A stretch of DNA of 64,000 nucleotides. Source: an uncultured virus (IMG/VR IMGVR_UViG_3300037071_001584). Taxonomy: Duplodnaviria > Heunggongvirae > Uroviricota > Caudoviricetes > Crassvirales. The translations under genes were made by a program, and so were the position numbers. The first letter of the stretch is position 1; each line of letters begins with the position of its first letter. Shown piece by piece: positions 1 through 64,000 of this stretch. Location of the stretch: IMG/VR virus record IMGVR_UViG_3300037071_001584, positions 1 to 64,000 of that record; one strand, 5' to 3'. Below the pieces are notes generated by a model, which was not told where the DNA came from, searched no databases, and saw nothing but the letters and a program-made list of their open reading frames with translations.

Positions 1-91
1 TGAAAGAATTGTTGAAGACGCTCCTCTTGGAAGCGTAGATATTAGTCGTATAGTTGAACAAACTCCGACTAAGTCACCTTGGGCATTGTAA
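1..91 (+). CDS. 3' end of a gene entering the window (...ERIVEDAPLGSVDISRIVEQTPTKSPWAL*)
   Basis: Open frame from base 2 to TAA at 89-91, followed by a terminator-like hairpin. Confidence 0.5.
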   Translation, partial: ERIVEDAPLGSVDISRIVEQTPTKSPWAL

Positions 92-100
92 TATTTAATA

Positions 101-128
101 GAGGGGGGCAGAAATGCCCCTTTTCTTT
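101..128 (+). terminator. Intrinsic terminator-like hairpin
   Basis: GAGGGGGGCA-GAAA-TGCCCCTTTTC followed by TTT. Confidence 0.7.
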
Positions 129-142
129 AATAAACAAAAAAG

Positions 143-1174
143 ATGACAGAAATAAATTTAAATAAAGTTTTTGTTACAAAATCTAATCTTTTGAATCATA
201 TATCAGACTATGAAATATACAAAATGTATATAGGTAACACTGCTATAAATACAAAAGGGAGGATAAGATCTCCGTTAAGAGAAGATGAATCTCCTTCATT
301 TGGATTCTTTATTGGAGAGACTGGTGAATTATGTTTTAAAGACTTTGTTCTTGGTTCAGGTGATTGTGTAAGGTTTGTTATGTTTAAATTTGGACTTACT
401 TATTTTGAAGCATTAAGCCAGATTGCAATAGACGCTAACTTAGATGATAAATTTATTATAAAAGCTTCGTTTAAAACAAGCGTAATAAGTGACAGTAAAG
501 GAAAAAGAGAAGACTTCGTTAAAACAGTAAATTCGAACTATCTTGGTAAAACAAGTAGGAATTGGGAAATAAGAGACTACGTCTTTTGGAATCAATTTGG
601 TATAACTAAGCCAATATTAGAGAGGTATAATGTTCAACCTGTAGCATATCTACATGTTGGAATAGATAAGAAGATAGTTAAACCTGATTTTCATACGTAT
701 TGTTACAATGAAATGAAAGATGGAATTAATTCTTTTAAAATATATCAACCTAATAAAGAGGAATACAAATGGTTAAACAACCATAATGATTCTGTATGGC
801 AAGGATGGACTCAATTACCAGAAAAAGGAGATACTCTTATAATTACTAAATCATTAAAAGATGTTATGGCTATTGCTGGAGTAACAGGAATACCTGCTGT
901 AAGCTTACAAGCTGAAGGTAGTAAACCTAAACAAAGCGTGATAGACGAACTTCAAGAAAGATTTGAAACTATATTCGTATTATATGACAACGATTATGAT
1001 AAAACTGTCAATTGGGGTAGAGAGTTTGGACGAAAACTTTCTAGCGCACATGGATTTTGTCAAGTTGAAATAGAAGAGGCTTATAGATCAAAGGATTTCA
1101 GTGACTTAGTAATGAATCATGGCGAAAAGCTTTCAAGAAAATACTTAGAAGAACTAATAGAAAGACCTTTTTAA
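143..1174 (+). CDS. DnaG-like DNA primase (crAss-like type)
   Basis: Degenerate CHC2-like N-terminus (SPLREDESPSF..FKDF..GDC) and Toprim-like IITKSLKD...LYDND...KDFSD. Confidence 0.85.
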   Translation: MTEINLNKVFVTKSNLLNHISDYEIYKMYIGNTAINTKGRIRSPLREDESPSFGFFIGETGELCFKDFVLGSGDCVRFVMFKFGLTYFEALSQIAIDANLDDKFIIKASFKTSVISDSKGKREDFVKTVNSNYLGKTSRNWEIRDYVFWNQFGITKPILERYNVQPVAYLHVGIDKKIVKPDFHTYCYNEMKDGINSFKIYQPNKEEYKWLNNHNDSVWQGWTQLPEKGDTLIITKSLKDVMAIAGVTGIPAVSLQAEGSKPKQSVIDELQERFETIFVLYDNDYDKTVNWGREFGRKLSSAHGFCQVEIEEAYRSKDFSDLVMNHGEKLSRKYLEELIERPF

Positions 1175-1176
1175 AA

Positions 1177-1599
1177 ATGGAAGAAAAAATCATAGTTGGA
1201 GTATATGATGGCCTTAGAAAAAATGGAGAATCTCATGATTTATTTATGTCAAAAGCTAACTACTTAGGCACATTTTATACTGAGCCAGAATTCTCACTAT
1301 TTTCATTCTCTAAAAAATATCCAGCACTAAGTTTAGGAGGTTCCACTTCTGTTTTGTTAGAAGTCTATGAGGTTACTGAAGAAATTTTAAAGACAATAGA
1401 TTACTATGAAGGGTGTAATGACATAGATCCTTATATGAATATCTATAATAAAGCAGAGATTGAAACTCCGTTTGGTGAATGTATTATCTATATCTACAAC
1501 AGGATGGTAGTAAACAAGCCGCTTATTGAATCAGGTGATTGGTTTAGATTTAAAAAAGAAGTAAGACAACGAATAGAAGAAACAAGAAAAATAGTATAA
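1177..1599 (+). CDS. Gamma-glutamylcyclotransferase (AIG2-like) family protein
   Basis: VGVYDGLRK (YGTL-like), YPAL, EVYEV, IDYYEG, IESGDW. Confidence 0.8.
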   Translation: MEEKIIVGVYDGLRKNGESHDLFMSKANYLGTFYTEPEFSLFSFSKKYPALSLGGSTSVLLEVYEVTEEILKTIDYYEGCNDIDPYMNIYNKAEIETPFGECIIYIYNRMVVNKPLIESGDWFRFKKEVRQRIEETRKIV

Positions 1600-1602
1600 A
1601 TC

Positions 1603-2481
1603 ATGGTAATAAACATTAATTCAAAAAAGAAAGTAGGAGATGTTCTATTATCAGTTGCATTAAGAACTGGTAAATATGTTCCAATGATTAGAAGCAGACA
1701 TCCTTCTCATGCAGGTTTAAGAAGAGCTTTACCTAAACTTCCGTTTAGAAGTGTCATCAGACTAGGCTCTCTGACTGTATTAGAGGACGATAGCAGCAAG
1801 AAAGGGAACAGGGTGGAACTGAACAGTGCATTGGCTATAAAGAATAGCTCTAGCAAGCTTAAAATGAAGCAATGTTTTACTCAAGGAGGCGTTAAAACAG
1901 CTGAATGGATATATTCTACAAGTGAGAATGATATCATAAATTGGCTGAAGGAATATCCAATTGTGGCTAAAAGCCATATGGGTTCTCGCGGAAGAGGAAA
2001 TACATTGTTGAAAACTGAAGCTGAAGTAAGAGCTTTTATTAGAAGCAAGGATCTTTCACATTACATTTTTGAAAAGTATTATAACTACAACAAGGAGTAT
2101 AGATTGCATGTCAGTGCTGACGGTTGCTTTTATGCTTGTAGAAAAATGCTTAAGAATGAATTTAAAGATCATCCTAATGCGTGGCAAAGACATGATGACA
2201 ATTGTTCTTGGATACTTGAAGAGAATGAAATGTTTGACAAACCTACAAATTGGGCTAATATAATTGATCATTGCGTTAAAGCATTGATTAGTTGTGGTCT
2301 TGATTTTGGAGCATGTGATTTGAGAGTTCAAAACAATATTGATAAAGAAGGAGTTAGAAGACTTCAACCTGACTTCATTGTTGTAGAGATTAATTCTGCG
2401 CCATCATTTGGTAAAGTTACTCTTGAAAAATACAAAGAAGTATTACCTCAACTTTTAGTTAAAAAACATGAAAATCGTTAA
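1603..2481 (+). CDS. ATP-grasp peptide ligase
   Basis: YPIVAK..GSRGRG, IFEKY, EYRLHV, LDFGACD, VVEINSAPS. Confidence 0.85.
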   Translation: MVININSKKKVGDVLLSVALRTGKYVPMIRSRHPSHAGLRRALPKLPFRSVIRLGSLTVLEDDSSKKGNRVELNSALAIKNSSSKLKMKQCFTQGGVKTAEWIYSTSENDIINWLKEYPIVAKSHMGSRGRGNTLLKTEAEVRAFIRSKDLSHYIFEKYYNYNKEYRLHVSADGCFYACRKMLKNEFKDHPNAWQRHDDNCSWILEENEMFDKPTNWANIIDHCVKALISCGLDFGACDLRVQNNIDKEGVRRLQPDFIVVEINSAPSFGKVTLEKYKEVLPQLLVKKHENR

Positions 2482-2689
2482 AAAAGGAGATGAACCAACT
2501 TTTGTTCCTATAACCTTATATATTACTATAGAGAGCAAAGAGGAGCAAGAGACGTTATTATCATTATTTAAAACAATAACTTCTCATGAGTTAACAACAA
2601 TTGCTTTAAAGAATACAAAAGAACATCTTAACCAAAAGGTTATTAGCACATTTATAGGAGGTTTTTATAATTCATTATTAGATAAATAA
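2468..2689 (+). CDS. Hypothetical protein
   Basis: 73-aa ORF overlapping the upstream stop, in operon. Confidence 0.6.
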   Translation: MKIVKKGDEPTFVPITLYITIESKEEQETLLSLFKTITSHELTTIALKNTKEHLNQKVISTFIGGFYNSLLDK

Positions 2690-2696
2690 AAAAAAC

Positions 2697-3437
2697 ATGA
2701 AAAAAATAATTGGAGTTTATGCTGATGTAGCAAATGGTAGAGTTGGTCAAACAGCTCCGTATATGCAATTCTTAGGTCAATTTGGTAATGTACGTTTAAT
2801 ACTACCTACTGACAATTTAAGAGAGGTTGCAAAAAGTATTGATATGTTAGTATTGCCTGGAGGTTCTGATATAAATTCTGCCAAATATAATCAAGCGCCA
2901 GATATTATGACAGGACGTCCTAATATGCATTTTGATTATTTAGATGCTAATCTGTTGCCTTTGGTAATTGAGATGAAGAAACCTATTTTAGGTATTTGTC
3001 GAGGTATGCAAGCATTAAATGTTCACTTTGGTGGTACATTAAATCAGCATGTTATTGGTCATCACCAAGGAGACAATCGTGCTGCTACAAAGCAAGAAAT
3101 TCAATTTGAAGACGGAAAGAAACCGCATATGATTAACTCTATGCACCATCAATCTGTTAACATTTTAGGAGATGGTTTTGAAATTGTAGCTTATAGCCAA
3201 TGTTATCAAGGATGTTATTCTGAAAAGAAACATGTTAGAAACTGGTATTTTGTTGATGACAAGAAGAAGAAAGAATTCTTTGAATGTATTGTCATCATTG
3301 AGATGATTAAGCACAAAAATCTTCCTATTGTTGGAGTTCAATGGCATCCAGAGGAGTTCAATTGTAAAGTTACAGTTGATTGTATTAACACTTTATTAAA
3401 AGAATATGAAGAAAAAGTTAGCAGTCCTAGTAAATGA
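2697..3437 (+). CDS. Class I glutamine amidotransferase / peptidase C26 (PuuD-like gamma-glutamyl hydrolase)
   Basis: LPGGSDI, LGICRGMQ nucleophile elbow, NSMHHQ, VQWHPE. Confidence 0.88.
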   Translation: MKKIIGVYADVANGRVGQTAPYMQFLGQFGNVRLILPTDNLREVAKSIDMLVLPGGSDINSAKYNQAPDIMTGRPNMHFDYLDANLLPLVIEMKKPILGICRGMQALNVHFGGTLNQHVIGHHQGDNRAATKQEIQFEDGKKPHMINSMHHQSVNILGDGFEIVAYSQCYQGCYSEKKHVRNWYFVDDKKKKEFFECIVIIEMIKHKNLPIVGVQWHPEEFNCKVTVDCINTLLKEYEEKVSSPSK

Positions 3438-4086
3438 TTCAGCAGATTATGAATCTTATGTTGCGTTCCTTAAACTAAAATATGATATTGAGCTTGTAAA
3501 GCTTTCTTCTATTGCAAAGAAAGAAACGATTCCTGAGATTGATTTAATGTTGTTTACTGGAGGAGAAGATGTTGATCCAGCTTATTACAATGAGAAACCT
3601 GGAAAAAGAACATTCTATAATCCTTCAAGAGACAATGATGAATCTAAAATGTTTAGAATGCTAAATCAAAAGATTCCAAAACTTGGAATTTGTAGAGGAA
3701 GTCAATTCTTAACTGTAATGAGTGGTGGTAAATTAATACAACATGTGGAAAATCATGGTATTGGTGGAACTCATTCAATTACATTTGATTATATTCATAA
3801 TCATAAAATGCAGATTACGTCAACGCATCACCAAATGATGTATCCTTTTGATTTATCAAAGAAAGAATATATACTTTGTGCTTATGCAACCAACTATTTA
3901 AGTCCTATATACTTAAATGGTAATGACAGAAACATTGAAGTGCCTGAAGAATTCTTGGAGCCAGAGATTGTATTCTATCCTAGAAGTAATTCTTTAGCAA
4001 TTCAAGGTCATCCTGAATCTGGTATTATGTCAGATGATGGAAAAATGTTTATATTGAACTATATAGACAATGTATTAAAGCTTTAA
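3406..4086 (+). CDS. Second class I glutamine amidotransferase / peptidase C26
   Basis: FTGGEDVDP, LGICRGSQ, STHHQ, IQGHPE. Confidence 0.88.
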   Translation: MKKKLAVLVNDSADYESYVAFLKLKYDIELVKLSSIAKKETIPEIDLMLFTGGEDVDPAYYNEKPGKRTFYNPSRDNDESKMFRMLNQKIPKLGICRGSQFLTVMSGGKLIQHVENHGIGGTHSITFDYIHNHKMQITSTHHQMMYPFDLSKKEYILCAYATNYLSPIYLNGNDRNIEVPEEFLEPEIVFYPRSNSLAIQGHPESGIMSDDGKMFILNYIDNVLKL

Positions 4087-4111
4087 CATTAAACCTTTAA
4101 ATTATAAAAAC

Positions 4112-4930
4112 ATGGAAAAAATTGTAGAAAACAAGCATGGAGTTACCTTAGGTAGTGATCCTGAGATTTTTATATGTAATGCTGAAGAGATCGTCTCAGC
4201 AGAAGGTTTAACAGGTGGAACGAAACACGATCCCGTTCCAATTAGCGAGGAAGGACATATGATTCAAGAAGATGGTATTGCTCTCGAGTATAACATACCA
4301 GCTTGCTCCACAGTAGAGGAGTTTATTGCTCATCATGAATTTGTTCAAGACTATTTTAAAGTTTTAATCGCCGCTCATGGTTATGAGTTTAGCAAAGAAA
4401 GAAGTGCGGATATTAATCCAATCTTCTTGCAAACTGAGCAAGCTCAAACATTTGGGTGTGAACCTGATTATAACGTTTATACTAGAAGCGAGAACGAAGC
4501 TCCTGAATCAGGACAGAATTTAAGATGTGTTGGAGGTCATATTCACATTGGATATCCAGATCCAGACCAAGACGTTACTGAGAAAATTGTAATGATGTTT
4601 GACATGTTTGCAACCTTGCCATCTCTATTTAAAGACAATGATACGCGTCGTAGAGAATTGTATGGTAAAGCCGGTAGTTTTAGGTTTAAGATTTTTGGAT
4701 TAGAATGTAGAGCATTGTCTAACTTTTGGATTCATACAAGAGAAGACATGACTTGGGTATGGAATCAAACAATGAGAGCTGTTAATTGTGTTCTTGACGG
4801 AGAGTCTGATGCTTTAATTGAAAAGTATTCTTCTGATGTTAGAAATGCAATTAATACTGCTGATTTAAAATTAGCAGCTGAATTGATGATCATGATTGAT
4901 CATGAAGTACAAAAAGAAGTGGTAGAATAG
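4112..4930 (+). CDS. phiEco32-like COOH-NH2 ligase type 2
   Basis: LGSDPEIF, GGTK, QEDGIALEYN, FGCEPDYN, GGHIHIG, RRELYGKAG, ECRALSNFW. Confidence 0.88.
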   Translation: MEKIVENKHGVTLGSDPEIFICNAEEIVSAEGLTGGTKHDPVPISEEGHMIQEDGIALEYNIPACSTVEEFIAHHEFVQDYFKVLIAAHGYEFSKERSADINPIFLQTEQAQTFGCEPDYNVYTRSENEAPESGQNLRCVGGHIHIGYPDPDQDVTEKIVMMFDMFATLPSLFKDNDTRRRELYGKAGSFRFKIFGLECRALSNFWIHTREDMTWVWNQTMRAVNCVLDGESDALIEKYSSDVRNAINTADLKLAAELMIMIDHEVQKEVVE

Positions 4931-4951
4931 ACAAACAAACAAGACTAAATA

Positions 4952-6919
4952 ATGGAAATAAAAATTTTATTACTACTATTATTAGCACATTATATACTCT
5001 TCTTTCTATTTAGAGGGAAGGGTGATGTGCTCGCTTGCGGTATATTTGGATGGTCTGGAAGCAGAACTACAAGATTTAACAAGCAAAAATTTGATATTCT
5101 AGGACTTTTTAACAATTCAAGAGGTGGAGATTCATGTGGAGTGTCTACAGATGGAGAAATCTATTATGGTACACTTTTAAACAAAAGTTATGATGACTTT
5201 GTTGTTAACAAGAATTATCTTTCTCCTGTAAGAATTCCTGTTGTTATTGGACATTCTCGTAAAGCAAGTGTTGGAGCTGTAAGTGAAACAAATGCTCATC
5301 CATTTGGATTTGGAGATTTAGGAGAAGGTCATGCTTTTATTGGGTGTCATAATGGTACTTTAAGCAATTATGAGGAACTTGGTAAAAAATATGAAGTCGA
5401 AACTTCTGTCTACAGTGAAAGAAATATGTTCCTAAGGACTAAAGTAGATTCTGAAATACTATTGGAGATACTATATAAAACTAAAGATACGGAAGTATTA
5501 CAAGAATATATAGGAGGAGCTGCTTTATTATTCCAAAATTTAGAAGAACCTAACACATTATTTGCATTTCATGGAGCTTCTAAAAAAGAAGTTGGAGATA
5601 GAGGTGAAACTTTATACGAAGAAAGACCTTTATATTACTATCAAGAAGCAAAAGATTCAGTTTACATTTCTTCAATAGAAGAAGCTTTAATATTCATAGG
5701 TGGAGAAAAAGACAAAACTGTTTTTGAATTTGATCACAATCTTTTGTACAAAATCAAAGATGGAAATGTTGATAAAGCTGTAACTTATGAAGTGGACAGG
5801 AGAGGAGCTGGCCAAAAGAAACCCTATGGGGGTGCGGGTTTTTGCATGGGTGGGACGGCTACTGGGACTAATACTGCCAGAAACCACGGTCCTGCCAAAA
5901 GGGGAAAGCGAAAAGAAAGAAGTAAATCTAGACGGTTCAAACAAATAGCAAATGTCGCAAATATATACGATGAAACTGTTATTGAGGGAGACTTTAAATC
6001 TGCAATATATTATAACAAATTAAGATATTGGAGAAATGGTCACTTAATAGATGGTGTTTTCACATATATTAAAGGATTTGGTTTGTATAAGATCGGAGAT
6101 CAAGCTTCTGATTCAAATAATAAATTGTATCAATTGATGGGAGAACACTTTAGTCTTGAAGATGGTATGTTTTTAGATACTGTTTATTTAGAACAAAGAC
6201 TCGCTCTTGATGAAACTATATTTGTACCATTTGAATTTAGTACAAAGGAACCACCTGTATTCTTCTTTCATAATGGAATCATGCTAGAAACAATGCATGA
6301 CTTTGCTGCATTAAATGGAGAGTATGCAAGTAAATTTTCCTTTGAACATTTATCGCAAATGTCTAAATACCCTATCTGTAGAATGCGCAAGAATCGGCCA
6401 GACAATAACAGACAAGAAATACTTTATAATGGTCAGCCTTATACCAATAATTTTATACCTTTGCAATGTAATAATTGCTACAATATTGAAAATGGTAATT
6501 TAATCAATATAGATAGGTTAGAAGAAATTGTTGTGAAAGAAGCTGAAATTTGTTGTTCTGTTAAGATTCCTTCTACTAATGAGGTGATACAGTTGCCCAT
6601 GGAATTTGATGCTCCAATTATGGGGCCGAATAGTTTGATCAATGCATATCATCCTGCTAGACCAACTGTTGAATTTCTGGATGAAGATCCTCCTATTGAA
6701 GATTATTTCCAAAAAAAGGGAGATGATGAAAAGGTTTTGAGCATCATTAATAAGCACATTATGCCAGTTTACACACAATTGCAAACTTGTAATGAGGATC
6801 TTAAAAATGAAGAAGATGAAACTATTCAAGAGCTTATTGACTTAAACAAGGATTACTTATTGAGTGTTGACTGTATTGTTGAATCAAAATCCAAAGAAAA
6901 TGAAGGAGAAGCTAGTTAA
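4952..6919 (+). CDS. Class II (Ntn) glutamine amidotransferase with hydrophobic N-terminal leader and C-terminal extension
   Basis: CGIFG at residue 29, RGGDSCG, GHSRKAS, NAHPF, HNGTL, VDSE, ERPL. Confidence 0.85.
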   Translation: MEIKILLLLLLAHYILFFLFRGKGDVLACGIFGWSGSRTTRFNKQKFDILGLFNNSRGGDSCGVSTDGEIYYGTLLNKSYDDFVVNKNYLSPVRIPVVIGHSRKASVGAVSETNAHPFGFGDLGEGHAFIGCHNGTLSNYEELGKKYEVETSVYSERNMFLRTKVDSEILLEILYKTKDTEVLQEYIGGAALLFQNLEEPNTLFAFHGASKKEVGDRGETLYEERPLYYYQEAKDSVYISSIEEALIFIGGEKDKTVFEFDHNLLYKIKDGNVDKAVTYEVDRRGAGQKKPYGGAGFCMGGTATGTNTARNHGPAKRGKRKERSKSRRFKQIANVANIYDETVIEGDFKSAIYYNKLRYWRNGHLIDGVFTYIKGFGLYKIGDQASDSNNKLYQLMGEHFSLEDGMFLDTVYLEQRLALDETIFVPFEFSTKEPPVFFFHNGIMLETMHDFAALNGEYASKFSFEHLSQMSKYPICRMRKNRPDNNRQEILYNGQPYTNNFIPLQCNNCYNIENGNLINIDRLEEIVVKEAEICCSVKIPSTNEVIQLPMEFDAPIMGPNSLINAYHPARPTVEFLDEDPPIEDYFQKKGDDEKVLSIINKHIMPVYTQLQTCNEDLKNEEDETIQELIDLNKDYLLSVDCIVESKSKENEGEAS

Positions 6920-8912
6920 AACAATTAAAGGAGAAGATCGTAATGAGAAAGACTGTAGACTTATTGATGGACAATACTATTATATAGGGGACATCCATAG
7001 AGAAAACTCTGGAGATATATATCTAATTAACAATAGATATATAAGAGCGTCTACTGAAAGAATCGTATTCGATCATTTTGAAGGTGAGTATAAGTTGAAA
7101 AATAGCAGTTTAACTCATGGTATAATTGATATTGAAGACGGAACTCCTGTATTTGGTTATTTCTCTAAAAATGATCTTTATAACGTAAAGGTTATAGTTA
7201 AGGATTTGAGCGAAAGAGTTGCAATTTCAGCAAATGTACTTGGATATGAATTCAGAGAAAGAAGATCTGATGGAGTGTTCTATCACATTTCCCTTTTAGA
7301 TGCTAATAAGTTTAACCTGCTTAGAGGTATTTCAAGAGAAATAAAAGAAAGCTTTCCTTATGATTCTAAAGGGTCTATTGCTAAAATTACAAAAACATTT
7401 GAGTCTAATTACAAACCTGTTATTTGTAGAAATGCAGAAATTGTAGGTAAAACTTTAAAGGATTATACATTTGGATTAGAGTTTGAAACATGTGCTGGAA
7501 TAATACCTAATAATAAATTAGTATACTTGCCATTAATACCATTGAGAGATGGTTCAATTAGCGGTATAGAATATGCTACAATTCCATTAAAAGGTCCAGT
7601 AGGAGTTCAAGCATTAATTGATTCTGTAGATGAATTGAAAAGAAGAACATCCTATAGTGATGAATGCTCTTTACATATACATGTTGGTGGTATGCCAAGA
7701 ACGACTGAGTATATATTAGCATTCTACAAGACTATATCATTGTTGCAAAATGACATATTTTCAATGTTCCCGCTTTACAAGAAATATAATTTTGGCGTTA
7801 AACGTAAAAACTATAGCGCGCCATTTCCATTTGAAGAGATTAACTTTAGAATGGATCCGATCATAAATTATAATGATAAAAAGCAGGTTAATAAGAATTT
7901 TGATCATTTGTTCACATATTTATCTGGAGGTGTAACTTTCGCAGAATATGGTAATGATTTAAGTCAAGTACTTGTACATCCTCAAGATCCTCAAGGAGCT
8001 GCTAAATGGAATATTAAGCATAGATATTCTTTTGTAAACTTAATTCCTTTAATATTTGGAAATCATCAAACTATTGAATTTAGAATTCATACACCAACGT
8101 ATGATATAAATAAAATATTGGATTTCTTGATGTTGAATATTTATATAATTGATTATGTTAACATAAACTATAAATTGATTCTTGCAGGCAAAGATACTTT
8201 ATCTATCATGAGACCAAGCTTGCAGTTTATGTTAAATGATTATGTAAATAACATTGAAGGAAGTAGTAGAAAAACTATATTTAATGAGTTAAATCGTTAT
8301 ATTAGTGAAAGAAAACATGCTTCTGAAGACATTGCAAGAACAAAAGGTGTTGTTTACCAAGAAGAAGACTTAAGACTTCCTAAAGGTTTAGGATTTAATA
8401 CCTACAAATACCATAGATCAAATGGATCTTATTTTTCAGCTTCATATCTTGAAGATATTCTATACGAAAGTAGTCTGAGTAGCTTTGACAGCCCTTTTGC
8501 TGAGGCTTCTATTAAATTCGAAGATGTAAATCCTTCTGCTAAATTAAAACTTCGCAGTGATGTTGGAGTTTCTCCTAAAAGGAGGCCAAGAGATTTAGCT
8601 AGAGAGAAAGAAGTTTTAGAATCTTCAAGAAAAGCTCTTGAACAGATACAAGCATCTGAAAAAGAACGTTTAGATAAGGGGTTAGGTGGAGGTTTATATG
8701 AGCAAATGAGACAAGCTGCTGAAATTAGATATTCTCTTAAAGACAATGGAACTAGGCCTGTAATTTCAGATCCTGGAACTTTATCTGGACTTGGTGTATC
8801 TACTTTTGGAACTAGCGGCTCTGTTCAAGTTAAAGAAAGTTCTTATGATTGGACTCTTAAGGCTTCTAAGTCTAATGATGATTGGGAAGAATCTATACAT
8901 AAACCAGAATAG
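6900..8912 (+). CDS. Putative amidoligase (glutamine-synthetase-like COOH-NH2 ligase fold)
   Basis: FGLEFET, DGSI..IEY, CSLHIHVG, RYSFVNL, TIEFR; ATG at 6900 preferred over the ORF-track start at 6864. Confidence 0.8.
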   Translation: MKEKLVKTIKGEDRNEKDCRLIDGQYYYIGDIHRENSGDIYLINNRYIRASTERIVFDHFEGEYKLKNSSLTHGIIDIEDGTPVFGYFSKNDLYNVKVIVKDLSERVAISANVLGYEFRERRSDGVFYHISLLDANKFNLLRGISREIKESFPYDSKGSIAKITKTFESNYKPVICRNAEIVGKTLKDYTFGLEFETCAGIIPNNKLVYLPLIPLRDGSISGIEYATIPLKGPVGVQALIDSVDELKRRTSYSDECSLHIHVGGMPRTTEYILAFYKTISLLQNDIFSMFPLYKKYNFGVKRKNYSAPFPFEEINFRMDPIINYNDKKQVNKNFDHLFTYLSGGVTFAEYGNDLSQVLVHPQDPQGAAKWNIKHRYSFVNLIPLIFGNHQTIEFRIHTPTYDINKILDFLMLNIYIIDYVNINYKLILAGKDTLSIMRPSLQFMLNDYVNNIEGSSRKTIFNELNRYISERKHASEDIARTKGVVYQEEDLRLPKGLGFNTYKYHRSNGSYFSASYLEDILYESSLSSFDSPFAEASIKFEDVNPSAKLKLRSDVGVSPKRRPRDLAREKEVLESSRKALEQIQASEKERLDKGLGGGLYEQMRQAAEIRYSLKDNGTRPVISDPGTLSGLGVSTFGTSGSVQVKESSYDWTLKASKSNDDWEESIHKPE

Positions 8913-8914
8913 AC

Positions 8915-9613
8915 ATGAAGGTAATCTATTACAAAGAAGATAGTAGCTTTAATTTGGCTGTTGATTATGGTAAAATGATTGGTAATGGTTGGTCTAGAAG
9001 ATTGAAAGAATATCTTCACAGTAAGGATATGCAAGATACTATGTATGAAGTTTCTAAATTATACACTAACAAGCATTTAGCTATGTTTCCTGCAAAGGAT
9101 CAAATTTTCGCTTCATTAGGTAAAATGGATCTTACTGAGATTAATGTTGCCATAATAAATTGTAATCCTACGTTTAATTATAGAAGTAATGGCGTTGCCT
9201 TTTCTAATACATCTAAGCACAGAGGAGATATCGACCTTCAATTGTCTAACTTATTTGATAAGATAAACATCTATGAAAGAAGAACATCTTCTGCTGAGGA
9301 TTACACTTTAGACCATTGGATAGAACAAAGTGTGTTTTTATTCAATGTATCATTAACTGGATTCACTAGTTATAACCAACGTTCTTTATGGTTTGGATTC
9401 TCAAGAGCTGTTATTGAGACCATTAGTAGATGTAGGCAAGGATTAGTTTTCTTATTTATAGGTACAGAAGAACAATGCAAGCTTTACAGCGAAAAAGTCG
9501 ACCAACGAAAACATACGATTTTAAGACACGATACACTTAGCTATGACGCGCTAAATGAAGTCAACCTTGAAATCGATAGTATAGATGGTAAAGATTATAG
9601 AATTAAATGGTGA
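8915..9613 (+). CDS. Uracil-DNA glycosylase family-1-like protein, catalytic motifs degenerate
   Basis: FP...IF, VAIINCNPT (GQDPY equivalent), NGVAFS, WIEQSVFLFNVSLT; no HPS motif. Confidence 0.7.
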   Translation: MKVIYYKEDSSFNLAVDYGKMIGNGWSRRLKEYLHSKDMQDTMYEVSKLYTNKHLAMFPAKDQIFASLGKMDLTEINVAIINCNPTFNYRSNGVAFSNTSKHRGDIDLQLSNLFDKINIYERRTSSAEDYTLDHWIEQSVFLFNVSLTGFTSYNQRSLWFGFSRAVIETISRCRQGLVFLFIGTEEQCKLYSEKVDQRKHTILRHDTLSYDALNEVNLEIDSIDGKDYRIKW

Positions 9614-10052
9614 AGACTTCCTATTTATACAAGGGAATGTCCCGTCACTTAAAAATGCCAAGATAAAGACTACAAGAGGTATATTCTCATCGAAAACGGT
9701 GCAGAATTACCTTAGGTCTCTTGGTATCCAAAGATACTCTTCAAGTAAAAAGATCGTAGTAAAGTATGCACGCAAGGATAATGAATTCCAGAAGTGTTCA
9801 GCTTATTTCGATAAATACCTTGTTGAAGTTCCTCACGAAGTTGGGTTTCATTTCATTAGAGGTTCTAAGCACAGATTCGATTTCAATAATGCTTCACAGA
9901 TACTAGCAGATTTAATGACTGCTCATGACTTCATAGAAGATGATGATATGGATAATTTCCTTCCATATCCAATGAAAATCGATGGAAAAGCTTATTCCTA
10001 CGATAAAGAGAATCCTGGAGTATTAATTAAAATACTTAATAAAAATGGATAA
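9585..10052 (+). CDS. RusA-like Holliday junction resolvase
   Basis: VPSLKN, FDFNN...ADLM...IEDDD. Confidence 0.65.
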   Translation: MVKIIELNGEDFLFIQGNVPSLKNAKIKTTRGIFSSKTVQNYLRSLGIQRYSSSKKIVVKYARKDNEFQKCSAYFDKYLVEVPHEVGFHFIRGSKHRFDFNNASQILADLMTAHDFIEDDDMDNFLPYPMKIDGKAYSYDKENPGVLIKILNKNG

Positions 10053-10293
10053 AACTATATCAAACATCAAAAGCCTAGCTTTATCTGTACTTAATTATGA
10101 TGAATATGTCACATTTATGTCTTATATCTATAATGGTGAATACAATCTAGCTAGGTTGTTTTTAAAAAGCTATTATCATCACGATGATGCTGAAAACCAT
10201 AATAGATTAGAAGACATTCTGATCGATTTAATCATGAAGAAGGAAGATGAAGGAGGAGATGAAAGTGAACAAGCTAACAGAGATTCTGGATAG
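10045..10293 (+). CDS. Hypothetical protein
   Basis: 82-aa ORF overlapping both neighbours. Confidence 0.6.
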   Translation: MDKTISNIKSLALSVLNYDEYVTFMSYIYNGEYNLARLFLKSYYHHDDAENHNRLEDILIDLIMKKEDEGGDESEQANRDSG

Positions 10294-11269
10294 CAGTGAA
10301 ACCATAGATTTATTTGTGTCCTATAGTAAATTATCTGATTTTGATCGAAATGGCCCTAGTTGCTTAGTCCACAAGACCAGTGGAGGTAAAGAAGCGGTTA
10401 AGCTTGGATCTTTAGTAGATGACTTGCTGTTTTTAGACAAATCAGCATTTGATGAAAAGTATTATCTATATGATGGTGACAAGCCATCAGCCACATTAGG
10501 ATTGTTATGTGATGTTATAACCAACAACTACATGGAGATACCTTCTAAAGAAGATGTCATCAAGATTGGTGTTACAAACAATTTCTGGACAAACATTAAA
10601 AAACCTGAATTATATTTAGCAAAATTCAATGTCCCAGAATTCTGGGATTATTTAGATACCATGTTTAAAGTTAGCAATAGAACCATTATAACATCGTCTG
10701 AACTTAACACAGCAACAGATCTCGCTGAGATCCTTCGAACTCATCCGTATTCAAAGAGTATTCTTGACAATGAACTCGATAACTATTACCAAGTTAAATT
10801 CCAATACGATTATAATGGTTTTAAAGTTAGGGGAATTATTGATATTTTAAGTGTAGACCATAAGAGTAAAAAAGTCGTTATGACTGACTTGAAAACTGGA
10901 AAAGGGTCTTCTACAGAATTTGAAGAGAGCTTCGTTAAATGGAGATACTACTTTCAAGCCGCACTATATGTGAAAGCATTCCAAGAGATTTGTGATGCAT
11001 TGGAGCTTAAAGATTATACTCTAGAACCTTTTCAATTTCTATATATTTCTAGATCAGACAAAACACCTTTATTATTTATCACCACAGACAAATGGATTAA
11101 AGCCGCTTGGAAAGGGTTCCGTATTAGTAAATACATATATAAAGGGATCGACGAGATATTAGAAGAAATATACTGGTGTTGGAAGAACAAAGAATACATT
11201 ATTCCAAAACGTGTAGCAGAAGCTAACGGAGTTGTTGAACTTAAAGATAATTTTATTGAAGTTGACTAG
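10247..11269 (+). CDS. PD-(D/E)XK (RecB-like) exonuclease
   Basis: SYSKL, GSLVD, RGIIDIL, DLKTG, YYFQAALY. Confidence 0.8.
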   Translation: MKEEMKVNKLTEILDSSETIDLFVSYSKLSDFDRNGPSCLVHKTSGGKEAVKLGSLVDDLLFLDKSAFDEKYYLYDGDKPSATLGLLCDVITNNYMEIPSKEDVIKIGVTNNFWTNIKKPELYLAKFNVPEFWDYLDTMFKVSNRTIITSSELNTATDLAEILRTHPYSKSILDNELDNYYQVKFQYDYNGFKVRGIIDILSVDHKSKKVVMTDLKTGKGSSTEFEESFVKWRYYFQAALYVKAFQEICDALELKDYTLEPFQFLYISRSDKTPLLFITTDKWIKAAWKGFRISKYIYKGIDEILEEIYWCWKNKEYIIPKRVAEANGVVELKDNFIEVD

Positions 11270-11831
11270 TAAGAGTAGATATAACAAGTCCAAAACCTAT
11301 CTTTTACCATTGATCTCTGAGGTCGTTGGTATAGAAAGTGACTTCATAGACTACTTGGAAGATACTTACTTGTTTGATGAACAAGGCGAATTTAAAAATT
11401 GTATTTTTATAAAGTATGAATCTGATTTTAGGAATCCTGATTTTACTTCATATGAGTATAAATTGACGAATAGTTCTTATTTTGTTAAGCACGTAGATAT
11501 TGGAAATAAAGTAGTCTATGTTTTCAACTTTCCAGAAGAATATCTTCCTGAGTATAATCATTTTATAAACGGGGAATATTCAAGATTTGGAGAGGATGCT
11601 AAGATTTTAATCTTGCATTTTTGGACTCAAATGTATGGTAGAACTGCTTCTGGAATCAACGCGATTCTTAAGATAAAACAAGTACTATATAGAGACAAAA
11701 AACTAAAGCAACAAATAGAAGAGCGTTTAAGTTCAGAGCACTGTCGCATTATCTTAGATGATAATGCTGAATTAGGGGATTTGGTTTTATTGGAAGATGA
11801 AACTTTTAAATTAAATGATAGTGATTTATGA
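11232..11831 (+). CDS. Hypothetical protein (start uncertain, possibly TTG near 11262)
   Basis: Long ORF in operon. Confidence 0.6.
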   Translation: MLNLKIILLKLTSKSRYNKSKTYLLPLISEVVGIESDFIDYLEDTYLFDEQGEFKNCIFIKYESDFRNPDFTSYEYKLTNSSYFVKHVDIGNKVVYVFNFPEEYLPEYNHFINGEYSRFGEDAKILILHFWTQMYGRTASGINAILKIKQVLYRDKKLKQQIEERLSSEHCRIILDDNAELGDLVLLEDETFKLNDSDL

Positions 11832-11844
11832 AAGGGGATATTAA

Positions 11845-13713
11845 ATGAATTTGAACTTAGATAAGCAAATATTAAGTGATATAACGGTACATACAAAGTA
11901 CGCGAAATACTTACCTGTAGAACAACGTAGAGAGACGTGGGCGGAATTAGTCAATAGGAATATGAACATGCACATTAAGAAGCATCCAACTTTAGAGGAG
12001 GATATCAAATATGTGTATGAACATTACGTAATGACGAAGAAAATCCTACCTTCCATGCGAAGTCTTCAGTTTGGTGGTAAAGCCATTGAGTTAAATAATA
12101 GTAGAATATATAATTGTGCATTCTTGCCTATTGATGATATACGGAGTTTCAGTGAAACAATGTTCTTATTGTTAGGTGGATGTGGAGTTGGATATAGTGT
12201 TCAAGGACATCATATCGATAAGTTACCTGAGATTAGGAAGCCTAACTATAGCCGTAGAAAGCGATATGTAGTACAGGATAGTATAATTGGGTGGGCTGAT
12301 GCTATAAAAACTTTATTTAAATCATATACTGGCTCTATTAATTCACATATTGAATTTGATTTATCAGATATAAGGCCAAAAGGAGCACTTTTGGTGACAG
12401 CAGGTGGTAAAGCGCCAGGCCCGGAGCCTTTGCGTATTGCCCTTGTTAAAATAGAAGCAATTCTTCGAGAGAAGAATGACACTTCAAAACTTACAGACAT
12501 TGAATGCCACAGAATTCAATGTTTTATCGCAGATGCTGTACTAGCGGGTGGCATAAGAAGAGCAGCTATGATAAGCTTATTCGATTTAGATAGTGATTCT
12601 ATGTTAAATTGCAAAGCTGGTAGCTGGTGGGAGACTATGCCAGAATTAGGTAGAGCGAACAATTCAGTCGTATTACTTAGACATAAAATTGATAAAAAGA
12701 CTTTTGACAAAGTTTGGGAACGTATAGAAGTTTCAGGTTCCGGCGAGCCAGGTATATACCTTACTAATGACAAAGATTGGGGAACTAACCCTTGTTGTGA
12801 AATTGCGCTTAGACCTTATCAATTCTGTAACCTATGCGAGATCAATATGTCTAACATACAATCACAGGCCGATCTTAATGAAAGAGCGAGTGCAGCTTCC
12901 TTCGTAGGCACGTTACAAGCCTCGTATACGGACTTTCATTACCTTCGTGATGTATGGAGAAAGAATACAGAAAAGGATGCCTTAATTGGTGTCTCAATGA
13001 CTGGAATTGCATCAAAAAGTAATCTTGAATTAGACTATTCAGTAGCTAGTGAAATAGTTGTTGAACAGAACAGAGTTACAGCTGAAAGGCTTGGAATAAA
13101 TCAGGCAGCTCGTACTACAGCAGTTAAGCCTGCAGGAACAACTTCGTTGGTCTTAGGTACGTCATCTGGAATCCATGCTTGGCATAATGATTATTATATT
13201 CGTAGAATTAGATTAGGAAAGAATGAAGCAATTTATACTTACCTTTCTATCTATCATCCAGAGCTTCTAGAAGATGAATATTTTAATCCTAAGTCACAAG
13301 CAATCATCGCTGTACCACAGAAGGCTCCTGAAGGGGCTATAACTCGTCATGAATCAACGATCGACCTATTAGAGAGGGTAAAGCTCATTTCAAAAGAATG
13401 GGTTAAAACAGGGCACTTAAAAGGGCAAAACACGCACAATGTTTCTTGCACAGTATCTGTTAGACCTGACGAATGGAAAATAGTTGGAGAGTGGATGTGG
13501 GTTAATAAAGATTATTATAATGGACTTTCTGTATTGCCATTTGATGGTGGTACATATAAACAAACTCCGTTCGAGGATTGTTCTAAAGAGACTTATGACA
13601 ATATGATGAAAACATTGAAAGGTGTAGATTTATCTAAAGTTGTAGAGCTTCAAGACAATACATCGCTGAATGAAAATTTAGCGTGTGGACCAGGAGGATG
13701 TGAAATATTGTAA
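11845..13713 (+). CDS. nrdJ: Class II (adenosylcobalamin-dependent) ribonucleotide reductase
   Basis: ETW, LPSMR, YNCAF, GGIRRAA, TNPCCEI, KPAGT, C-terminal ACGPGGCE. Confidence 0.92.
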   Translation: MNLNLDKQILSDITVHTKYAKYLPVEQRRETWAELVNRNMNMHIKKHPTLEEDIKYVYEHYVMTKKILPSMRSLQFGGKAIELNNSRIYNCAFLPIDDIRSFSETMFLLLGGCGVGYSVQGHHIDKLPEIRKPNYSRRKRYVVQDSIIGWADAIKTLFKSYTGSINSHIEFDLSDIRPKGALLVTAGGKAPGPEPLRIALVKIEAILREKNDTSKLTDIECHRIQCFIADAVLAGGIRRAAMISLFDLDSDSMLNCKAGSWWETMPELGRANNSVVLLRHKIDKKTFDKVWERIEVSGSGEPGIYLTNDKDWGTNPCCEIALRPYQFCNLCEINMSNIQSQADLNERASAASFVGTLQASYTDFHYLRDVWRKNTEKDALIGVSMTGIASKSNLELDYSVASEIVVEQNRVTAERLGINQAARTTAVKPAGTTSLVLGTSSGIHAWHNDYYIRRIRLGKNEAIYTYLSIYHPELLEDEYFNPKSQAIIAVPQKAPEGAITRHESTIDLLERVKLISKEWVKTGHLKGQNTHNVSCTVSVRPDEWKIVGEWMWVNKDYYNGLSVLPFDGGTYKQTPFEDCSKETYDNMMKTLKGVDLSKVVELQDNTSLNENLACGPGGCEIL

Positions 13714-13725
13714 GGTTAAAGGGTT

Positions 13726-13753
13726 GGGGGAATATTTCCCCCTTCCTAACTTT
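13726..13753 (+). terminator. Hairpin after nrdJ
   Basis: GGGGGAA-TAT-TTCCCCC with a weak downstream T tract. Confidence 0.4.
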
Positions 13754-13766
13754 AAAAAAGATAATT

Positions 13767-13955
13767 ATGGAAATTTTATTTTTTGCTTTATTTGTAATTT
13801 ACTCATTAATTACAGCCTTATGGGTGGCTAATCTTGCTGAATCTAAAGGCATTGAATTTTTAAATGCATTTTTGGTATCTTTCTTTTTAGGTCCAATCAT
13901 TGGGTTACTGTATGTTGTTGTTAAATCTCTTGATTCAAATTGTAGTTGTAAATAA
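13767..13955 (+). CDS. Small membrane protein (two hydrophobic segments)
   Basis: ILFFALFVIYSLITALWVA and FLVSFFLGPIIGLLYVVV. Confidence 0.7.
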   Translation: MEILFFALFVIYSLITALWVANLAESKGIEFLNAFLVSFFLGPIIGLLYVVVKSLDSNCSCK

Positions 13956-13999
13956 TTATTTTTAGTGGATGCACATGCGTCATTTAAACATGTTATTCT

Positions 14000-15280
14000 A
14001 TGGAAGCAAATGAATTAAAGAATACTATACAAGATTTTGCTATTGAGAAATGGAAATCCAAAGATAAGGTTGGAACTATAGAAACACCTTCATTAAACAG
14101 TAAAACTTTTATATTTCTGAAAGCTCTTTATACTATGCCTAAAGACGATAAGAAGACAATTCACTTGTTCTTATCTGAAACTATGACTAGGGAAAAAGAA
14201 GCTTTGGCTGAGATAGTTAAGTTTGATGAAATTTTTAATTTAGATGTTTTAAGAGATTATAATCTGCAGTTCTTTTCATATGTTGGAGTTTCATCTTGGC
14301 AGAATAGAGAATTTGGCTTAGTTTGTTGTGATAAATTTCAAGAACAATTAACCGTTGGGAATTTTAAATTCCATCTAAATAATAAGTATAAAGCTCTAAT
14401 TGGAGTTACCAATTCTATAAACAAGTATAGTTTCTTTAGTATCAAATCTGATCTATTATTATCATCTTATTTCGATAAGAAAGTGGTTAGTAAAGAAGAA
14501 ATGCTTGATAAAATTGCTCCTGTCTGCTTTAAATATAATATTAGAGGTGATTACAAGAAACCAGTCAAGAATAAATTGAACATCTTTGTTATTAAGAACA
14601 AATTAGATGCAACAAATCGTAATGTTAGACATGAAACTTTCAAATCTATAACTTACAAAACTGAAGAAGATTCATACAACCTTATAATGAGTGAGATCAA
14701 TGAACTTAAACTTAGGATTCCTGAAGAGGGAGAAGATTTGTTTGAGTTTACTGAAAATAAGATTGCAAGAATGAAGATACTTCTAAATAGAAGAAACAAA
14801 CTACTTTATACGCTAGGCTCTAAAAAGATATTAGCTGAAGGTCTTTTGTTTAGGCTAAGAGGAAGAACAATGATTTTTGGCAACAATCTTCAATCATTGG
14901 AAATACTTACTGTAAGTAAGGTATTGTGTATGAAAAATACAGACGAAAGAAACTCTTTAATAAAGAGAACTTTTGATAATGGAAAATTGAGAGCAATTAG
15001 CAACTATTGTGATATGGAAGAAAATCCTGATATATCAATGGCTGACAATTGTTTATTCAAAGATGTTCCACAATCAAAAGAAGACTTTGTTGAAAAGATT
15101 GCTAGCTTAAGAACTTTAAACAAGGAAAAAGCTGGTAATGTCTTTATTTTTGTAACTGAAGGAACACAAGAAGTTGCGTGGTTGAATGAGTCTCTAAAAG
15201 GACTTAATGAACACAAATACATGCTTTGTGACAATTTAATTTCAACTTTTAACAAATATTCAATAATTGAAGACTACTAA
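14000..15280 (+). CDS. SF2 helicase-like protein, ATPase motifs degenerate
   Basis: IQDFAI, GTIETPSLNSKT (Walker A position), LVCCDKFQ (DExH position), LIGVTNS (TAT position), FVTEGTQE. Confidence 0.6.
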   Translation: MEANELKNTIQDFAIEKWKSKDKVGTIETPSLNSKTFIFLKALYTMPKDDKKTIHLFLSETMTREKEALAEIVKFDEIFNLDVLRDYNLQFFSYVGVSSWQNREFGLVCCDKFQEQLTVGNFKFHLNNKYKALIGVTNSINKYSFFSIKSDLLLSSYFDKKVVSKEEMLDKIAPVCFKYNIRGDYKKPVKNKLNIFVIKNKLDATNRNVRHETFKSITYKTEEDSYNLIMSEINELKLRIPEEGEDLFEFTENKIARMKILLNRRNKLLYTLGSKKILAEGLLFRLRGRTMIFGNNLQSLEILTVSKVLCMKNTDERNSLIKRTFDNGKLRAISNYCDMEENPDISMADNCLFKDVPQSKEDFVEKIASLRTLNKEKAGNVFIFVTEGTQEVAWLNESLKGLNEHKYMLCDNLISTFNKYSIIEDY

Positions 15281-15581
15281 TATGATTACAAAGGAAGAAA
15301 AAGATCAAGTGTACCAACACTTGGTTGAAAAGAATTATCATCACTATAATCTTTTAAAAGCTTCTGAAGAACTACAAGAGTTAGCTCTTATATTGACACA
15401 GAAGGTTAATAAGAAGAATAATGTGCCTGATCAAAAGATTATTGATGAAATAGGAGATGTGAAGATAAGACTTAAGGTTTTAGAGAAAATGTTTCCTAAA
15501 GAATTAATAGACGAAAGAGTAAATAAAAAATTAACTTCATTTCAAAGTTATATCCAAACTGAGAAATACAAAAACATTTAA
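15267..15581 (+). CDS. MazG-like nucleotide pyrophosphohydrolase
   Basis: EELQEL...IIDEIGDV acidic helical motif. Confidence 0.65.
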   Translation: MKTTNMITKEEKDQVYQHLVEKNYHHYNLLKASEELQELALILTQKVNKKNNVPDQKIIDEIGDVKIRLKVLEKMFPKELIDERVNKKLTSFQSYIQTEKYKNI

Positions 15582-15585
15582 AAAC

Positions 15586-16404
15586 ATGAGAACAGTAGAA
15601 TGTAAAAAGTTAGGAAGCGTTACGTCTTTAACAGTTGGAAAAGTATATAATATCATTGAAGAAACTAATGATCGATTTTCTATTGAAAACGACAAAGGCG
15701 TTCAGATGAGGTATGGTAAGAATTTGTTTAATAATCCTGTAGAAGTTCCTGTAGAAGACAATCCATTATTAGGATTACCAGGAGCACCTGTAAGAAGAGG
15801 TCCTGGAAGACCAAGAGGAAGAGCAGTAGGTCAAGAAGGTAGAATGCTTGCTCCAGAAATGGCTCAAGTTCCTGCTCCAGCACCTGCACCTGTACCTGTT
15901 GTTAATCAAATTCAAATTAACACTTCTGCAAGCAATTCTAATGGACTTGTATCATTTAGAGTAGAGTCTATATTCTTGCAAGATGTAGTTCATACATATT
16001 CTACTGGGAATATTATCTCTACAAATGGTATTTCTGCATCTTGTGGTATTCAATCTTTAAGTGGTCTTGATGAATTAAGATATCATATTACTCAATTAAG
16101 ATCTGAATTTACGATCTTCGTAAATGAAAATCGAGGAAGATTTATATTAGCTGGAGATATTGACTTAAATTTACTATTTGAAGAAATTGCTGTTGCATTG
16201 GTTCAAGACCTTGTAGCTTCTTATCAAGGAGGAGATGCAGACATCAAAGCAGGTATCTTGATTTTATCTACAACAGAAGATTCAATCAGACAAGAACCTT
16301 GTTTAAGAAGAGCACTTAATAATGCCTCTGCTGGAAACATTCCTGTTTACAATCCAAATAGCGGTAATGATATTGTTATGTGGAATATACCTGTTGAGGC
16401 ATAA
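15586..16404 (+). CDS. Hypothetical protein with AT-hook motif and Pro-Ala linker
   Basis: RRGPGRPRGR and VPAPAPAPVP. Confidence 0.7.
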   Translation: MRTVECKKLGSVTSLTVGKVYNIIEETNDRFSIENDKGVQMRYGKNLFNNPVEVPVEDNPLLGLPGAPVRRGPGRPRGRAVGQEGRMLAPEMAQVPAPAPAPVPVVNQIQINTSASNSNGLVSFRVESIFLQDVVHTYSTGNIISTNGISASCGIQSLSGLDELRYHITQLRSEFTIFVNENRGRFILAGDIDLNLLFEEIAVALVQDLVASYQGGDADIKAGILILSTTEDSIRQEPCLRRALNNASAGNIPVYNPNSGNDIVMWNIPVEA

Positions 16405-16406
16405 AA

Positions 16407-16441
16407 TAAAAAGCCCTGTAGACAATTAAGTTTACAGGGCT
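16407..16441. terminator. Hairpin terminator with U tract on the minus strand
   Basis: A run, then AGCCCTGTAGAC-AATTAA-GTTTACAGGGCT. Confidence 0.7.
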
Positions 16442-16482
16442 ATAATACCTTCTAAATAGATAATAACAAAAACAGTGACAAA

Positions 16483-16704
16483 ATGGCAAATCGTGTTTTA
16501 TTTACAAATGTTAAGTACTGGGTTGGAGGTGGTAAAAGTGGGAAGCCTTTAAGGATTCGAAAACACCAAAACATTCATTTGACGATTCATATGCCAGTTG
16601 ATGGAATAAAACCATATTACTTGGATATACTGTCTGATGGAAAATACATGTCTACAAAACTAACCAAAATTAAAATTAGAAATCATGAGCAACTACAAGA
16701 ATAG
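16483..16704 (+). CDS. Hypothetical basic protein
   Basis: 73-aa ORF with A-rich leader. Confidence 0.55.
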   Translation: MANRVLFTNVKYWVGGGKSGKPLRIRKHQNIHLTIHMPVDGIKPYYLDILSDGKYMSTKLTKIKIRNHEQLQE

Positions 16705-16939
16705 ATATACTAATAGATTGATTACGGAAACTGAATATTACAATTTGTTTCCATCTGAAAGAGGTGATTATGAAAGAATTAGTATTCATGATGTTCCTCA
16801 AAGAGATTCTGGTGGAGATTTTATGACATCTGCTGTGATTGGAGCTGTAACAGATTCTGCATTCCTAGGAGGTTTTATTGGAGGAGATATGCTAGGAGGA
16901 ATTGTTGGAGATATAATTGACGGTGATTTAGGAGACTAA
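16685..16939 (+). CDS. Small protein with Gly/Asp-rich, glycine-zipper-like C-terminus
   Basis: SAVIGAVTDSAFLGGFIGGDMLGGIVGDIIDGDLGD; TAATG coupling to next gene. Confidence 0.7.
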   Translation: MSNYKNRYTNRLITETEYYNLFPSERGDYERISIHDVPQRDSGGDFMTSAVIGAVTDSAFLGGFIGGDMLGGIVGDIIDGDLGD

Positions 16940-17430
16940 TGAGCGTCGTTAGATATATTTCTGACCTTCATCTTGGACACTTAAATATGGCTACTAAAAG
17001 AGGCTTTAAAGACCAACATGAAATGAATGACCACATTATTAAGAGCTGGAACTCTGTAGTTGGAAGGAAAGATGTCACTTGGATACTTGGAGACATAACT
17101 ATGGAGAAAGCGGTTCACTATCATATGTTAAACAGACTTAATGGACTTAAAAAAGTTGTATTAGGAAATCATGATAGACCAGAACATGTGCCTCATTTAC
17201 TAAATTACGTAAATAGTGTTTGCTCAATGAAATATCATAAAGATAAAGAATTTGGCAACGTTATATTTACACATGCTCCTATTCATCCTTGTGAATTAGA
17301 CTATAGATTTACTATAAATATTCATGGTCATGATCACGAGAGAAATCTTAAGGATGAAAGATATATAAATATTTGTGCAGAATTTATAGACTATAAACCT
17401 AAATTACTAAGTGAATTGATATGTCGATAA
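16939..17430 (+). CDS. Calcineurin-like metallophosphoesterase
   Basis: SDLHLGH, LGD, GNHD, THAP, HGHDH. Confidence 0.9.
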   Translation: MSVVRYISDLHLGHLNMATKRGFKDQHEMNDHIIKSWNSVVGRKDVTWILGDITMEKAVHYHMLNRLNGLKKVVLGNHDRPEHVPHLLNYVNSVCSMKYHKDKEFGNVIFTHAPIHPCELDYRFTINIHGHDHERNLKDERYINICAEFIDYKPKLLSELICR

Positions 17431-17552
17431 TAAAATCAATAATTAATGGCAATGAAGTTTATGTATATTGGAATGGTGAATTGATTTACAAGAAATGGTT
17501 TAATCAAGAACACGGTGTTGTTTTTCAAAATTACAAAAGATGGCATACATAG
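17421..17552 (+). CDS. Small hypothetical protein, 43 aa (below ORF-track cutoff)
   Basis: MSIIKSIINGNEVYVYWNGELIYKKWFNQEHGVVFQNYKRWHT fills the gap and overlaps both neighbours. Confidence 0.6.
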   Translation: MSIIKSIINGNEVYVYWNGELIYKKWFNQEHGVVFQNYKRWHT

Positions 17553-18622
17553 ACAGAGAATACCATAAATTGCTAAATGCAATTAAAAGAGATGGTTATA
17601 CGTACGAAGATCCTAACAGAGAAGGAGTTTTTAGGACAGAGATTACAAGTTTTACAATAAGGCATTTGTTTAAAAATGGATTTCCATTGATAAGTACAAG
17701 GGAGTTGAATTATAATAATATTATAGTCGAACTTCTTTGGTTTCTTAAAGGAGATACAAACATTAAATATTTAGTTGACAGAGGTTGTAATATTTGGAAT
17801 AAAGATGCTTATAAGTATTATTTAAAAAAAGGAGGACACGCTTCTGAAAAAATGTTTAAAACTTTAGTATCACAACAAGATGAATTTGACTCAAGGATTA
17901 AAGATTATAAGTATGGTGATTTAGGTCCAGTTTATGGTAGACAGTGGCGTAATTTTAATGGAGTTGACCAAATAGCTAAGTTGATTAAAGGTCTTAAAGA
18001 AAAACCTTTAGGAACTGAACATATTGTAAACTCTTGGAATCCAGCAGATATTCCTGATATGGCTTTACCTCCTTGTCATTATGGATTTCAAGTTGTAGTT
18101 AGACCATTAACCGTATCTGAAAGGTTTCATGCAACTCCTGGTGCTAATCTAAAAGATGTTGATGTGTTTGTTGAGAACGCACATATTATTTATTTAGATG
18201 GAATAGGGGCGCCTAAATATGGCTTCGAATTACACTGGGAACAAAGATCTGTAGATACCTTCTTAGGTTTACCCTATAATATAGCCTCCTACGCTTCATT
18301 AGCGTTGATCTTAGAGAAGATAACAGGTCATGTGGCACTAGGTATCCAAGGAAATTTAAAGAAGGTGCATTTGTACGATAATAGCCTCAATGCAGTAGCT
18401 CAACAATTGAAGAATGATCAGTATTTGAATGACGAATGTAAATTAGTATTTCCTGAAGACGAAGTTAATCCAGATGGACTTGATTTTAATCTTAGAATGG
18501 GATATTTAAGGGGGAATTTGAGCCTAAATGATTTCATTGAGGAAATGAAACCTGAGTGGTTTTCTATTGAAGGGTATTCACCTTATCCTTCAATTAATGT
18601 ACCAATGTTAGCAAAAGATTAA
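17540..18622 (+). CDS. thyA: Thymidylate synthase
   Basis: ELLWFLKG, LGPVYGRQWR, MALPPCH, QRSVDTFLGLPYNIASY, HLY. Confidence 0.95.
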   Translation: MAYIDREYHKLLNAIKRDGYTYEDPNREGVFRTEITSFTIRHLFKNGFPLISTRELNYNNIIVELLWFLKGDTNIKYLVDRGCNIWNKDAYKYYLKKGGHASEKMFKTLVSQQDEFDSRIKDYKYGDLGPVYGRQWRNFNGVDQIAKLIKGLKEKPLGTEHIVNSWNPADIPDMALPPCHYGFQVVVRPLTVSERFHATPGANLKDVDVFVENAHIIYLDGIGAPKYGFELHWEQRSVDTFLGLPYNIASYASLALILEKITGHVALGIQGNLKKVHLYDNSLNAVAQQLKNDQYLNDECKLVFPEDEVNPDGLDFNLRMGYLRGNLSLNDFIEEMKPEWFSIEGYSPYPSINVPMLAKD

Positions 18623-18624
18623 TT

Positions 18625-18678
18625 ATGTGGTGGATTGTTATTATTATAATTGTGTGGATATTATTATCTGAGGATTAA
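18625..18678 (+). CDS. Possible 17-aa hydrophobic micro-peptide
   Basis: MWWIVIIIIVWILLSED* between the thyA stop and the terminator. Confidence 0.35.
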   Translation: MWWIVIIIIVWILLSED

Positions 18679-18684
18679 AAATGG

Positions 18685-18730
18685 AAAAACCGCTAGAAGA
18701 CCTTAATTGGTTGTCTAGCGGTTTTTTTTT
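18685..18730. terminator. Bidirectional intrinsic terminator at the convergence of the two gene blocks
   Basis: AAAAACCGCTAGA...TCTAGCGG-T9. Confidence 0.85.
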
Positions 18731-18743
18731 GACTTTTCAGAAG

Positions 18744-21700
18744 CTACTCTAATATCGTGTATAATTGATAATAATCTTTATCTAACTGAGACCATATTGG
18801 CACAAGTCTTTTAGTTGCTTTAACTAATTCATTCTTGTGTTTAGCGTCTTCATCTAAATATGAAAAGAAATTTTCATCATCCTCTGGGAAGAAGTTAATT
18901 GGAGTTACAACTTGTTGTATAAAGTCTAAACCTGTTTGTATTAATTTAATACCTGCAACAGGATTTGTTAAAATCTTAGCTGTCTCTCTAGGATCTCTAA
19001 ATTGAGATAATTCAGACTCTAATCTTCTAAGTTGATATACTAAGAACCATAATTCATCATCATCAGGGGCTGCTGCTCCTGCAATTAATGCTCCAATAGC
19101 TGGTAAAATTACAGATGTTAACATTATCTCAAGAGTTGCTTTCTTTAAATTAGCCTTCTCGTGGTCTGATAATGAGTTATATACATCTTTCATATACATC
19201 AATTGCATAGACTTCATTGATGGAACAACTCCATTTACGAAATATCTAGCTAAAGATGTGTAAATACCTTCAGTATATTCTTTCTTAGCAGAACTATAGT
19301 TTAATTCATCTTCAGTTAAGTCTTCTCTACTTTTAAGTGATGTAGATATACCTGTATATCTGTAAGCAAGAGCGCCTAAGAAGAAGTTTTTAAACATCAT
19401 CACTAGTTTACCTGAGATAGTTTTAGACAATTCATTCTTAAAGTTATTATCATAAACACCATACAAGTCAAATACTTTGCTCTTAATCAAAAGATTTATA
19501 TGAGTTTTACCTCCTTTAGCATATTCAGTAGTAAGATTGTGTTTGGTAAATTTAACTTTATCGTCCATTACTAACTTACCTTTGTTGTCCATCTTAAGCA
19601 TATCTAATAATGAAGAAGCTTTAGATTCATCTACAACTTTACCATTCTTATCTATAAATTTATTGTCAGAATTCATCACTTTAAGAGAGTCTAGTACGGC
19701 CATAGTAAGTATAGAGTTCATCATGTGCTCTCCAACTTCGTTTATACCATTCATATTCTTTCTAGAAGCTAACTTCTTTGCCAATGTATTTCTAAGATAT
19801 TCTTGTGTAGCAGGATCAAATCCTCCAAATACATCATACATTTCTAAAGTTTGATTTACAAAAGATGTTTTAACTGGATTACTTAAGTCAGACAATGTGT
19901 TAGGAAGTTCAGTTCCATAAAGTTTCTCAGCTTTAAGTAAATTCTTAGGACTAATAACGTCTCCTCCAAATGACTCTATAAACAATTGAGTGAATCCATT
20001 GAATAAGTTAGCAGTTCCTGATGCTACGTTTAGAGACATAGCAATACTTGCAGTAGCTCCATTTACGTAAGATACAATCTTATTTCCATCTAAAGGACCT
20101 AATCTTCCTCCATGTTCATGAAATACATCATATATCATCCTGTCCATTAAACCTTTTATTCTCTTATATTCATTAGTAAATTCACCTGGAATAGTTACAA
20201 CTGGCTGATTCTTGTTCCAAATATTCATTAAAGGAAGTCCAGTTTTAGTAGAAGTTTGAAAATACCTTTTACTTTTAGATACATCTGCCAACATAATAGC
20301 ATTAGTTTCGACCTTACTTTTCTCTCTAAAGCTAATAACATTGAAATATTCTTTTCTCAGCATTGTAGCTACGTCTAAAGATTGAGTTTTTGGATCTATA
20401 TCACCTCTATAATGAACTTTAACACCGCGAACAGACTCACCTGTTTTGTTATCTATAGCTTCACCATATCCAACATCATCTGGTTTAATCTCAGTAGCAT
20501 CTGTCCACTTTTGTTTAACTAAGCCTTTAAAGTCTTTCTCTACACCTCTTTCGAAATCAGATTTAGTTATAGATGGAAACTTATAGAAACTTACTTGGCC
20601 TGTCTTTCTAACAAGACTCCTACTTCCGCCTGTAGTTGTGTGACCTAATTTGGCTAAAGAAACTGCTTCTTTAAGCATTTCAGCACTAGCTCCAGTTGGT
20701 TTAGTATTTCTATATTTGTCTTTAGGATACCATTTAAGACCATGTTCATCAGATTGATCTCTAACTGTATGCTCTTTCATCCAGGCTTTAGTCTTCTGAT
20801 ACAATGCTTTGTATTCATCATTCTTCATGAAATCTTTAGCCATTACAGCTCCTTCTGCTTTAAGTTTATCCTTCAATTCACTAAGCTCTAATTCCATAGG
20901 TTTGTATTCTTCTAAATAGATATCTCTAAATTTTACACTATAAATACCTTTAAAGAAGTAATTACCATCTTTGTCTTGCTCATATATATCTTTATATAAC
21001 TCAGACGGAGCAAGGTTACCTTTTTCTTTAACTAAATCATTAAAAACATTTTTAAGAGCTAAATCATAATCTTTGTACAAATCTATAATAGTATCTCTTG
21101 CTGCACTAATCATATTAGTGATTATTTGTATAAGTTTACTGTTAGTATTTAAAGGGTCTTCAAAGTTCTTTTTAAATGAACTTATGTCGAATGCTGGATT
21201 GTATACAATTTTCTCTGCAGCTTTAATTAAATCTTCTTCAAATAAATCTTTATCTCTAGTAGTCAACATTCTAGATGCATATTCAATTCTAGATTCACCA
21301 GTTATTTTCTTATCTACATATTCTTTGTAAAGTCTATTTCTGTGATCTGTCTCTACTTGTGTATTAAACTTTGGATTAGCAAGAAATTTAACAGCTTGTT
21401 CGTTTTTTATAGCGTGAAACTGAGATTTAAGTGATTTACTTTCACCTGCAGCATAAGATATAATCTTTCTTATAGAATTAAAATCTTCAACTTCCTCTTC
21501 AGTTAAGTCTTTTTTAAGGACAGAGGCTCCAACAAGTTTACTTATATCATCAATAAGATCATATGCGGCTAGATACTCTTCATAACTATTTATAGTCTTA
21601 AGTAGATCTTCGTCTCTATAGTCTTTTGTTTTCTTATGAAGTCTTTCTAAACCTTTTGTAACTTGAATAACAGTTTTGTTTAATGTATTAGCATAACCTA

Positions 21701-22880
21701 AAATAACTTTAACTTTTTGAGTCTCAGACATTTTGTCCATCTCTTTAATTAAAGCATCTATATTCTTCAAGTGATCTTTTTTGTCTTTCCTTGATATAGG
21801 TTTTTTTGTCTTAGCAGTTCTAGCTCTAGCTTGAGCAATTCTATCTTTAGTTTCTTTTACAAGCTCATCAAGTTTGTTTTCAAAACTAGTCATCTCTGGT
21901 TTAACAAATTCAAGCTCTTTAGCAAACACACCTTTATATTGAGTCTCTTCATTTTCATCCTGAACATTTTGTTCATTGAAGTCCATTATCGTGTTGAATA
22001 AGGTTGTATATTCACTATTTAGTGGTATATTGAAAAATCTTCTTATTGCGTTAATGAATTGATTCCACAATCCTTCAGATTCAGATTTAACTTGATCTCT
22101 AAATTCAGGATTAGAATAAAACTCAGCAACAAATTCAAATTCATTTTTAAATCCATATTCCTCTGCTAAATCACTATCTTTGTATTTCTTCATAAACTTG
22201 TCAACAACTTCAACAAGTTCTTTCTCTGCAAGAGTTCTATTCTTAGGATCTTTAGCTAAAGCATCAGCAGTAATACTATGAACAACTTCATGAAGAAAAG
22301 CTACAACAACATCTTTCTCACTAAGACCTTTAATTCTCTCTGAAGAAACTTGAATTTTCTTAGATACTGGGTCATATTGCATAACTGCAGAAGTAGATAT
22401 CATGACTTCTTCATCAACTAATTCAACTTTTGCTTTCGATCCACCCATAATACGTGCCGCTCTAGTAGCTAAATCTTGCGCGTAAGGCGTTAAATCAGAA
22501 ATTCCAGTACTTATATTAGATAAAATATTATCGACGCTTAAATCGCCTTTAAATAGGTTTTCAGTAAATACTTCAACTTCAGGATCATATGAAATTTCTT
22601 CATCAAGAGTATTTGGAGCATTTTCATCAACTAAATCATGAAAATTTACTTCATCTGACAATCCTATCTCACTAATTGGTTCTGTTAATTTTTGTTCAGG
22701 TTTTGCATTTTCTTTAACAACTGATGCAGTATGTAGTTCGTCTACTGTAGGAAACTTTTCAAGTCCATTTACTTCTTGCCACAAAGATATCTTAGCAGCA
22801 GCAATTAGGGGACTAACCCCTAACTCGCTAGCCAAATCAATAACAGCATGACTCTTATGATTAACACAATGTATTGCCAT
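18744..22880 (-). CDS. Giant virion/ejection protein with zincin-like metallopeptidase motif
   Basis: 1378 aa, FLHEVVH...EFVAE, C-terminal hydrophobic helix, position downstream of vRNAP as in crAss-like phages. Confidence 0.75.
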   Translation of the reverse strand: MAIHCVNHKSHAVIDLASELGVSPLIAAAKISLWQEVNGLEKFPTVDELHTASVVKENAKPEQKLTEPISEIGLSDEVNFHDLVDENAPNTLDEEISYDPEVEVFTENLFKGDLSVDNILSNISTGISDLTPYAQDLATRAARIMGGSKAKVELVDEEVMISTSAVMQYDPVSKKIQVSSERIKGLSEKDVVVAFLHEVVHSITADALAKDPKNRTLAEKELVEVVDKFMKKYKDSDLAEEYGFKNEFEFVAEFYSNPEFRDQVKSESEGLWNQFINAIRRFFNIPLNSEYTTLFNTIMDFNEQNVQDENEETQYKGVFAKELEFVKPEMTSFENKLDELVKETKDRIAQARARTAKTKKPISRKDKKDHLKNIDALIKEMDKMSETQKVKVILGYANTLNKTVIQVTKGLERLHKKTKDYRDEDLLKTINSYEEYLAAYDLIDDISKLVGASVLKKDLTEEEVEDFNSIRKIISYAAGESKSLKSQFHAIKNEQAVKFLANPKFNTQVETDHRNRLYKEYVDKKITGESRIEYASRMLTTRDKDLFEEDLIKAAEKIVYNPAFDISSFKKNFEDPLNTNSKLIQIITNMISAARDTIIDLYKDYDLALKNVFNDLVKEKGNLAPSELYKDIYEQDKDGNYFFKGIYSVKFRDIYLEEYKPMELELSELKDKLKAEGAVMAKDFMKNDEYKALYQKTKAWMKEHTVRDQSDEHGLKWYPKDKYRNTKPTGASAEMLKEAVSLAKLGHTTTGGSRSLVRKTGQVSFYKFPSITKSDFERGVEKDFKGLVKQKWTDATEIKPDDVGYGEAIDNKTGESVRGVKVHYRGDIDPKTQSLDVATMLRKEYFNVISFREKSKVETNAIMLADVSKSKRYFQTSTKTGLPLMNIWNKNQPVVTIPGEFTNEYKRIKGLMDRMIYDVFHEHGGRLGPLDGNKIVSYVNGATASIAMSLNVASGTANLFNGFTQLFIESFGGDVISPKNLLKAEKLYGTELPNTLSDLSNPVKTSFVNQTLEMYDVFGGFDPATQEYLRNTLAKKLASRKNMNGINEVGEHMMNSILTMAVLDSLKVMNSDNKFIDKNGKVVDESKASSLLDMLKMDNKGKLVMDDKVKFTKHNLTTEYAKGGKTHINLLIKSKVFDLYGVYDNNFKNELSKTISGKLVMMFKNFFLGALAYRYTGISTSLKSREDLTEDELNYSSAKKEYTEGIYTSLARYFVNGVVPSMKSMQLMYMKDVYNSLSDHEKANLKKATLEIMLTSVILPAIGALIAGAAAPDDDELWFLVYQLRRLESELSQFRDPRETAKILTNPVAGIKLIQTGLDFIQQVVTPINFFPEDDENFFSYLDEDAKHKNELVKATKRLVPIWSQLDKDYYQLYTILE

Positions 22881-22886
22881 ATATTT

Positions 22887-23249
22887 TTATTTTAAAAATT
22901 TTAATTTATATAGCGTACTATATATTAATTCTAATATGTCATCAATTATTTGTTGTAGATATCCGCAGTCACTTAAAGACTCTCTAAAGGATTTAAAAGA
23001 CTCAATAAATCCTTCTAAATAAGAAATTGGACTAATGCTTTCAGAAATAGAAAACGACTTATAGCCTTTTATAATTCCATATTCTCCTTGGTAAGACTCA
23101 ATGAATCTATCTCTAAGATCTACAATATCTCTATATAATCCATCTAAAGCTTTATGCTCTGCAAAACTAGATGTTTGCAAGTGAGCAATATGTGCATTTA
23201 CTTCTATTGCAAATAGGTTAGACACAAACTCTTGTACTTTATTTTCCAT
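22887..23249 (-). CDS. Ferritin/Dps-like four-helix protein
   Basis: HIAHLQT, AEHKAL, DRFIESYQG, YKLKFL. Confidence 0.7.
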   Translation of the reverse strand: MENKVQEFVSNLFAIEVNAHIAHLQTSSFAEHKALDGLYRDIVDLRDRFIESYQGEYGIIKGYKSFSISESISPISYLEGFIESFKSFRESLSDCGYLQQIIDDILELIYSTLYKLKFLK

Positions 23250-26200
23250 AACATTCTATTAATTTTTCTTTTTCATCGTCACTTAACGCCATGAATGACT
23301 CCTTAGTCATAGTAGGATCTGCTTGTTGGAAAGCCTTAGAATGCTTATTCCATGAATCTTCAATAAACTTATCATAATCTTGTTCAGTAGTCTCTTCTCC
23401 AGTTAAATTCAATGCTCTTGAGGCATTTCCTTCAATAGTCTCAGCTTTGTTACTAATTCCAATTACAGTAGTTTTAGCTCTAGTTAAAGCCGTATAAATA
23501 CTTCTAGATTTAGATTTTGCTGATAAAGGACCAACACTATTGATGTCTTGGATATCTACTATAACACTATCATATGTAGAACCTTGAGATTTATGTGAAG
23601 TTATAGCATAAGCATAATCTATGTTAGCAAAAGACTTTTTAAGTCCCCATGCTTGTGCATACATTTGCTTTCTTAATGCTCCAGGAGGCATTTGTTTAGC
23701 CTTAGCGAACATCTCAGCTACTCTTTCATTAAACTCAACTTTAGATTCATCTGCAAGTACTGGAAATGACATATCAGTATTAGTTCCATCACCACGCTCT
23801 ACAGTAACTGCATAAGCTTGAAAACCATTATATGTAGTCTTTCTAACACCTTTTATAGAGAATTCATCACTATTAGATACCTTAGTTCTAGAATCAACAT
23901 CAAAGTTGTCTTGGAACATTATAATATCATTCTCAATTAATTGAGGCACATCTTCTCCGAATACAGCTTTTCTAATATCATTATTGTAAGCAGTTCTTGT
24001 AGCGTTTCTATATGTAACAACTTTGATTACATTAGGGTTTTGCTCAAGTATACCTCTTTTAAATGAGTCTACTACATCTTCAAATATATGACCAAATGAT
24101 CTTACAAATACTAAATTACCTTTAGGAGATAATGTATCTTTCATAACTCCATCTGGAACAGGATCTTGTTGAGAAGTTTCTAACTCAGAGTTATCCCAAT
24201 AATAATCTGCAAATGGAAGTATAGGAGACTCTTCTCCTTGACGAACACGTTCAGTTAGGCTAGCTTTATTCTCAGAATCAAATACAGGACTAATGCTATC
24301 TAAATCAGTTTTAGACCATCCATGATAATAAGGATTTTTAAGATCTCTAATAGGAGGCAATTGACCTCTATCTCCCAAGAACACTAATTTAGCAGATCTT
24401 CTTTTCATCTCCATCATCATCTCAATAGCCTCTTCATTAACCATAGAAGCTTCATCTATAATAATAATATCATGTTTAGTAATCTTAGCATCTTCAGAAA
24501 ATGAATCAGTAAACTCACCTGTCTCAACATCCATAGTCTTGCCTAATATACCAGCTATACTTCCACTTTCAATCTTCCCAGGATATCTATTGTCAAGCTT
24601 CTCTGATAAAACTAACTTAGCTTTATGAGATAATGCTGCAATTAAAATCTTTTTACCTGCATTTACAAATGGGGCAATAGCTTCTTGTACAATAGTAGTT
24701 TTACCAGTACCAGCCTTACCTTCAATTACAAGTATCTCTCCTGGATTACCATTCTTAACAAACTCTTGAATTACGTTAATTGCATTCTCTTGTTGTTCAT
24801 TTGCAGGTTTAAATACTTGCTTATTATTAATGCTGTCATAAGGAGGGTTTGTTATAATATCAACTTTAGGTGTTGCAAGAATACCATGTTCAGCTAAACT
24901 AAGTATGTTCCTTCTTTCAGAAGATTCATCTACCCATTTCATTATCTTATTATTAGTAAGAGAAATAATTGTATTATTAGGAGTAACAACATAATCACTA
25001 CCTAAGTAAGTAACAAATTTACCTTTCTCTTTTCTACTTGTAAGTTTAGATTTAGATACAGACAGCTTAGCTAAAGCACCTTCCATTCCTGGATTATATA
25101 TTTGAACAGTTCCTATTGCATTAAATTGAGTAACTATATATGGAACTCCATTATAATCTACAAATCTACCAATTTCTAAAGGATATTCGCTAATAGGTTC
25201 AATTTTCTTGATATTAGTACCAGCTTCTCTTTTAACTGCTTCATATTCTTCTTCGGTTAACTCATGAGGAACAACATCTGCATCAGCTGCGTCCATTATA
25301 GCCTCTTCAGTTCTTTTATACAAATCTCTAATGGCTTGTTTTGCAGCTTCTTCTTTTTTAGTTCCTAAATACTCTTGTCTAGGAGTCCATTTATTAGTAG
25401 ATTTATCTAAAGTATTATAATTTTCTATATCTCTAGTTCCAACACCTGCAAAATCCTTAGTCAAAATAGGTGGTTTATGTAGTTCAAAATACTTACCATT
25501 CCATCTATTCCACTTTTCAGTTTTAGTGTCCCATACGTAAACAGGTTTTCTTAACTTAATACCTAATTGAACTGCAGTATTAGTTCCTCCATGTACAGCT
25601 GTTGAATTGAATTTATCATTAATATCTAAAGGAGCTACAGCAAATACAGCATCAGAATTAGCTACTTGATAGTAATTTCTAACTTGAAGATTGCCTTGAA
25701 CTGTATTTGGGAATTTTTTACCAAGCAATCTCTCAACTTCAATCCTAGCAGTTTCCATTTGTTCATCTGTTAATACAGTTGCTTCTACTTTGCTATTTTT
25801 AAGTTTTTGAGATAGTCCAGTATTTTTGCCCTCTCTATAATGTTTATGTTCAGTAACACCAAATTCTCTACCAATAATATCAAAGTATGTATCTGCACCA
25901 TAAGCTCCACCACTATGATTAGTTATTTCAGACATAGAAGATACTTCTAGTACAGGTTCTTTTAATACTATAGAATCTTTTATATCTTCAACTTTACGAT
26001 ATACTGGAGCAAGTTCTTTAACTTCAACAGGTTTCCCTGGCTCTTCAATTCTTTCATCAACCTCTGATAATTCAAAGTTAGGATTAAAGTTTTCTCTTTC
26101 AGTTACAACCATATTCATTAAATAGTCAATTTCTTCTTTATTACTTAATTCTGGTCTCTTAATGAATCTATCTCCATATTCTATAACAACACTTCCTTTA

Positions 26201-29200
26201 AGTTTCTTACCAAGAGGATTTACTCTTGTATAAATTCCTTTGTTTTCAGAATCATATCCTTCAAGTTTATAAATATGATTATCATCTAATTGAACATAGA
26301 ATCTAGACTTACCAGATTCTTTCTTAATGAAGCCAGATTCTTTATCTCTAGTAACCATTTCATTCTCGAATACTAAAGGAACATATTTGTACTTATGTGT
26401 ATTGTTTAAATAGAATTTATCTATGAAATCTTCTTGATTTGCTCTAGAAAATTTAGGAACAAAGTAATTTACACCTTCATTTATCATATATTCATGAGGA
26501 ATATATGTATAGAACTGATTAGAGTTCATTCTAAATCCTGAAGTAAGAAATGAATACTTTATTAAATCTTCAGCAAATTGAACATGGTCTAATCTTAAAT
26601 CTCTCCATGAATCAGTAAACTTCTCTTCAAATGATGTAGATTTCTTTCTATTATTCAAAGATATGATCTTAACTTTACCATCTCTTTTAATTTGAAGCTC
26701 ATCTAAGATCATATACTTACCTCTATATTCCTTTCTAAATTCATCAAATTTAGCAGGAAGATTATTAAGTAAATCTCTAGACTCTTCTTCAGATAAGTTA
26801 AATGGATTAAAGTTAGACATTACATAAGTGTAGTAGTTTTTCTCTAAATCTGTAGTAAGCTCTTCATTTGTAGCAGGCATACTATATAAATCATCAGAAA
26901 TTGTATTAAACATTTTCTGAACTTTCTCCTGTCCTTGAGGAAATAAACTTGGATTAGATTGGACTATTCTCATCATCTCTTTAAGAGATTCAAAGTAATG
27001 TCCTAATGTAGTATTGTCAAACTTAGATTGAAGTCCATTTAAAGCCTTGTAATTATCATTCTCTTCTTTACCTAAAATATATTGTTTTAAGTTAAAAATA
27101 GAATATAATGAGTTAATATTTTTACCCATACCATTAGTGTCTAATTTAGAGACATCAACATTCTCTTTCATAGTTTTACTAACTTCTTGCAATTCTAAGA
27201 ACTTTTTATATACAGCTAATTGAAATGGACCATCTGGCTTGCCAGTAATTTGTTCTCTAAAGAATTGTAAGTCATATTCTTTACTAGTTATATTAACAGT
27301 TTCTTCCTTAAAGATTTCATTATGAGCATCTCTAATCTCATCCAATATTGGATTTATTTCATCAAATGTAGCTTTCTTTCCAAGAACTTTTTTAATCTCA
27401 CTAACTCCTTTATCTAGTGCCTTATCATTAAGAATCCCATCTGCTTTCATTTTTTGATAAACAACTCCATAAGGAAATCCTTTTTCATCTTGAAGCTTGA
27501 TAAGATTTTCTAATACAAGATTTCTTTTAAATTTAGTCTTAGTGTCTCCACTATTCTTAGATGTAATTGATTCAAGACTAGATTGATACTGAACATATTG
27601 CTTTATTATTGGCTGAGCCATAAATGCAGTAACATACAAAGGATGTGTGCCTGATCTTAACAATAAGTTTCCTATATTAGTTGTAGATGTAGTCCAGTTT
27701 CCTCTAGTAATATAAGGGTCTTTGGCTATATCCACAAATGCATTAAGAATTGCAGTTAATGAATCGCCTATCTTAACTTTACTAATTTCGTTAGCAAGTT
27801 CTTCAGATCCATTCATTGCTTTAAGATAATACTCTAAATCAGATGGACTTAATTGTTCAGAAAACTCTTTATCAAATACTGTCTCTCTAATATTATTTCT
27901 AACTTCACTATGTCCCCAACCAATGTAGTATTTATTTAGACTTAAATTACCTATTCTATTAATATCAACCAAAGCGTTAGCTTCTTGACCAACACCTGCT
28001 TTACCCCCAATAAATTCATATCTAAGTTTGATATCACTAACAGCGTCAAAGTGAAACATAGGTTTACTTGTATCAGCCTTCACAAGGTCTTTTATCTCGT
28101 TCTCAATGAACTTAATATCTACGGGCTTCATAACATCCTTAATTACTTTTGGATTCGTTAAAACAGCCTTATATAGCTCCACAAGCCTATTCTGAACAGC
28201 TTCCTTAGATTGTTCTTCATTGGACAACTCTGGATTGTATTCAGTGTACTTAAGTTTGCCTTCTGATAATGTATAGTTAGACATCATAATGAACATCTTA
28301 TCAATATCAAAATCCGATCCAGTTTTAGTTGTAATACCTGTGTAAGCTACAATTGTATCGCCATTCTCTTCAGGAAGGATTCCTACTATTTGTAATGCAT
28401 CATTAGATGAAAGTCCTTGATTTGGAATACGATATCCTACTATATTACTTAAAATTCTATCATCTATAATCCCTTCAACTTTATTACCATCTTCATCTGT
28501 ATATCCAAATAATTCTTCAGCTTTATATTTTTTGTAGTCAGGAATATATTTAGCAATAAACGATCCTGATATTAATATACCTCCTGGTCTAATCTTAGTT
28601 TTACCAGTATCTTCATCTACATATATTGTAGGTTCAAATGTGGTATCTCCATTGTTTAATACAGGACTCCATATAATACCTTTGTCTCCATTTTCTTTAG
28701 ATATGCCAAAGTTAGACATCTGAATGAATGCTCCACCATTAGTTTTAATCTTAATCAGCCTATCATTCATAATAGAAGAATAGATGCTTATGATCTTGTC
28801 TATAGACTGTGGCATTCCATATAAAGTAACTTGTTTATTAAGAGCATCAATTATATTTTTAGATCCACCTCTTTTTTCAAGCTCTTTAACTAAAGCGTTA
28901 TATAATCCTTTTACATTGTTTATCTTACCACTCTTACCTATACTAAACTCTTTGTTAACTTCTTCAAGTCCTTTACCTATAAGGCCTTTAACTATGTCAG
29001 AAATTCCATCTGAAATCTCCTTTCCAGTTACATCTTTTCCATCTAAATAGAAACCTTTTTGTTTTGCATTAAACTTTAGACCTGCAAATATATTCTTTTG
29101 AATTTGAGATCCTACATCAGTTTGTTTAAATGTTTTAATAGGAAGATCTTGTTGCAATTTCCATCCATAATTAGACAGACTTACCTTATTAAAAGTAACA

Positions 29201-32200
29201 TTATCTATCTCTCCTTTAGCATTATGAATAGTAGTTGGAGTAGGAGAACCTACTTTAAATCCATCTATTGTAATAAGCTCATCAACACCTTGCTCTTGCA
29301 TTCCATTAAACAACTTCTCTAGTCCAGTATTTTTAACTAAACCTCTAGTTAATACAGCTTGAGAGTATTTAAGGTATGTAGGAGTTTTTCCATTCATATA
29401 AAAGTAAACACCCTTTAATGGTTGTGCCATTATCTTAAGTTCGTCTTTAGTATAGATTGGATGTGTATCTGATGTCATTTTCTCATACACAGCATTGTGA
29501 GTTTTATTATCCCACTTACCAAGTCTTTCAAGTAAGAATCTCCATCTTTGAGGAGTTATCCAAGCTTGAGCATCAGCAGAGTTAATTTTTTTGTATGGTT
29601 TAGCACCATCTTCTCCAAGCATTTCAACTAACTTATCAAATACAGGAGATTCTATTTCTATACTATTAATTGTAGCAGCAGTAAAAGTTTCTTCTCCCTC
29701 TTTCAATCTCAATTGAAGTCCATCAGTATATGTACCAGGAATACGTTTCTTATAATCAACCATGTTTTTATAGAAAGCAACATCTCCTGTAAACAGTTTA
29801 GAGTACTCTATATTTTGAATTAATCCGTTAATATAGAAGTCAGATGCTGCAGATGTAACTGCATTAGTTGTATCTCCAAAATTATTTTCTAAATACTTTT
29901 TAAAAACGTCTTTATCTATTCTTTTATTAGAATAACCGTCTTTATTTATTTCTACAACTTCTTGGTTAATCAATGAGAATACAGTTTCTTGTATACCACC
30001 TTGTAGCATATCATTAATATATGCTTCTATCTCAGATCTTAACTCTGGATTAGTAGACAAGTCAGCAGTATGTTTAATACTACCATCACTGTTATATAAC
30101 TTACTTTTAATTTCATTAACAGCACTATTGTCAGATTTCTCTGAGAAAGATAACTCTGGAAAGTATTGAGAATTAAATGCATTACCATTCTTTGAGTAAA
30201 TATCTGAACCTGCTTTGTAATGATAATGTATTCTAAGATTCTCAGGGTTCTCACCAGCAACATCTACTTCAGCATTAGCCTCCTTCATTCTATTGAATTC
30301 AGAGTTAAAGTAGTTGAAGAACAATCTTAATGTTCTATCATTAATAGAAACCTCATCATTTCTAATAGTAGTTGTATCTACAAATAGTCCAGTTCTAATT
30401 TGAAGATCTGTAGTCTTATCAGCAGGAGTTGTTGTTCTTACATATGAATTTGATAATACCTTATTTAAGTTATCATTAAAGTAATCATTGTAAGATATAT
30501 CACTTGCAGACACATAGTCTCCGTCTTTCTCTTGAAATGTATTGAACACGCCTAAATTTAAACTATCAAGTCTTTCTTTAGATACTTTTCTTCTTTCTTC
30601 TTTTAGTCCATCTTTAAGAACTTTTTTATTTCCAAATTCATCTTTAGGATTAATATCTAATGCTAGTAAGTATTTTGCAAGTTCAGATCCTTTATTATAT
30701 GCAGATTGGTCATACCAATTTCTTAACAATTCAGGATTTTTCTTCCATTGTAAAATTCTAGTAGAGATATATGACGGATATGAAAACAACCATTTATTCT
30801 TACCTGAAGTCCATATACTTGCATCAGAACCTTCTGACAAAAAGAAAGACTCTGCTTTAGCTAACTCTTTAAATATACTTTGAGTTTCAAAAGGATTGTT
30901 AAAATCTTTATGAGCTTTTTTAAAATAGTTTAAAGATTTCTTTAGAACATAACTAGTTCTTTGAACAGATTTAGTTAACTTACCTTTCTGATGTTCAATA
31001 TTGAATGATTTGGATCCATTATCATCTAAATAGTTAATAAAACCATTCTTTGTCAATTCAACTCCTAACTCTCTAGTTAAAGCAACATATTCATTAGAGT
31101 ATTTAGTAAATTCCTCTTCGGACATATCTTTAGAAACTAAATTAAGAAGTGAATCTAGCTCACTTATAATACCTTCTAAATTAGCTTTAGCTCCTTCTTT
31201 AAATGAATTATCTTCTTTCAAGAAACTTAGTCTAAAGTTATTACCCCATTCTGATTCAACAATAGATGCCTTAGATCCAGACTCTGAAACTTCTTTCACG
31301 TCTAACTTAAATGTCTTTTCGACATTGCTAGTTTCCGTATCTACAACTTTAGTTCTTATCTCAGATACAAGAAAGTTTTGCTTATGTAAGTTAAATGCTT
31401 GAGCAAATTGATTCTTATCGCTTTCAGTAAATCTCTTATCGTTAAAGAATCCAATCAATTGATTTAGGTATTCTTTTTTGTAGGCTATTTTCTTAATCTG
31501 AGTTCTTTGCAATTCAAACATATCTTCACCAGGAAGAGCAACTTGATTTGAAATGTTGTTTAAAAGAGTTGAGTATACATCATTAAATGGAACAAACGTA
31601 GGTTCATTCCATACAGGATCTCTTTCTTCGTTGTTTTCAAGCAAAGACAATCTAAGTTTAATGTTGTTACTTAAAGAATTCTTACTGTCTTGTTCAAATG
31701 AAGCTTTGTTGAATACAGGATCTTTACCTTCTTCACTTATCGTTTGTAAGTCAGAAGCTTCGTCGTTATCAACTCTTTTAATACTTATCTGTTTGTAAAA
31801 ATTGTCAATTCTATCTACATATTCATCTAAATAATCTAATGACTTTCCGAGAGATCTAGACATAAATTTCCCTTTAGGACCTTCTGTTTGAAGAGAAGCT
31901 ATCTTCTTTTTTATTTCAGATTCAACATGATCTCTTAATCTAGGAAGTTTTTCTCCTTCTTCGAATTCAATGTTATTGAAGTTAATATTAGGAGATTGTT
32001 TAAAGTAATTTAAAGCAAGTCTAGAAACAATTCTATCCATTTGTTTATAGTCAAAAACAGAACGAAGTCCTCTTTTTTCTATTGGATATGGTATCTGTTC
32101 ATCATTTTTACTAATGAAGTAATACTTTTTAGACTCTTCACTATAAAACAATTTAGGTTCTCCATTATCGTAAACTCTTTTACTGAATGAAGGATCTCCT

Positions 32201-32379
32201 TCTTTATATCCTTCAACCCAATCTCCAAATTCTTCTACAAATGCAGATTGTTCACCAGGAACAACATCAAAATAAGCATAAGCTTCCTCAGCTTTAAACT
32301 CATTACTATAGATATGCTCTAATGTTTTAATCAATTTCGATTCAGAACCATTTGTTCTTGTGATCTTTTTACACGCCAT
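23239..32379 (-). CDS. Virion RNA polymerase (single-chain two-barrel, crAss-like) fused to SLOG and SF1 helicase domains
   Basis: YRIPNQ and GSDFDIDK (DFDID at 28300-28314); SGGAYGAD; GKAGTGKT, DEASM, GDRGQLPP, HKSQGST, YTALTRA. Confidence 0.9.
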   Translation of the reverse strand: MACKKITRTNGSESKLIKTLEHIYSNEFKAEEAYAYFDVVPGEQSAFVEEFGDWVEGYKEGDPSFSKRVYDNGEPKLFYSEESKKYYFISKNDEQIPYPIEKRGLRSVFDYKQMDRIVSRLALNYFKQSPNINFNNIEFEEGEKLPRLRDHVESEIKKKIASLQTEGPKGKFMSRSLGKSLDYLDEYVDRIDNFYKQISIKRVDNDEASDLQTISEEGKDPVFNKASFEQDSKNSLSNNIKLRLSLLENNEERDPVWNEPTFVPFNDVYSTLLNNISNQVALPGEDMFELQRTQIKKIAYKKEYLNQLIGFFNDKRFTESDKNQFAQAFNLHKQNFLVSEIRTKVVDTETSNVEKTFKLDVKEVSESGSKASIVESEWGNNFRLSFLKEDNSFKEGAKANLEGIISELDSLLNLVSKDMSEEEFTKYSNEYVALTRELGVELTKNGFINYLDDNGSKSFNIEHQKGKLTKSVQRTSYVLKKSLNYFKKAHKDFNNPFETQSIFKELAKAESFFLSEGSDASIWTSGKNKWLFSYPSYISTRILQWKKNPELLRNWYDQSAYNKGSELAKYLLALDINPKDEFGNKKVLKDGLKEERRKVSKERLDSLNLGVFNTFQEKDGDYVSASDISYNDYFNDNLNKVLSNSYVRTTTPADKTTDLQIRTGLFVDTTTIRNDEVSINDRTLRLFFNYFNSEFNRMKEANAEVDVAGENPENLRIHYHYKAGSDIYSKNGNAFNSQYFPELSFSEKSDNSAVNEIKSKLYNSDGSIKHTADLSTNPELRSEIEAYINDMLQGGIQETVFSLINQEVVEINKDGYSNKRIDKDVFKKYLENNFGDTTNAVTSAASDFYINGLIQNIEYSKLFTGDVAFYKNMVDYKKRIPGTYTDGLQLRLKEGEETFTAATINSIEIESPVFDKLVEMLGEDGAKPYKKINSADAQAWITPQRWRFLLERLGKWDNKTHNAVYEKMTSDTHPIYTKDELKIMAQPLKGVYFYMNGKTPTYLKYSQAVLTRGLVKNTGLEKLFNGMQEQGVDELITIDGFKVGSPTPTTIHNAKGEIDNVTFNKVSLSNYGWKLQQDLPIKTFKQTDVGSQIQKNIFAGLKFNAKQKGFYLDGKDVTGKEISDGISDIVKGLIGKGLEEVNKEFSIGKSGKINNVKGLYNALVKELEKRGGSKNIIDALNKQVTLYGMPQSIDKIISIYSSIMNDRLIKIKTNGGAFIQMSNFGISKENGDKGIIWSPVLNNGDTTFEPTIYVDEDTGKTKIRPGGILISGSFIAKYIPDYKKYKAEELFGYTDEDGNKVEGIIDDRILSNIVGYRIPNQGLSSNDALQIVGILPEENGDTIVAYTGITTKTGSDFDIDKMFIMMSNYTLSEGKLKYTEYNPELSNEEQSKEAVQNRLVELYKAVLTNPKVIKDVMKPVDIKFIENEIKDLVKADTSKPMFHFDAVSDIKLRYEFIGGKAGVGQEANALVDINRIGNLSLNKYYIGWGHSEVRNNIRETVFDKEFSEQLSPSDLEYYLKAMNGSEELANEISKVKIGDSLTAILNAFVDIAKDPYITRGNWTTSTTNIGNLLLRSGTHPLYVTAFMAQPIIKQYVQYQSSLESITSKNSGDTKTKFKRNLVLENLIKLQDEKGFPYGVVYQKMKADGILNDKALDKGVSEIKKVLGKKATFDEINPILDEIRDAHNEIFKEETVNITSKEYDLQFFREQITGKPDGPFQLAVYKKFLELQEVSKTMKENVDVSKLDTNGMGKNINSLYSIFNLKQYILGKEENDNYKALNGLQSKFDNTTLGHYFESLKEMMRIVQSNPSLFPQGQEKVQKMFNTISDDLYSMPATNEELTTDLEKNYYTYVMSNFNPFNLSEEESRDLLNNLPAKFDEFRKEYRGKYMILDELQIKRDGKVKIISLNNRKKSTSFEEKFTDSWRDLRLDHVQFAEDLIKYSFLTSGFRMNSNQFYTYIPHEYMINEGVNYFVPKFSRANQEDFIDKFYLNNTHKYKYVPLVFENEMVTRDKESGFIKKESGKSRFYVQLDDNHIYKLEGYDSENKGIYTRVNPLGKKLKGSVVIEYGDRFIKRPELSNKEEIDYLMNMVVTERENFNPNFELSEVDERIEEPGKPVEVKELAPVYRKVEDIKDSIVLKEPVLEVSSMSEITNHSGGAYGADTYFDIIGREFGVTEHKHYREGKNTGLSQKLKNSKVEATVLTDEQMETARIEVERLLGKKFPNTVQGNLQVRNYYQVANSDAVFAVAPLDINDKFNSTAVHGGTNTAVQLGIKLRKPVYVWDTKTEKWNRWNGKYFELHKPPILTKDFAGVGTRDIENYNTLDKSTNKWTPRQEYLGTKKEEAAKQAIRDLYKRTEEAIMDAADADVVPHELTEEEYEAVKREAGTNIKKIEPISEYPLEIGRFVDYNGVPYIVTQFNAIGTVQIYNPGMEGALAKLSVSKSKLTSRKEKGKFVTYLGSDYVVTPNNTIISLTNNKIMKWVDESSERRNILSLAEHGILATPKVDIITNPPYDSINNKQVFKPANEQQENAINVIQEFVKNGNPGEILVIEGKAGTGKTTIVQEAIAPFVNAGKKILIAALSHKAKLVLSEKLDNRYPGKIESGSIAGILGKTMDVETGEFTDSFSEDAKITKHDIIIIDEASMVNEEAIEMMMEMKRRSAKLVFLGDRGQLPPIRDLKNPYYHGWSKTDLDSISPVFDSENKASLTERVRQGEESPILPFADYYWDNSELETSQQDPVPDGVMKDTLSPKGNLVFVRSFGHIFEDVVDSFKRGILEQNPNVIKVVTYRNATRTAYNNDIRKAVFGEDVPQLIENDIIMFQDNFDVDSRTKVSNSDEFSIKGVRKTTYNGFQAYAVTVERGDGTNTDMSFPVLADESKVEFNERVAEMFAKAKQMPPGALRKQMYAQAWGLKKSFANIDYAYAITSHKSQGSTYDSVIVDIQDINSVGPLSAKSKSRSIYTALTRAKTTVIGISNKAETIEGNASRALNLTGEETTEQDYDKFIEDSWNKHSKAFQQADPTMTKESFMALSDDEKEKLIECYGK

Positions 32380-32391
32380 TTTTTATAGTTT

Positions 32392-32427
32392 ATGTAAATA
32401 TACAATTTTTTTATTTAATATGCAAAT
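32392..32427 (-). promoter_or_regulatory. Bipartite promoter-like motif upstream of the vRNAP gene
   Basis: ATTTGCATAT-N14-GTATATTTACAT; identical boxes and spacing at 51888-51923. Confidence 0.65.
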
Positions 32428-35400
32428 TAAAATCCACATATTTGTTTTATATCGTCAATAGACTTGTTATTTTTCTTAGCAACATCTATTAGCTCATTAA
32501 AAGTCTTATTAAGATTCTCTGAAGAGAAAGATTCATCAGAAGTGTATTTATCTAAAACGTTGAATTTGTCAGCAAGACTAAATATAACTTCTGCCTTAGT
32601 ATCATCATCAACTTTATTAAATAAAATTTCTAATTCATTGACATTAGTTTTAACATCTTGTTTACTATTAGGAGCTTCTTCTTTCTTTTTCTTGGCATTA
32701 AGCATATCTTGAAATAATTGACTAGTTCTAGCAACTTTACCTTCTTCATTAGACTCTACAGTAATCTCCTTCTTAACTTCCTCTTTAACTTTCTTAGCAA
32801 CAGGTTTGCTATTTTTAACGTCCTGATTAAGATATATATTACTATATCCTTGAAATGTAGGTTGATTAACTACAGCATTTGTTGTCAATAGTGGCATATT
32901 CTTATTTAGAAGGTATTCTACATATGCTGGGTTATTGAAAACAAACTGACCTGGAGCATCTCTAGTTATAAGAATGTTATGTCTCTTATATTGAACATAT
33001 CTCATTATAGCCTCTCTAGCTTCAGGAGAAGCTAACTCTTCTTTAGTTATAGACAATTTATGTTCAAATCCAGAACCATCTAATAAATGCATTGCTAATG
33101 AACCTAGAATTAAATTACCGTCAGGCATTAAATTAAAACCAGTTTTAGGATTTAAACTTTTATGATATATGATTAAGTCTAATAACCTAGAAAGACTTTC
33201 ATTCCTTTCATCACCTTTAGCAGTTCTTTTAACAAATCCTATCTCACCTTTCAAAGCTTCTTGTAATGAAGCACTAAGATCTGGATCTATTTCATCTAAT
33301 TGTTTAAAGAATTGTCCTACAGTTAAAGCTTGAAAACTAGTCTTCTTGCCTATAGACTGAGATACTTGACTTAAAGATTTAACAATCTCATATACAGCTT
33401 CAGCTTTCTCTTCATTTATTCTAGACACATTTAGCTTTAAAGGGAATGGAGTTCCATTGTTTTGATTGACCATAAGGAAAACTTCTCCCTTAGACTTTAT
33501 ACCAATATTAGTTTGCATAATATGATCTTTGTCTAATGTACTAACTAAGTTTCCTTCCCAGTTAACATAACCAGTATTCTTTTGAAAATATTCAATCTTC
33601 TGAGCTTTAGTCATACCATCAAATACCTGTAAATCAAGTACACTGTTCATTGGAACAGGACCATCCTCTTCTCTCTGAGTTATTTTAAGGACTCCAGGGA
33701 ACTGATCTATTACGTTTGATGATATACCATCAAAACCTTTATTTAATACAGCCTGAGCGATTATATTGCGTCTGAGAGGCATAGTTTGCTTCTCTAGTAT
33801 CTCTTGAGAATCAGGATGAGCTTGATTGTCTTCAGTTTTGTTTTCTATAAAAGAATGTACTTTTTTCTCTTTACCATCTTTCTTGTATGTAAACGTAACT
33901 CTAATAGGTAATTCATCTTCAAGTAACTTAATGTCGCTTGCTGTGGCAATACCAGAAACTAAATTATTAAATGCAGCTTCGACTTCTTTAGTAGTTGTCT
34001 TAATTACTTTACCAACATTATTAGGATCTGCTATAGAACTTACAAATGAGAAAGTTACTCCGTCACCAGATTTATCTCTAGGAGTTCTTTCATATTCAAC
34101 GAAAGATTCTAAATTAGGATATAAAGCTTTGCCAGTTTTTCTTTTTGTACTAATAACTTTAGCTCCAGCTTGAGGAGAATCTAAATCATCGTCAATTTCT
34201 TTCTCAGTTTTGTTAGCTCCAGTTTCAACTTCTTCATCTTCAACTTCATCTTCTCTAGTAGGTAATGATTCAGATTGATAATCTCCTTCTTCATCTTCAG
34301 TTACAGGAGGAACTACGATTTCTACAACTTCTTCAGGTTCGTCTATCTTTTGAGTTTCTTCTAGTTCTGTTTGAATGTTTTTCTCTACCTCTTTTTCTAC
34401 AGCCTCTTCTTCGTTTAATTGATCTTCTTTTTCTTTAATCTTCTGAGCTATAACAGGATTCTTGACTAGAGGATTAACCTTCCTATCTTTAAGATTCTGT
34501 ATATCTTCCCAAAACTCTCGTTCATTATTTAATGAATTAAGAGCTTGCTTATTAATTACAGCCTTATTTATCCTATTAAGTTTATCTTTAGTGTCTTTTA
34601 AATCAGATTTAGCTTCTTGTAAGTTTTTAGATGTTCTAAGAAACTCATCTCTAACATACTTATAATCTTCCATATTAGTACCAGGCTTAATCTTGCCTAA
34701 CATGTCTGCATATGTCTCAAGTATACCTTTAAGTACAGTTCTATATCCATCTAATGAATCTACAGCTTCTTCAAGTTCTTCAACTCTACGTTCTGTACCT
34801 AATTGATGTGTTAACAAAACTCCTAAGTCTTGACGATGATCTTTAAATAGATCTGAACTTTTATTTAAGTAATCTACAATATCCTGAATGGTTTCTAATT
34901 CAAGATTATTCACTTGATTATACCTGTCAAAGATATAGTTAATTTCTTTATTTAGTTGTTTAAGTTCACCTTCAAGGTCATTGATAGCTTTTTCATACCT
35001 AGAGATGTCTTTATTAACCTCTTCTAGCTGGTTTTCAGCCTCTCTAATGAGTTGTTTTAATATTTTGGCATTACGACCTCTAGGAGATTTATTCTCTTCT
35101 TGTAGAGCCTTAATTAAAGCCTTCTGAATTGATATAAGATTGTTTAACTCGTCTTGATGTTTAGATAAAGTCTCTTGAACTTCTTCAGCATGACTATAAT
35201 ATTCGTCTAATACATCTTCTAAAGTATCTTTAAAAGCTTCTTGCTCTTCAATTCTTCCTGACAATGTATCTTCTATATCATCTATTAAGTCATTAATTGC
35301 AGATGAAGTCATATTCAATGCTTTCAACTTATCTAAATTTGACTTTAAATTAGAAGTAGAATCATCATTTGATATACTTTTAGAAACTTGACTAACAACA

Positions 35401-37866
35401 TGTTCTTCTGTTGCTCTATCATAATCTTCATTAGATACATGAGCAGGAAGCATCAACATATTTAACTCATCTTTTGATTGAGCAGAATCAACATTGTCTA
35501 TAAACTCTTGAGCCTTAGCAACAGCTTCAGGTGAAGATGCATTTTCTTCAGCTTTCTCATGACCTATGAACTTATTAAAAGCTTCTTGAATATTGTCTCC
35601 ACCTTTCCAAATATCAGCAATATCTTTCTTATGTTTTTCAACTTCTAATTTTTTAGCTTGATAATCTTTATCTATATTTTTAATTAATTCATTTGATTCT
35701 AAGGCTTCTTTTGTTTTAGTAGCTCTTTCTTCTAATTTTTCATCAGTTACTAATCCTGGTTTCATTTTACTAGTAGGGAATTCAGAAGTAGGATCATATA
35801 ATTCATCTACTCCAGCTTCATCATAAGCTTTTCTTCTTTTATCTTCTAGTTTTTTTAAGTCATTTTCAGCGTTTCTAAGGGCATATTTTGAGTTAAGGTA
35901 ACTTGCACTAAGTCTTTCAAAGAATTGTTCCTTATGCGCCTCCGTACCATCTCTATTGTCAAGTCTAATGACGTCTCTACTAAAGTCTTGAAACCTTTCT
36001 TTTTGAGACTGTAACCATTTAGCGCTTTCTAATGTTTCTTTAACAAAGTTTTTAGAGTTATCTTTAGAGTCAGACTTAGCATCTCTTTCTACAATTTCAT
36101 TGAATTGAGCATCTTGATTAAGCTTTTGTTCTAACGCTTTTAAGCCAGCCTCTCCATTATGAATAGCTGGCATTATTAAATTAAATATTGCTTGTCTCTT
36201 AATTTGATCAACAACTTCTGTATTGCCAGATTGAACAGCTAAATCGAAAAGTGCAGATTGTCTCTCTGTAAAGTTTAAATTCTTGGCAACTCTTCTTACT
36301 TCTTTGTTGTCTAAAATTCTTTCAGTAGTTTCTTCACCATTTTCATCTAACTTGTATTCAAAAGAACCGTCTTCTTTCTTTTTGTATATGTTATTTTCAA
36401 ATGTAGTGTTGAAATTTAATATCTCACTATCTATGTTATCAAGAATTGCATTAGTTCTTTTTCTATTTTTAACATCTTCTTTTCTTCCTTGATAAGACAT
36501 CATTGGTCCTCCAAGAACTCCTCCTAAGAATATAGCTTTCTGTCCTTCTACTGTAGATAAAGTATTGGCATACTCTTTAGTAAACTCTCCAATTAAGTCA
36601 AATGAATTAGCATCTTTCTTTCCCAATTCACCTCTCATTGCTTTGTTTACAAACATATTCTCTACAGTGGTTTGAGAACCTTCTTCCCACAAACCTTCAG
36701 ATACTCCTGCTTCTCCCCATCTTAGAGCAGCTTTACCAGCTCTTTTTGCAATACCTTTAATTCCTACTTCAGCAGTTTTTTCAAACTTCTCTGCAGCTTT
36801 ACCCCATATGGCCTTATGCATTATAGCATTAGGCCCTAACAAGATAGCGACGTTAGATACAAATGTGTCTCGCATTGCTAAAGCACGTTGAGCGCTAAAA
36901 GCTTTTTCTGCCTCTTCACCTATATTTTGAGATAATTCATTATATTGGTCTATGCTTATTTGACCTGATCTTCTTTGTTGATCAAGCTCTGTCATTCTTT
37001 TTTTATTGTATGTTTCTACAAATTGTGGCTTTTTAGCATCTAAATCATCACCAACACCTTTAGCCTCAGCTCCTGCTTCTAATAATGTATTTCCTGTTAC
37101 AGATAATGCTGTGTCTATATTTCTACCAGTCATTCCCATAAGCTTAGCAACTTGTGTGCCTTCTTCAGCTTTACCTGCCATATTAGTTAACCATCCTAAT
37201 TTCTTAGAATTAGCTGCAGATTCAACAAGTTTACTTCCTAAGCCTAACTTTTCAAATGCCATTCCAGGGGCCATCATTCCTACAAGAAATCCAAGTCCAT
37301 CAGCACCATCAGTTGCCCAAAAAGCTGTGGAAGATATATTGTCCCAAAGGTTACCTTCTTTCATTGCTTTAGACGCATAAACAGGAAGTAAATCTTCATT
37401 TACATTCTTGTTTAATTTATCTACACTTTTAACCCATTCATTATTAAATATAGTGTCAAAACCTTCACCATCTTCAGCAAAAGGAGCTGCAATAGCACCA
37501 GCAATTACTCCAGGAATTTTAGCAACCTCAGCTGCAGCTTTAGCTACTGCTCTTGTAGGAAGTTTACCTAATTGCTCCCATCCAGATTGGTTCTCAGCTC
37601 GTATATCTTCATATGGATCTTCAGCGTTTAAATTAGCGAATTGATCAAGTAATGGATTTGTGCCAGGAGTTACTTCATCTTGATTAGACGAATTAATATT
37701 AACACTATGTCTTTCTGTATCAAAAGCATTAGAAGTAGCTGTTCTTAGTTTGCCTTTTTGAGATGACCATTGTTTATACGCATTTGTATTAGCAAGACTA
37801 TCTAAAAACTTATCATCATAACTACTTGCTGTCTTCTTTCCTTTAGGCGGATCTATTTCACTCATC
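32427..37866 (-). CDS. Giant virion/ejection protein with coiled coils and N-terminal hydrophobic helices
   Basis: About 1812 aa from the likely start MSEIDPPK (ORF track starts at 37895), Gly/Ala-rich hydrophobic segments, long coiled-coil region. Confidence 0.75.
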
Positions 37867-39846
37867 TTATTTCTTTTTAGCTTGATTCTTGGCAATTCGT
37901 ATCATCAATGCTTCTCTTGCATCTGAATCTACTTCTGCTCTTTGAACTAATTCTTTAGTTGGAATATTAGCGTATTGATTTTCTATTAATGCATTAGAAA
38001 CTTCTGATCCTTGAAAATTACCAGTAACTTCATTTCTACCTCCCTTATCTTTCCAGAAATCAGCTATAGCTCCAGATAAAGATTTATATCCAGCTGCTGA
38101 TCCTGCATCAAAAGAGTTAGAGAATTTTTTAAGTCTAAATGTTACAGTAACAGGTTTCTCTGCTCCTCCATATTGATCGTCTTCTCCTTGAATTCCTTTT
38201 AAATCATAATCACTAGCACCTTTTCCAGTGTTAAATGTCATTGTAATCTCAGGAGTTTTACTATCTCCATATGTTTTAATATTGTTTATTTTAAATGATT
38301 TTGGATCACCATTTTTCAACAACTCTTGTATGTTAGAAACATCTTTACTATTAACATCTTTTCTATTACCACTAGGAGTTGAAATACTTGTTAAATCTAA
38401 TACGTTTCCTAAACTAGGAATACCTCTTAATGTATTATAAACACCTTCATTATGTAAATTCCAAATACTTTCCTCTTTAGGATTAGTTGGCATATATGAA
38501 TAGTTATGTCTAGTTGAAGAAGATTCTTTCCAAGCAGCATTTTTTATTTCAGTATATTGACCATCTATTTGCCTAAGATCATTTCTTAATTTAGCTGTTT
38601 TAATTCTTGAACTCTTACCATTAAAGGTTGGAGCATTATATTCTATTTCAGCTAAATAATCATTATCACTCATTCCAGGTTTTCTTGGAACTTTGAATTC
38701 TTCTCCAAGTTTTTTAGCTTCTTCTTGTATTTTCTTTCTCTTCATATTAAGAGCAACATATTCTTTATTCTGATTTAATTTAGAATCTGCATTTCTTCTT
38801 AATTCATTTAAGTCTTCTAATTTAGCGGCATCTGCTGCACTAAGAGCTCCTTTTGATCCAGAAAGTCTTTTGATTTCAGTAAGAGCATCTGTGTAAGTTT
38901 TGTTGTCTACAGCATTACTTTGTAATGTACTATCATTACTTATAATGGTTCCACTTCCAAAACCTTCTTCTGCTTTAGGATTTAAGGACTCTGGTATGCT
39001 AAAATTTTCTCCTCTAGTGTCTTCGCTTCCTGTAGATACCATAGAACCAAATTTACCTTTAGCTTGATTTTGTAAGTTTTGTAAATCTAGTCCAGCATGT
39101 TCTGCCCACTTACGTCCTTCTCCTTCTTTTTCAAACCATCTGGCATTAAATGCCTTAATAGCGTCATTAACTTGAGGAACATTAGTTGAAGTTGTAAGAT
39201 TACCTTTTCTATCAGCAAACATCATTTTACCTGTAGTAGGGTCTTGGAACACTCTATACCCGCTATTAGCTAATGCTGTAGAGTTATGTCCTAAGATAGA
39301 CTTAGCTTCCAATATATCTTTATCAAAGTCTTGCTTAGCAGGTGCTCCGTAAGCTCCTATATTAGATATTTTGTTATTACTATCAAATCCTGTATAGTTA
39401 TCTTTAGCATATTTAGCCCAATTCTCTTCAGCTCTAGCTTTACCTATTCCAGATTTATCTACAGCATCTTTAATATAAGCTTCTTTTTCTTTTGCATAAA
39501 TTTCTTTAGCTGTATTAATTCTACCAATCTCTCCAGTAGGAGAAACTAAATCTTGTATTTCTCTATTTAGTCCTAAGGTCTTGCCTATCATATCAGGATT
39601 AACTCCTTGAGAAGCAAGTTCTGCAGCAGTGGCGTCCATTTTACCTTCAATACCTTTCTTTAACTCAAGAGCTCTTTGATAATGAACGTCTAACGGATCT
39701 ACCTTAGCTAATCCACTACGTATTGCTTCTTGCTGAGCTATTACAGCATCATGCTGCTTCCGCTTCATGGCAGGAAGCATGGCTATTTCTTCCAAAGTTA
39801 GAGGAGTGTATGCGCTAGGCGATAAATTTGTGTAACGGTTAGCCAT
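37867..39846 (-). CDS. Virion cargo/ejection protein
   Basis: 659 aa, no Cys, located between the cargo gene and the giant-protein genes. Confidence 0.6.
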   Translation of the reverse strand: MANRYTNLSPSAYTPLTLEEIAMLPAMKRKQHDAVIAQQEAIRSGLAKVDPLDVHYQRALELKKGIEGKMDATAAELASQGVNPDMIGKTLGLNREIQDLVSPTGEIGRINTAKEIYAKEKEAYIKDAVDKSGIGKARAEENWAKYAKDNYTGFDSNNKISNIGAYGAPAKQDFDKDILEAKSILGHNSTALANSGYRVFQDPTTGKMMFADRKGNLTTSTNVPQVNDAIKAFNARWFEKEGEGRKWAEHAGLDLQNLQNQAKGKFGSMVSTGSEDTRGENFSIPESLNPKAEEGFGSGTIISNDSTLQSNAVDNKTYTDALTEIKRLSGSKGALSAADAAKLEDLNELRRNADSKLNQNKEYVALNMKRKKIQEEAKKLGEEFKVPRKPGMSDNDYLAEIEYNAPTFNGKSSRIKTAKLRNDLRQIDGQYTEIKNAAWKESSSTRHNYSYMPTNPKEESIWNLHNEGVYNTLRGIPSLGNVLDLTSISTPSGNRKDVNSKDVSNIQELLKNGDPKSFKINNIKTYGDSKTPEITMTFNTGKGASDYDLKGIQGEDDQYGGAEKPVTVTFRLKKFSNSFDAGSAAGYKSLSGAIADFWKDKGGRNEVTGNFQGSEVSNALIENQYANIPTKELVQRAEVDSDAREALMIRIAKNQAKKK

Positions 39847-40399
39847 TTGTTAAAAATTTAAAAGTTGTTTTATTAATTGTTTGCCCTCTTAAATATTGAC
39901 TTAATGTAATCATTACAAAGCCATTTTCATTTGCACAATCTGCAATCGAGTCCCAAATTTTCCCAGTCTCAGTGCAAATAACTTTTTTAGCCATTCCACT
40001 ATTTTTTTTAAGATTTTCTTTATGATATTCAGAATGTTTTATTCCTTTATTCCATGAAGGTTTTCCTAATTTATTTTTTGACATTTTCTTTTTAGATTTA
40101 TCTGAATGTTTTAATCCAAAAGAACCTTCTCCTCCTAATGTTATATTACATAAAGTTCCGGTTCTAGAAGTTTTTCTTCCATAATAATCAATTAAAATAA
40201 TCTCTAATTCTTTAGCATCTTCTAATTCCATATCTTTTTTCAATATTTCAACTAAATAATCAGGATATTTTTTAATTGTTTTAGACCAAATATCATTTCT
40301 ATGTCTTCTTTCATATGGTCTTTTTATATTACCTATGCCTATATAAAAGACTTCTCCATTTGGTTTTATATGTCTATATATGCAATATCTATTTGCCAT
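39839..40399 (-). mobile_element. Free-standing GIY-YIG-like homing endonuclease with NUMOD-type C-terminus
   Basis: CIYRH...FYIGIG...R, NITLGGEG, HSDKSKKKMS, WNKG, KKVICTETG. Confidence 0.8.
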
Positions 40400-43300
40400 A
40401 ACTTCTTCTTGTTAAAAATCCACCATATGCTGAAACGGTAACTTCTTTACCTTCTGCATTTAAATATTTGTCTCCAGCTTTAAGTGTAGGAGGAGTTTTT
40501 CCTAATGCAGCTTCTTTCATTTTAGAAATCTCTTCTGGAGTTGCAACTTTACCTGTCTTTTTATTTACAAGATAATTACCTCTTCTATCGTATCCATACA
40601 TATTAGCAACTTGATCCATTCTGTCATTTTCTAATCCAATTGCTCCAATATCATTACCTATTTGAGATGTAAACTTAGATCTTTGTGAATCATAATTTGC
40701 AATATCTTTATCATAAGTTTCTCTATCATAGTCAGATTTACCTGCATTATATTGAGCAATTTGACTTTTGTATTGTTGTTCTTGCATTGCTCTGTTTATT
40801 CTAATATTCTCAAGACCTTCTTGCGTTTTAGATATAGCCTCATTTTGCTGTGCGCCTATACCTAACATTGCTGCTCTTTGTTGTGCTTGACTACCTCCCA
40901 TTTGACCTAAAGCTCTATACTTATTATTGTATGCAGCATTTATATCTCTCATTGCTCTAGCTTCATCTACTTGAGGCACATTGTAAGCATCATTAAGTCT
41001 AGCAGAATATGTTCCTGTAGGTTTAGTTATTTTATCTCTTTCTATGTAGTTAGATATAGCAGGATATAATCTCATTGCTGAATTAGCTGCGCCTTTTAAA
41101 TCTCCAGCATTTTCACCTAAAAATGAACTTGCATTTGGATTACTTGCATTTGCACTTATATTACCAAAATCATTTTGTAAAGTATTTCTATTTAAATATT
41201 GACTAGCTAAATCATCAGTTATGCCTTTATCTGTTAAAATACCTTCTTCGCCATATTTACCTCCTCCTAAATATTTCTTTTTAATCAATCCACCATTCTT
41301 GGCATAAGTAGGAGTAGTCTTGTCTTTATTTTGAGCTATTGTGTTTACTGCTTTCACTATATTATCATTATCATATGTTCTATAAAAATTTTCAGATTCA
41401 GCACCTGCTGCTTTAGTTCTAGCTTCAAGATCTGCTCCGTCTTTGATAACTTCTCCAGGTTTTAAACCAAGTTTAGTTCTAAATTGATGAAAGTTCCCAT
41501 AAGTCTCTTCAGGAGTTTGCATGTATCTTTTTACATCTCTCTTGGCATTTTTCACCTTTTGATCATAAGGACTTCCTAAAACTTTCTGAGTTGCTGGTCC
41601 TAAGATAGAATCAACTCCCATTCCATGTGCAATCTCATGATCTACTACACCTTTACCTGCTCCTTTTTCAAATACTGTATTCTCATTTGGATATCTAGAG
41701 AATTGAGCTTGAGTTCCATCTCCAGGAGTTCCTGCGCTTATTGGCACATTTAGACCGTGAGCTATTAAAGGATTTAATACATTAGAATCCATTCCTGTAT
41801 TCTGAGTAAATCTTCTTCTAGTTTCAGGATTGTTGTACCAGTTTTGAATATTATTTCTTGCAGAGATAACTTCTTGGTCGTTGCCTGTGTATGGTTTTAT
41901 TTTTTCATTTAAACCAATTCTTCTAGGTTCTTTTCTAGTTCCTGAAGCAGTTGCTTGAACTATTCCAGTTGTGCTTGGTATTGCATACATTCCATATTCT
42001 TGTGGCAATGTAGGTCTAGACATTTTGTTTACACCAAGTATATCATTAGGTTTATTGTAGAAATCATTAGCATTATATTTAGGAGGATTTATATGACCAC
42101 CATCTGCAAAACTATCTTTAACAGTTGAATATCTTTCTTTTAATTCTATTTTAGGATTTATTTTTCTAGCTTTTTTAGCATATTCATCAATCATTCTTTT
42201 TTCCCTGCTGCCTTGATCAATTGTTTCTGACAACATTTGAGGAACTCCTCCTGGTAATATTCCTATAATATCAGCAGGATTGTAAGATTTATTATTATTA
42301 TACGAGTCATAAATACCATACATAGATCCAACATTACCTGGAAATTTTGAAAGGACACCTCTATTTAACAATTTACTTGACACTTGCAATGCGTCTGCAC
42401 CTCTTTGTACTGTATTAGTATCGTCTTCTGAAGTAACTTTTCCTCCACTTGCATATTTAGAAGGCTTATGTGTAATATAACCACCCATTGCAGCTACACG
42501 TTCTTCTGCAGGACCACCTATACCTGTCCATGCACTTGAATTAGGCATACCCGCATTAACTTTATTAATCAACATATCTTGGCCTTCAGCTATATTCTTT
42601 TTAGCCTTTTGTGAACCAAAATATCCTGACGCTCCACCTATAACTGCACCTGCTGCTGCACCCCAAGGCCCAAACATCATACCAGCTGAAGCTCCTTGTA
42701 CAGCTCCTGACGCTATAGCACTACCAGCCTTTGGTGAAGTATTACCAGTTTTAGCAGTATTGTATAGATCAAATGCTGTTCCAGCTGCTTTCATATAACT
42801 TCCAGCACCACTTAACATCCCTGACGTAGCATCAGCTCCGCCTGCAGCAGCTCCGGCTCCAGATCCAGTTAAACTAGTTGGCATAGCAGGAGCCTCAATA
42901 GACTGAGGCATAGATTTACTTTGATCATACATACTACTAAACATACTACCATAAGAACCTCCATTATCAAATGATTGTTGTTCTCCAGCATATTCTTCCA
43001 TTCCTTCAGGAACTTCTGTATTTTCAGGAGCAACTTGCTGAGAGTTCATCTGCATAGCTTGTTCTAGTTGCTCTTGCTGAATTCTCTTTTGTTCAGCTAA
43101 CTGTGTGGCTCTTTTTGTAAACGCATCTAAAGTTTCTTTATCAGCTTTACTACCAGCTTTATCTTTAAACTTACCACTAAGTTTACCCATGTATTCACCA
43201 GCAGTTACAGGAACTCTACTAGATGGTAGTCCAGCTGCTTTAATCTCTTCAGGAGACCATACTTGTCTATCTGAAAATATATACTTAGATCCTGTAGGTT

Positions 43301-43505
43301 TTTCTGTAGGAACGCCACTTTGATCAAGATTTACAGAAGTCTCTCCTTGCTCAACTAATGAATCTTCACCTAAAGGAATTCCTGAATGTGGGTTAGACTC
43401 ATGACTTCCACCGACATTATATGTAGTAAAAGGCCCTCCATTATCATATGTCTTTCTAGGATTTAGATAATCATTATATTTGTCTTTAATGTTATTATTC
43501 TGCAT
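40389..43505 (-). CDS. Virion cargo protein with repeated GG motifs, glycine-zipper helix and HExxH segment
   Basis: GGSHESNP, LVEQGET, YIFSDR, GAVQGASAGMMFGPWGAAAGAVIGG, DHEIAH; no Cys. Confidence 0.75.
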   Translation of the reverse strand: MQNNNIKDKYNDYLNPRKTYDNGGPFTTYNVGGSHESNPHSGIPLGEDSLVEQGETSVNLDQSGVPTEKPTGSKYIFSDRQVWSPEEIKAAGLPSSRVPVTAGEYMGKLSGKFKDKAGSKADKETLDAFTKRATQLAEQKRIQQEQLEQAMQMNSQQVAPENTEVPEGMEEYAGEQQSFDNGGSYGSMFSSMYDQSKSMPQSIEAPAMPTSLTGSGAGAAAGGADATSGMLSGAGSYMKAAGTAFDLYNTAKTGNTSPKAGSAIASGAVQGASAGMMFGPWGAAAGAVIGGASGYFGSQKAKKNIAEGQDMLINKVNAGMPNSSAWTGIGGPAEERVAAMGGYITHKPSKYASGGKVTSEDDTNTVQRGADALQVSSKLLNRGVLSKFPGNVGSMYGIYDSYNNNKSYNPADIIGILPGGVPQMLSETIDQGSREKRMIDEYAKKARKINPKIELKERYSTVKDSFADGGHINPPKYNANDFYNKPNDILGVNKMSRPTLPQEYGMYAIPSTTGIVQATASGTRKEPRRIGLNEKIKPYTGNDQEVISARNNIQNWYNNPETRRRFTQNTGMDSNVLNPLIAHGLNVPISAGTPGDGTQAQFSRYPNENTVFEKGAGKGVVDHEIAHGMGVDSILGPATQKVLGSPYDQKVKNAKRDVKRYMQTPEETYGNFHQFRTKLGLKPGEVIKDGADLEARTKAAGAESENFYRTYDNDNIVKAVNTIAQNKDKTTPTYAKNGGLIKKKYLGGGKYGEEGILTDKGITDDLASQYLNRNTLQNDFGNISANASNPNASSFLGENAGDLKGAANSAMRLYPAISNYIERDKITKPTGTYSARLNDAYNVPQVDEARAMRDINAAYNNKYRALGQMGGSQAQQRAAMLGIGAQQNEAISKTQEGLENIRINRAMQEQQYKSQIAQYNAGKSDYDRETYDKDIANYDSQRSKFTSQIGNDIGAIGLENDRMDQVANMYGYDRRGNYLVNKKTGKVATPEEISKMKEAALGKTPPTLKAGDKYLNAEGKEVTVSAYGGFLTRRSYGK

Positions 43506-44142
43506 TTGCTAAATATATAAAATTAGTATTATTTTTTCTAGAACCACTTAATTTTCTAGACATATTTTTTGGATTTAAATTATTTTCAATACAACATTCG
43601 CTTAAAGAATTCCATATTTTTTTGGTGTCCAAGCATATTACTTGTTTAGATGCTGGATTATCCTTTCCAGTTTTTCCATACATTCCATTTTTATCTCCTT
43701 TTTTTGCTTCAGATATATTTTTACGAACATCTATTGTTCTTTCTGGTCTTTTTTTACCTTTTCTTGATAAACTCATTTTTTCACAACACTCTTTTGATCT
43801 TTTTTTCCCTTTATTAGAATTACTTATTTTTAATCTAGACTCTTCACTTAATCTAATTGGTAAAATATCTGTTTCTGTTAAAACGCAGTTTAATCCATTT
43901 TCACTTAAAACATTGTAATAGTCTTGCCAATATCTTTCTTTAATGTTTAAATCATCAAAAATACATTCATCAATAAATTCAAAAACATGATTATCGTATC
44001 CATATTTGTATAAAGAGCTATACAATTTAGGTTGACCTTTACAACTTAAGTTTTTATAATATGAAATCCTCTTTTCATAATTAGAACTTTGTCCTATATA
44101 TATCTTTCCAGATGGACTTGTTATTTTATATATCCCTATCAT
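43495..44142 (-). mobile_element. Free-standing GIY-YIG homing endonuclease with NUMOD3-like repeats
   Basis: MIGIYKITSPSGKIYIGQS, ERYWQD, SEESRLKIS, KNISEAKKG, NGMYGK; ATG at 44142. Confidence 0.88.
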
Positions 44143-44158
44143 ATTAATATATTTATAC

Positions 44159-44194
44159 AAAAAATGGGAAGAAAGTTTTTAGCTCTCCCCCCAT
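44159..44194 (-). terminator. Terminator-like hairpin directly upstream of the homing endonuclease
   Basis: Minus strand ATGGGGGGAGAG-CTAAAAA-CTTTCTTCCCAT followed by a T run. Confidence 0.6.
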
Positions 44195-44223
44195 TGTATT
44201 TGGTTGTTTAGTAAGTTGTTCTG

Positions 44224-44255
44224 CAAAGATAATACATTTTTGTTTGCAAACCAAA
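44224..44255 (-). promoter_or_regulatory. Bacteroidota housekeeping-type promoter (-33 TTTG / -7 TAnnTTTG)
   Basis: Minus strand TTTG-N20-TATCTTTG. Confidence 0.7.
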
Positions 44256-44300
44256 CTTTTTAGGAGTTATTTTATTATAAAATATTTGATAACGCATTAA

Positions 44301-47300
44301 TTACACAGTATAGTACACGTTTAGTGGGTGTAAAATCAACTTATAATCAATATTACCAGGATTATTATAGGTTTGATCAAAGTCAATTTCTAATTTAATC
44401 CATGGAGCTCTTATTCTATTACGTCCTTCTCTAGGTATTAATGCATTCCAATCTCTAAACTTACGTCTAAGATTATTATTACGTCCTAATATTAAGTCCT
44501 CATATCCTGAATCTTGATAATCATTATATGCTCGTATATGAGATATTGTTTTGTCAGGAGCGTCTAACCCACTAAATGTATTATATACCTCAGATTTGAA
44601 ATTGATATTATCAAATACACAATCTAAAAGTGGTTCTGGATTCACATTGAATATAACAGAAGATTTATACTTAGTTCCAAAGAACTCATTATAGTTTCCT
44701 TCATATTGTCTATACAATCTTAAGTCAGTTGGATCAATTGCTATTAATACAGATCCTTTACTTATATACATTGTAGGTAGATAATCATAGAATGATACAA
44801 ATGATGCAGACTTCTCATTATAAGACAACGTAAAGTCTAGTCCATTAGGTTGATGAAATGTCATCAGTACATCATCATTGATATAATCATACCCAGAAGA
44901 TATACCATCTAGCAATAAAGGATTATCTGTTTTAAGCTCATTTGCGACCACATTATTTAAAAAGAATGTATGGAGACCTTTTATATCAGATAGTGGCTCT
45001 ATGCCACCTTTAAATACCTGAAACGACTGGTTTAACGTATCATAGTAGTATACACCTGAAGGCGCGACTACAACTCCCCATTTATTTAATGTTCCAGAGT
45101 TAGTTGAAGCATAACTATAGTTGTTCAGAACTTGACCTGTACCTAACTCAATTGCAAGACCATCTTGACCTTGAACTTGAACTCTAGGATTAATAGATAA
45201 GAAAGCAAATGCTTTATCTTGTAACGCATATAAGTAGTCATTGAAGCTAATCAATGCATTAATAGCTCCATATTTACCATCTAAAGTTAATACTTCATTT
45301 TGCAATATATCTGTCCAACTATCAATTATTTCTCCTGCAGACTTCTCTTTAGACGCAATTACATTAGTGTCAAATCCATCTACCTTCTTAACATTGAAAT
45401 CTAACTCTCGTTTTGATATCAGGTTAGGTAATTGTGAATAAACTTTATTGTATTTATGATATTCAGCATCTAAATAATGAAATTTACTATCCCATGTTGT
45501 GAAACTTGCATCGTTTCTATTCTTCATATCTACAGTAGATTCTGAAGCAAACTCAACTATCTCTTGCCATGATGGAACACCTTGTGAGAATGTAGCAGGA
45601 GTCTTAGGAATAACTCTAAGGAATTTAAAGAAGTTTACGAATGTATCTCCAGGTGAAACGATTAAGTTTACAGGAGTTAATTCATCAAAGTTTTTAAAAT
45701 CCCCTATCTCTATATATTTAGTTCTTTTCTTATCTTCCCAACTGTTACCTCCATATATATTACCTAAATATATTTGATCTCTTGGCTTTATAATTTCACC
45801 TACAATTCCTAAATTTGTTATACCTGATCCAAATGCAGCATCTGTAAATAAGTTTTCAGCTAATGGCCTGTCATACCAGTTAGTTGCTGTAGGAGTTTTA
45901 TCTAATACAAATGTTATACATCTGTTATTGTCACTATTCCCTGAAATTATAGCTCTACCATATTTACCTCCTTCTGCATAATAATTATTTTTATCTGAGC
46001 GTATGTCTAGAAATGTGTTAATATACTTATACTTAGAATCACCATTGTATGACGTCACATTCTGCCCTTTAACGGTCAATTCTGGCGTCCCATATATATT
46101 ATATACACTTTGTGTAGTTGATGGCTTAAACGCGTCCGTAGGAGGTGCAGGAGCCGCTAATGTAGCTGATATCGCATTGTTAATTGAGTCAACACCTACT
46201 AACATAGGAGATCCACTTACATCTCTGATTTCTGCATGTATATCTACATCGAAGACCATGTCAGCAGTTGGTACAATTTTAAAGTAATAATGATATTCTT
46301 TATAGATTCCACCAAAGTCTGGTTGATCTATTATAGGTAATGATACAACTGAGTTGCCTACACCAGTAAATGATGCTAAAACATTGTTTCCTTCAGAGTC
46401 AGCACATATAGCTGCAGTATAACTTATTGCTCCATTAGTTGGAGTTAATGTATATGTAAGTACAAATTCTCTATCATTATCAACTGCAATAAAAGTTATA
46501 TCTCTATTGTTAGATTGAAATCTAATAGCTTCTGCAGGATAAGGAGGAATTGCTGGCATTGGCGGACTTGGAGGAACTGTAGACAATACAAATGGAACCA
46601 AGAATGAAACTATGTAGTTGTTTGCAGTAAATGTGTCATTAATGGAAACATTGCCATAACCTCTATACCAACTCAAAAATGCAACCCTATTTGGATCACT
46701 TCCTGCAGGATGACATATAAGACCTAAATTTGTAGGAGATTCTCCATTACCAGTTATTGTGACTTTTGTATCTGCATATGTTAAAGACAATCCATTAAGT
46801 CCTTTACCTTCGTCTATAAGCTCTTGATTCTCTTTAAATGACTTACCCCATACAGCATTATATTTATTTTCAAGACCACCTTTCATTCTAAATTGATATC
46901 CCTGACTTAATTGAATAGATTCGTTAAATACAATTTCTGGAGAGTATAGTTGATACATTGCATTATACTGGTAAAATCTACCCCTAGTATCATCGTCTCC
47001 TTGATTAGCTCTTTGAATTTCATTGTCAGTACTCATTTTCACATTACACATTTCTTGTAAGTTTTGAGAAAGTTCTAGTGGTCTTGTGTTAGACCCAAAA
47101 TGTCTGCTAAAGTCATTAAAGAAAGGGCCTATATTTCTAAATAGAATGTTAGGAAGTTTTGGTATAGAGTCGGCTTTAGTTTTTAAATATGTAAGGTCAG
47201 CTGCATTTGGTAGATTGACATTTTTAGTGTTTTTGTCATTAATCATAACTGGAGTTACAAGTCCATTAGCCACAATAGTCTTATCATTAACAGTTCTTTC

Positions 47301-48899
47301 TGCAATTAAAACTCTATAACCTACTGGCTTATCGTATTCAGTTTCAAAGTTACTAGCGTCGTTTAGCCAAACGAAAAATTCTGGTTTGAGTGTAAATATC
47401 AAAGCATTATAAAAACCTCTTAAATTGCCCTCTCTGGCCTTGAAATCAGCTACCCAACTAGGTAGCGAGTATTGTCCAAATCCATTTACAAATTCTATTC
47501 CTAATCTATATATCTCATCATCCTTAAAGTATCTTGCATCTGCGCTATACACAGTTGTTTGATGAAGCTCATATTTTAAATACAAACCTTCTCCTCCAAA
47601 CGTTATACCATTCTTTTGAAACTTATATATACTATAGTCTAGATTGACAGAATCATTCTTTTCATCTGGTCCTAGAAATGTACTTGGATTAACAACTGTA
47701 GGATCGCCTGTAAGGCCTCCTACATCTGGTGTAAGATCTCCAGGTAACCATAACTTTACATTGTCATAAACTGTAGATAATCCTCCTGCGGTAAAGCTAT
47801 ATGCTCTTGTATCTAAATTAACATCATAATTTCTTTCCTCATAGTTAGCTAAAAACATTCTATTGTCTTTAGAGTTAATATGTCTTGGTATAAGTATATC
47901 AGATCCAAGGAAAAGAAACTCTTCTAGTGATATTGATGTTATAACATTACCATCATCAAACACTTCTATTTCTCTAGATGAAGGAACTTCTCTGTCATCT
48001 ATAATAGATATTGTAGGAGATTGATTGTATGAAGTATATTTAATTGCGTATACTTTTATATGTGTGTAGTCTTCATCTATATCTCTAATTGAAACTACTG
48101 GAGTAGATCCTACAACTTCGTTTAAAGCACCACCACCTAATGCATCTTTATCTAAAGACACTAATTGACTAAGCGGACTTAATCTAGTTTGAGATGAGTT
48201 AACTCTATATAAGTTGTAAGCATATTGTATCATACCTGCAGTATGTATACCTCCAGTAAGTATTCTAACTATAATTGGTTGTGACACATCATATTGTCCT
48301 ACCATGTCAATAGTAGTTAAAGATACGTCTATTAAATTCTCTAGATCTTCGTTCTCAATAGAATGCTCTATGTTAATGAATCTCATTTGATGAACTCCAT
48401 CTACCCAATATACTTTATCTATCGCTTTGTTTTCAAAGTTGTTTATAGCTTGAATAGGATAGTCTCTTTTAAATCCCATACTTCTTAAATATAGAAGAGT
48501 GATCTCATATCCAGGTTTCTCTATATCTATTTTCCAGATACAATCAAAGCCATTCTCATCAGATGTGAATAGTATTGCATAATGTCTTGTAGTAGTGTGC
48601 CCTATAATGTATTGAGGTCCTGACGAACCTGTTAAATCATCTAATTCATCTGTTGTAAATGGCAATTCTTCATCTAAGTATGTTATTTTACTATTTGTAT
48701 GGTCTACTGTAACTATTGGTATGGTGTAAATAAACTTGTTGCCTTTCTCATTTGATATTGCACCTGTAGATTGAGAATCTGTTGCTACAATCCTTATGTT
48801 TTTACCTTCGAAATAGAAGTTACTTCTAAATAGAGATTGGGCAACATCTTGATTCATCCCTTGGTAATTAAATTGTGTTGCTTTATTTGCCATCTTCAA
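44301..48899 (-). CDS. Tail stabilisation / muzzle-like protein
   Basis: 1532 aa, GMNQD..NIRI N-terminus, KVYWVDG, DGKYGAI, RRKFRDW..IPR C-terminus; synteny with crAss-like tail modules; real start probably a few codons downstream. Confidence 0.75.
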   Translation of the reverse strand: MKMANKATQFNYQGMNQDVAQSLFRSNFYFEGKNIRIVATDSQSTGAISNEKGNKFIYTIPIVTVDHTNSKITYLDEELPFTTDELDDLTGSSGPQYIIGHTTTRHYAILFTSDENGFDCIWKIDIEKPGYEITLLYLRSMGFKRDYPIQAINNFENKAIDKVYWVDGVHQMRFINIEHSIENEDLENLIDVSLTTIDMVGQYDVSQPIIVRILTGGIHTAGMIQYAYNLYRVNSSQTRLSPLSQLVSLDKDALGGGALNEVVGSTPVVSIRDIDEDYTHIKVYAIKYTSYNQSPTISIIDDREVPSSREIEVFDDGNVITSISLEEFLFLGSDILIPRHINSKDNRMFLANYEERNYDVNLDTRAYSFTAGGLSTVYDNVKLWLPGDLTPDVGGLTGDPTVVNPSTFLGPDEKNDSVNLDYSIYKFQKNGITFGGEGLYLKYELHQTTVYSADARYFKDDEIYRLGIEFVNGFGQYSLPSWVADFKAREGNLRGFYNALIFTLKPEFFVWLNDASNFETEYDKPVGYRVLIAERTVNDKTIVANGLVTPVMINDKNTKNVNLPNAADLTYLKTKADSIPKLPNILFRNIGPFFNDFSRHFGSNTRPLELSQNLQEMCNVKMSTDNEIQRANQGDDDTRGRFYQYNAMYQLYSPEIVFNESIQLSQGYQFRMKGGLENKYNAVWGKSFKENQELIDEGKGLNGLSLTYADTKVTITGNGESPTNLGLICHPAGSDPNRVAFLSWYRGYGNVSINDTFTANNYIVSFLVPFVLSTVPPSPPMPAIPPYPAEAIRFQSNNRDITFIAVDNDREFVLTYTLTPTNGAISYTAAICADSEGNNVLASFTGVGNSVVSLPIIDQPDFGGIYKEYHYYFKIVPTADMVFDVDIHAEIRDVSGSPMLVGVDSINNAISATLAAPAPPTDAFKPSTTQSVYNIYGTPELTVKGQNVTSYNGDSKYKYINTFLDIRSDKNNYYAEGGKYGRAIISGNSDNNRCITFVLDKTPTATNWYDRPLAENLFTDAAFGSGITNLGIVGEIIKPRDQIYLGNIYGGNSWEDKKRTKYIEIGDFKNFDELTPVNLIVSPGDTFVNFFKFLRVIPKTPATFSQGVPSWQEIVEFASESTVDMKNRNDASFTTWDSKFHYLDAEYHKYNKVYSQLPNLISKRELDFNVKKVDGFDTNVIASKEKSAGEIIDSWTDILQNEVLTLDGKYGAINALISFNDYLYALQDKAFAFLSINPRVQVQGQDGLAIELGTGQVLNNYSYASTNSGTLNKWGVVVAPSGVYYYDTLNQSFQVFKGGIEPLSDIKGLHTFFLNNVVANELKTDNPLLLDGISSGYDYINDDVLMTFHQPNGLDFTLSYNEKSASFVSFYDYLPTMYISKGSVLIAIDPTDLRLYRQYEGNYNEFFGTKYKSSVIFNVNPEPLLDCVFDNINFKSEVYNTFSGLDAPDKTISHIRAYNDYQDSGYEDLILGRNNNLRRKFRDWNALIPREGRNRIRAPWIKLEIDFDQTYNNPGNIDYKLILHPLNVYYTV

Positions 48900-48914
48900 A
48901 ATGTATAAATATTA

Positions 48915-49676
48915 TCATCGGAATTTTCTAAGGCGTTCCTTCTCACCCATTTTTTTGTAAAAGTTTTCGTGCATTGTTGTATTAAGAATAAGCCTATTGA
49001 TACCATTCATGATAGATTCCATTCCATCGTAGTTTGGCATTTGCAATGATGTGTAAGCTGAAGGCATGTAGAAGTATCTCTTTTGTTGTATGTATTCAAA
49101 AGCCTTGTCAGTTATTTTGCCCATCAACCATACTGGTTCTAAGTATCTTGATAATATATAGTATTCCATTGCTAGAGCCACCTTCTCATTATCAGGTATA
49201 AGTGGGAATCCATCTTCATCTGTAGCAAGACCTTTATAAGCCATCTCTATACAACCATCTCTCATAGATGTAAAGATAACTCCATTCTGAAGTTTATATG
49301 TGAACTCAGCTCTTCTATGATTTCCTCTTAAATTGAACTCAGTATCTTGTTCACCTGCATGTTCCATTGGATCAAAGTGATAGATATCCGTAGCTTCTCT
49401 CATTGCTATAAATCTAGACGCATGAGACGTTTCTGGCTCACTGGTGTCAAGATAACGTACTCCATCTACTTTAAGTATATCGCATGGAATTGGTGCCTTA
49501 TAATTGACTAAATCAACTGAATAAAGCTTGTTTTCTTGTGCCGCTGGAGCTCCTAATAGTTTTAAGAATTCCATTGCATATTCTGCTGCTTCTTCATATG
49601 TTAGTTCCTCACATAATCCATGCTTCATTACTTTCCACATTATTGTACCTAATGAGGTATAATGTCCATTTGTCAT
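48915..49676 (-). CDS. Tail ring (tubular) protein
   Basis: DEDGFPLIPD motif and position before the muzzle-like gene. Confidence 0.65.
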   Translation of the reverse strand: MTNGHYTSLGTIMWKVMKHGLCEELTYEEAAEYAMEFLKLLGAPAAQENKLYSVDLVNYKAPIPCDILKVDGVRYLDTSEPETSHASRFIAMREATDIYHFDPMEHAGEQDTEFNLRGNHRRAEFTYKLQNGVIFTSMRDGCIEMAYKGLATDEDGFPLIPDNEKVALAMEYYILSRYLEPVWLMGKITDKAFEYIQQKRYFYMPSAYTSLQMPNYDGMESIMNGINRLILNTTMHENFYKKMGEKERLRKFR

Positions 49677-49695
49677 TGTATTATTTATTTAGTTG

Positions 49696-50214
49696 TTAAT
49701 ATAGAAGAAACGAGTCATATTTATCTTTATCTTCATCCTTTATTCTTTTAGCTAATCTCCTTGAAAAGTATCTAGAAGATTTATAACTATAGTATTTCTT
49801 ATTCATAAAAGGATATACATTCTTTTTAAATGATACTTTGAAGACATATTTAGATGTATGGTTGTTTAGATACCTAACAAGAAGCTTCTTTTCTTTAGCC
49901 TCTTCATCTTCATCCCATAGTTTGTTAGTAGCAACCCAGTCAACTGGTGTAGGATTATACAACTTACCATCTTTAATCCTAGGAACACTTTTAGTTTTCT
50001 TTATAGATAGTGTAGCTCCAACATGTGGTAAGGCATACTCTAAATTATTCTCTATAATAAGGTCAATAAGTCCTATATTAAATTTACTAACTATCTCAGA
50101 GAACTCTCCTTTAGATATCTTTATTCCAGGATTATCCTTCTTAAAGAACTTATAGTAGTCTCTCATGCCATAATGTACAGGTATCTTACCTTCTGTTCGT
50201 TTGTTCTTGCTCAT
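49696..50214 (-). CDS. IHF/HU-like basic protein of crAss-like tail modules
   Basis: Lys-rich; LPHVGATLSIKK, VDWVAT, NNHT; synteny. Confidence 0.55.
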   Translation of the reverse strand: MSKNKRTEGKIPVHYGMRDYYKFFKKDNPGIKISKGEFSEIVSKFNIGLIDLIIENNLEYALPHVGATLSIKKTKSVPRIKDGKLYNPTPVDWVATNKLWDEDEEAKEKKLLVRYLNNHTSKYVFKVSFKKNVYPFMNKKYYSYKSSRYFSRRLAKRIKDEDKDKYDSFLLY

Positions 50215-50887
50215 CGTCTGAATCGTTTTCTCTGTCTTGAGGCGTATTAACGCTTATTGTAAGTTCTTTTATGATTTCAGCTTTAATGAAATCTATATAG
50301 TGTGGTTGTAATGGATAGTTTGTTGTATACATATCATAACACGGTTTAGCATCATCACATCCACAACATGTACTATAATCCATCAATGCCAAAGGATCTT
50401 CAAATATTCCTGTAACAGTTACGCATTCAATTAAGTTTAACTCTGCTTGTTTACCAACTATATAAATATACATATCATTATCTAAGAATGCATATACAGT
50501 ATTGAATGGAGAGTACTTGCTATACACGGCTTTCTGTTTAGTTGTAAAGCTAAAAGGAACTGCTAGTCTAGTAGTCGGTTTAATGGCAATTATAGCTGAT
50601 TTAAGGTGCAAATCTAATGGAGTTGGTATTTTATCTACAGTTCTTAAAATAGTCTCGCAATCGTACTCTAAACCACATTCATTGGCAGATACAACTTCAG
50701 TTGCCATACAGAGTGTTTGTGTTACAGATATATCTGTAGTATGTTGGTAATTGTTAAGATCTTGTCTTAGATATCTAGCTCTCTTTATATTATATAGATG
50801 TATAATATATCTATCGTCTATATCTCCATCATCTGAAAACTGTCTTAATTGTTCACGGACATCGTAAACGATTCTTTCTATGATCAT
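50186..50887 (-). CDS. Tail ring protein
   Basis: SDD.DIDDR, QTLC, GIFEDP, YPL, PQDREND; synteny. Confidence 0.6.
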   Translation of the reverse strand: MIIERIVYDVREQLRQFSDDGDIDDRYIIHLYNIKRARYLRQDLNNYQHTTDISVTQTLCMATEVVSANECGLEYDCETILRTVDKIPTPLDLHLKSAIIAIKPTTRLAVPFSFTTKQKAVYSKYSPFNTVYAFLDNDMYIYIVGKQAELNLIECVTVTGIFEDPLALMDYSTCCGCDDAKPCYDMYTTNYPLQPHYIDFIKAEIIKELTISVNTPQDRENDSDDEQEQTNRR

Positions 50888-50940
50888 ATTTATTTAAATT
50901 AAAAAAGCTCCCCAACATTTGAGTCAAGAAGCTTTATATA

Positions 50941-51867
50941 TTATTGGTTTGATTTATATTTTAAATAACTTGTATTTGACATATTAAAATATTGTCCAGT
51001 TTCAAGATCTTTCATTGTATGTTTAATAGTTCCTGCAGGTGTAGTAGCTACACTTATGTGTTCTAAATTACTAGTTCCACTATATGGAGAAGTTTCTTTA
51101 GACCTTTCATTCAATACTCCTGCATGATAATAAGGACCTTCATGATACATTAATTTGCAGTAAACTTTCTCAAGTAGCTCTACATCTTTATTACAATACT
51201 CAATCATCTTATTTAAAGCATCATCTGATTTTCTAAGAATAATATCATCCCATAAAGACATATCTGTTTTAATCTTATTACCAAATCCTAAGAACTCAGA
51301 AATGTAATCAAGTTTATTTGAATTGAAGTTAAACTTACGTCTACATACTTTTAATGTATCAAACTGCTTGTAATCAATCTTCATTGGAATATTGTGTAGT
51401 AATGCTCTTGTTCTAATCCAAGGTAGATCATATCCATCTCCATTATGAGCTACAATAAGATCTGCTTTATTTAGAACTTCAACAAATCTTTCTACTAATA
51501 TAGCATCATCTTGTTTACTATTCCACGCAATTGAGTGAACTTTATCTTCACCTAACCATTTATATGATACACATATAATCTTACGTTCACTTATAATGTC
51601 ACCTGGTTGTATAGTCATATTATAACCCACTCTCCAAGACTTTACAATATTATAAGAAGTTTCAATATCATAGAATAACACCTTAAGTTTTTCTATAGGA
51701 GAATATCCTTTTTTAAATTCTGCATTCACTTCTCTCAAAGCTGTTTTACAGTTATTTGTAGTGGTAGTAAATCCTTTATTATTTAGATGGTTTCTTAATC
51801 TCTTAGATCCTTCTTTCAAATAGCCTGGCTTATTCCTTAAAAATTCCTTAATTTCATTCAGTTCCAT
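50941..51867 (-). CDS. DEDDy-type 3'-5' exonuclease (RNase H fold)
   Basis: FYDIET, AHNGDGYD, DTL, KLDY, YCNKDV; start MELNE chosen because the ORF-track extension overlaps a promoter-like motif. Confidence 0.82.
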   Translation of the reverse strand: MELNEIKEFLRNKPGYLKEGSKRLRNHLNNKGFTTTTNNCKTALREVNAEFKKGYSPIEKLKVLFYDIETSYNIVKSWRVGYNMTIQPGDIISERKIICVSYKWLGEDKVHSIAWNSKQDDAILVERFVEVLNKADLIVAHNGDGYDLPWIRTRALLHNIPMKIDYKQFDTLKVCRRKFNFNSNKLDYISEFLGFGNKIKTDMSLWDDIILRKSDDALNKMIEYCNKDVELLEKVYCKLMYHEGPYYHAGVLNERSKETSPYSGTSNLEHISVATTPAGTIKHTMKDLETGQYFNMSNTSYLKYKSNQ

Positions 51868-51887
51868 ATGTTTATTTTTTAAGATAA

Positions 51888-51923
51888 ATGTAAATATACG
51901 AAATATATTTAACATATGCAAAT
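51888..51923 (-). promoter_or_regulatory. Bipartite promoter-like motif upstream of the exonuclease
   Basis: ATTTGCATAT-N14-GTATATTTACAT, twin of 32392-32427. Confidence 0.65.
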
Positions 51924-51938
51924 ATTTGCTTACTTATT

Positions 51939-52901
51939 TTAACAATAAGCTGTTTCTAAAATATTACCACTAGCATCAACTCTGAAACTTTGCATTGTAG
52001 TTATACAGCTATGCCATCTATTGTCGCCACCTCCATTAAATCCAACATGTAAAGCGAAATCTGTACAAATTCTGTTTCCTACATATAAAACTCCTTCTGA
52101 ATTTGGTGTAGAACAATACCACACTCCTGTTTGAGTGCTATCACAATAATGTAAAGTAGTACTTGATCCACCATGATTATATACTCCTACTCCACAAGTA
52201 GCAGAATCTGTAACATATCCATTAACTATTTTCCATAAGTAACCAGTACTTATATCTTTATACCAGTTTTGTTGTAATTCATCTTGACCAAAAGGTATCG
52301 TAAATGCGGCATCATGAAATACTTTTTTAGTAATTCCTAATTCAGGAGAAGGAGAATAACCTATTGGCATAACTTGAGTTTCTGTACAAGCTTCTACAGG
52401 ATCAGAATATCCAAATCCAAATCCAGTTTGATATACTAGACATGAAAATTCAGCTAAAACCAATCCATCATCATTTACATAATATGACTTCCGTTGAGGG
52501 ACAGCTTGAAACCAAGTTCCATCTCCAAACAAAGGACCTGTTAAATTGCTATTATGATATAATATTGTTGTGTTTACTACTATAGTAGGTGTGCTAGTAT
52601 ATAAAACCATTGTTGGCTCTAAAAATTCACAAGCTTCCCATTCACTACCTATTCCATTAACTGGAGTAAAGTCCCATTTAGTCAAACCTACTGCTACATC
52701 AATATAATTTGTACAATTACCCGCTGATTTAATTCTAACATAATTTGAAAAATCAGGAACAACTGATGAAGTATATCCTGCAACCAAAGAAGATTTAGGA
52801 ACGCCTGTTGCAAAAGCAGTAGTATATCCATCTAAATTAGAATACAAATTAAAAGGACCTACGTCTGTTCCTGCAGCTGTTAATGTTATTATTGCTGTCA
52901 T
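51939..52901 (-). CDS. Putative tail/receptor-binding protein with three Cys-bracketed repeats
   Basis: Beta-rich composition; three segments ending LAEFSC, TDSATC, LETAYC. Confidence 0.6.
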   Translation of the reverse strand: MTAIITLTAAGTDVGPFNLYSNLDGYTTAFATGVPKSSLVAGYTSSVVPDFSNYVRIKSAGNCTNYIDVAVGLTKWDFTPVNGIGSEWEACEFLEPTMVLYTSTPTIVVNTTILYHNSNLTGPLFGDGTWFQAVPQRKSYYVNDDGLVLAEFSCLVYQTGFGFGYSDPVEACTETQVMPIGYSPSPELGITKKVFHDAAFTIPFGQDELQQNWYKDISTGYLWKIVNGYVTDSATCGVGVYNHGGSSTTLHYCDSTQTGVWYCSTPNSEGVLYVGNRICTDFALHVGFNGGGDNRWHSCITTMQSFRVDASGNILETAYC

Positions 52902-52918
52902 AGTTTAAATTTTTTTTA

Positions 52919-53911
52919 TTAGCATAAACGCTTAAAGTCCCATTTTGTTCCTCCTGCTGGTCCTGTTACTCTTATTTTTACTGTATTATTAATATTAAAA
53001 TCTGCTGTTGTGTATTTCCACCAAATAAGTTGAGTATAAAGACCTCCTGGCCAAGGTATAGTAGATCCAGTTTCTGCTCTATATTCAGCTTCTCTTGATG
53101 GAGTATTTCCACTATGAACATTACTTTCTGAACCAATAAACTGTGGTACATTTCTTGATTGACTAGTTTGTGGAATATTGTTACTAGGCTCTGTTCCCCA
53201 TGAATTGTCAAAAGGTCCTGCATTTGTTCCTGTCATCCCAGATGTTGCTTTTTTAACTCCATTATGTATTATTTCTATTTTATCAGGTTCCTGATTTGGA
53301 TTCATAGCAATAGTAATAAATCCTCCTCCTTGAGATAGCCCAATACTTGTATCTTGAATACCTTCTCCTCCAGAAGGAGTAACTGTATTACATCCAGCAT
53401 CAACTAATGATGTCATAGTTATTGGATTACTAAACCCAGTACTACCAGTTTTAATTGCCCTGATTTGATAATTATAAGGTGTGCCTGACACTACTGCATT
53501 ATCAGTATAACTTCCTGTTGAAGCGGATACTGTAGTAAGTAAGTCACCACCTTTAAAAATTTGATAAAAAGTAACACCTCTTGTTGAATTAGGCACTAAA
53601 TCCCATGAAAAAGATAATGACGTATAGTTAACTGCGCCTGCAGTTAAATTGAATGAAACTAATTCAACAGGACCAACAGTTATTTGTATAGCACCTGCCA
53701 AGATACAATCATATGCAGGATTAGGTGGATAACACCACCAATCATCAGGAAGAATATATGGACCTCCTTGATTAGCTTTAAGTTTAGGTGTTGAATTAGG
53801 CACAGCTAGTGCCCATAAAGCACCCCATTCTATGTATTGTACACCAATACCAAGGCCGTTTGGGCCCATTATATCATCTGTACTTATTGGTCCGCTACAA
53901 TTTAGTGCCAT
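52919..53911 (-). CDS. Putative tail protein with fibronectin-III-like domain
   Basis: LSFSWD...YQIFK...YTDNAV.SGTPYNYQIRA. Confidence 0.65.
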   Translation of the reverse strand: MALNCSGPISTDDIMGPNGLGIGVQYIEWGALWALAVPNSTPKLKANQGGPYILPDDWWCYPPNPAYDCILAGAIQITVGPVELVSFNLTAGAVNYTSLSFSWDLVPNSTRGVTFYQIFKGGDLLTTVSASTGSYTDNAVVSGTPYNYQIRAIKTGSTGFSNPITMTSLVDAGCNTVTPSGGEGIQDTSIGLSQGGGFITIAMNPNQEPDKIEIIHNGVKKATSGMTGTNAGPFDNSWGTEPSNNIPQTSQSRNVPQFIGSESNVHSGNTPSREAEYRAETGSTIPWPGGLYTQLIWWKYTTADFNINNTVKIRVTGPAGGTKWDFKRLC

Positions 53912-53912
53912 A

Positions 53913-56900
53913 CTACTTAGATTCTAATGTTAATACTCTTTGTTCCAACTCTTTAATCGCTTCAACTAATACAGCAACCATTGCTTGGTAATTAACTGAT
54001 TTTATTTTTTCTTCTGAATCATCAGTTTTAACCAACTCAGGAAATACTTTCTCTAAATCTTGTGCAATGAAGCCAATTTGATTTTTATCTTCATTATCAG
54101 TTCTATCAAAATTAACACCTTGAGTTTTCAATACTTTTGACAATGAGTTTTCAAGTGGCTTTATGTTTGTTTTTAGTCTAATATCTGAAGAGGCTGTTAC
54201 TGTTCCATTAACACTAAGTCCGGAAGCAGTTATAATCATTCTTTGAACAGGTGTGTTCCCAACCCAAAAAGCAATTCCTTGAGCTACAGATGATAAGCCT
54301 AAACCAACACCGCTTTGTGGAAATATACAATAACCTACGCCAGATGGAGGCGCAAGTAAACCACCTCCACTAAATTGTATGTTACCAGTAAAATCAGCAA
54401 TACCATCATAACTTAATCTTAGTCTTTCGCCTCCGTTAACATAAACTATAAAAGGAGCTAGACCATCTCCGTAAAGAACATTTGCGTATGGTATGCTTCC
54501 AAGCGATGTTCCTGTAGAATTATTTTTTCCAAAGTAAAAATTACCATTATCATTTCTTGTATTTATAAAAGACGTTTCTGTAGATTGATTAAAAGTAGCT
54601 CCACCATAAACTTGTAGCTTTCCTCCAATATCAGAAGTCATTCCAATTAAAACATTTCCTGATGAATTAACTCTTAATCTTTCAAGACCAGTTGTATGAA
54701 TGATAAAATCATTACCGGTTACCCCTATAAATGGAGTATAAGTTGTATTTGCTGCTTCAAATAATATACCTGATAAATTTGTAGTTCCATTTGTACTAGA
54801 TAACAACAAAGGTTCAGAATAAATACCTTTAATATGTAACGACCTATTTGGAGTATCAGTTCCGATACCAACATTACCACCCATTAACGCTAATGAGTTA
54901 GTGAAGTTAATATATCCAGTAGATTTAACACTATCTGTAATTCCAATTTCTGCATAGCCACCAGACGTATTACTTGCTCTTATAGAAGTAGCGCCATCAG
55001 TAGGTTTTCTTACATCAAGTTGAGCTAATGGACTATTAGTTCCAATACCAACACTTCCGTTAGAATTAATAAACATTTTATTACTACCGTTAATATTGAA
55101 ATACAAAGCCCCTGTACCACCTACACTATCAATAGCTGCACCGCCTCCACCTAATGCGTTTAAACGAATAGTTGAACTATATGCACCAGCAGAACTACTA
55201 AGAGTTAATATAGCATCAGCTGTAGCATGAATATGTAAGTTAGTACTTGGTGTTATAGTTCCAATACCAACATTACCACCTAATGGATTTAAAATTAATT
55301 GTCTTGGAACATCAGAATTATCAATAACACCTTGTATAGAAGGCTCGCCACCATCAGCACCAAATACCAGTCCTCTATTTGTAGAAGTTGAACTTACTTT
55401 AAACCCTAGGTTACTAGTTGTTGATACGTGAAGTTTGTAAAAAGGTGAATTTGTTCCAATCCCAACATTGGCTCCGTCATCGTACATTACTCCAGTACCT
55501 AAATTTGAAGCTGATCCCCATTTTGCTATATAATTTGGTGACCCAGAACCTGAAGGTTTAGAATTCCAAATTCCTATGTCTGTTGTAGTAACATGTTGAA
55601 ATGCAACATTATCATTCTTTCCTGTTAAAGCATCATGAGCAGTTACTCCTACAGAAGAACTTGAAGATGTTGCTGTTATTGGTCTAAAATAGAAATCATT
55701 TGGATCTCCTAATAGCGAACCATTTGCTGGGGTACCAGCTCTTAAATAGAATGTACCTAAAGCTATACTGTCTCCTGCAGGTAATACATCTGCAAATACT
55801 GTTGACGTTAAACCAGCTATTGCATCATCTCTATTTGCAAAGATTGCGTTTACTCCAAATGCAGGAGCATTACTTGTAGAAGCTTTGGTTTGTATAACCA
55901 TTGTTCCAGTTACAGTGACAAGTAATTTATATACTTGGTAATTAGTATTTGCAACGGCTCCTGCTCCTACAGTACCTCCAGCATTATACCATTGTGTTGG
56001 ATTGATAACTGTTGATAAAGCAATACTAGTTGCTAATGAAGATAAGTTTGGCAATGCAAATAAGAACTGCATTGGAGTAGGATTAACTGTGTCTGCAATA
56101 GTTAAATAGTTTGGGTCTAATTTGTTGTTAGCATAGTTAATTGAATTCTTACTAAAAGTAACTCCTCTGTTCCCAAATGATATAGATGCTGCTCCAGATG
56201 GAACTATTGTTCCTGAAGAAAGGACAAGTCTGTCTCTATTGTTGACTCTATTATTAGCTAAATCAGGAAAGTATTTAAACGAAACAATGCTATAAACTCC
56301 TGCTGTATTTGCAACAATCATACGAGCTAGATAACAAGTATCTTGGTCATAAACTTTAGAACCTTGAAATACTGCATTGCCTAACTTGTTTATCCCTACA
56401 TAGAATACACCTCTTGTATTAACAGCTAAAGGAGTATTAGTAGCATTAACTACAAATGATTTATTCCCAAAACTTAATAAAAAGTTTGCTATTTTATTTG
56501 CAGGAGTATCAACTACTATCTCATTAATGAAAAGTATATTGTCAACTGCAGTTATATTTAATGTATCAGCAGGAGATATAGATAATACAGATACATCTGT
56601 ATCTGGTCTACTTCTACCTGTTTGATATAAGTTTTTAAAATCTGTCTTATCAGTCTTAACTAAAGCTATTAATGAAGTCTCAGTTTGATCTAATTGAGTC
56701 TGAACATTTGATCCTGTAAGATAATCTACATGAGGAGTTGCTGGTACTTGTAATGCTGTTGTATTATGAGGATTAGACATATTTGCAATATGTGCATCCA
56801 ATACAGATTTATCTCCTTTTAAAAGTAATCCTTCATGCACAGCTTCTCCACTAGGAGCATGTGTTGTATCTCCATCAGTAATTGTTTGCGTAATAATAGC

Positions 56901-57146
56901 ACTACCTCCTAAATCAGTCCAATTCAAAGCATTGGTCCAGTTTGGATCAGTAACATCTAATCCATCAAATCTTGCAGTAGTTCCTGATTGAGATACAATG
57001 TGTCCAATAGTTCTTTTGTTAATTGGAATAGTATTTCTTTCGCTTATAGATGAAACTGCAAGAGCTCCACCTTTAAGTGAACTAGAATTCATTAAAGGAT
57101 TTGCTGTGTTGTTATGTTCGAGTATGTCTGGATAAAAAATTGCCAT
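53913..57146 (-). CDS. Tail fibre with C-terminal peptidase S74 intramolecular chaperone
   Basis: GNVGIGT repeats; SDIRLKTNI...GFIAQDLEKVFPELV...LVEAIKEL. Confidence 0.88.
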   Translation of the reverse strand: MAIFYPDILEHNNTANPLMNSSSLKGGALAVSSISERNTIPINKRTIGHIVSQSGTTARFDGLDVTDPNWTNALNWTDLGGSAIITQTITDGDTTHAPSGEAVHEGLLLKGDKSVLDAHIANMSNPHNTTALQVPATPHVDYLTGSNVQTQLDQTETSLIALVKTDKTDFKNLYQTGRSRPDTDVSVLSISPADTLNITAVDNILFINEIVVDTPANKIANFLLSFGNKSFVVNATNTPLAVNTRGVFYVGINKLGNAVFQGSKVYDQDTCYLARMIVANTAGVYSIVSFKYFPDLANNRVNNRDRLVLSSGTIVPSGAASISFGNRGVTFSKNSINYANNKLDPNYLTIADTVNPTPMQFLFALPNLSSLATSIALSTVINPTQWYNAGGTVGAGAVANTNYQVYKLLVTVTGTMVIQTKASTSNAPAFGVNAIFANRDDAIAGLTSTVFADVLPAGDSIALGTFYLRAGTPANGSLLGDPNDFYFRPITATSSSSSVGVTAHDALTGKNDNVAFQHVTTTDIGIWNSKPSGSGSPNYIAKWGSASNLGTGVMYDDGANVGIGTNSPFYKLHVSTTSNLGFKVSSTSTNRGLVFGADGGEPSIQGVIDNSDVPRQLILNPLGGNVGIGTITPSTNLHIHATADAILTLSSSAGAYSSTIRLNALGGGGAAIDSVGGTGALYFNINGSNKMFINSNGSVGIGTNSPLAQLDVRKPTDGATSIRASNTSGGYAEIGITDSVKSTGYINFTNSLALMGGNVGIGTDTPNRSLHIKGIYSEPLLLSSTNGTTNLSGILFEAANTTYTPFIGVTGNDFIIHTTGLERLRVNSSGNVLIGMTSDIGGKLQVYGGATFNQSTETSFINTRNDNGNFYFGKNNSTGTSLGSIPYANVLYGDGLAPFIVYVNGGERLRLSYDGIADFTGNIQFSGGGLLAPPSGVGYCIFPQSGVGLGLSSVAQGIAFWVGNTPVQRMIITASGLSVNGTVTASSDIRLKTNIKPLENSLSKVLKTQGVNFDRTDNEDKNQIGFIAQDLEKVFPELVKTDDSEEKIKSVNYQAMVAVLVEAIKELEQRVLTLESK

Positions 57147-57147
57147 G

Positions 57148-58128
57148 TTATGTAATTGCTAAAGTTGTACCTGATGCAAACGCTTTGTCTGAATTAGATT
57201 TATAAACTGTCATATTTAAAACCACTCCTTTAGAGTTGGTATAACTGAAACTTCCAATATTAGTGAAAGCTGATAACACTGATAATGCTCCGTTCATTAT
57301 TATGTTGGATAGATTACCATATGTGCTTGCATAAGCGATATAAGTAAAGTTTCCTGTAACATCATTATATGCTCCTGCTGTATAGTTTGCTGCTTTACCT
57401 CCAACTAAAACTGATTGTTGTAATGCATTTATAACACTAGCTACTTGAGCAGGCGTAGAAGCGCCAGTCAATACAGTGTTTGATGCTCCAAAAAAATGTC
57501 TAAAGAACCATGTTCTTGTTGTAGATACACTTGATATAGGAACGTTGTTATCATCTGTACCAGATATAGTCCATGTTTTAGTTACAGAAGAATTGCTTGT
57601 CGAAGGAGCAGATCCTAAGTATGGAGAAGTTTCTGCCATAATACTTCTGTTATATCCATCTCCAGTTATGAATCTATTTTTAGGTTGATTACCTAAACTG
57701 TCATTTACAGCTGTATATGTTATAGACAAACTATTAAGTATCTCTCCAACTTCTATTGGATTAGAGTTAGGAGCAGCTGTTAATGTAATGCCTGTGTACG
57801 CAGGCTTAACATACTCAAGAGCAATGTCTTTGAATAATTCAATAATAGTCATTCCTGTTGAATGAATAGTTGTTACACCTTCATATTTACCTAAAGTTTT
57901 TCCTGCAGATAATACAACAGGTATATCTTCAGTAAATGTAGATCCAACTTGTATTTTCTCAAAATCTCCAGGAGATAGTAATCCAGCATTAATGCTATTA
58001 GCTAAAGGAATAGTCGCGTCTTCTCCTCCTGTATTGGTAACTATACCATCTATAGGGGAAGCTATGTATCCAAGATCTATAAACGTTAATCCTGAATTTG
58101 ATAATATATTTACTACTTTAGCGCACAT
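57148..58128 (-). CDS. Putative tail-associated structural protein
   Basis: Thr/Ser-rich beta composition, DATIPLA..NAGLLSP, located in the fibre cluster. Confidence 0.55.
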   Translation of the reverse strand: MCAKVVNILSNSGLTFIDLGYIASPIDGIVTNTGGEDATIPLANSINAGLLSPGDFEKIQVGSTFTEDIPVVLSAGKTLGKYEGVTTIHSTGMTIIELFKDIALEYVKPAYTGITLTAAPNSNPIEVGEILNSLSITYTAVNDSLGNQPKNRFITGDGYNRSIMAETSPYLGSAPSTSNSSVTKTWTISGTDDNNVPISSVSTTRTWFFRHFFGASNTVLTGASTPAQVASVINALQQSVLVGGKAANYTAGAYNDVTGNFTYIAYASTYGNLSNIIMNGALSVLSAFTNIGSFSYTNSKGVVLNMTVYKSNSDKAFASGTTLAIT

Positions 58129-58529
58129 TATATTGTCTCTATTATGTATTGAACATATACTTTTGAATTAGCTTTAACTGTAAATGTGTAAACTGTTTGA
58201 TTTAAGGTAGACACTTCTAAATTAAGACTTGATCCTGCTGGAAATGTAACATTATCTACTCCTACTTGTTTATATATTCCACCTTCCATTACATTGATTG
58301 ATATAGAGTGAAATGTGTTTACTGGATAGGATACAACTAAGTCTGCTAATGGTTCGAATATCTCATCAACAACAGTACTATAATCTGCTCCACCATTTGC
58401 ACAAGAACTTACAGCAGCAACTAAATCTACTAATTTTCTTAAATCTGAATTCTTTATTTTATTACAATCTTGAAAGGCTATAAGTAATTCATTTATTACT
58501 TGGTCGATTTCATTACACTCTATAACCAT
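58128..58529 (-). CDS. Hypothetical structural protein
   Basis: 133-aa ORF, TAATG-coupled to next gene. Confidence 0.55.
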   Translation of the reverse strand: MVIECNEIDQVINELLIAFQDCNKIKNSDLRKLVDLVAAVSSCANGGADYSTVVDEIFEPLADLVVSYPVNTFHSISINVMEGGIYKQVGVDNVTFPAGSSLNLEVSTLNQTVYTFTVKANSKVYVQYIIETI

Positions 58530-58554
58530 CTTGTTTTATTTTAAATTATTTATT

Positions 58555-59382
58555 TTATATCTGTACAACTTCTAAATGAATTTTTAAGTTCTGAGCTCCA
58601 GTAGAACTCTCTCTTAGTCCAAAGTCAAATTGTGTTGCAGTTATTACTTTTAGAACTCCTTGTAATACTCTACTATCTGCATCATAAGGAGATGCCGCTA
58701 AAGTTTCTACACATTGTCTAAAGAAGTAACTTGTATTAGTCATAGAATTAGCTACAGTACATCTAACTACAGTCAATCCAGCTACATCATTAAACGTAAC
58801 TTCTGCAACAGTTATATCTCCAAATACAGGCAAAAACGTTCCTACAGGTGTGCTTCCTAAATTCAATCCACTAAATCCACCAACATTAAATACTTTGTTT
58901 ACTGGACTAGTACCTGGAATTCCTTGTGGACCTATAGGTCCTTGTGGACCAGTAGCTCCTTGAGGCCCAGTTGCGCCAGTATTACCAGTATCTCCTTTTG
59001 GTCCAGTCGCTCCAGATCCTGCAGGTCCAGTTGGCCCTGTTGGTCCTTGAATACCTTGAGGCCCTTGAGCGCCTGTTGGTCCAGTTTGAGATGGAAAGAA
59101 ATTGAATATTCTATTAGAATAGTCTATACCAAAAGAAGTTACTCCATCAGGATATGTAAAGTTAGTTGAACGTAGCCCTACTTCAGCACCTACAACTTCT
59201 CTCCATTCCCATCTAGATTTCTCTTCTATACATAGCACAACTAATCCTTCAGGATATACATATGCTAAATTATCATTAACACCTAAATCTTTAAGTGCTG
59301 CTTCGCTTAATGAATACTCTTTTACACTCAGTGGTATTTGGTTCTGTGTTCTTAAGCCTAAAGGTATATTTGCGTAATCCAT
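58555..59382 (-). CDS. Collagen-like fibre protein
   Basis: Gly-X-Y run [12 protein letters not shown]...GPQGIPG at about 58910-59085. Confidence 0.8.
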
Positions 59383-60029
59383 TATATTTGTTTTATTTTA
59401 AATTTCATAGTTCCAATAGAGTATAAATTATTACCAATAAATATTCTAGTTTTTAGTTCGTCATTATAATGAGATTGAAATCCTTCAGTTACATTATTTC
59501 CAAGAACATCATATATTTCGTATTCAGTATCTTCTTCTGAGCAGTTCAATGCGAATGCAATTAAACCTATATCTTCATATACTATATCAATACCTTCAGC
59601 AAATACTTCTCTAGTTGCAGCATCTTTTGTTTCTAAGTAAGTGCCTGAAGCAACTAAATCAAGAATGTTTTGATAGGTGATACCTAGAGACTCTTGCCAA
59701 TATACTACAGAAGGAACTGGAAGAACAACAACTTGTTCATTCTTGTCTGCTACAACAAACTTAGTATCTAAATTAACTGGGAATCCAGTAACTGTTTTTA
59801 CTTTGCATATATATTTAGAATTATTATACAAAGTTATGTATAAGCATTCTAGTTGTTTTCTTTGTTTATTAGAGATAGTGACATTGCATTCATTTAAAAG
59901 ATTGAATATTAAGTTTAATACATATAAATCTTCTGATTCAAGTTTTCCGTTTAGTCTTGCTTGATTGTGTAGTTTTTTTAATGAAGCATTCAGAACTAAC
60001 GCATGGTTGTTTTCTGTTATTTCTATCAT
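59382..60029 (-). CDS. Tail hub-like structural protein
   Basis: Synteny; TAATG coupling on both sides. Confidence 0.45.
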
Positions 60030-60610
60030 TACTCTATCTGTTTAAATCCGCCACATGTAGTGCATTTACTTGACTCACATGACACGCAATTATTATTTAG
60101 ACTACAAAGCTTCTTCAGCATATTTATGTTGTTCATAGCGTCTGAATAGAAGCCTAATTCTATACTTTTAAGTGTTGCATCAATTAGTAATCCTACTTGA
60201 ATTACTAAATTTGAATTTAAATTTGGTTGATAGTTTGTACAGTTAGCTGTATTAGCTTTCATAAATTCATTCAACAAACATATGTAGTAATCGTATAAGT
60301 TATAAGTAATGGCCAATGCAGGAGAACCACATGTAGAACAGTTTTCTTCTGGAACATTATCAGTTATTTCAACGAACCATAAGTCCTTGAAAAAGTCAGT
60401 TGATAACTCTGTATTCGTATATATAAGAACTTCTTTATTGTTAGTTCCTACAATTTTGTAAGAACCATCTATAGCTAGAGAATAGTCTTTAAAGGTATTC
60501 ATGTTCCAGAATTTTATAGATACAATTTGATAACCTACTAATGTTTCTACATCTAAGGCTATTTGACTACCATCTTCTATTATTGAAAAGTTATTTACAA
60601 TTATTGCCAT
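60029..60610 (-). CDS. Tail hub-like structural protein with Cys-rich C-terminus
   Basis: Synteny after the auxiliary capsid-like gene; CVSC..CTTCGG. Confidence 0.5.
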   Translation of the reverse strand: MAIIVNNFSIIEDGSQIALDVETLVGYQIVSIKFWNMNTFKDYSLAIDGSYKIVGTNNKEVLIYTNTELSTDFFKDLWFVEITDNVPEENCSTCGSPALAITYNLYDYYICLLNEFMKANTANCTNYQPNLNSNLVIQVGLLIDATLKSIELGFYSDAMNNINMLKKLCSLNNNCVSCESSKCTTCGGFKQIE

Positions 60611-60627
60611 TTATATATTTTTTAGTC

Positions 60628-60660
60628 AAAAAAAAAGGAGAGGAAAAATATCCTCCCCTT
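60628..60660 (-). terminator. Intrinsic terminator
   Basis: Minus strand AAGGGGAGGA-TATTTT-TCCTCTCCTT followed by a T run. Confidence 0.8.
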
Positions 60661-60681
60661 AATTTCATTAGGTTATTGTTA

Positions 60682-61677
60682 TTACGGTGTTGGTGTTACA
60701 GGTACTGGAATTCTTCCATCAACTGCAGTAGCAATTTCTGCCAATATTAAGTCAGCAACTGTAGAAGAAATTCCATCAGGAGTTTCAGCAAAAATTGTCA
60801 ATACTTTGTATTGTCTTTCAACACTAGTCTCTTTACGCGGCATGTAGTAAATGATATTGATAGTATCATAAAATGCAGCCTTGTCTGCGTAATAAGGAGT
60901 ATCAAAGTTTGCAGGATAACCTACTTCTCTTGCAGGATCATACTTGTATCCTTTAACGAACCATTCGTAGTTAACTGCTTGTTTACCAGTTCCATTTCCA
61001 GGATTAGGTTGAACAGTAGTAGCTACTGTAAGTAATCCTAAGTTAACTGCAAGAGCAGTCAAACTATAAGCATTACTAAATGATTTCCCAAGCGCACTAA
61101 ATTCAATTTGTTTTCCGATAATTTTACCAGGAACAACGTCTTGATATTTACCAGTAACAGTGAATTGTGCTGCACCTACTGTTGCTACTACAAACTCAGA
61201 GTTTCCTCTTTTAATTAAATTTTGATTCAAAGATAGAACTAGTCCATCACGAATTGTAGTAGTAGTGTCTCCAGCTCCTGACACATAAAATCCTTGGATA
61301 ACTGCAAAGTTTTCAGGAGACAATGATCCACCATCATTATATAAAACAATCTCTGCTTCATATGTAACTTCTGGTGTTGCTGTAACAACTGTATAGGTTA
61401 CTTGCTTTTGTACTTCAGCCACATAGTTATGTGCTGTAACTTTTTCTATATACTGTGAATAGATAGTATCTGAGAATTCAAAATTTAAATTCTTTACAGG
61501 ATCACCTGCGGTTCCCTGATAAAATTTAATAGTAGAATTTGCAGTTACTGGAGATCCAGATGCAGAAAAGGCTTGAATATATCCAGGTAAGGCGTTAATT
61601 AAAAAGGCCTGTAAGTTTACGGCTCCAGCATATGTATCCCCAATTATAACTTCGCCAACTTGATTTGGTCCAAACAT
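60682..61677 (-). CDS. Auxiliary capsid / head decoration-like protein
   Basis: MFGPNQV, GNGTGKQAVNYEWF..G, GYP, YDTINI; followed by a strong terminator; synteny. Confidence 0.6.
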   Translation of the reverse strand: MFGPNQVGEVIIGDTYAGAVNLQAFLINALPGYIQAFSASGSPVTANSTIKFYQGTAGDPVKNLNFEFSDTIYSQYIEKVTAHNYVAEVQKQVTYTVVTATPEVTYEAEIVLYNDGGSLSPENFAVIQGFYVSGAGDTTTTIRDGLVLSLNQNLIKRGNSEFVVATVGAAQFTVTGKYQDVVPGKIIGKQIEFSALGKSFSNAYSLTALAVNLGLLTVATTVQPNPGNGTGKQAVNYEWFVKGYKYDPAREVGYPANFDTPYYADKAAFYDTINIIYYMPRKETSVERQYKVLTIFAETPDGISSTVADLILAEIATAVDGRIPVPVTPTP

Positions 61678-61705
61678 AATTTATTTTGTTTTAATTTTAT
61701 TATTA

Positions 61706-62443
61706 TTACTCATTTCTTTGATCGAGTTGAATCTTTGATTCAAGGTTCGAAGGTTTATAATCTCTTAAGGCCAGTTCTACTGCCCTGTCTAAAATTTCTC
61801 TATGAATTTCTTCATTGAGTTCACATGGAGTTTCTGCAGTTATATTATCAATTGAAAGTCCTTCATCTGGGAATGCCGCTTCTAGATCTGTTAAAACTAT
61901 TGGCATTGGATACTTTATGTATCTGACCTTATACTCTACAATATTGTAAGGACTTATTAATTCAACAACTTTTTTGTTACTTAATTCAGAATAGTCCATT
62001 CTCCAAACATGTTCTTGATCAGGTCTTTTAAATGGGTTTTTAATATTCGTATTAAATTCATCATGTGTTTTAGGATATACATCAATGTATTTCCCATTCA
62101 AACAATCGTCAGTAGATACTTTTGCTAGCTCTTGCACAATTACAAATACATTATTTGGTATTCCGAAAAACTGTGATTCTGGTACTATACCTAGTGTGCT
62201 GATAAGCTTATCAATAGATGCATAGGCAACCAATAACTCTCTTAGATCATTTCTTCTTTTTTCTGAATTTTCAAATCCGTCTCTATATTTATTTCCTAAA
62301 GGATTATAATAGTTCTTTACTAACTCTAATTGCGCTTTAGTTAAGAATACACTAATCTCATAGTCATCTAGGCCTGGAGCACTATTAGTCGCAATCGCAT
62401 TATAATGAATAAGAAACTCATTTTTTAACTCAGAATTTGTCAT
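61706..62443 (-). CDS. Tail ring protein
   Basis: PGLDDYEISVFLTKAQ, FENSEKRR, YIKYP, CELNEEIHREILDRAV. Confidence 0.65.
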   Translation of the reverse strand: MTNSELKNEFLIHYNAIATNSAPGLDDYEISVFLTKAQLELVKNYYNPLGNKYRDGFENSEKRRNDLRELLVAYASIDKLISTLGIVPESQFFGIPNNVFVIVQELAKVSTDDCLNGKYIDVYPKTHDEFNTNIKNPFKRPDQEHVWRMDYSELSNKKVVELISPYNIVEYKVRYIKYPMPIVLTDLEAAFPDEGLSIDNITAETPCELNEEIHREILDRAVELALRDYKPSNLESKIQLDQRNE

Positions 62444-62445
62444 AT

Positions 62446-63309
62446 TTATTTAGCGTTTAAAATTTTAGCTTCTATAAAGCCTCTAACGTCTTGATGCTTT
62501 GGATTATCTAAATAATTAATGGCATTATCAAATGTAGCAACTTGACTATTTTCACATAAATCTAATCCATCTTCAGTTTTGTATTTGTTACCATGTTTGA
62601 TAATAATACCTTTCTCTTCAGCTGTATGTAGTAATAATTTAGTTTCAAATTTAGTGTCATTCAACAATGCAATAAATCCTGCTGGTTTAGTATCAATAAA
62701 TTCTTCAACTTTAGTTTGTAACCATTTTAAAGGCGATTCTTTTGATATAGGTTTGTTTGTTAACAATTTCAATATACCAACAAGCTTTTCTCTATCATCC
62801 TCGATTTTACCATAAAGTTTAAAAGCATTTTTCTTATTGTCATAACCAACTTTCTTTTCAGTTATTTCTTCATCTGGTGTAGTTATTACAAAACGATATG
62901 TTTGTTTGTCATTTCTCTCTGCCCATGATTGAGCAATATCATCTTTCAAGAACAACATAATCTTATAAGATATGTAATCCAGTGGATTACCTAGATTAAA
63001 TCTATTGTCATCTTTATATAAAGATACGAAATGTTCATTCCAGAACTCTCCATAAACAGACAAGTCTAACCCTGTTAACTCTTCGATTGCGGCTTTCTCT
63101 TCTTTAGTAAGAACATTTGCAATTGAACCATTTCTTAACAGAGGTGCTTGATATTTATTTACAGCTCCTTCTAACATACCACCTGCAATAACGTGATCAT
63201 CATTCACGCTAGATGCCATTCCTTGTCGTCTTTTAATAAACTTAACTACAATCTCTTTTTGAGGTAATTCAAATTTATCTAAGACTTCTTCTTTTGCTTC
63301 TCTTCCCAT
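62446..63309 (-). CDS. Conserved crAss-like protein following the major capsid gene
   Basis: 287-aa ORF; LTKEE, FW, NPLDYI; synteny. Confidence 0.55.
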   Translation of the reverse strand: MGREAKEEVLDKFELPQKEIVVKFIKRRQGMASSVNDDHVIAGGMLEGAVNKYQAPLLRNGSIANVLTKEEKAAIEELTGLDLSVYGEFWNEHFVSLYKDDNRFNLGNPLDYISYKIMLFLKDDIAQSWAERNDKQTYRFVITTPDEEITEKKVGYDNKKNAFKLYGKIEDDREKLVGILKLLTNKPISKESPLKWLQTKVEEFIDTKPAGFIALLNDTKFETKLLLHTAEEKGIIIKHGNKYKTEDGLDLCENSQVATFDNAINYLDNPKHQDVRGFIEAKILNAK

Positions 63310-63322
63310 TTTCTCCCTATTT

Positions 63323-63347
63323 AAGAAAAGGGGAATTGCTTCCCCTA
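63323..63347 (-). terminator. Intrinsic terminator after the major capsid gene
   Basis: Minus strand AGGGGAA-GCAA-TTCCCCT followed by TTTCTT. Confidence 0.75.
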
Positions 63348-63359
63348 ATCAATTTATTA

Positions 63360-64000
63360 TTATCCTAAAATTGTTGGTTTCAATGTAAGAGTTCTTGATG
63401 GATCTTTTACCATTGCACCTGTACCACACATTGCTGTCATAGTAGCAGAATCTTCCATTAATTGCATAATTCCACCTCTACGTCCAGAGAATGGATCTCT
63501 AATACCCGCCATGTACCCACGTAACTCATCGTCACCACGTACTTTAATTTTCTGGATATTAGGTTCTTCCATTGAGCCGATATACAAGATGTCATATCTG
63601 TAAGATTCAGCTACACCTCCGTCTGGGTGAAGGATTTTATTACGAACTTTATCATCATACATTGGATCAACTTCCAACATTACGTGAATGTTATTAGGAG
63701 CTCTCCATTCTACGAATTGGAACCCTGCAATAAATGCGTTATCGTTAAATTTAGAAGAAACTTTTCCGATTGCATTTTGATTTGTGTTATCGAACAATTC
63801 TTTCCAACCAGATGCTGCTTGTGTTGCTGCTCTATTGAATTGAGCTGCTCCACGTTCTCCAGTTCTCATCATGAACTTTCTTTCACTGAAATCTAACTTA
63901 CCTTCTGACAACTCAGACAATACATCTTCTAAAAGACGAATTGTAAATTTGTTGTAAGAGATAGTGTTAGATACCTCCATTTGTTCACGAATTCCAGAAC
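63360..64000 (-). CDS. Major capsid protein, C-terminal part (gene begins beyond the window)
   Basis: SGIREQ, TGERGAAQF, GFQF, DPMYDD, HPDGGVAESYR, VKDP resemble crAss-like MCP C-termini; frame open to the window edge. Confidence 0.85.
   Translation of the reverse strand, partial: SGIREQMEVSNTISYNKFTIRLLEDVLSELSEGKLDFSERKFMMRTGERGAAQFNRAATQAASGWKELFDNTNQNAIGKVSSKFNDNAFIAGFQFVEWRAPNNIHVMLEVDPMYDDKVRNKILHPDGGVAESYRYDILYIGSMEEPNIQKIKVRGDDELRGYMAGIRDPFSGRRGGIMQLMEDSATMTAMCGTGAMVKDPSRTLTLKPTILG

Follow-up and report, generated by a model that had tools for sequence, protein, structure and literature searches.

Terminal cysteines suggest an ordered end-to-end disulfide chain of three giant cargo proteins in crAss-like phages

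Results

Layout of the RNA-polymerase cargo block

The window, that is, the whole stretch of 64,000 nucleotides that was analysed (IMG/VR record IMGVR_UViG_3300037071_001584, an uncultured member of the Crassvirales), carries the genes of the muzzle, cargo and DUF5856 proteins on the minus strand. The cargo block starts with the muzzle protein (44301..48899; Pfam crAss_MUZ, E 4.5e-200), which has six internal cysteines. A 1038-aa protein (40389..43505) occupies the cargo-1 position and weakly matches Pfam crAss_CARG1 (E 2.9e-4, 21.3 bits, below the 27-bit cut-off), and a 659-aa ORF product (37867..39846) occupies the cargo-2 position. As a sequence-only reading of this DNA had claimed, both are devoid of cysteine (0 in each), and almost all homologs of the 659-aa protein in IMG/VR loci lack it as well. 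Two ORFs of 186 and 221 aa, located between cargo genes, encode Cys-rich GIY-YIG homing endonucleases.

Three giant proteins, A, V and C, follow. By sequence comparison, A, with which the giant proteins of the RNA-polymerase cargo block begin, is homologous to phi14:2 gp67 and crAss001 gp47: an A-family HMM built here matched phi14:2 g067 at 1.1e-177, and crAss001 gp47/IAS gp058 scored 98.1% against the A profile (hhalign). In the database, the gene begins with the ATG at 37865 and encodes 1812 aa (32427..37865); the reading frame stays open as far upstream as a TTG at 37895 (1822 aa). The single cysteine of A (..KQICGF; codon 32436..32438) is third from the C-terminus. A conserved C-terminal segment (residues 1754-1785; 32511..32606), preceded by a variable linker, was modelled as docking on the N-terminal domain of V.

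Protein V is the virion RNA polymerase (vRNAP; 23239..32379, 3046 aa), with a core homologous to phi14:2 gp66 (tblastn match to g066; E 1.3e-229 with PDB 6vr4_A). Its catalytic DFDID motif (D1356, D1358 and D1360; 28300..28314) occupies invariant alignment columns, and a DFDxD motif has been described for this polymerase family (bioRxiv 10.1101/2020.03.07.982082). Pfam and PHROG matches identify DprA-like and SF1 helicase domains in its C-terminal part, the Dda-like helicase (residues 2519-2979; 23443..24825) being fused at the C-terminus and matching phrog_325 at 2.2e-77 as well as Pfam AAA_30, AAA_19 and UvrD_C_2. The cysteines of V are Cys3 (MACK; codon 32371..32373), which forms an invariant alignment column, and Cys3043 (..IECYGK; codon 23251..23253), fourth from the C-terminus.

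Protein C, the last giant protein (18744..22880, 1378 aa), is a homolog of phi14:2 gp65 (blastp match to g065, locus L035) and of crAss001 gp49, which a C-family HMM built here matched at 1.4e-63. Its sole cysteine is Cys5 (MAIHC; codon 22866..22868). It also contains an HExxH motif (H197, E198, H201; 22278..22292), a zincin-like signature whose conservation among 63 aligned C homologs is 90% or more; a zincin-like domain has been stated for gp65 orthologs (bioRxiv 10.1101/2020.03.07.982082). Between V and C lies a 120-aa DUF5856 ORF (22887..23249; Pfam PF19174, E 1.2e-21), which overlaps the vRNAP stop and has a single, internal cysteine (Cys95). This small protein probably does not belong to the chain discussed below.

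Cysteines are confined to the facing termini

Together, A, vRNAP and C comprise 6,236 aa and four cysteines, one in A, two in vRNAP with none elsewhere, and one in C, each lying at most five residues from a facing terminus. If uniform placement is assumed, the chance of four cysteines being so placed is about (20/6236)^4, or about 1e-10. The other 40 ORFs listed in the window contain 0-4.7% cysteine. The earlier claim that these cysteines are terminal only held in all its coordinates and counts, and a recount revealed no internal cysteine. The sequence-only reading had further stated that the termini concerned face the next giant protein in gene order. The A-V and V-C polarity stands, but the DUF5856 ORF had been missed, and because of its position the genes of vRNAP and C are not directly adjacent.

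The pattern is conserved in relatives

We examined sets of homologs of V (n = 120), A (n = 51) and C (n = 79). A cysteine was present among the first 8 residues of V in 116/120 homologs (at position 3 in 103 of these 116) and among the last 7 residues in all 120, regardless of the C-terminal domain; 107 had no internal cysteine and 13 had one. The four V homologs without the N-terminal cysteine are N-truncated, since they start at reference positions 16, 177, 617 and 968. In A, the cysteine was within the final 3 residues in 47/51 homologs and never within the first 10 (0/51), and in C it was at position 3-6 in 78/79 and never within the last 10 (0/79). Exceptions include P0141 and P0162, which have no cysteine and for which truncation is not demonstrable, and P0170, with a cysteine 21 residues from the end.

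The same rule held across 74 IMG/VR loci and 23 annotated phage genomes, a sample that does not include Crevaviridae. In the IMG/VR loci, both terminal cysteines were found in every complete separate V (58/58), the N-terminal cysteine alone in every C ORF (67/67), and a C-terminal cysteine only, within the last 10 residues, in 61 of the 65 separate A ORFs. The outer ends had none (A N-terminus, 0/65; C C-terminus, 0/67). The exceptions were the A proteins of L032 (cysteine 32 residues from the end), of L061 and L062 (12 residues from the end), and of L060, whose ORF stops early and is without cysteine. In 193 unique A, V and C ORFs, 247 of the 271 cysteines were at most 10 residues from a terminus, and cysteine made up 0.077% of residues, versus 0.717% in neighbouring ORFs.

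A and V have similar tails, in which an acidic stretch is followed by hydrophobic residues and then by lysine and cysteine, and V and C have similar heads, which open with M-[AS]-C and continue with basic residues. The pattern is also present in crAss001 and IAS virus, where the gene of A lies on the strand opposite to V and C; this indicates that it is not a DNA-level effect. Up to about 27 internal cysteines occur in proteins of Suoliviridae, Intestiviridae and IAS; absence of cysteine for threading is thus not a universal rule.

Gene fusions remove the cysteine pair of the fused junction

Fused neighbours lack the cysteine pair of their shared junction, and the pair of the unfused junction is kept. 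A-V fusions were found in Suoliviridae, FpV4, L058/L078 and cr108_1, and V-C fusions in Intestiviridae and the L053 clade. Suoliviridae (11/11), FpV4 and cr108_1 have a C-terminal cysteine on the A-V fusion and a cysteine at the head of C; L058 and L078 likewise keep only the C-terminal cysteine. In Intestiviridae (6/6), the V-C fusion has Cys3 or Cys5 and the upstream protein is Cys-tailed. The L053, L056 and L071 proteins, V-C fusions of 3516-3525 aa in which blastp assigns 15-2124 to V and 2201-3513 to C, have only the N-terminal cysteine and no internal one. The A-like part of fused proteins is visible only by profile-profile matches over 156-290 columns (hhalign 97.9% for Suoliviridae, 91% for L058/L078), and this comparison showed no A-like region in the FpV4 protein; a C-like region was found in p-crAssphage gp44 at 99.5% (hhalign). 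A fusion of A, V and C together, which would be predicted to be Cys-free, was not found in the data examined.

A tree of the V core (85 rows) requires at least four changes of architecture. The fusion of cr108_1, which was dropped from this tree, adds one more, as this phage sits in Steigviridae. Group I introns (RF00028; 80 and 85 bits) that interrupt V at its catalytic motif provide a negative control: the pseudo-ends that they create were checked for cysteine and had none. The sequence-only reading had predicted that terminal pairs would co-vary across relatives and be lost at fusions, and this was seen in every data set examined.

A modelled contact at the A-V junction

A complex model of V 1-480 with A 1680-1812 placed the C-terminal segment of A on the vRNAP N-terminal domain with a score of 0.68, the best control reaching 0.00. 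This mark was reached by 116/157 solved complexes and 2/215 mismatched pairs, counts that hold only roughly here, as the model was run on alignments built in this study. Contact agreement between runs was at least 83% and partner pLDDT at least 62. The modelled interface on V comprises residues 102, 106-113, 167-179 and 253-256, within the surface (residues 102-256; 31612..32076) that the model sets against this segment. Complex prediction, put forward earlier as a check on the terminal segments, docks the A segment on V, but the confident contacts (A 1754-1785, V 102-256) include neither Cys1810 of A nor Cys3 of V, which counts against the chain discussed below.

Discussion

A proposed ordered chain of three proteins

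These findings support, at the level of sequence, the disulfide chain that the first reading had put forward, and we give a probability of roughly 0.7 to A, V and C being joined end to end as an ordered disulfide chain. In the proposed mechanism, A, V and the zincin-bearing C of the RNA-polymerase module would be packed in the capsid in that order, and at each boundary one disulfide would join a cysteine at or near the C-terminus of the upstream protein to a cysteine near the N-terminus of the downstream protein. About 6,200 residues would in this way form one linear pseudo-polyprotein without branches, running N to C as A-S-S-V-S-S-C. Non-covalent docking of the conserved segment before the C-terminal cysteine of A on the N-terminal domain of V would bring the thiols together. 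The scarcity of internal cysteines would prevent branches and loops, as well as trapping by periplasmic thiol oxidases while the partly unfolded chain crosses the tail and the envelope. The link would fix stoichiometry and ejection order, and its opening in the reducing cytoplasm would free the polymerase. When and for what purpose the disulfides form we can only infer. Two general facts count against such a chain: phages assemble in a cytoplasm that is reducing, and many hosts are anaerobic.

We considered the possibility that the cysteines serve another kind of contact. In a crowded capsid, any tail or head cysteine might form a disulfide with any other, yielding A-A, C-C, A-V-V-C or circular V. 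The docking model is limited to the A-V junction, and the resemblance of the A and V tails and of the V and C heads leaves little peptide context to separate the two junctions. Yet such unspecific pairing, which we hold to be unlikely, would make superfluous the strict polarity of the pattern (A N-terminal cysteine, 0/51 and 0/65; C C-terminal cysteine, 0/79 and 0/67). Fusions, moreover, are always A-V or V-C in order and remove exactly the two cysteines of that junction, and the comparable link in cyanopodophage A4 is specific, being set by a docked helix (PMC12002296). Just as unlikely, in our view, is that the facing pairs bridge a metal ion (e.g. Zn or Fe) or engage in other reversible thiol chemistry. 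Thiol pairs are able to join metal sites, some C heads have histidine beside the cysteine (MAIHCVNHKSH in the window), and the present data do not separate these chemistries; however, two thiols alone make a poor metal site, and the histidines lack conservation, being absent from heads like MSCKDKQKF and MACPIKIKN. The two cysteines left after a fusion rule out a single four-Cys site for all four termini, and the structural precedent in A4 is a disulfide (PMC12002296). We infer that a disulfide, and not some other thiol-based link, probably ties the proteins of crAss-like phages together.

Slightly less probable again is that each terminal cysteine ties its protein to another virion component (the portal, the inner capsid wall or other cargo) instead of to its neighbour. 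crAss001 virions do contain many structural disulfides (PMC10172136), several virion-module ORFs of the window have terminal cysteines (57148-58128, Cys2; 52919-53911, Cys5 and last residue; 51939-52901, last residue), and the protein at the cargo-1 position of Intestiviridae has a single cysteine near its C-terminus. Such ties would account neither for the fact that the cysteines vanishing on fusion are always the facing two nor for the absence of cysteine from the outer ends of the block, and the C-terminal segment of A was modelled on V itself. We give the least credence to a cysteine switch, in which a cysteine near the zincin-like domain would keep the protease latent until ejection and the rest of the pattern would be incidental. 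The conserved HExxH of C is indeed about 190 residues from Cys5, and in p-crAssphage gp45 contains the zincin-like region, its HExxH (at 1743) lying some 210 residues away from the C-terminal cysteine of that protein. The A-V pair, with no protease domain nearby, would nevertheless be left unexplained, and the V-C fusions of the L053 clade keep C from profile position 140 onwards, a part that should include the protease region, with no cysteine near it. The ordered disulfide chain remains our preferred reading.

Comparison with known systems

A close likeness is with cyanopodophage A4 (Anabaena phage A-4L, Saffermanviridae), whose pre-ejectosome contains two large ejection proteins encoded by adjacent genes. 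Cryo-EM of the A4 virion revealed a disulfide between gp27 Cys1715 and gp26 Cys5, with the C-terminal helix of gp27 in a cleft of gp26 (PMC12002296, PNAS 2025). According to the A-4L record, each protein has exactly that single cysteine: gp27 (1717 aa) third from the end (..NPCQF), and gp26 (1114 aa) at position 5 (MSKHC), as in A and C of the window. No homology of the two proteins to the crAss profiles of A, the V core and C was detected (hmmsearch E > 0.1; hhalign < 1%). The A4 system comprises a single link without a polymerase, whereas the window would have two serial links around a 3046-aa RNA polymerase. As a pentameric ring, the A4 pair surrounds the portal (PMC12002296). In the portion of that article available to us we found no comparative claim on fusions.

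In cultured crassviruses, phi14:2 gp67-gp66-gp65 (gp66 being PDB 6VR4) and crAss001 gp47/gp50/gp49 are homologous to A/V/C and show the same pattern: in phi14:2, the last residue of gp67, Cys3 and Cys2179 (of 2180) of gp66, and Cys3 of gp65; in crAss001, the third residue from the end of gp47, Cys5 and the ninth residue from the end of gp50, and Cys5 of gp49. The window V differs from these polymerases by its extra DprA-like and helicase domains. The phi14:2 g065-g067 products are annotated from virion MS/MS, and gp47, gp49 and gp50 were detected in crAss001 virions, which contain inter-subunit disulfides (PMC10172136). In the sections accessible to us, the crAss001 paper names disulfides for the tail and portal vertex only and does not use the word cysteine, and the phi14:2 preprint (bioRxiv 10.1101/2020.03.07.982082) uses neither cysteine nor disulfide; the pattern is thus not described in those texts. 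Our literature search found no report of an inter-cargo disulfide in Crassvirales.

Schitoviridae (N4, DEV) likewise package giant polymerases that are ejected from the virion. That N4-type ejected proteins are Cys-free, as the sequence-only reading had stated, is in print: N4 gp50 and DEV gp71 have no cysteine (0.00075% across homologs) and, unlike the window proteins, no terminal one, a suppression that has been interpreted as adapting these proteins for transit of the periplasm (PMC11445570). These polymerases are single polypeptides of about 3,400-3,500 aa, compared with three proteins that would be chained in the window, and their fold is unrelated (PMC13434306).

The fused forms, A-V in Suoliviridae and V-C in Intestiviridae, have the same domain order as the window, so that covalent continuity there is provided by a peptide bond. 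A "single huge polyprotein" form of the cargo block has been noted, and the fused proteins have been supposed to be cleaved (bioRxiv 10.1101/2020.03.07.982082). The cysteine rule suggests the opposite direction, namely that separate proteins are joined.

Identity of the three giant cargo proteins

The window belongs to an IMG/VR record of 78,775 bases. Its muzzle gene, a 1532-aa ORF (44301-48899, minus strand; Pfam crAss_MUZ, 4.5e-200), lies upstream of the RNA-polymerase cargo block and is followed by ORFs of 1038 and 659 aa and then by three giant ORFs, designated A (32427-37895, minus strand; 1822 aa from a TTG, or 1812 aa in the collection's gene call, which starts from the ATG at 37865), V (23239-32379, minus strand; 3046 aa) and C (18744-22880, minus strand; 1378 aa). 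The loci of relatives share this order. The sequence-only reading had missed a 120-aa DUF5856 ORF between V and C (22887-23249, minus strand; PF19174, E 1.2e-21; one internal Cys), the start of which overlaps the stop of V, and had not recognized two further ORFs, of 186 and 221 aa, that separate cargo genes (39839-40399 and 43495-44160, both minus strand) as GIY-YIG/NUMOD3 homing endonuclease genes. The 186-aa endonuclease starts with MANRYC and the downstream 659-aa gene with MANRYT, and the insertion may have copied the start of its target gene. In several close relatives (L003, L006, L009, L011, L026 and L031), a 360-540-base gap at the V-C site could hold a DUF5856-like ORF.

V, the virion RNA polymerase (vRNAP), aligned with the solved structure of phi14:2 gp66 (6vr4_A; E 1.3e-229, query 12-1381 onto chain 29-1400) and matched phi14:2 g066 by tblastn (36.5% over residues 850-1600). 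Its catalytic motif reads S1355-D1356-F-D1358-I-D1360-K-M, the three Asp being invariant in 21 aligned homologs, and its C-terminal end holds DprA-like and SF1 helicase domains. By structure homology, DFDxD motif and gene position, V is a member of the phi14:2 gp66 family. A matched phi14:2 gp67 with our own A-family HMM (1.1e-177) and crAss001 gp47 in a profile comparison (98.1%). C is homologous to phi14:2 gp65 and matched crAss001 gp49 with our own C-family HMM (1.4e-63). No Pfam match was obtained for C, and its HExxH motif at 197-201 (H197, E198 and H201 at least 90% conserved in 63 aligned homologs) agrees with the zincin-like domain that the accessible part of the phi14:2 preprint reports for gp65 orthologs (bioRxiv 10.1101/2020.03.07.982082). 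The phi14:2 proteins g065-g067 are annotated from virion MS/MS, and crAss001 gp47, gp49 and gp50 are described, in the available text on that phage, as detected by MS and placed in the capsid cargo zone (PMC10172136). By analogy with such homologs, A, V and C of the window would be virion cargo.

Cysteines of A, V and C lie at facing termini

A contains a single Cys, the third residue from its end (..KQICGF). V contains two, Cys3 (MACK) and Cys3043 (..IECYGK), and C a single one, Cys5 (MAIHC). On recheck of the translations, the codon positions that the sequence-only reading had assigned to these residues were correct; a recount found no internal Cys in the 6,236 aa of A, V and C, and the upstream 659-aa and 1038-aa proteins were Cys-free, as it had stated. 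Under uniform placement, the chance that every one of the four Cys lies no more than 5 residues from a facing terminus is about 1e-10. The Cys content of 40 other ORFs listed in the window ranges from 0 to 4.7%. Terminal Cys also occur in other virion-module ORFs of the window, all on the minus strand: 57148-58128 begins with MCAKV and has its sole Cys there, 52919-53911 begins with MALNC and has another Cys as its last residue, 51939-52901 has Cys as its last residue, and 58128-58529 starts with MVIEC. These may form structural disulfides like those of crAss001 tail proteins.

The terminal cysteines are deeply conserved

Related loci were collected by an alignment-based scan of viral contigs, which returned 74 loci, as against one identical contig only in a search for related loci with the vRNAP alone as query; megablast of 12 kb of the window against the phage collection gave no match. 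ORFs were called and labelled by blastp, and the locus counts include duplicates, eight loci sharing an identical V core with another. Every complete, unsplit and separate V in these loci had both Cys (58/58), and each V cut by a contig end had the Cys at its remaining end (6/6). C had an N-terminal Cys in 67/67 ORFs and a C-terminal one in 0/67. Among 65 separate A ORFs, 61 had a Cys in the last 10 residues and 0/65 had one in the first 10. The exceptions were one with the Cys 32 residues before the end (L032), two with it 12 residues before the end (L061 and L062), and one ORF that stops early, without Cys (L060). Taken together, 193 unique A, V and C ORFs (350,874 residues) contained 271 Cys (0.077%), 247 of them at most 10 residues from a terminus and 24 internal. 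The corresponding content of 302 unique neighbouring ORFs (150-999 aa) was 0.717%, and only 6.6% of these ORFs had a Cys among their first 10 residues and 11.6% among their last 10.

The same placement was found in protein homologs. Among the best 120 of 402 V homologs (33-100% identity, 1818-3396 aa), a Cys was present within the last 7 residues in all 120 and within the first 8 in 116, at position 3 in 103 of these 116; 107 had no internal Cys and 13 had one. The four V homologs without N-terminal Cys are truncated calls, since they begin at reference positions 16, 177, 617 and 968. A had a Cys in the last 3 residues in 47/51 homologs and in the first 10 in 0/51; of the exceptions, P0161 stops at reference position 1568 of 1812, in P0170 the Cys stands 21 residues before the end, and P0141 and P0162 have none, truncation being not demonstrable for these two. 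C had a Cys at position 3-6 in 78/79 and in the last 10 residues in 0/79, the exception (P0231) starting at reference position 166. The tail Cys of V was kept whichever domain precedes it, helicase, AlkB-like or other. The accessory domains behind the V core vary, with the SF1 helicase and DprA-like domains in the window (23443-25940, minus strand) and PF13532, PF08719, PF25176 or PF12694 elsewhere; V lengths among relatives run from 2033 to 3396 aa, and the short Cys tail always comes after the last domain.

We also inspected 23 annotated genomes (5 Steigviridae, 11 Suoliviridae, 6 Intestiviridae and Flavobacterium phage FpV4; Crevaviridae are not among them). In all 23, a Cys lies at most 10 residues from both facing ends at every boundary between separate block proteins, and no outer end of the block has one. 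The rule for internal Cys is relaxed in some gut lineages, with up to about 27 in one protein. The terminal-Cys rule is deeply conserved in crAss-like phages. At the cargo-1 position, p-crAssphage (L089) gp47, cr107_1 (L098) gp38 and Rudgehvirus (L093) g49 have a single Cys close to the C-terminus, at distances of 2, 8 and 11 residues, the only Cys of FpV4 (L091) gp30 is at position 5, and the cr8_1 (L095) protein at 1175-4723 has Cys5 plus four internal Cys. In some lineages the chain may reach further, or these proteins may dimerise.

Gene fusions remove the facing pair and spare the other one

V and C are fused into one protein of 3516-3525 aa in L053, L056 and L071 (L075 is alike, cut by the contig end). 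In this protein, residues 15-2124 align with the whole of V and 2201-3513 with the whole of C (blastp; C-HMM 8.5e-208), a single Cys lies near the N-terminus, and the upstream A retains its C-terminal Cys. All six Intestiviridae examined (p-crAssphage/Carjivirus communis, cr271_1, Rudgehvirus, cr3_1, cr8_1 and cr107_1) also have V and C fused: an upstream protein of 1957-2749 aa, with Cys as the last or second-to-last residue, is followed by one of 4070-4620 aa, which has Cys3 or Cys5 and lacks a Cys at its C-terminus. By hhalign, the C-terminal part of p-crAssphage gp44 matched the C profile (99.5%; the C-family HMM gave no match with gp44) and the N-terminal part of gp45 the A profile (94.4%). 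A zincin-like region lies at the C-terminal end of p-crAssphage gp45 (HExxH at 1743; hhalign 84% to the C-family N-terminal domain). With this region in gp45 and the remainder of C placed after the polymerase in gp44, the block has a rearranged domain order, and the single protein boundary keeps its Cys pair despite the rearrangement.

The reciprocal arrangement was observed for A and V. The A-V fusions of L058 (4208 aa) and L078 (3985 aa, N-end cut) have only a C-terminal Cys and are followed by C with Cys3. In 11/11 Suoliviridae, with the A-V protein cut by the record start in cr124_1 and interrupted in cr131_1, an A-V protein of 4272-5801 aa has a Cys in its last 5 residues and none at its N-terminus, and C follows with Cys3-5. 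FpV4 gp32 (4287 aa) has one Cys, second from the end, and gp33 has Cys3; cr108_1 is alike. The fused N-terminal parts are probably A-like, judged by partial profile matches: by hhalign, the A profile gave 97.9% over 290 columns for Suoliviridae, 91% over 156 columns for L058/L078 and no match for FpV4 gp32. The A-family HMM matched neither the fused proteins nor crAss001 gp47 nor IAS gp058, and hhalign matched all of these except FpV4 gp32. Many in-frame TAG codons occur in late genes of the Suoliviridae records L080, L083-L088 and L099 (5 to 148 per gene where codons were counted) and are absent from cr50_1, cr55_1 and cr118_1; the TAG-rich records fit stop-codon recoding.

A FastTree phylogeny of the V core (85 rows; eight duplicates and cr108_1, the core of which is too short, were left out) required 4 architecture changes; the V-core HMM missed FpV4 and Intestiviridae with default filters and found them with --max. 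In this tree, the V-C fusion has two origins, one in Intestiviridae and one in the L053 clade, which lies deep among three-gene forms, and the A-V fusion has at least two, in Suoliviridae plus FpV4 and in L058/L078. cr108_1 adds a further fusion event, since it is a member of Steigviridae and the other four Steigviridae examined have three genes; the exact number of events is uncertain because FpV4 and several other rows stand on long branches. Neither a triple A-V-C fusion nor a real split with a newly gained Cys pair was seen in the 74 loci and 23 annotated genomes. Co-variation of the terminal pairs, with loss upon fusion, was among the comparisons proposed in the sequence-only reading, and this is what we observed: the facing pair is gone at the fused junction and the other pair is kept.

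Pairwise ties, a shared metal site or a DNA-level effect

We considered the possibility that the four termini meet in a single four-Cys metal site. Fused forms retain only two Cys, and this excludes such a site. The survival of the other pair argues against any single site gathering all four thiols, and the constant removal of precisely the two facing Cys fits pairwise ties between the A tail (C-terminal end) and the V head (N-terminal end), and between the V tail and the C head.

Another possibility was that the pattern reflects the DNA at gene junctions, through translational coupling or overlap with ribosome-binding sites. In crAss001 and IAS virus, A is encoded on one strand and V and C on the other (the IAS record has ambiguous bases and V annotated as two overlapping pieces), and the Cys pattern is unchanged; in crAss001 the terminal residues are Cys2339 of gp47 (A), Cys5 and Cys2404 of gp50 (V) and Cys5 of gp49 (C). 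It also persists where V and C are separated by an additional ORF or by other genes. The pattern therefore belongs to the proteins, and a DNA-level artefact is rejected.

V appears as two ORFs in L014, L015, L018, L025, L041, cr108_1 and cr131_1. In all of these the break falls at the catalytic GSD|(F/Y)DxDK motif, and in the two compared with Rfam, L025 (14007-14284; 85 bits) and cr108_1 (L097; 19215-19533; 80 bits), a group I intron was detected there (RF00028, gathering score 50). The breaks were therefore rejected as real protein ends. They provided a negative control: the pseudo-ends carry no Cys. A 242-aa ORF lies in the V gap of cr131_1 (L099). Annotated records enter intron-split V halves as separate proteins.

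The two junctions resemble each other

The tails of A and V are alike, with acidic residues at -6 and -5 from the Cys, then a hydrophobic residue, Lys and Cys; the heads of V and C are likewise alike, with M-[AS]-C followed by basic residues. With like tails and like heads, both junctions seem to use one kind of joint. At the A end, a variable linker is followed by a conserved C-terminal segment closing in ..ICG[FLI]. A complex model of the A-V junction (V 1-480 with A 1680-1812) predicted binding, with a score of 0.68, the best control reaching 0.00. This mark was reached by 116/157 solved complexes and 2/215 mismatched pairs, a calibration that is approximate because the model was run on our own alignments. 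Contact agreement between runs was at least 83% and partner pLDDT at least 62. The confident part of the predicted interface joins A 1754-1785 to V 102-113, 167-179 and 253-256, the two terminal Cys not being among the confident contacts. The score is unlikely to stem from a remembered complex, since the only solved relative found is gp66 alone.

Discussion

These findings suggest that the A tail and V head, and the V tail and C head, would be tied pairwise by disulfides. A disulfide is the simplest tie, given that disulfides are present in crAss001 virions, according to the accessible text of PMC10172136, that the available part of PMC11445570 links the suppression of internal Cys in ejected proteins to passage through the oxidising periplasm, and that a disulfide of the same geometry exists in another phage. 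We put the probability of a head-to-tail disulfide chain A-V-C at about 0.7. The chain proposed in the sequence-only reading is thus supported by the comparative test that it had itself proposed and by a structural precedent in another phage, the bond itself being deduced. The timing of oxidation, an ordered ejection and a reductive release are steps that we infer.

A wider reading, to which we give somewhat less than even odds, is that Crassvirales and at least one unrelated podophage lineage share a general rule of tail-to-head Cys coupling. Separate giant cargo proteins would be joined into one linear pseudo-polyprotein, longer than 6,000 residues, that passes through the tail as one strand; disulfide and peptide bond (by gene fusion) would interchange freely over evolution, and reduction in the host cytoplasm would dismantle the chain and start the vRNAP. 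The accessible part of the phi14:2 preprint describes fusion of the three proteins in some phages and supposes cleavage (bioRxiv 10.1101/2020.03.07.982082). Contrary to the cleavage view, the Cys rule suggests that covalent continuity is the selected state.

Crassviruses, which outnumber all other phages in the human gut, have to store and deliver a protein cargo of more than 700 kDa that includes the polymerase with which infection starts. The cargo was not resolved in the crAss001 atlas, as far as its available text goes (PMC10172136), and the accessible part of a 2026 paper on N4 states that structures of crassvirus ejection proteins are still needed (PMC13434306). A covalent head-to-tail chain, if true, would explain 1:1:1 co-packaging, ordered exit via the narrow tail, and the occurrence of the block as one, two or three genes. 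It is testable in two cultured phages, phi14:2 and crAss001. The sequence rule itself, Cys at every boundary between block proteins and none at the outer ends, offers a check on gene calls, introns and fusions in the genomes of crAss-like phages.

A literature search of accessible full texts returned no description of terminal Cys or disulfide links in crassvirus RNA-polymerase cargo proteins. The words 'cysteine' and 'disulfide' occur 0 times in the text of the phi14:2 preprint (bioRxiv 10.1101/2020.03.07.982082) and in the 2026 N4 paper (PMC13434306); the accessible text of the crAss001 paper likewise lacks the word 'cysteine', uses 'disulfide' of tail and portal-vertex proteins only, and mentions both reduced and non-reduced samples among its methods (PMC10172136).

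The closest known system is the cyanopodophage A4 (Anabaena phage A-4L), in which cryo-EM directly revealed a disulfide of the same geometry, between gp27 Cys1715 and gp26 Cys5; in the available text, the authors suggest a chain reaction upon ejection (PMC12002296). In A-4L, the only Cys of gp27 (1717 aa) is the third residue from the end and the only one of gp26 (1114 aa) is Cys5; gp29 is Cys-free. Like this pair, the window proteins have Cys at facing tail and head and are otherwise Cys-free. Unlike A4, the crAss case has two links in series around an RNA polymerase. Against the crAss profiles for A, C and the V core, the A-4L proteins gave no homology (hmmsearch E >0.1, hhalign <1%), and the proposed crAss chain would be a likeness of mechanism to A4, not a member of the A4 protein family. 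The gp26 head of A-4L (L100), MSKHC, is identical to that of P0180, a C-family protein of the crAss-like phages, which may represent convergence on a head motif. Schitoviridae gp71 homologs are reported, in the accessible part of PMC11445570, to contain 0.00075% Cys. The N4-type vRNAP is one Cys-free polypeptide, whereas A, V and C of the window are three polypeptides with four conserved terminal Cys.
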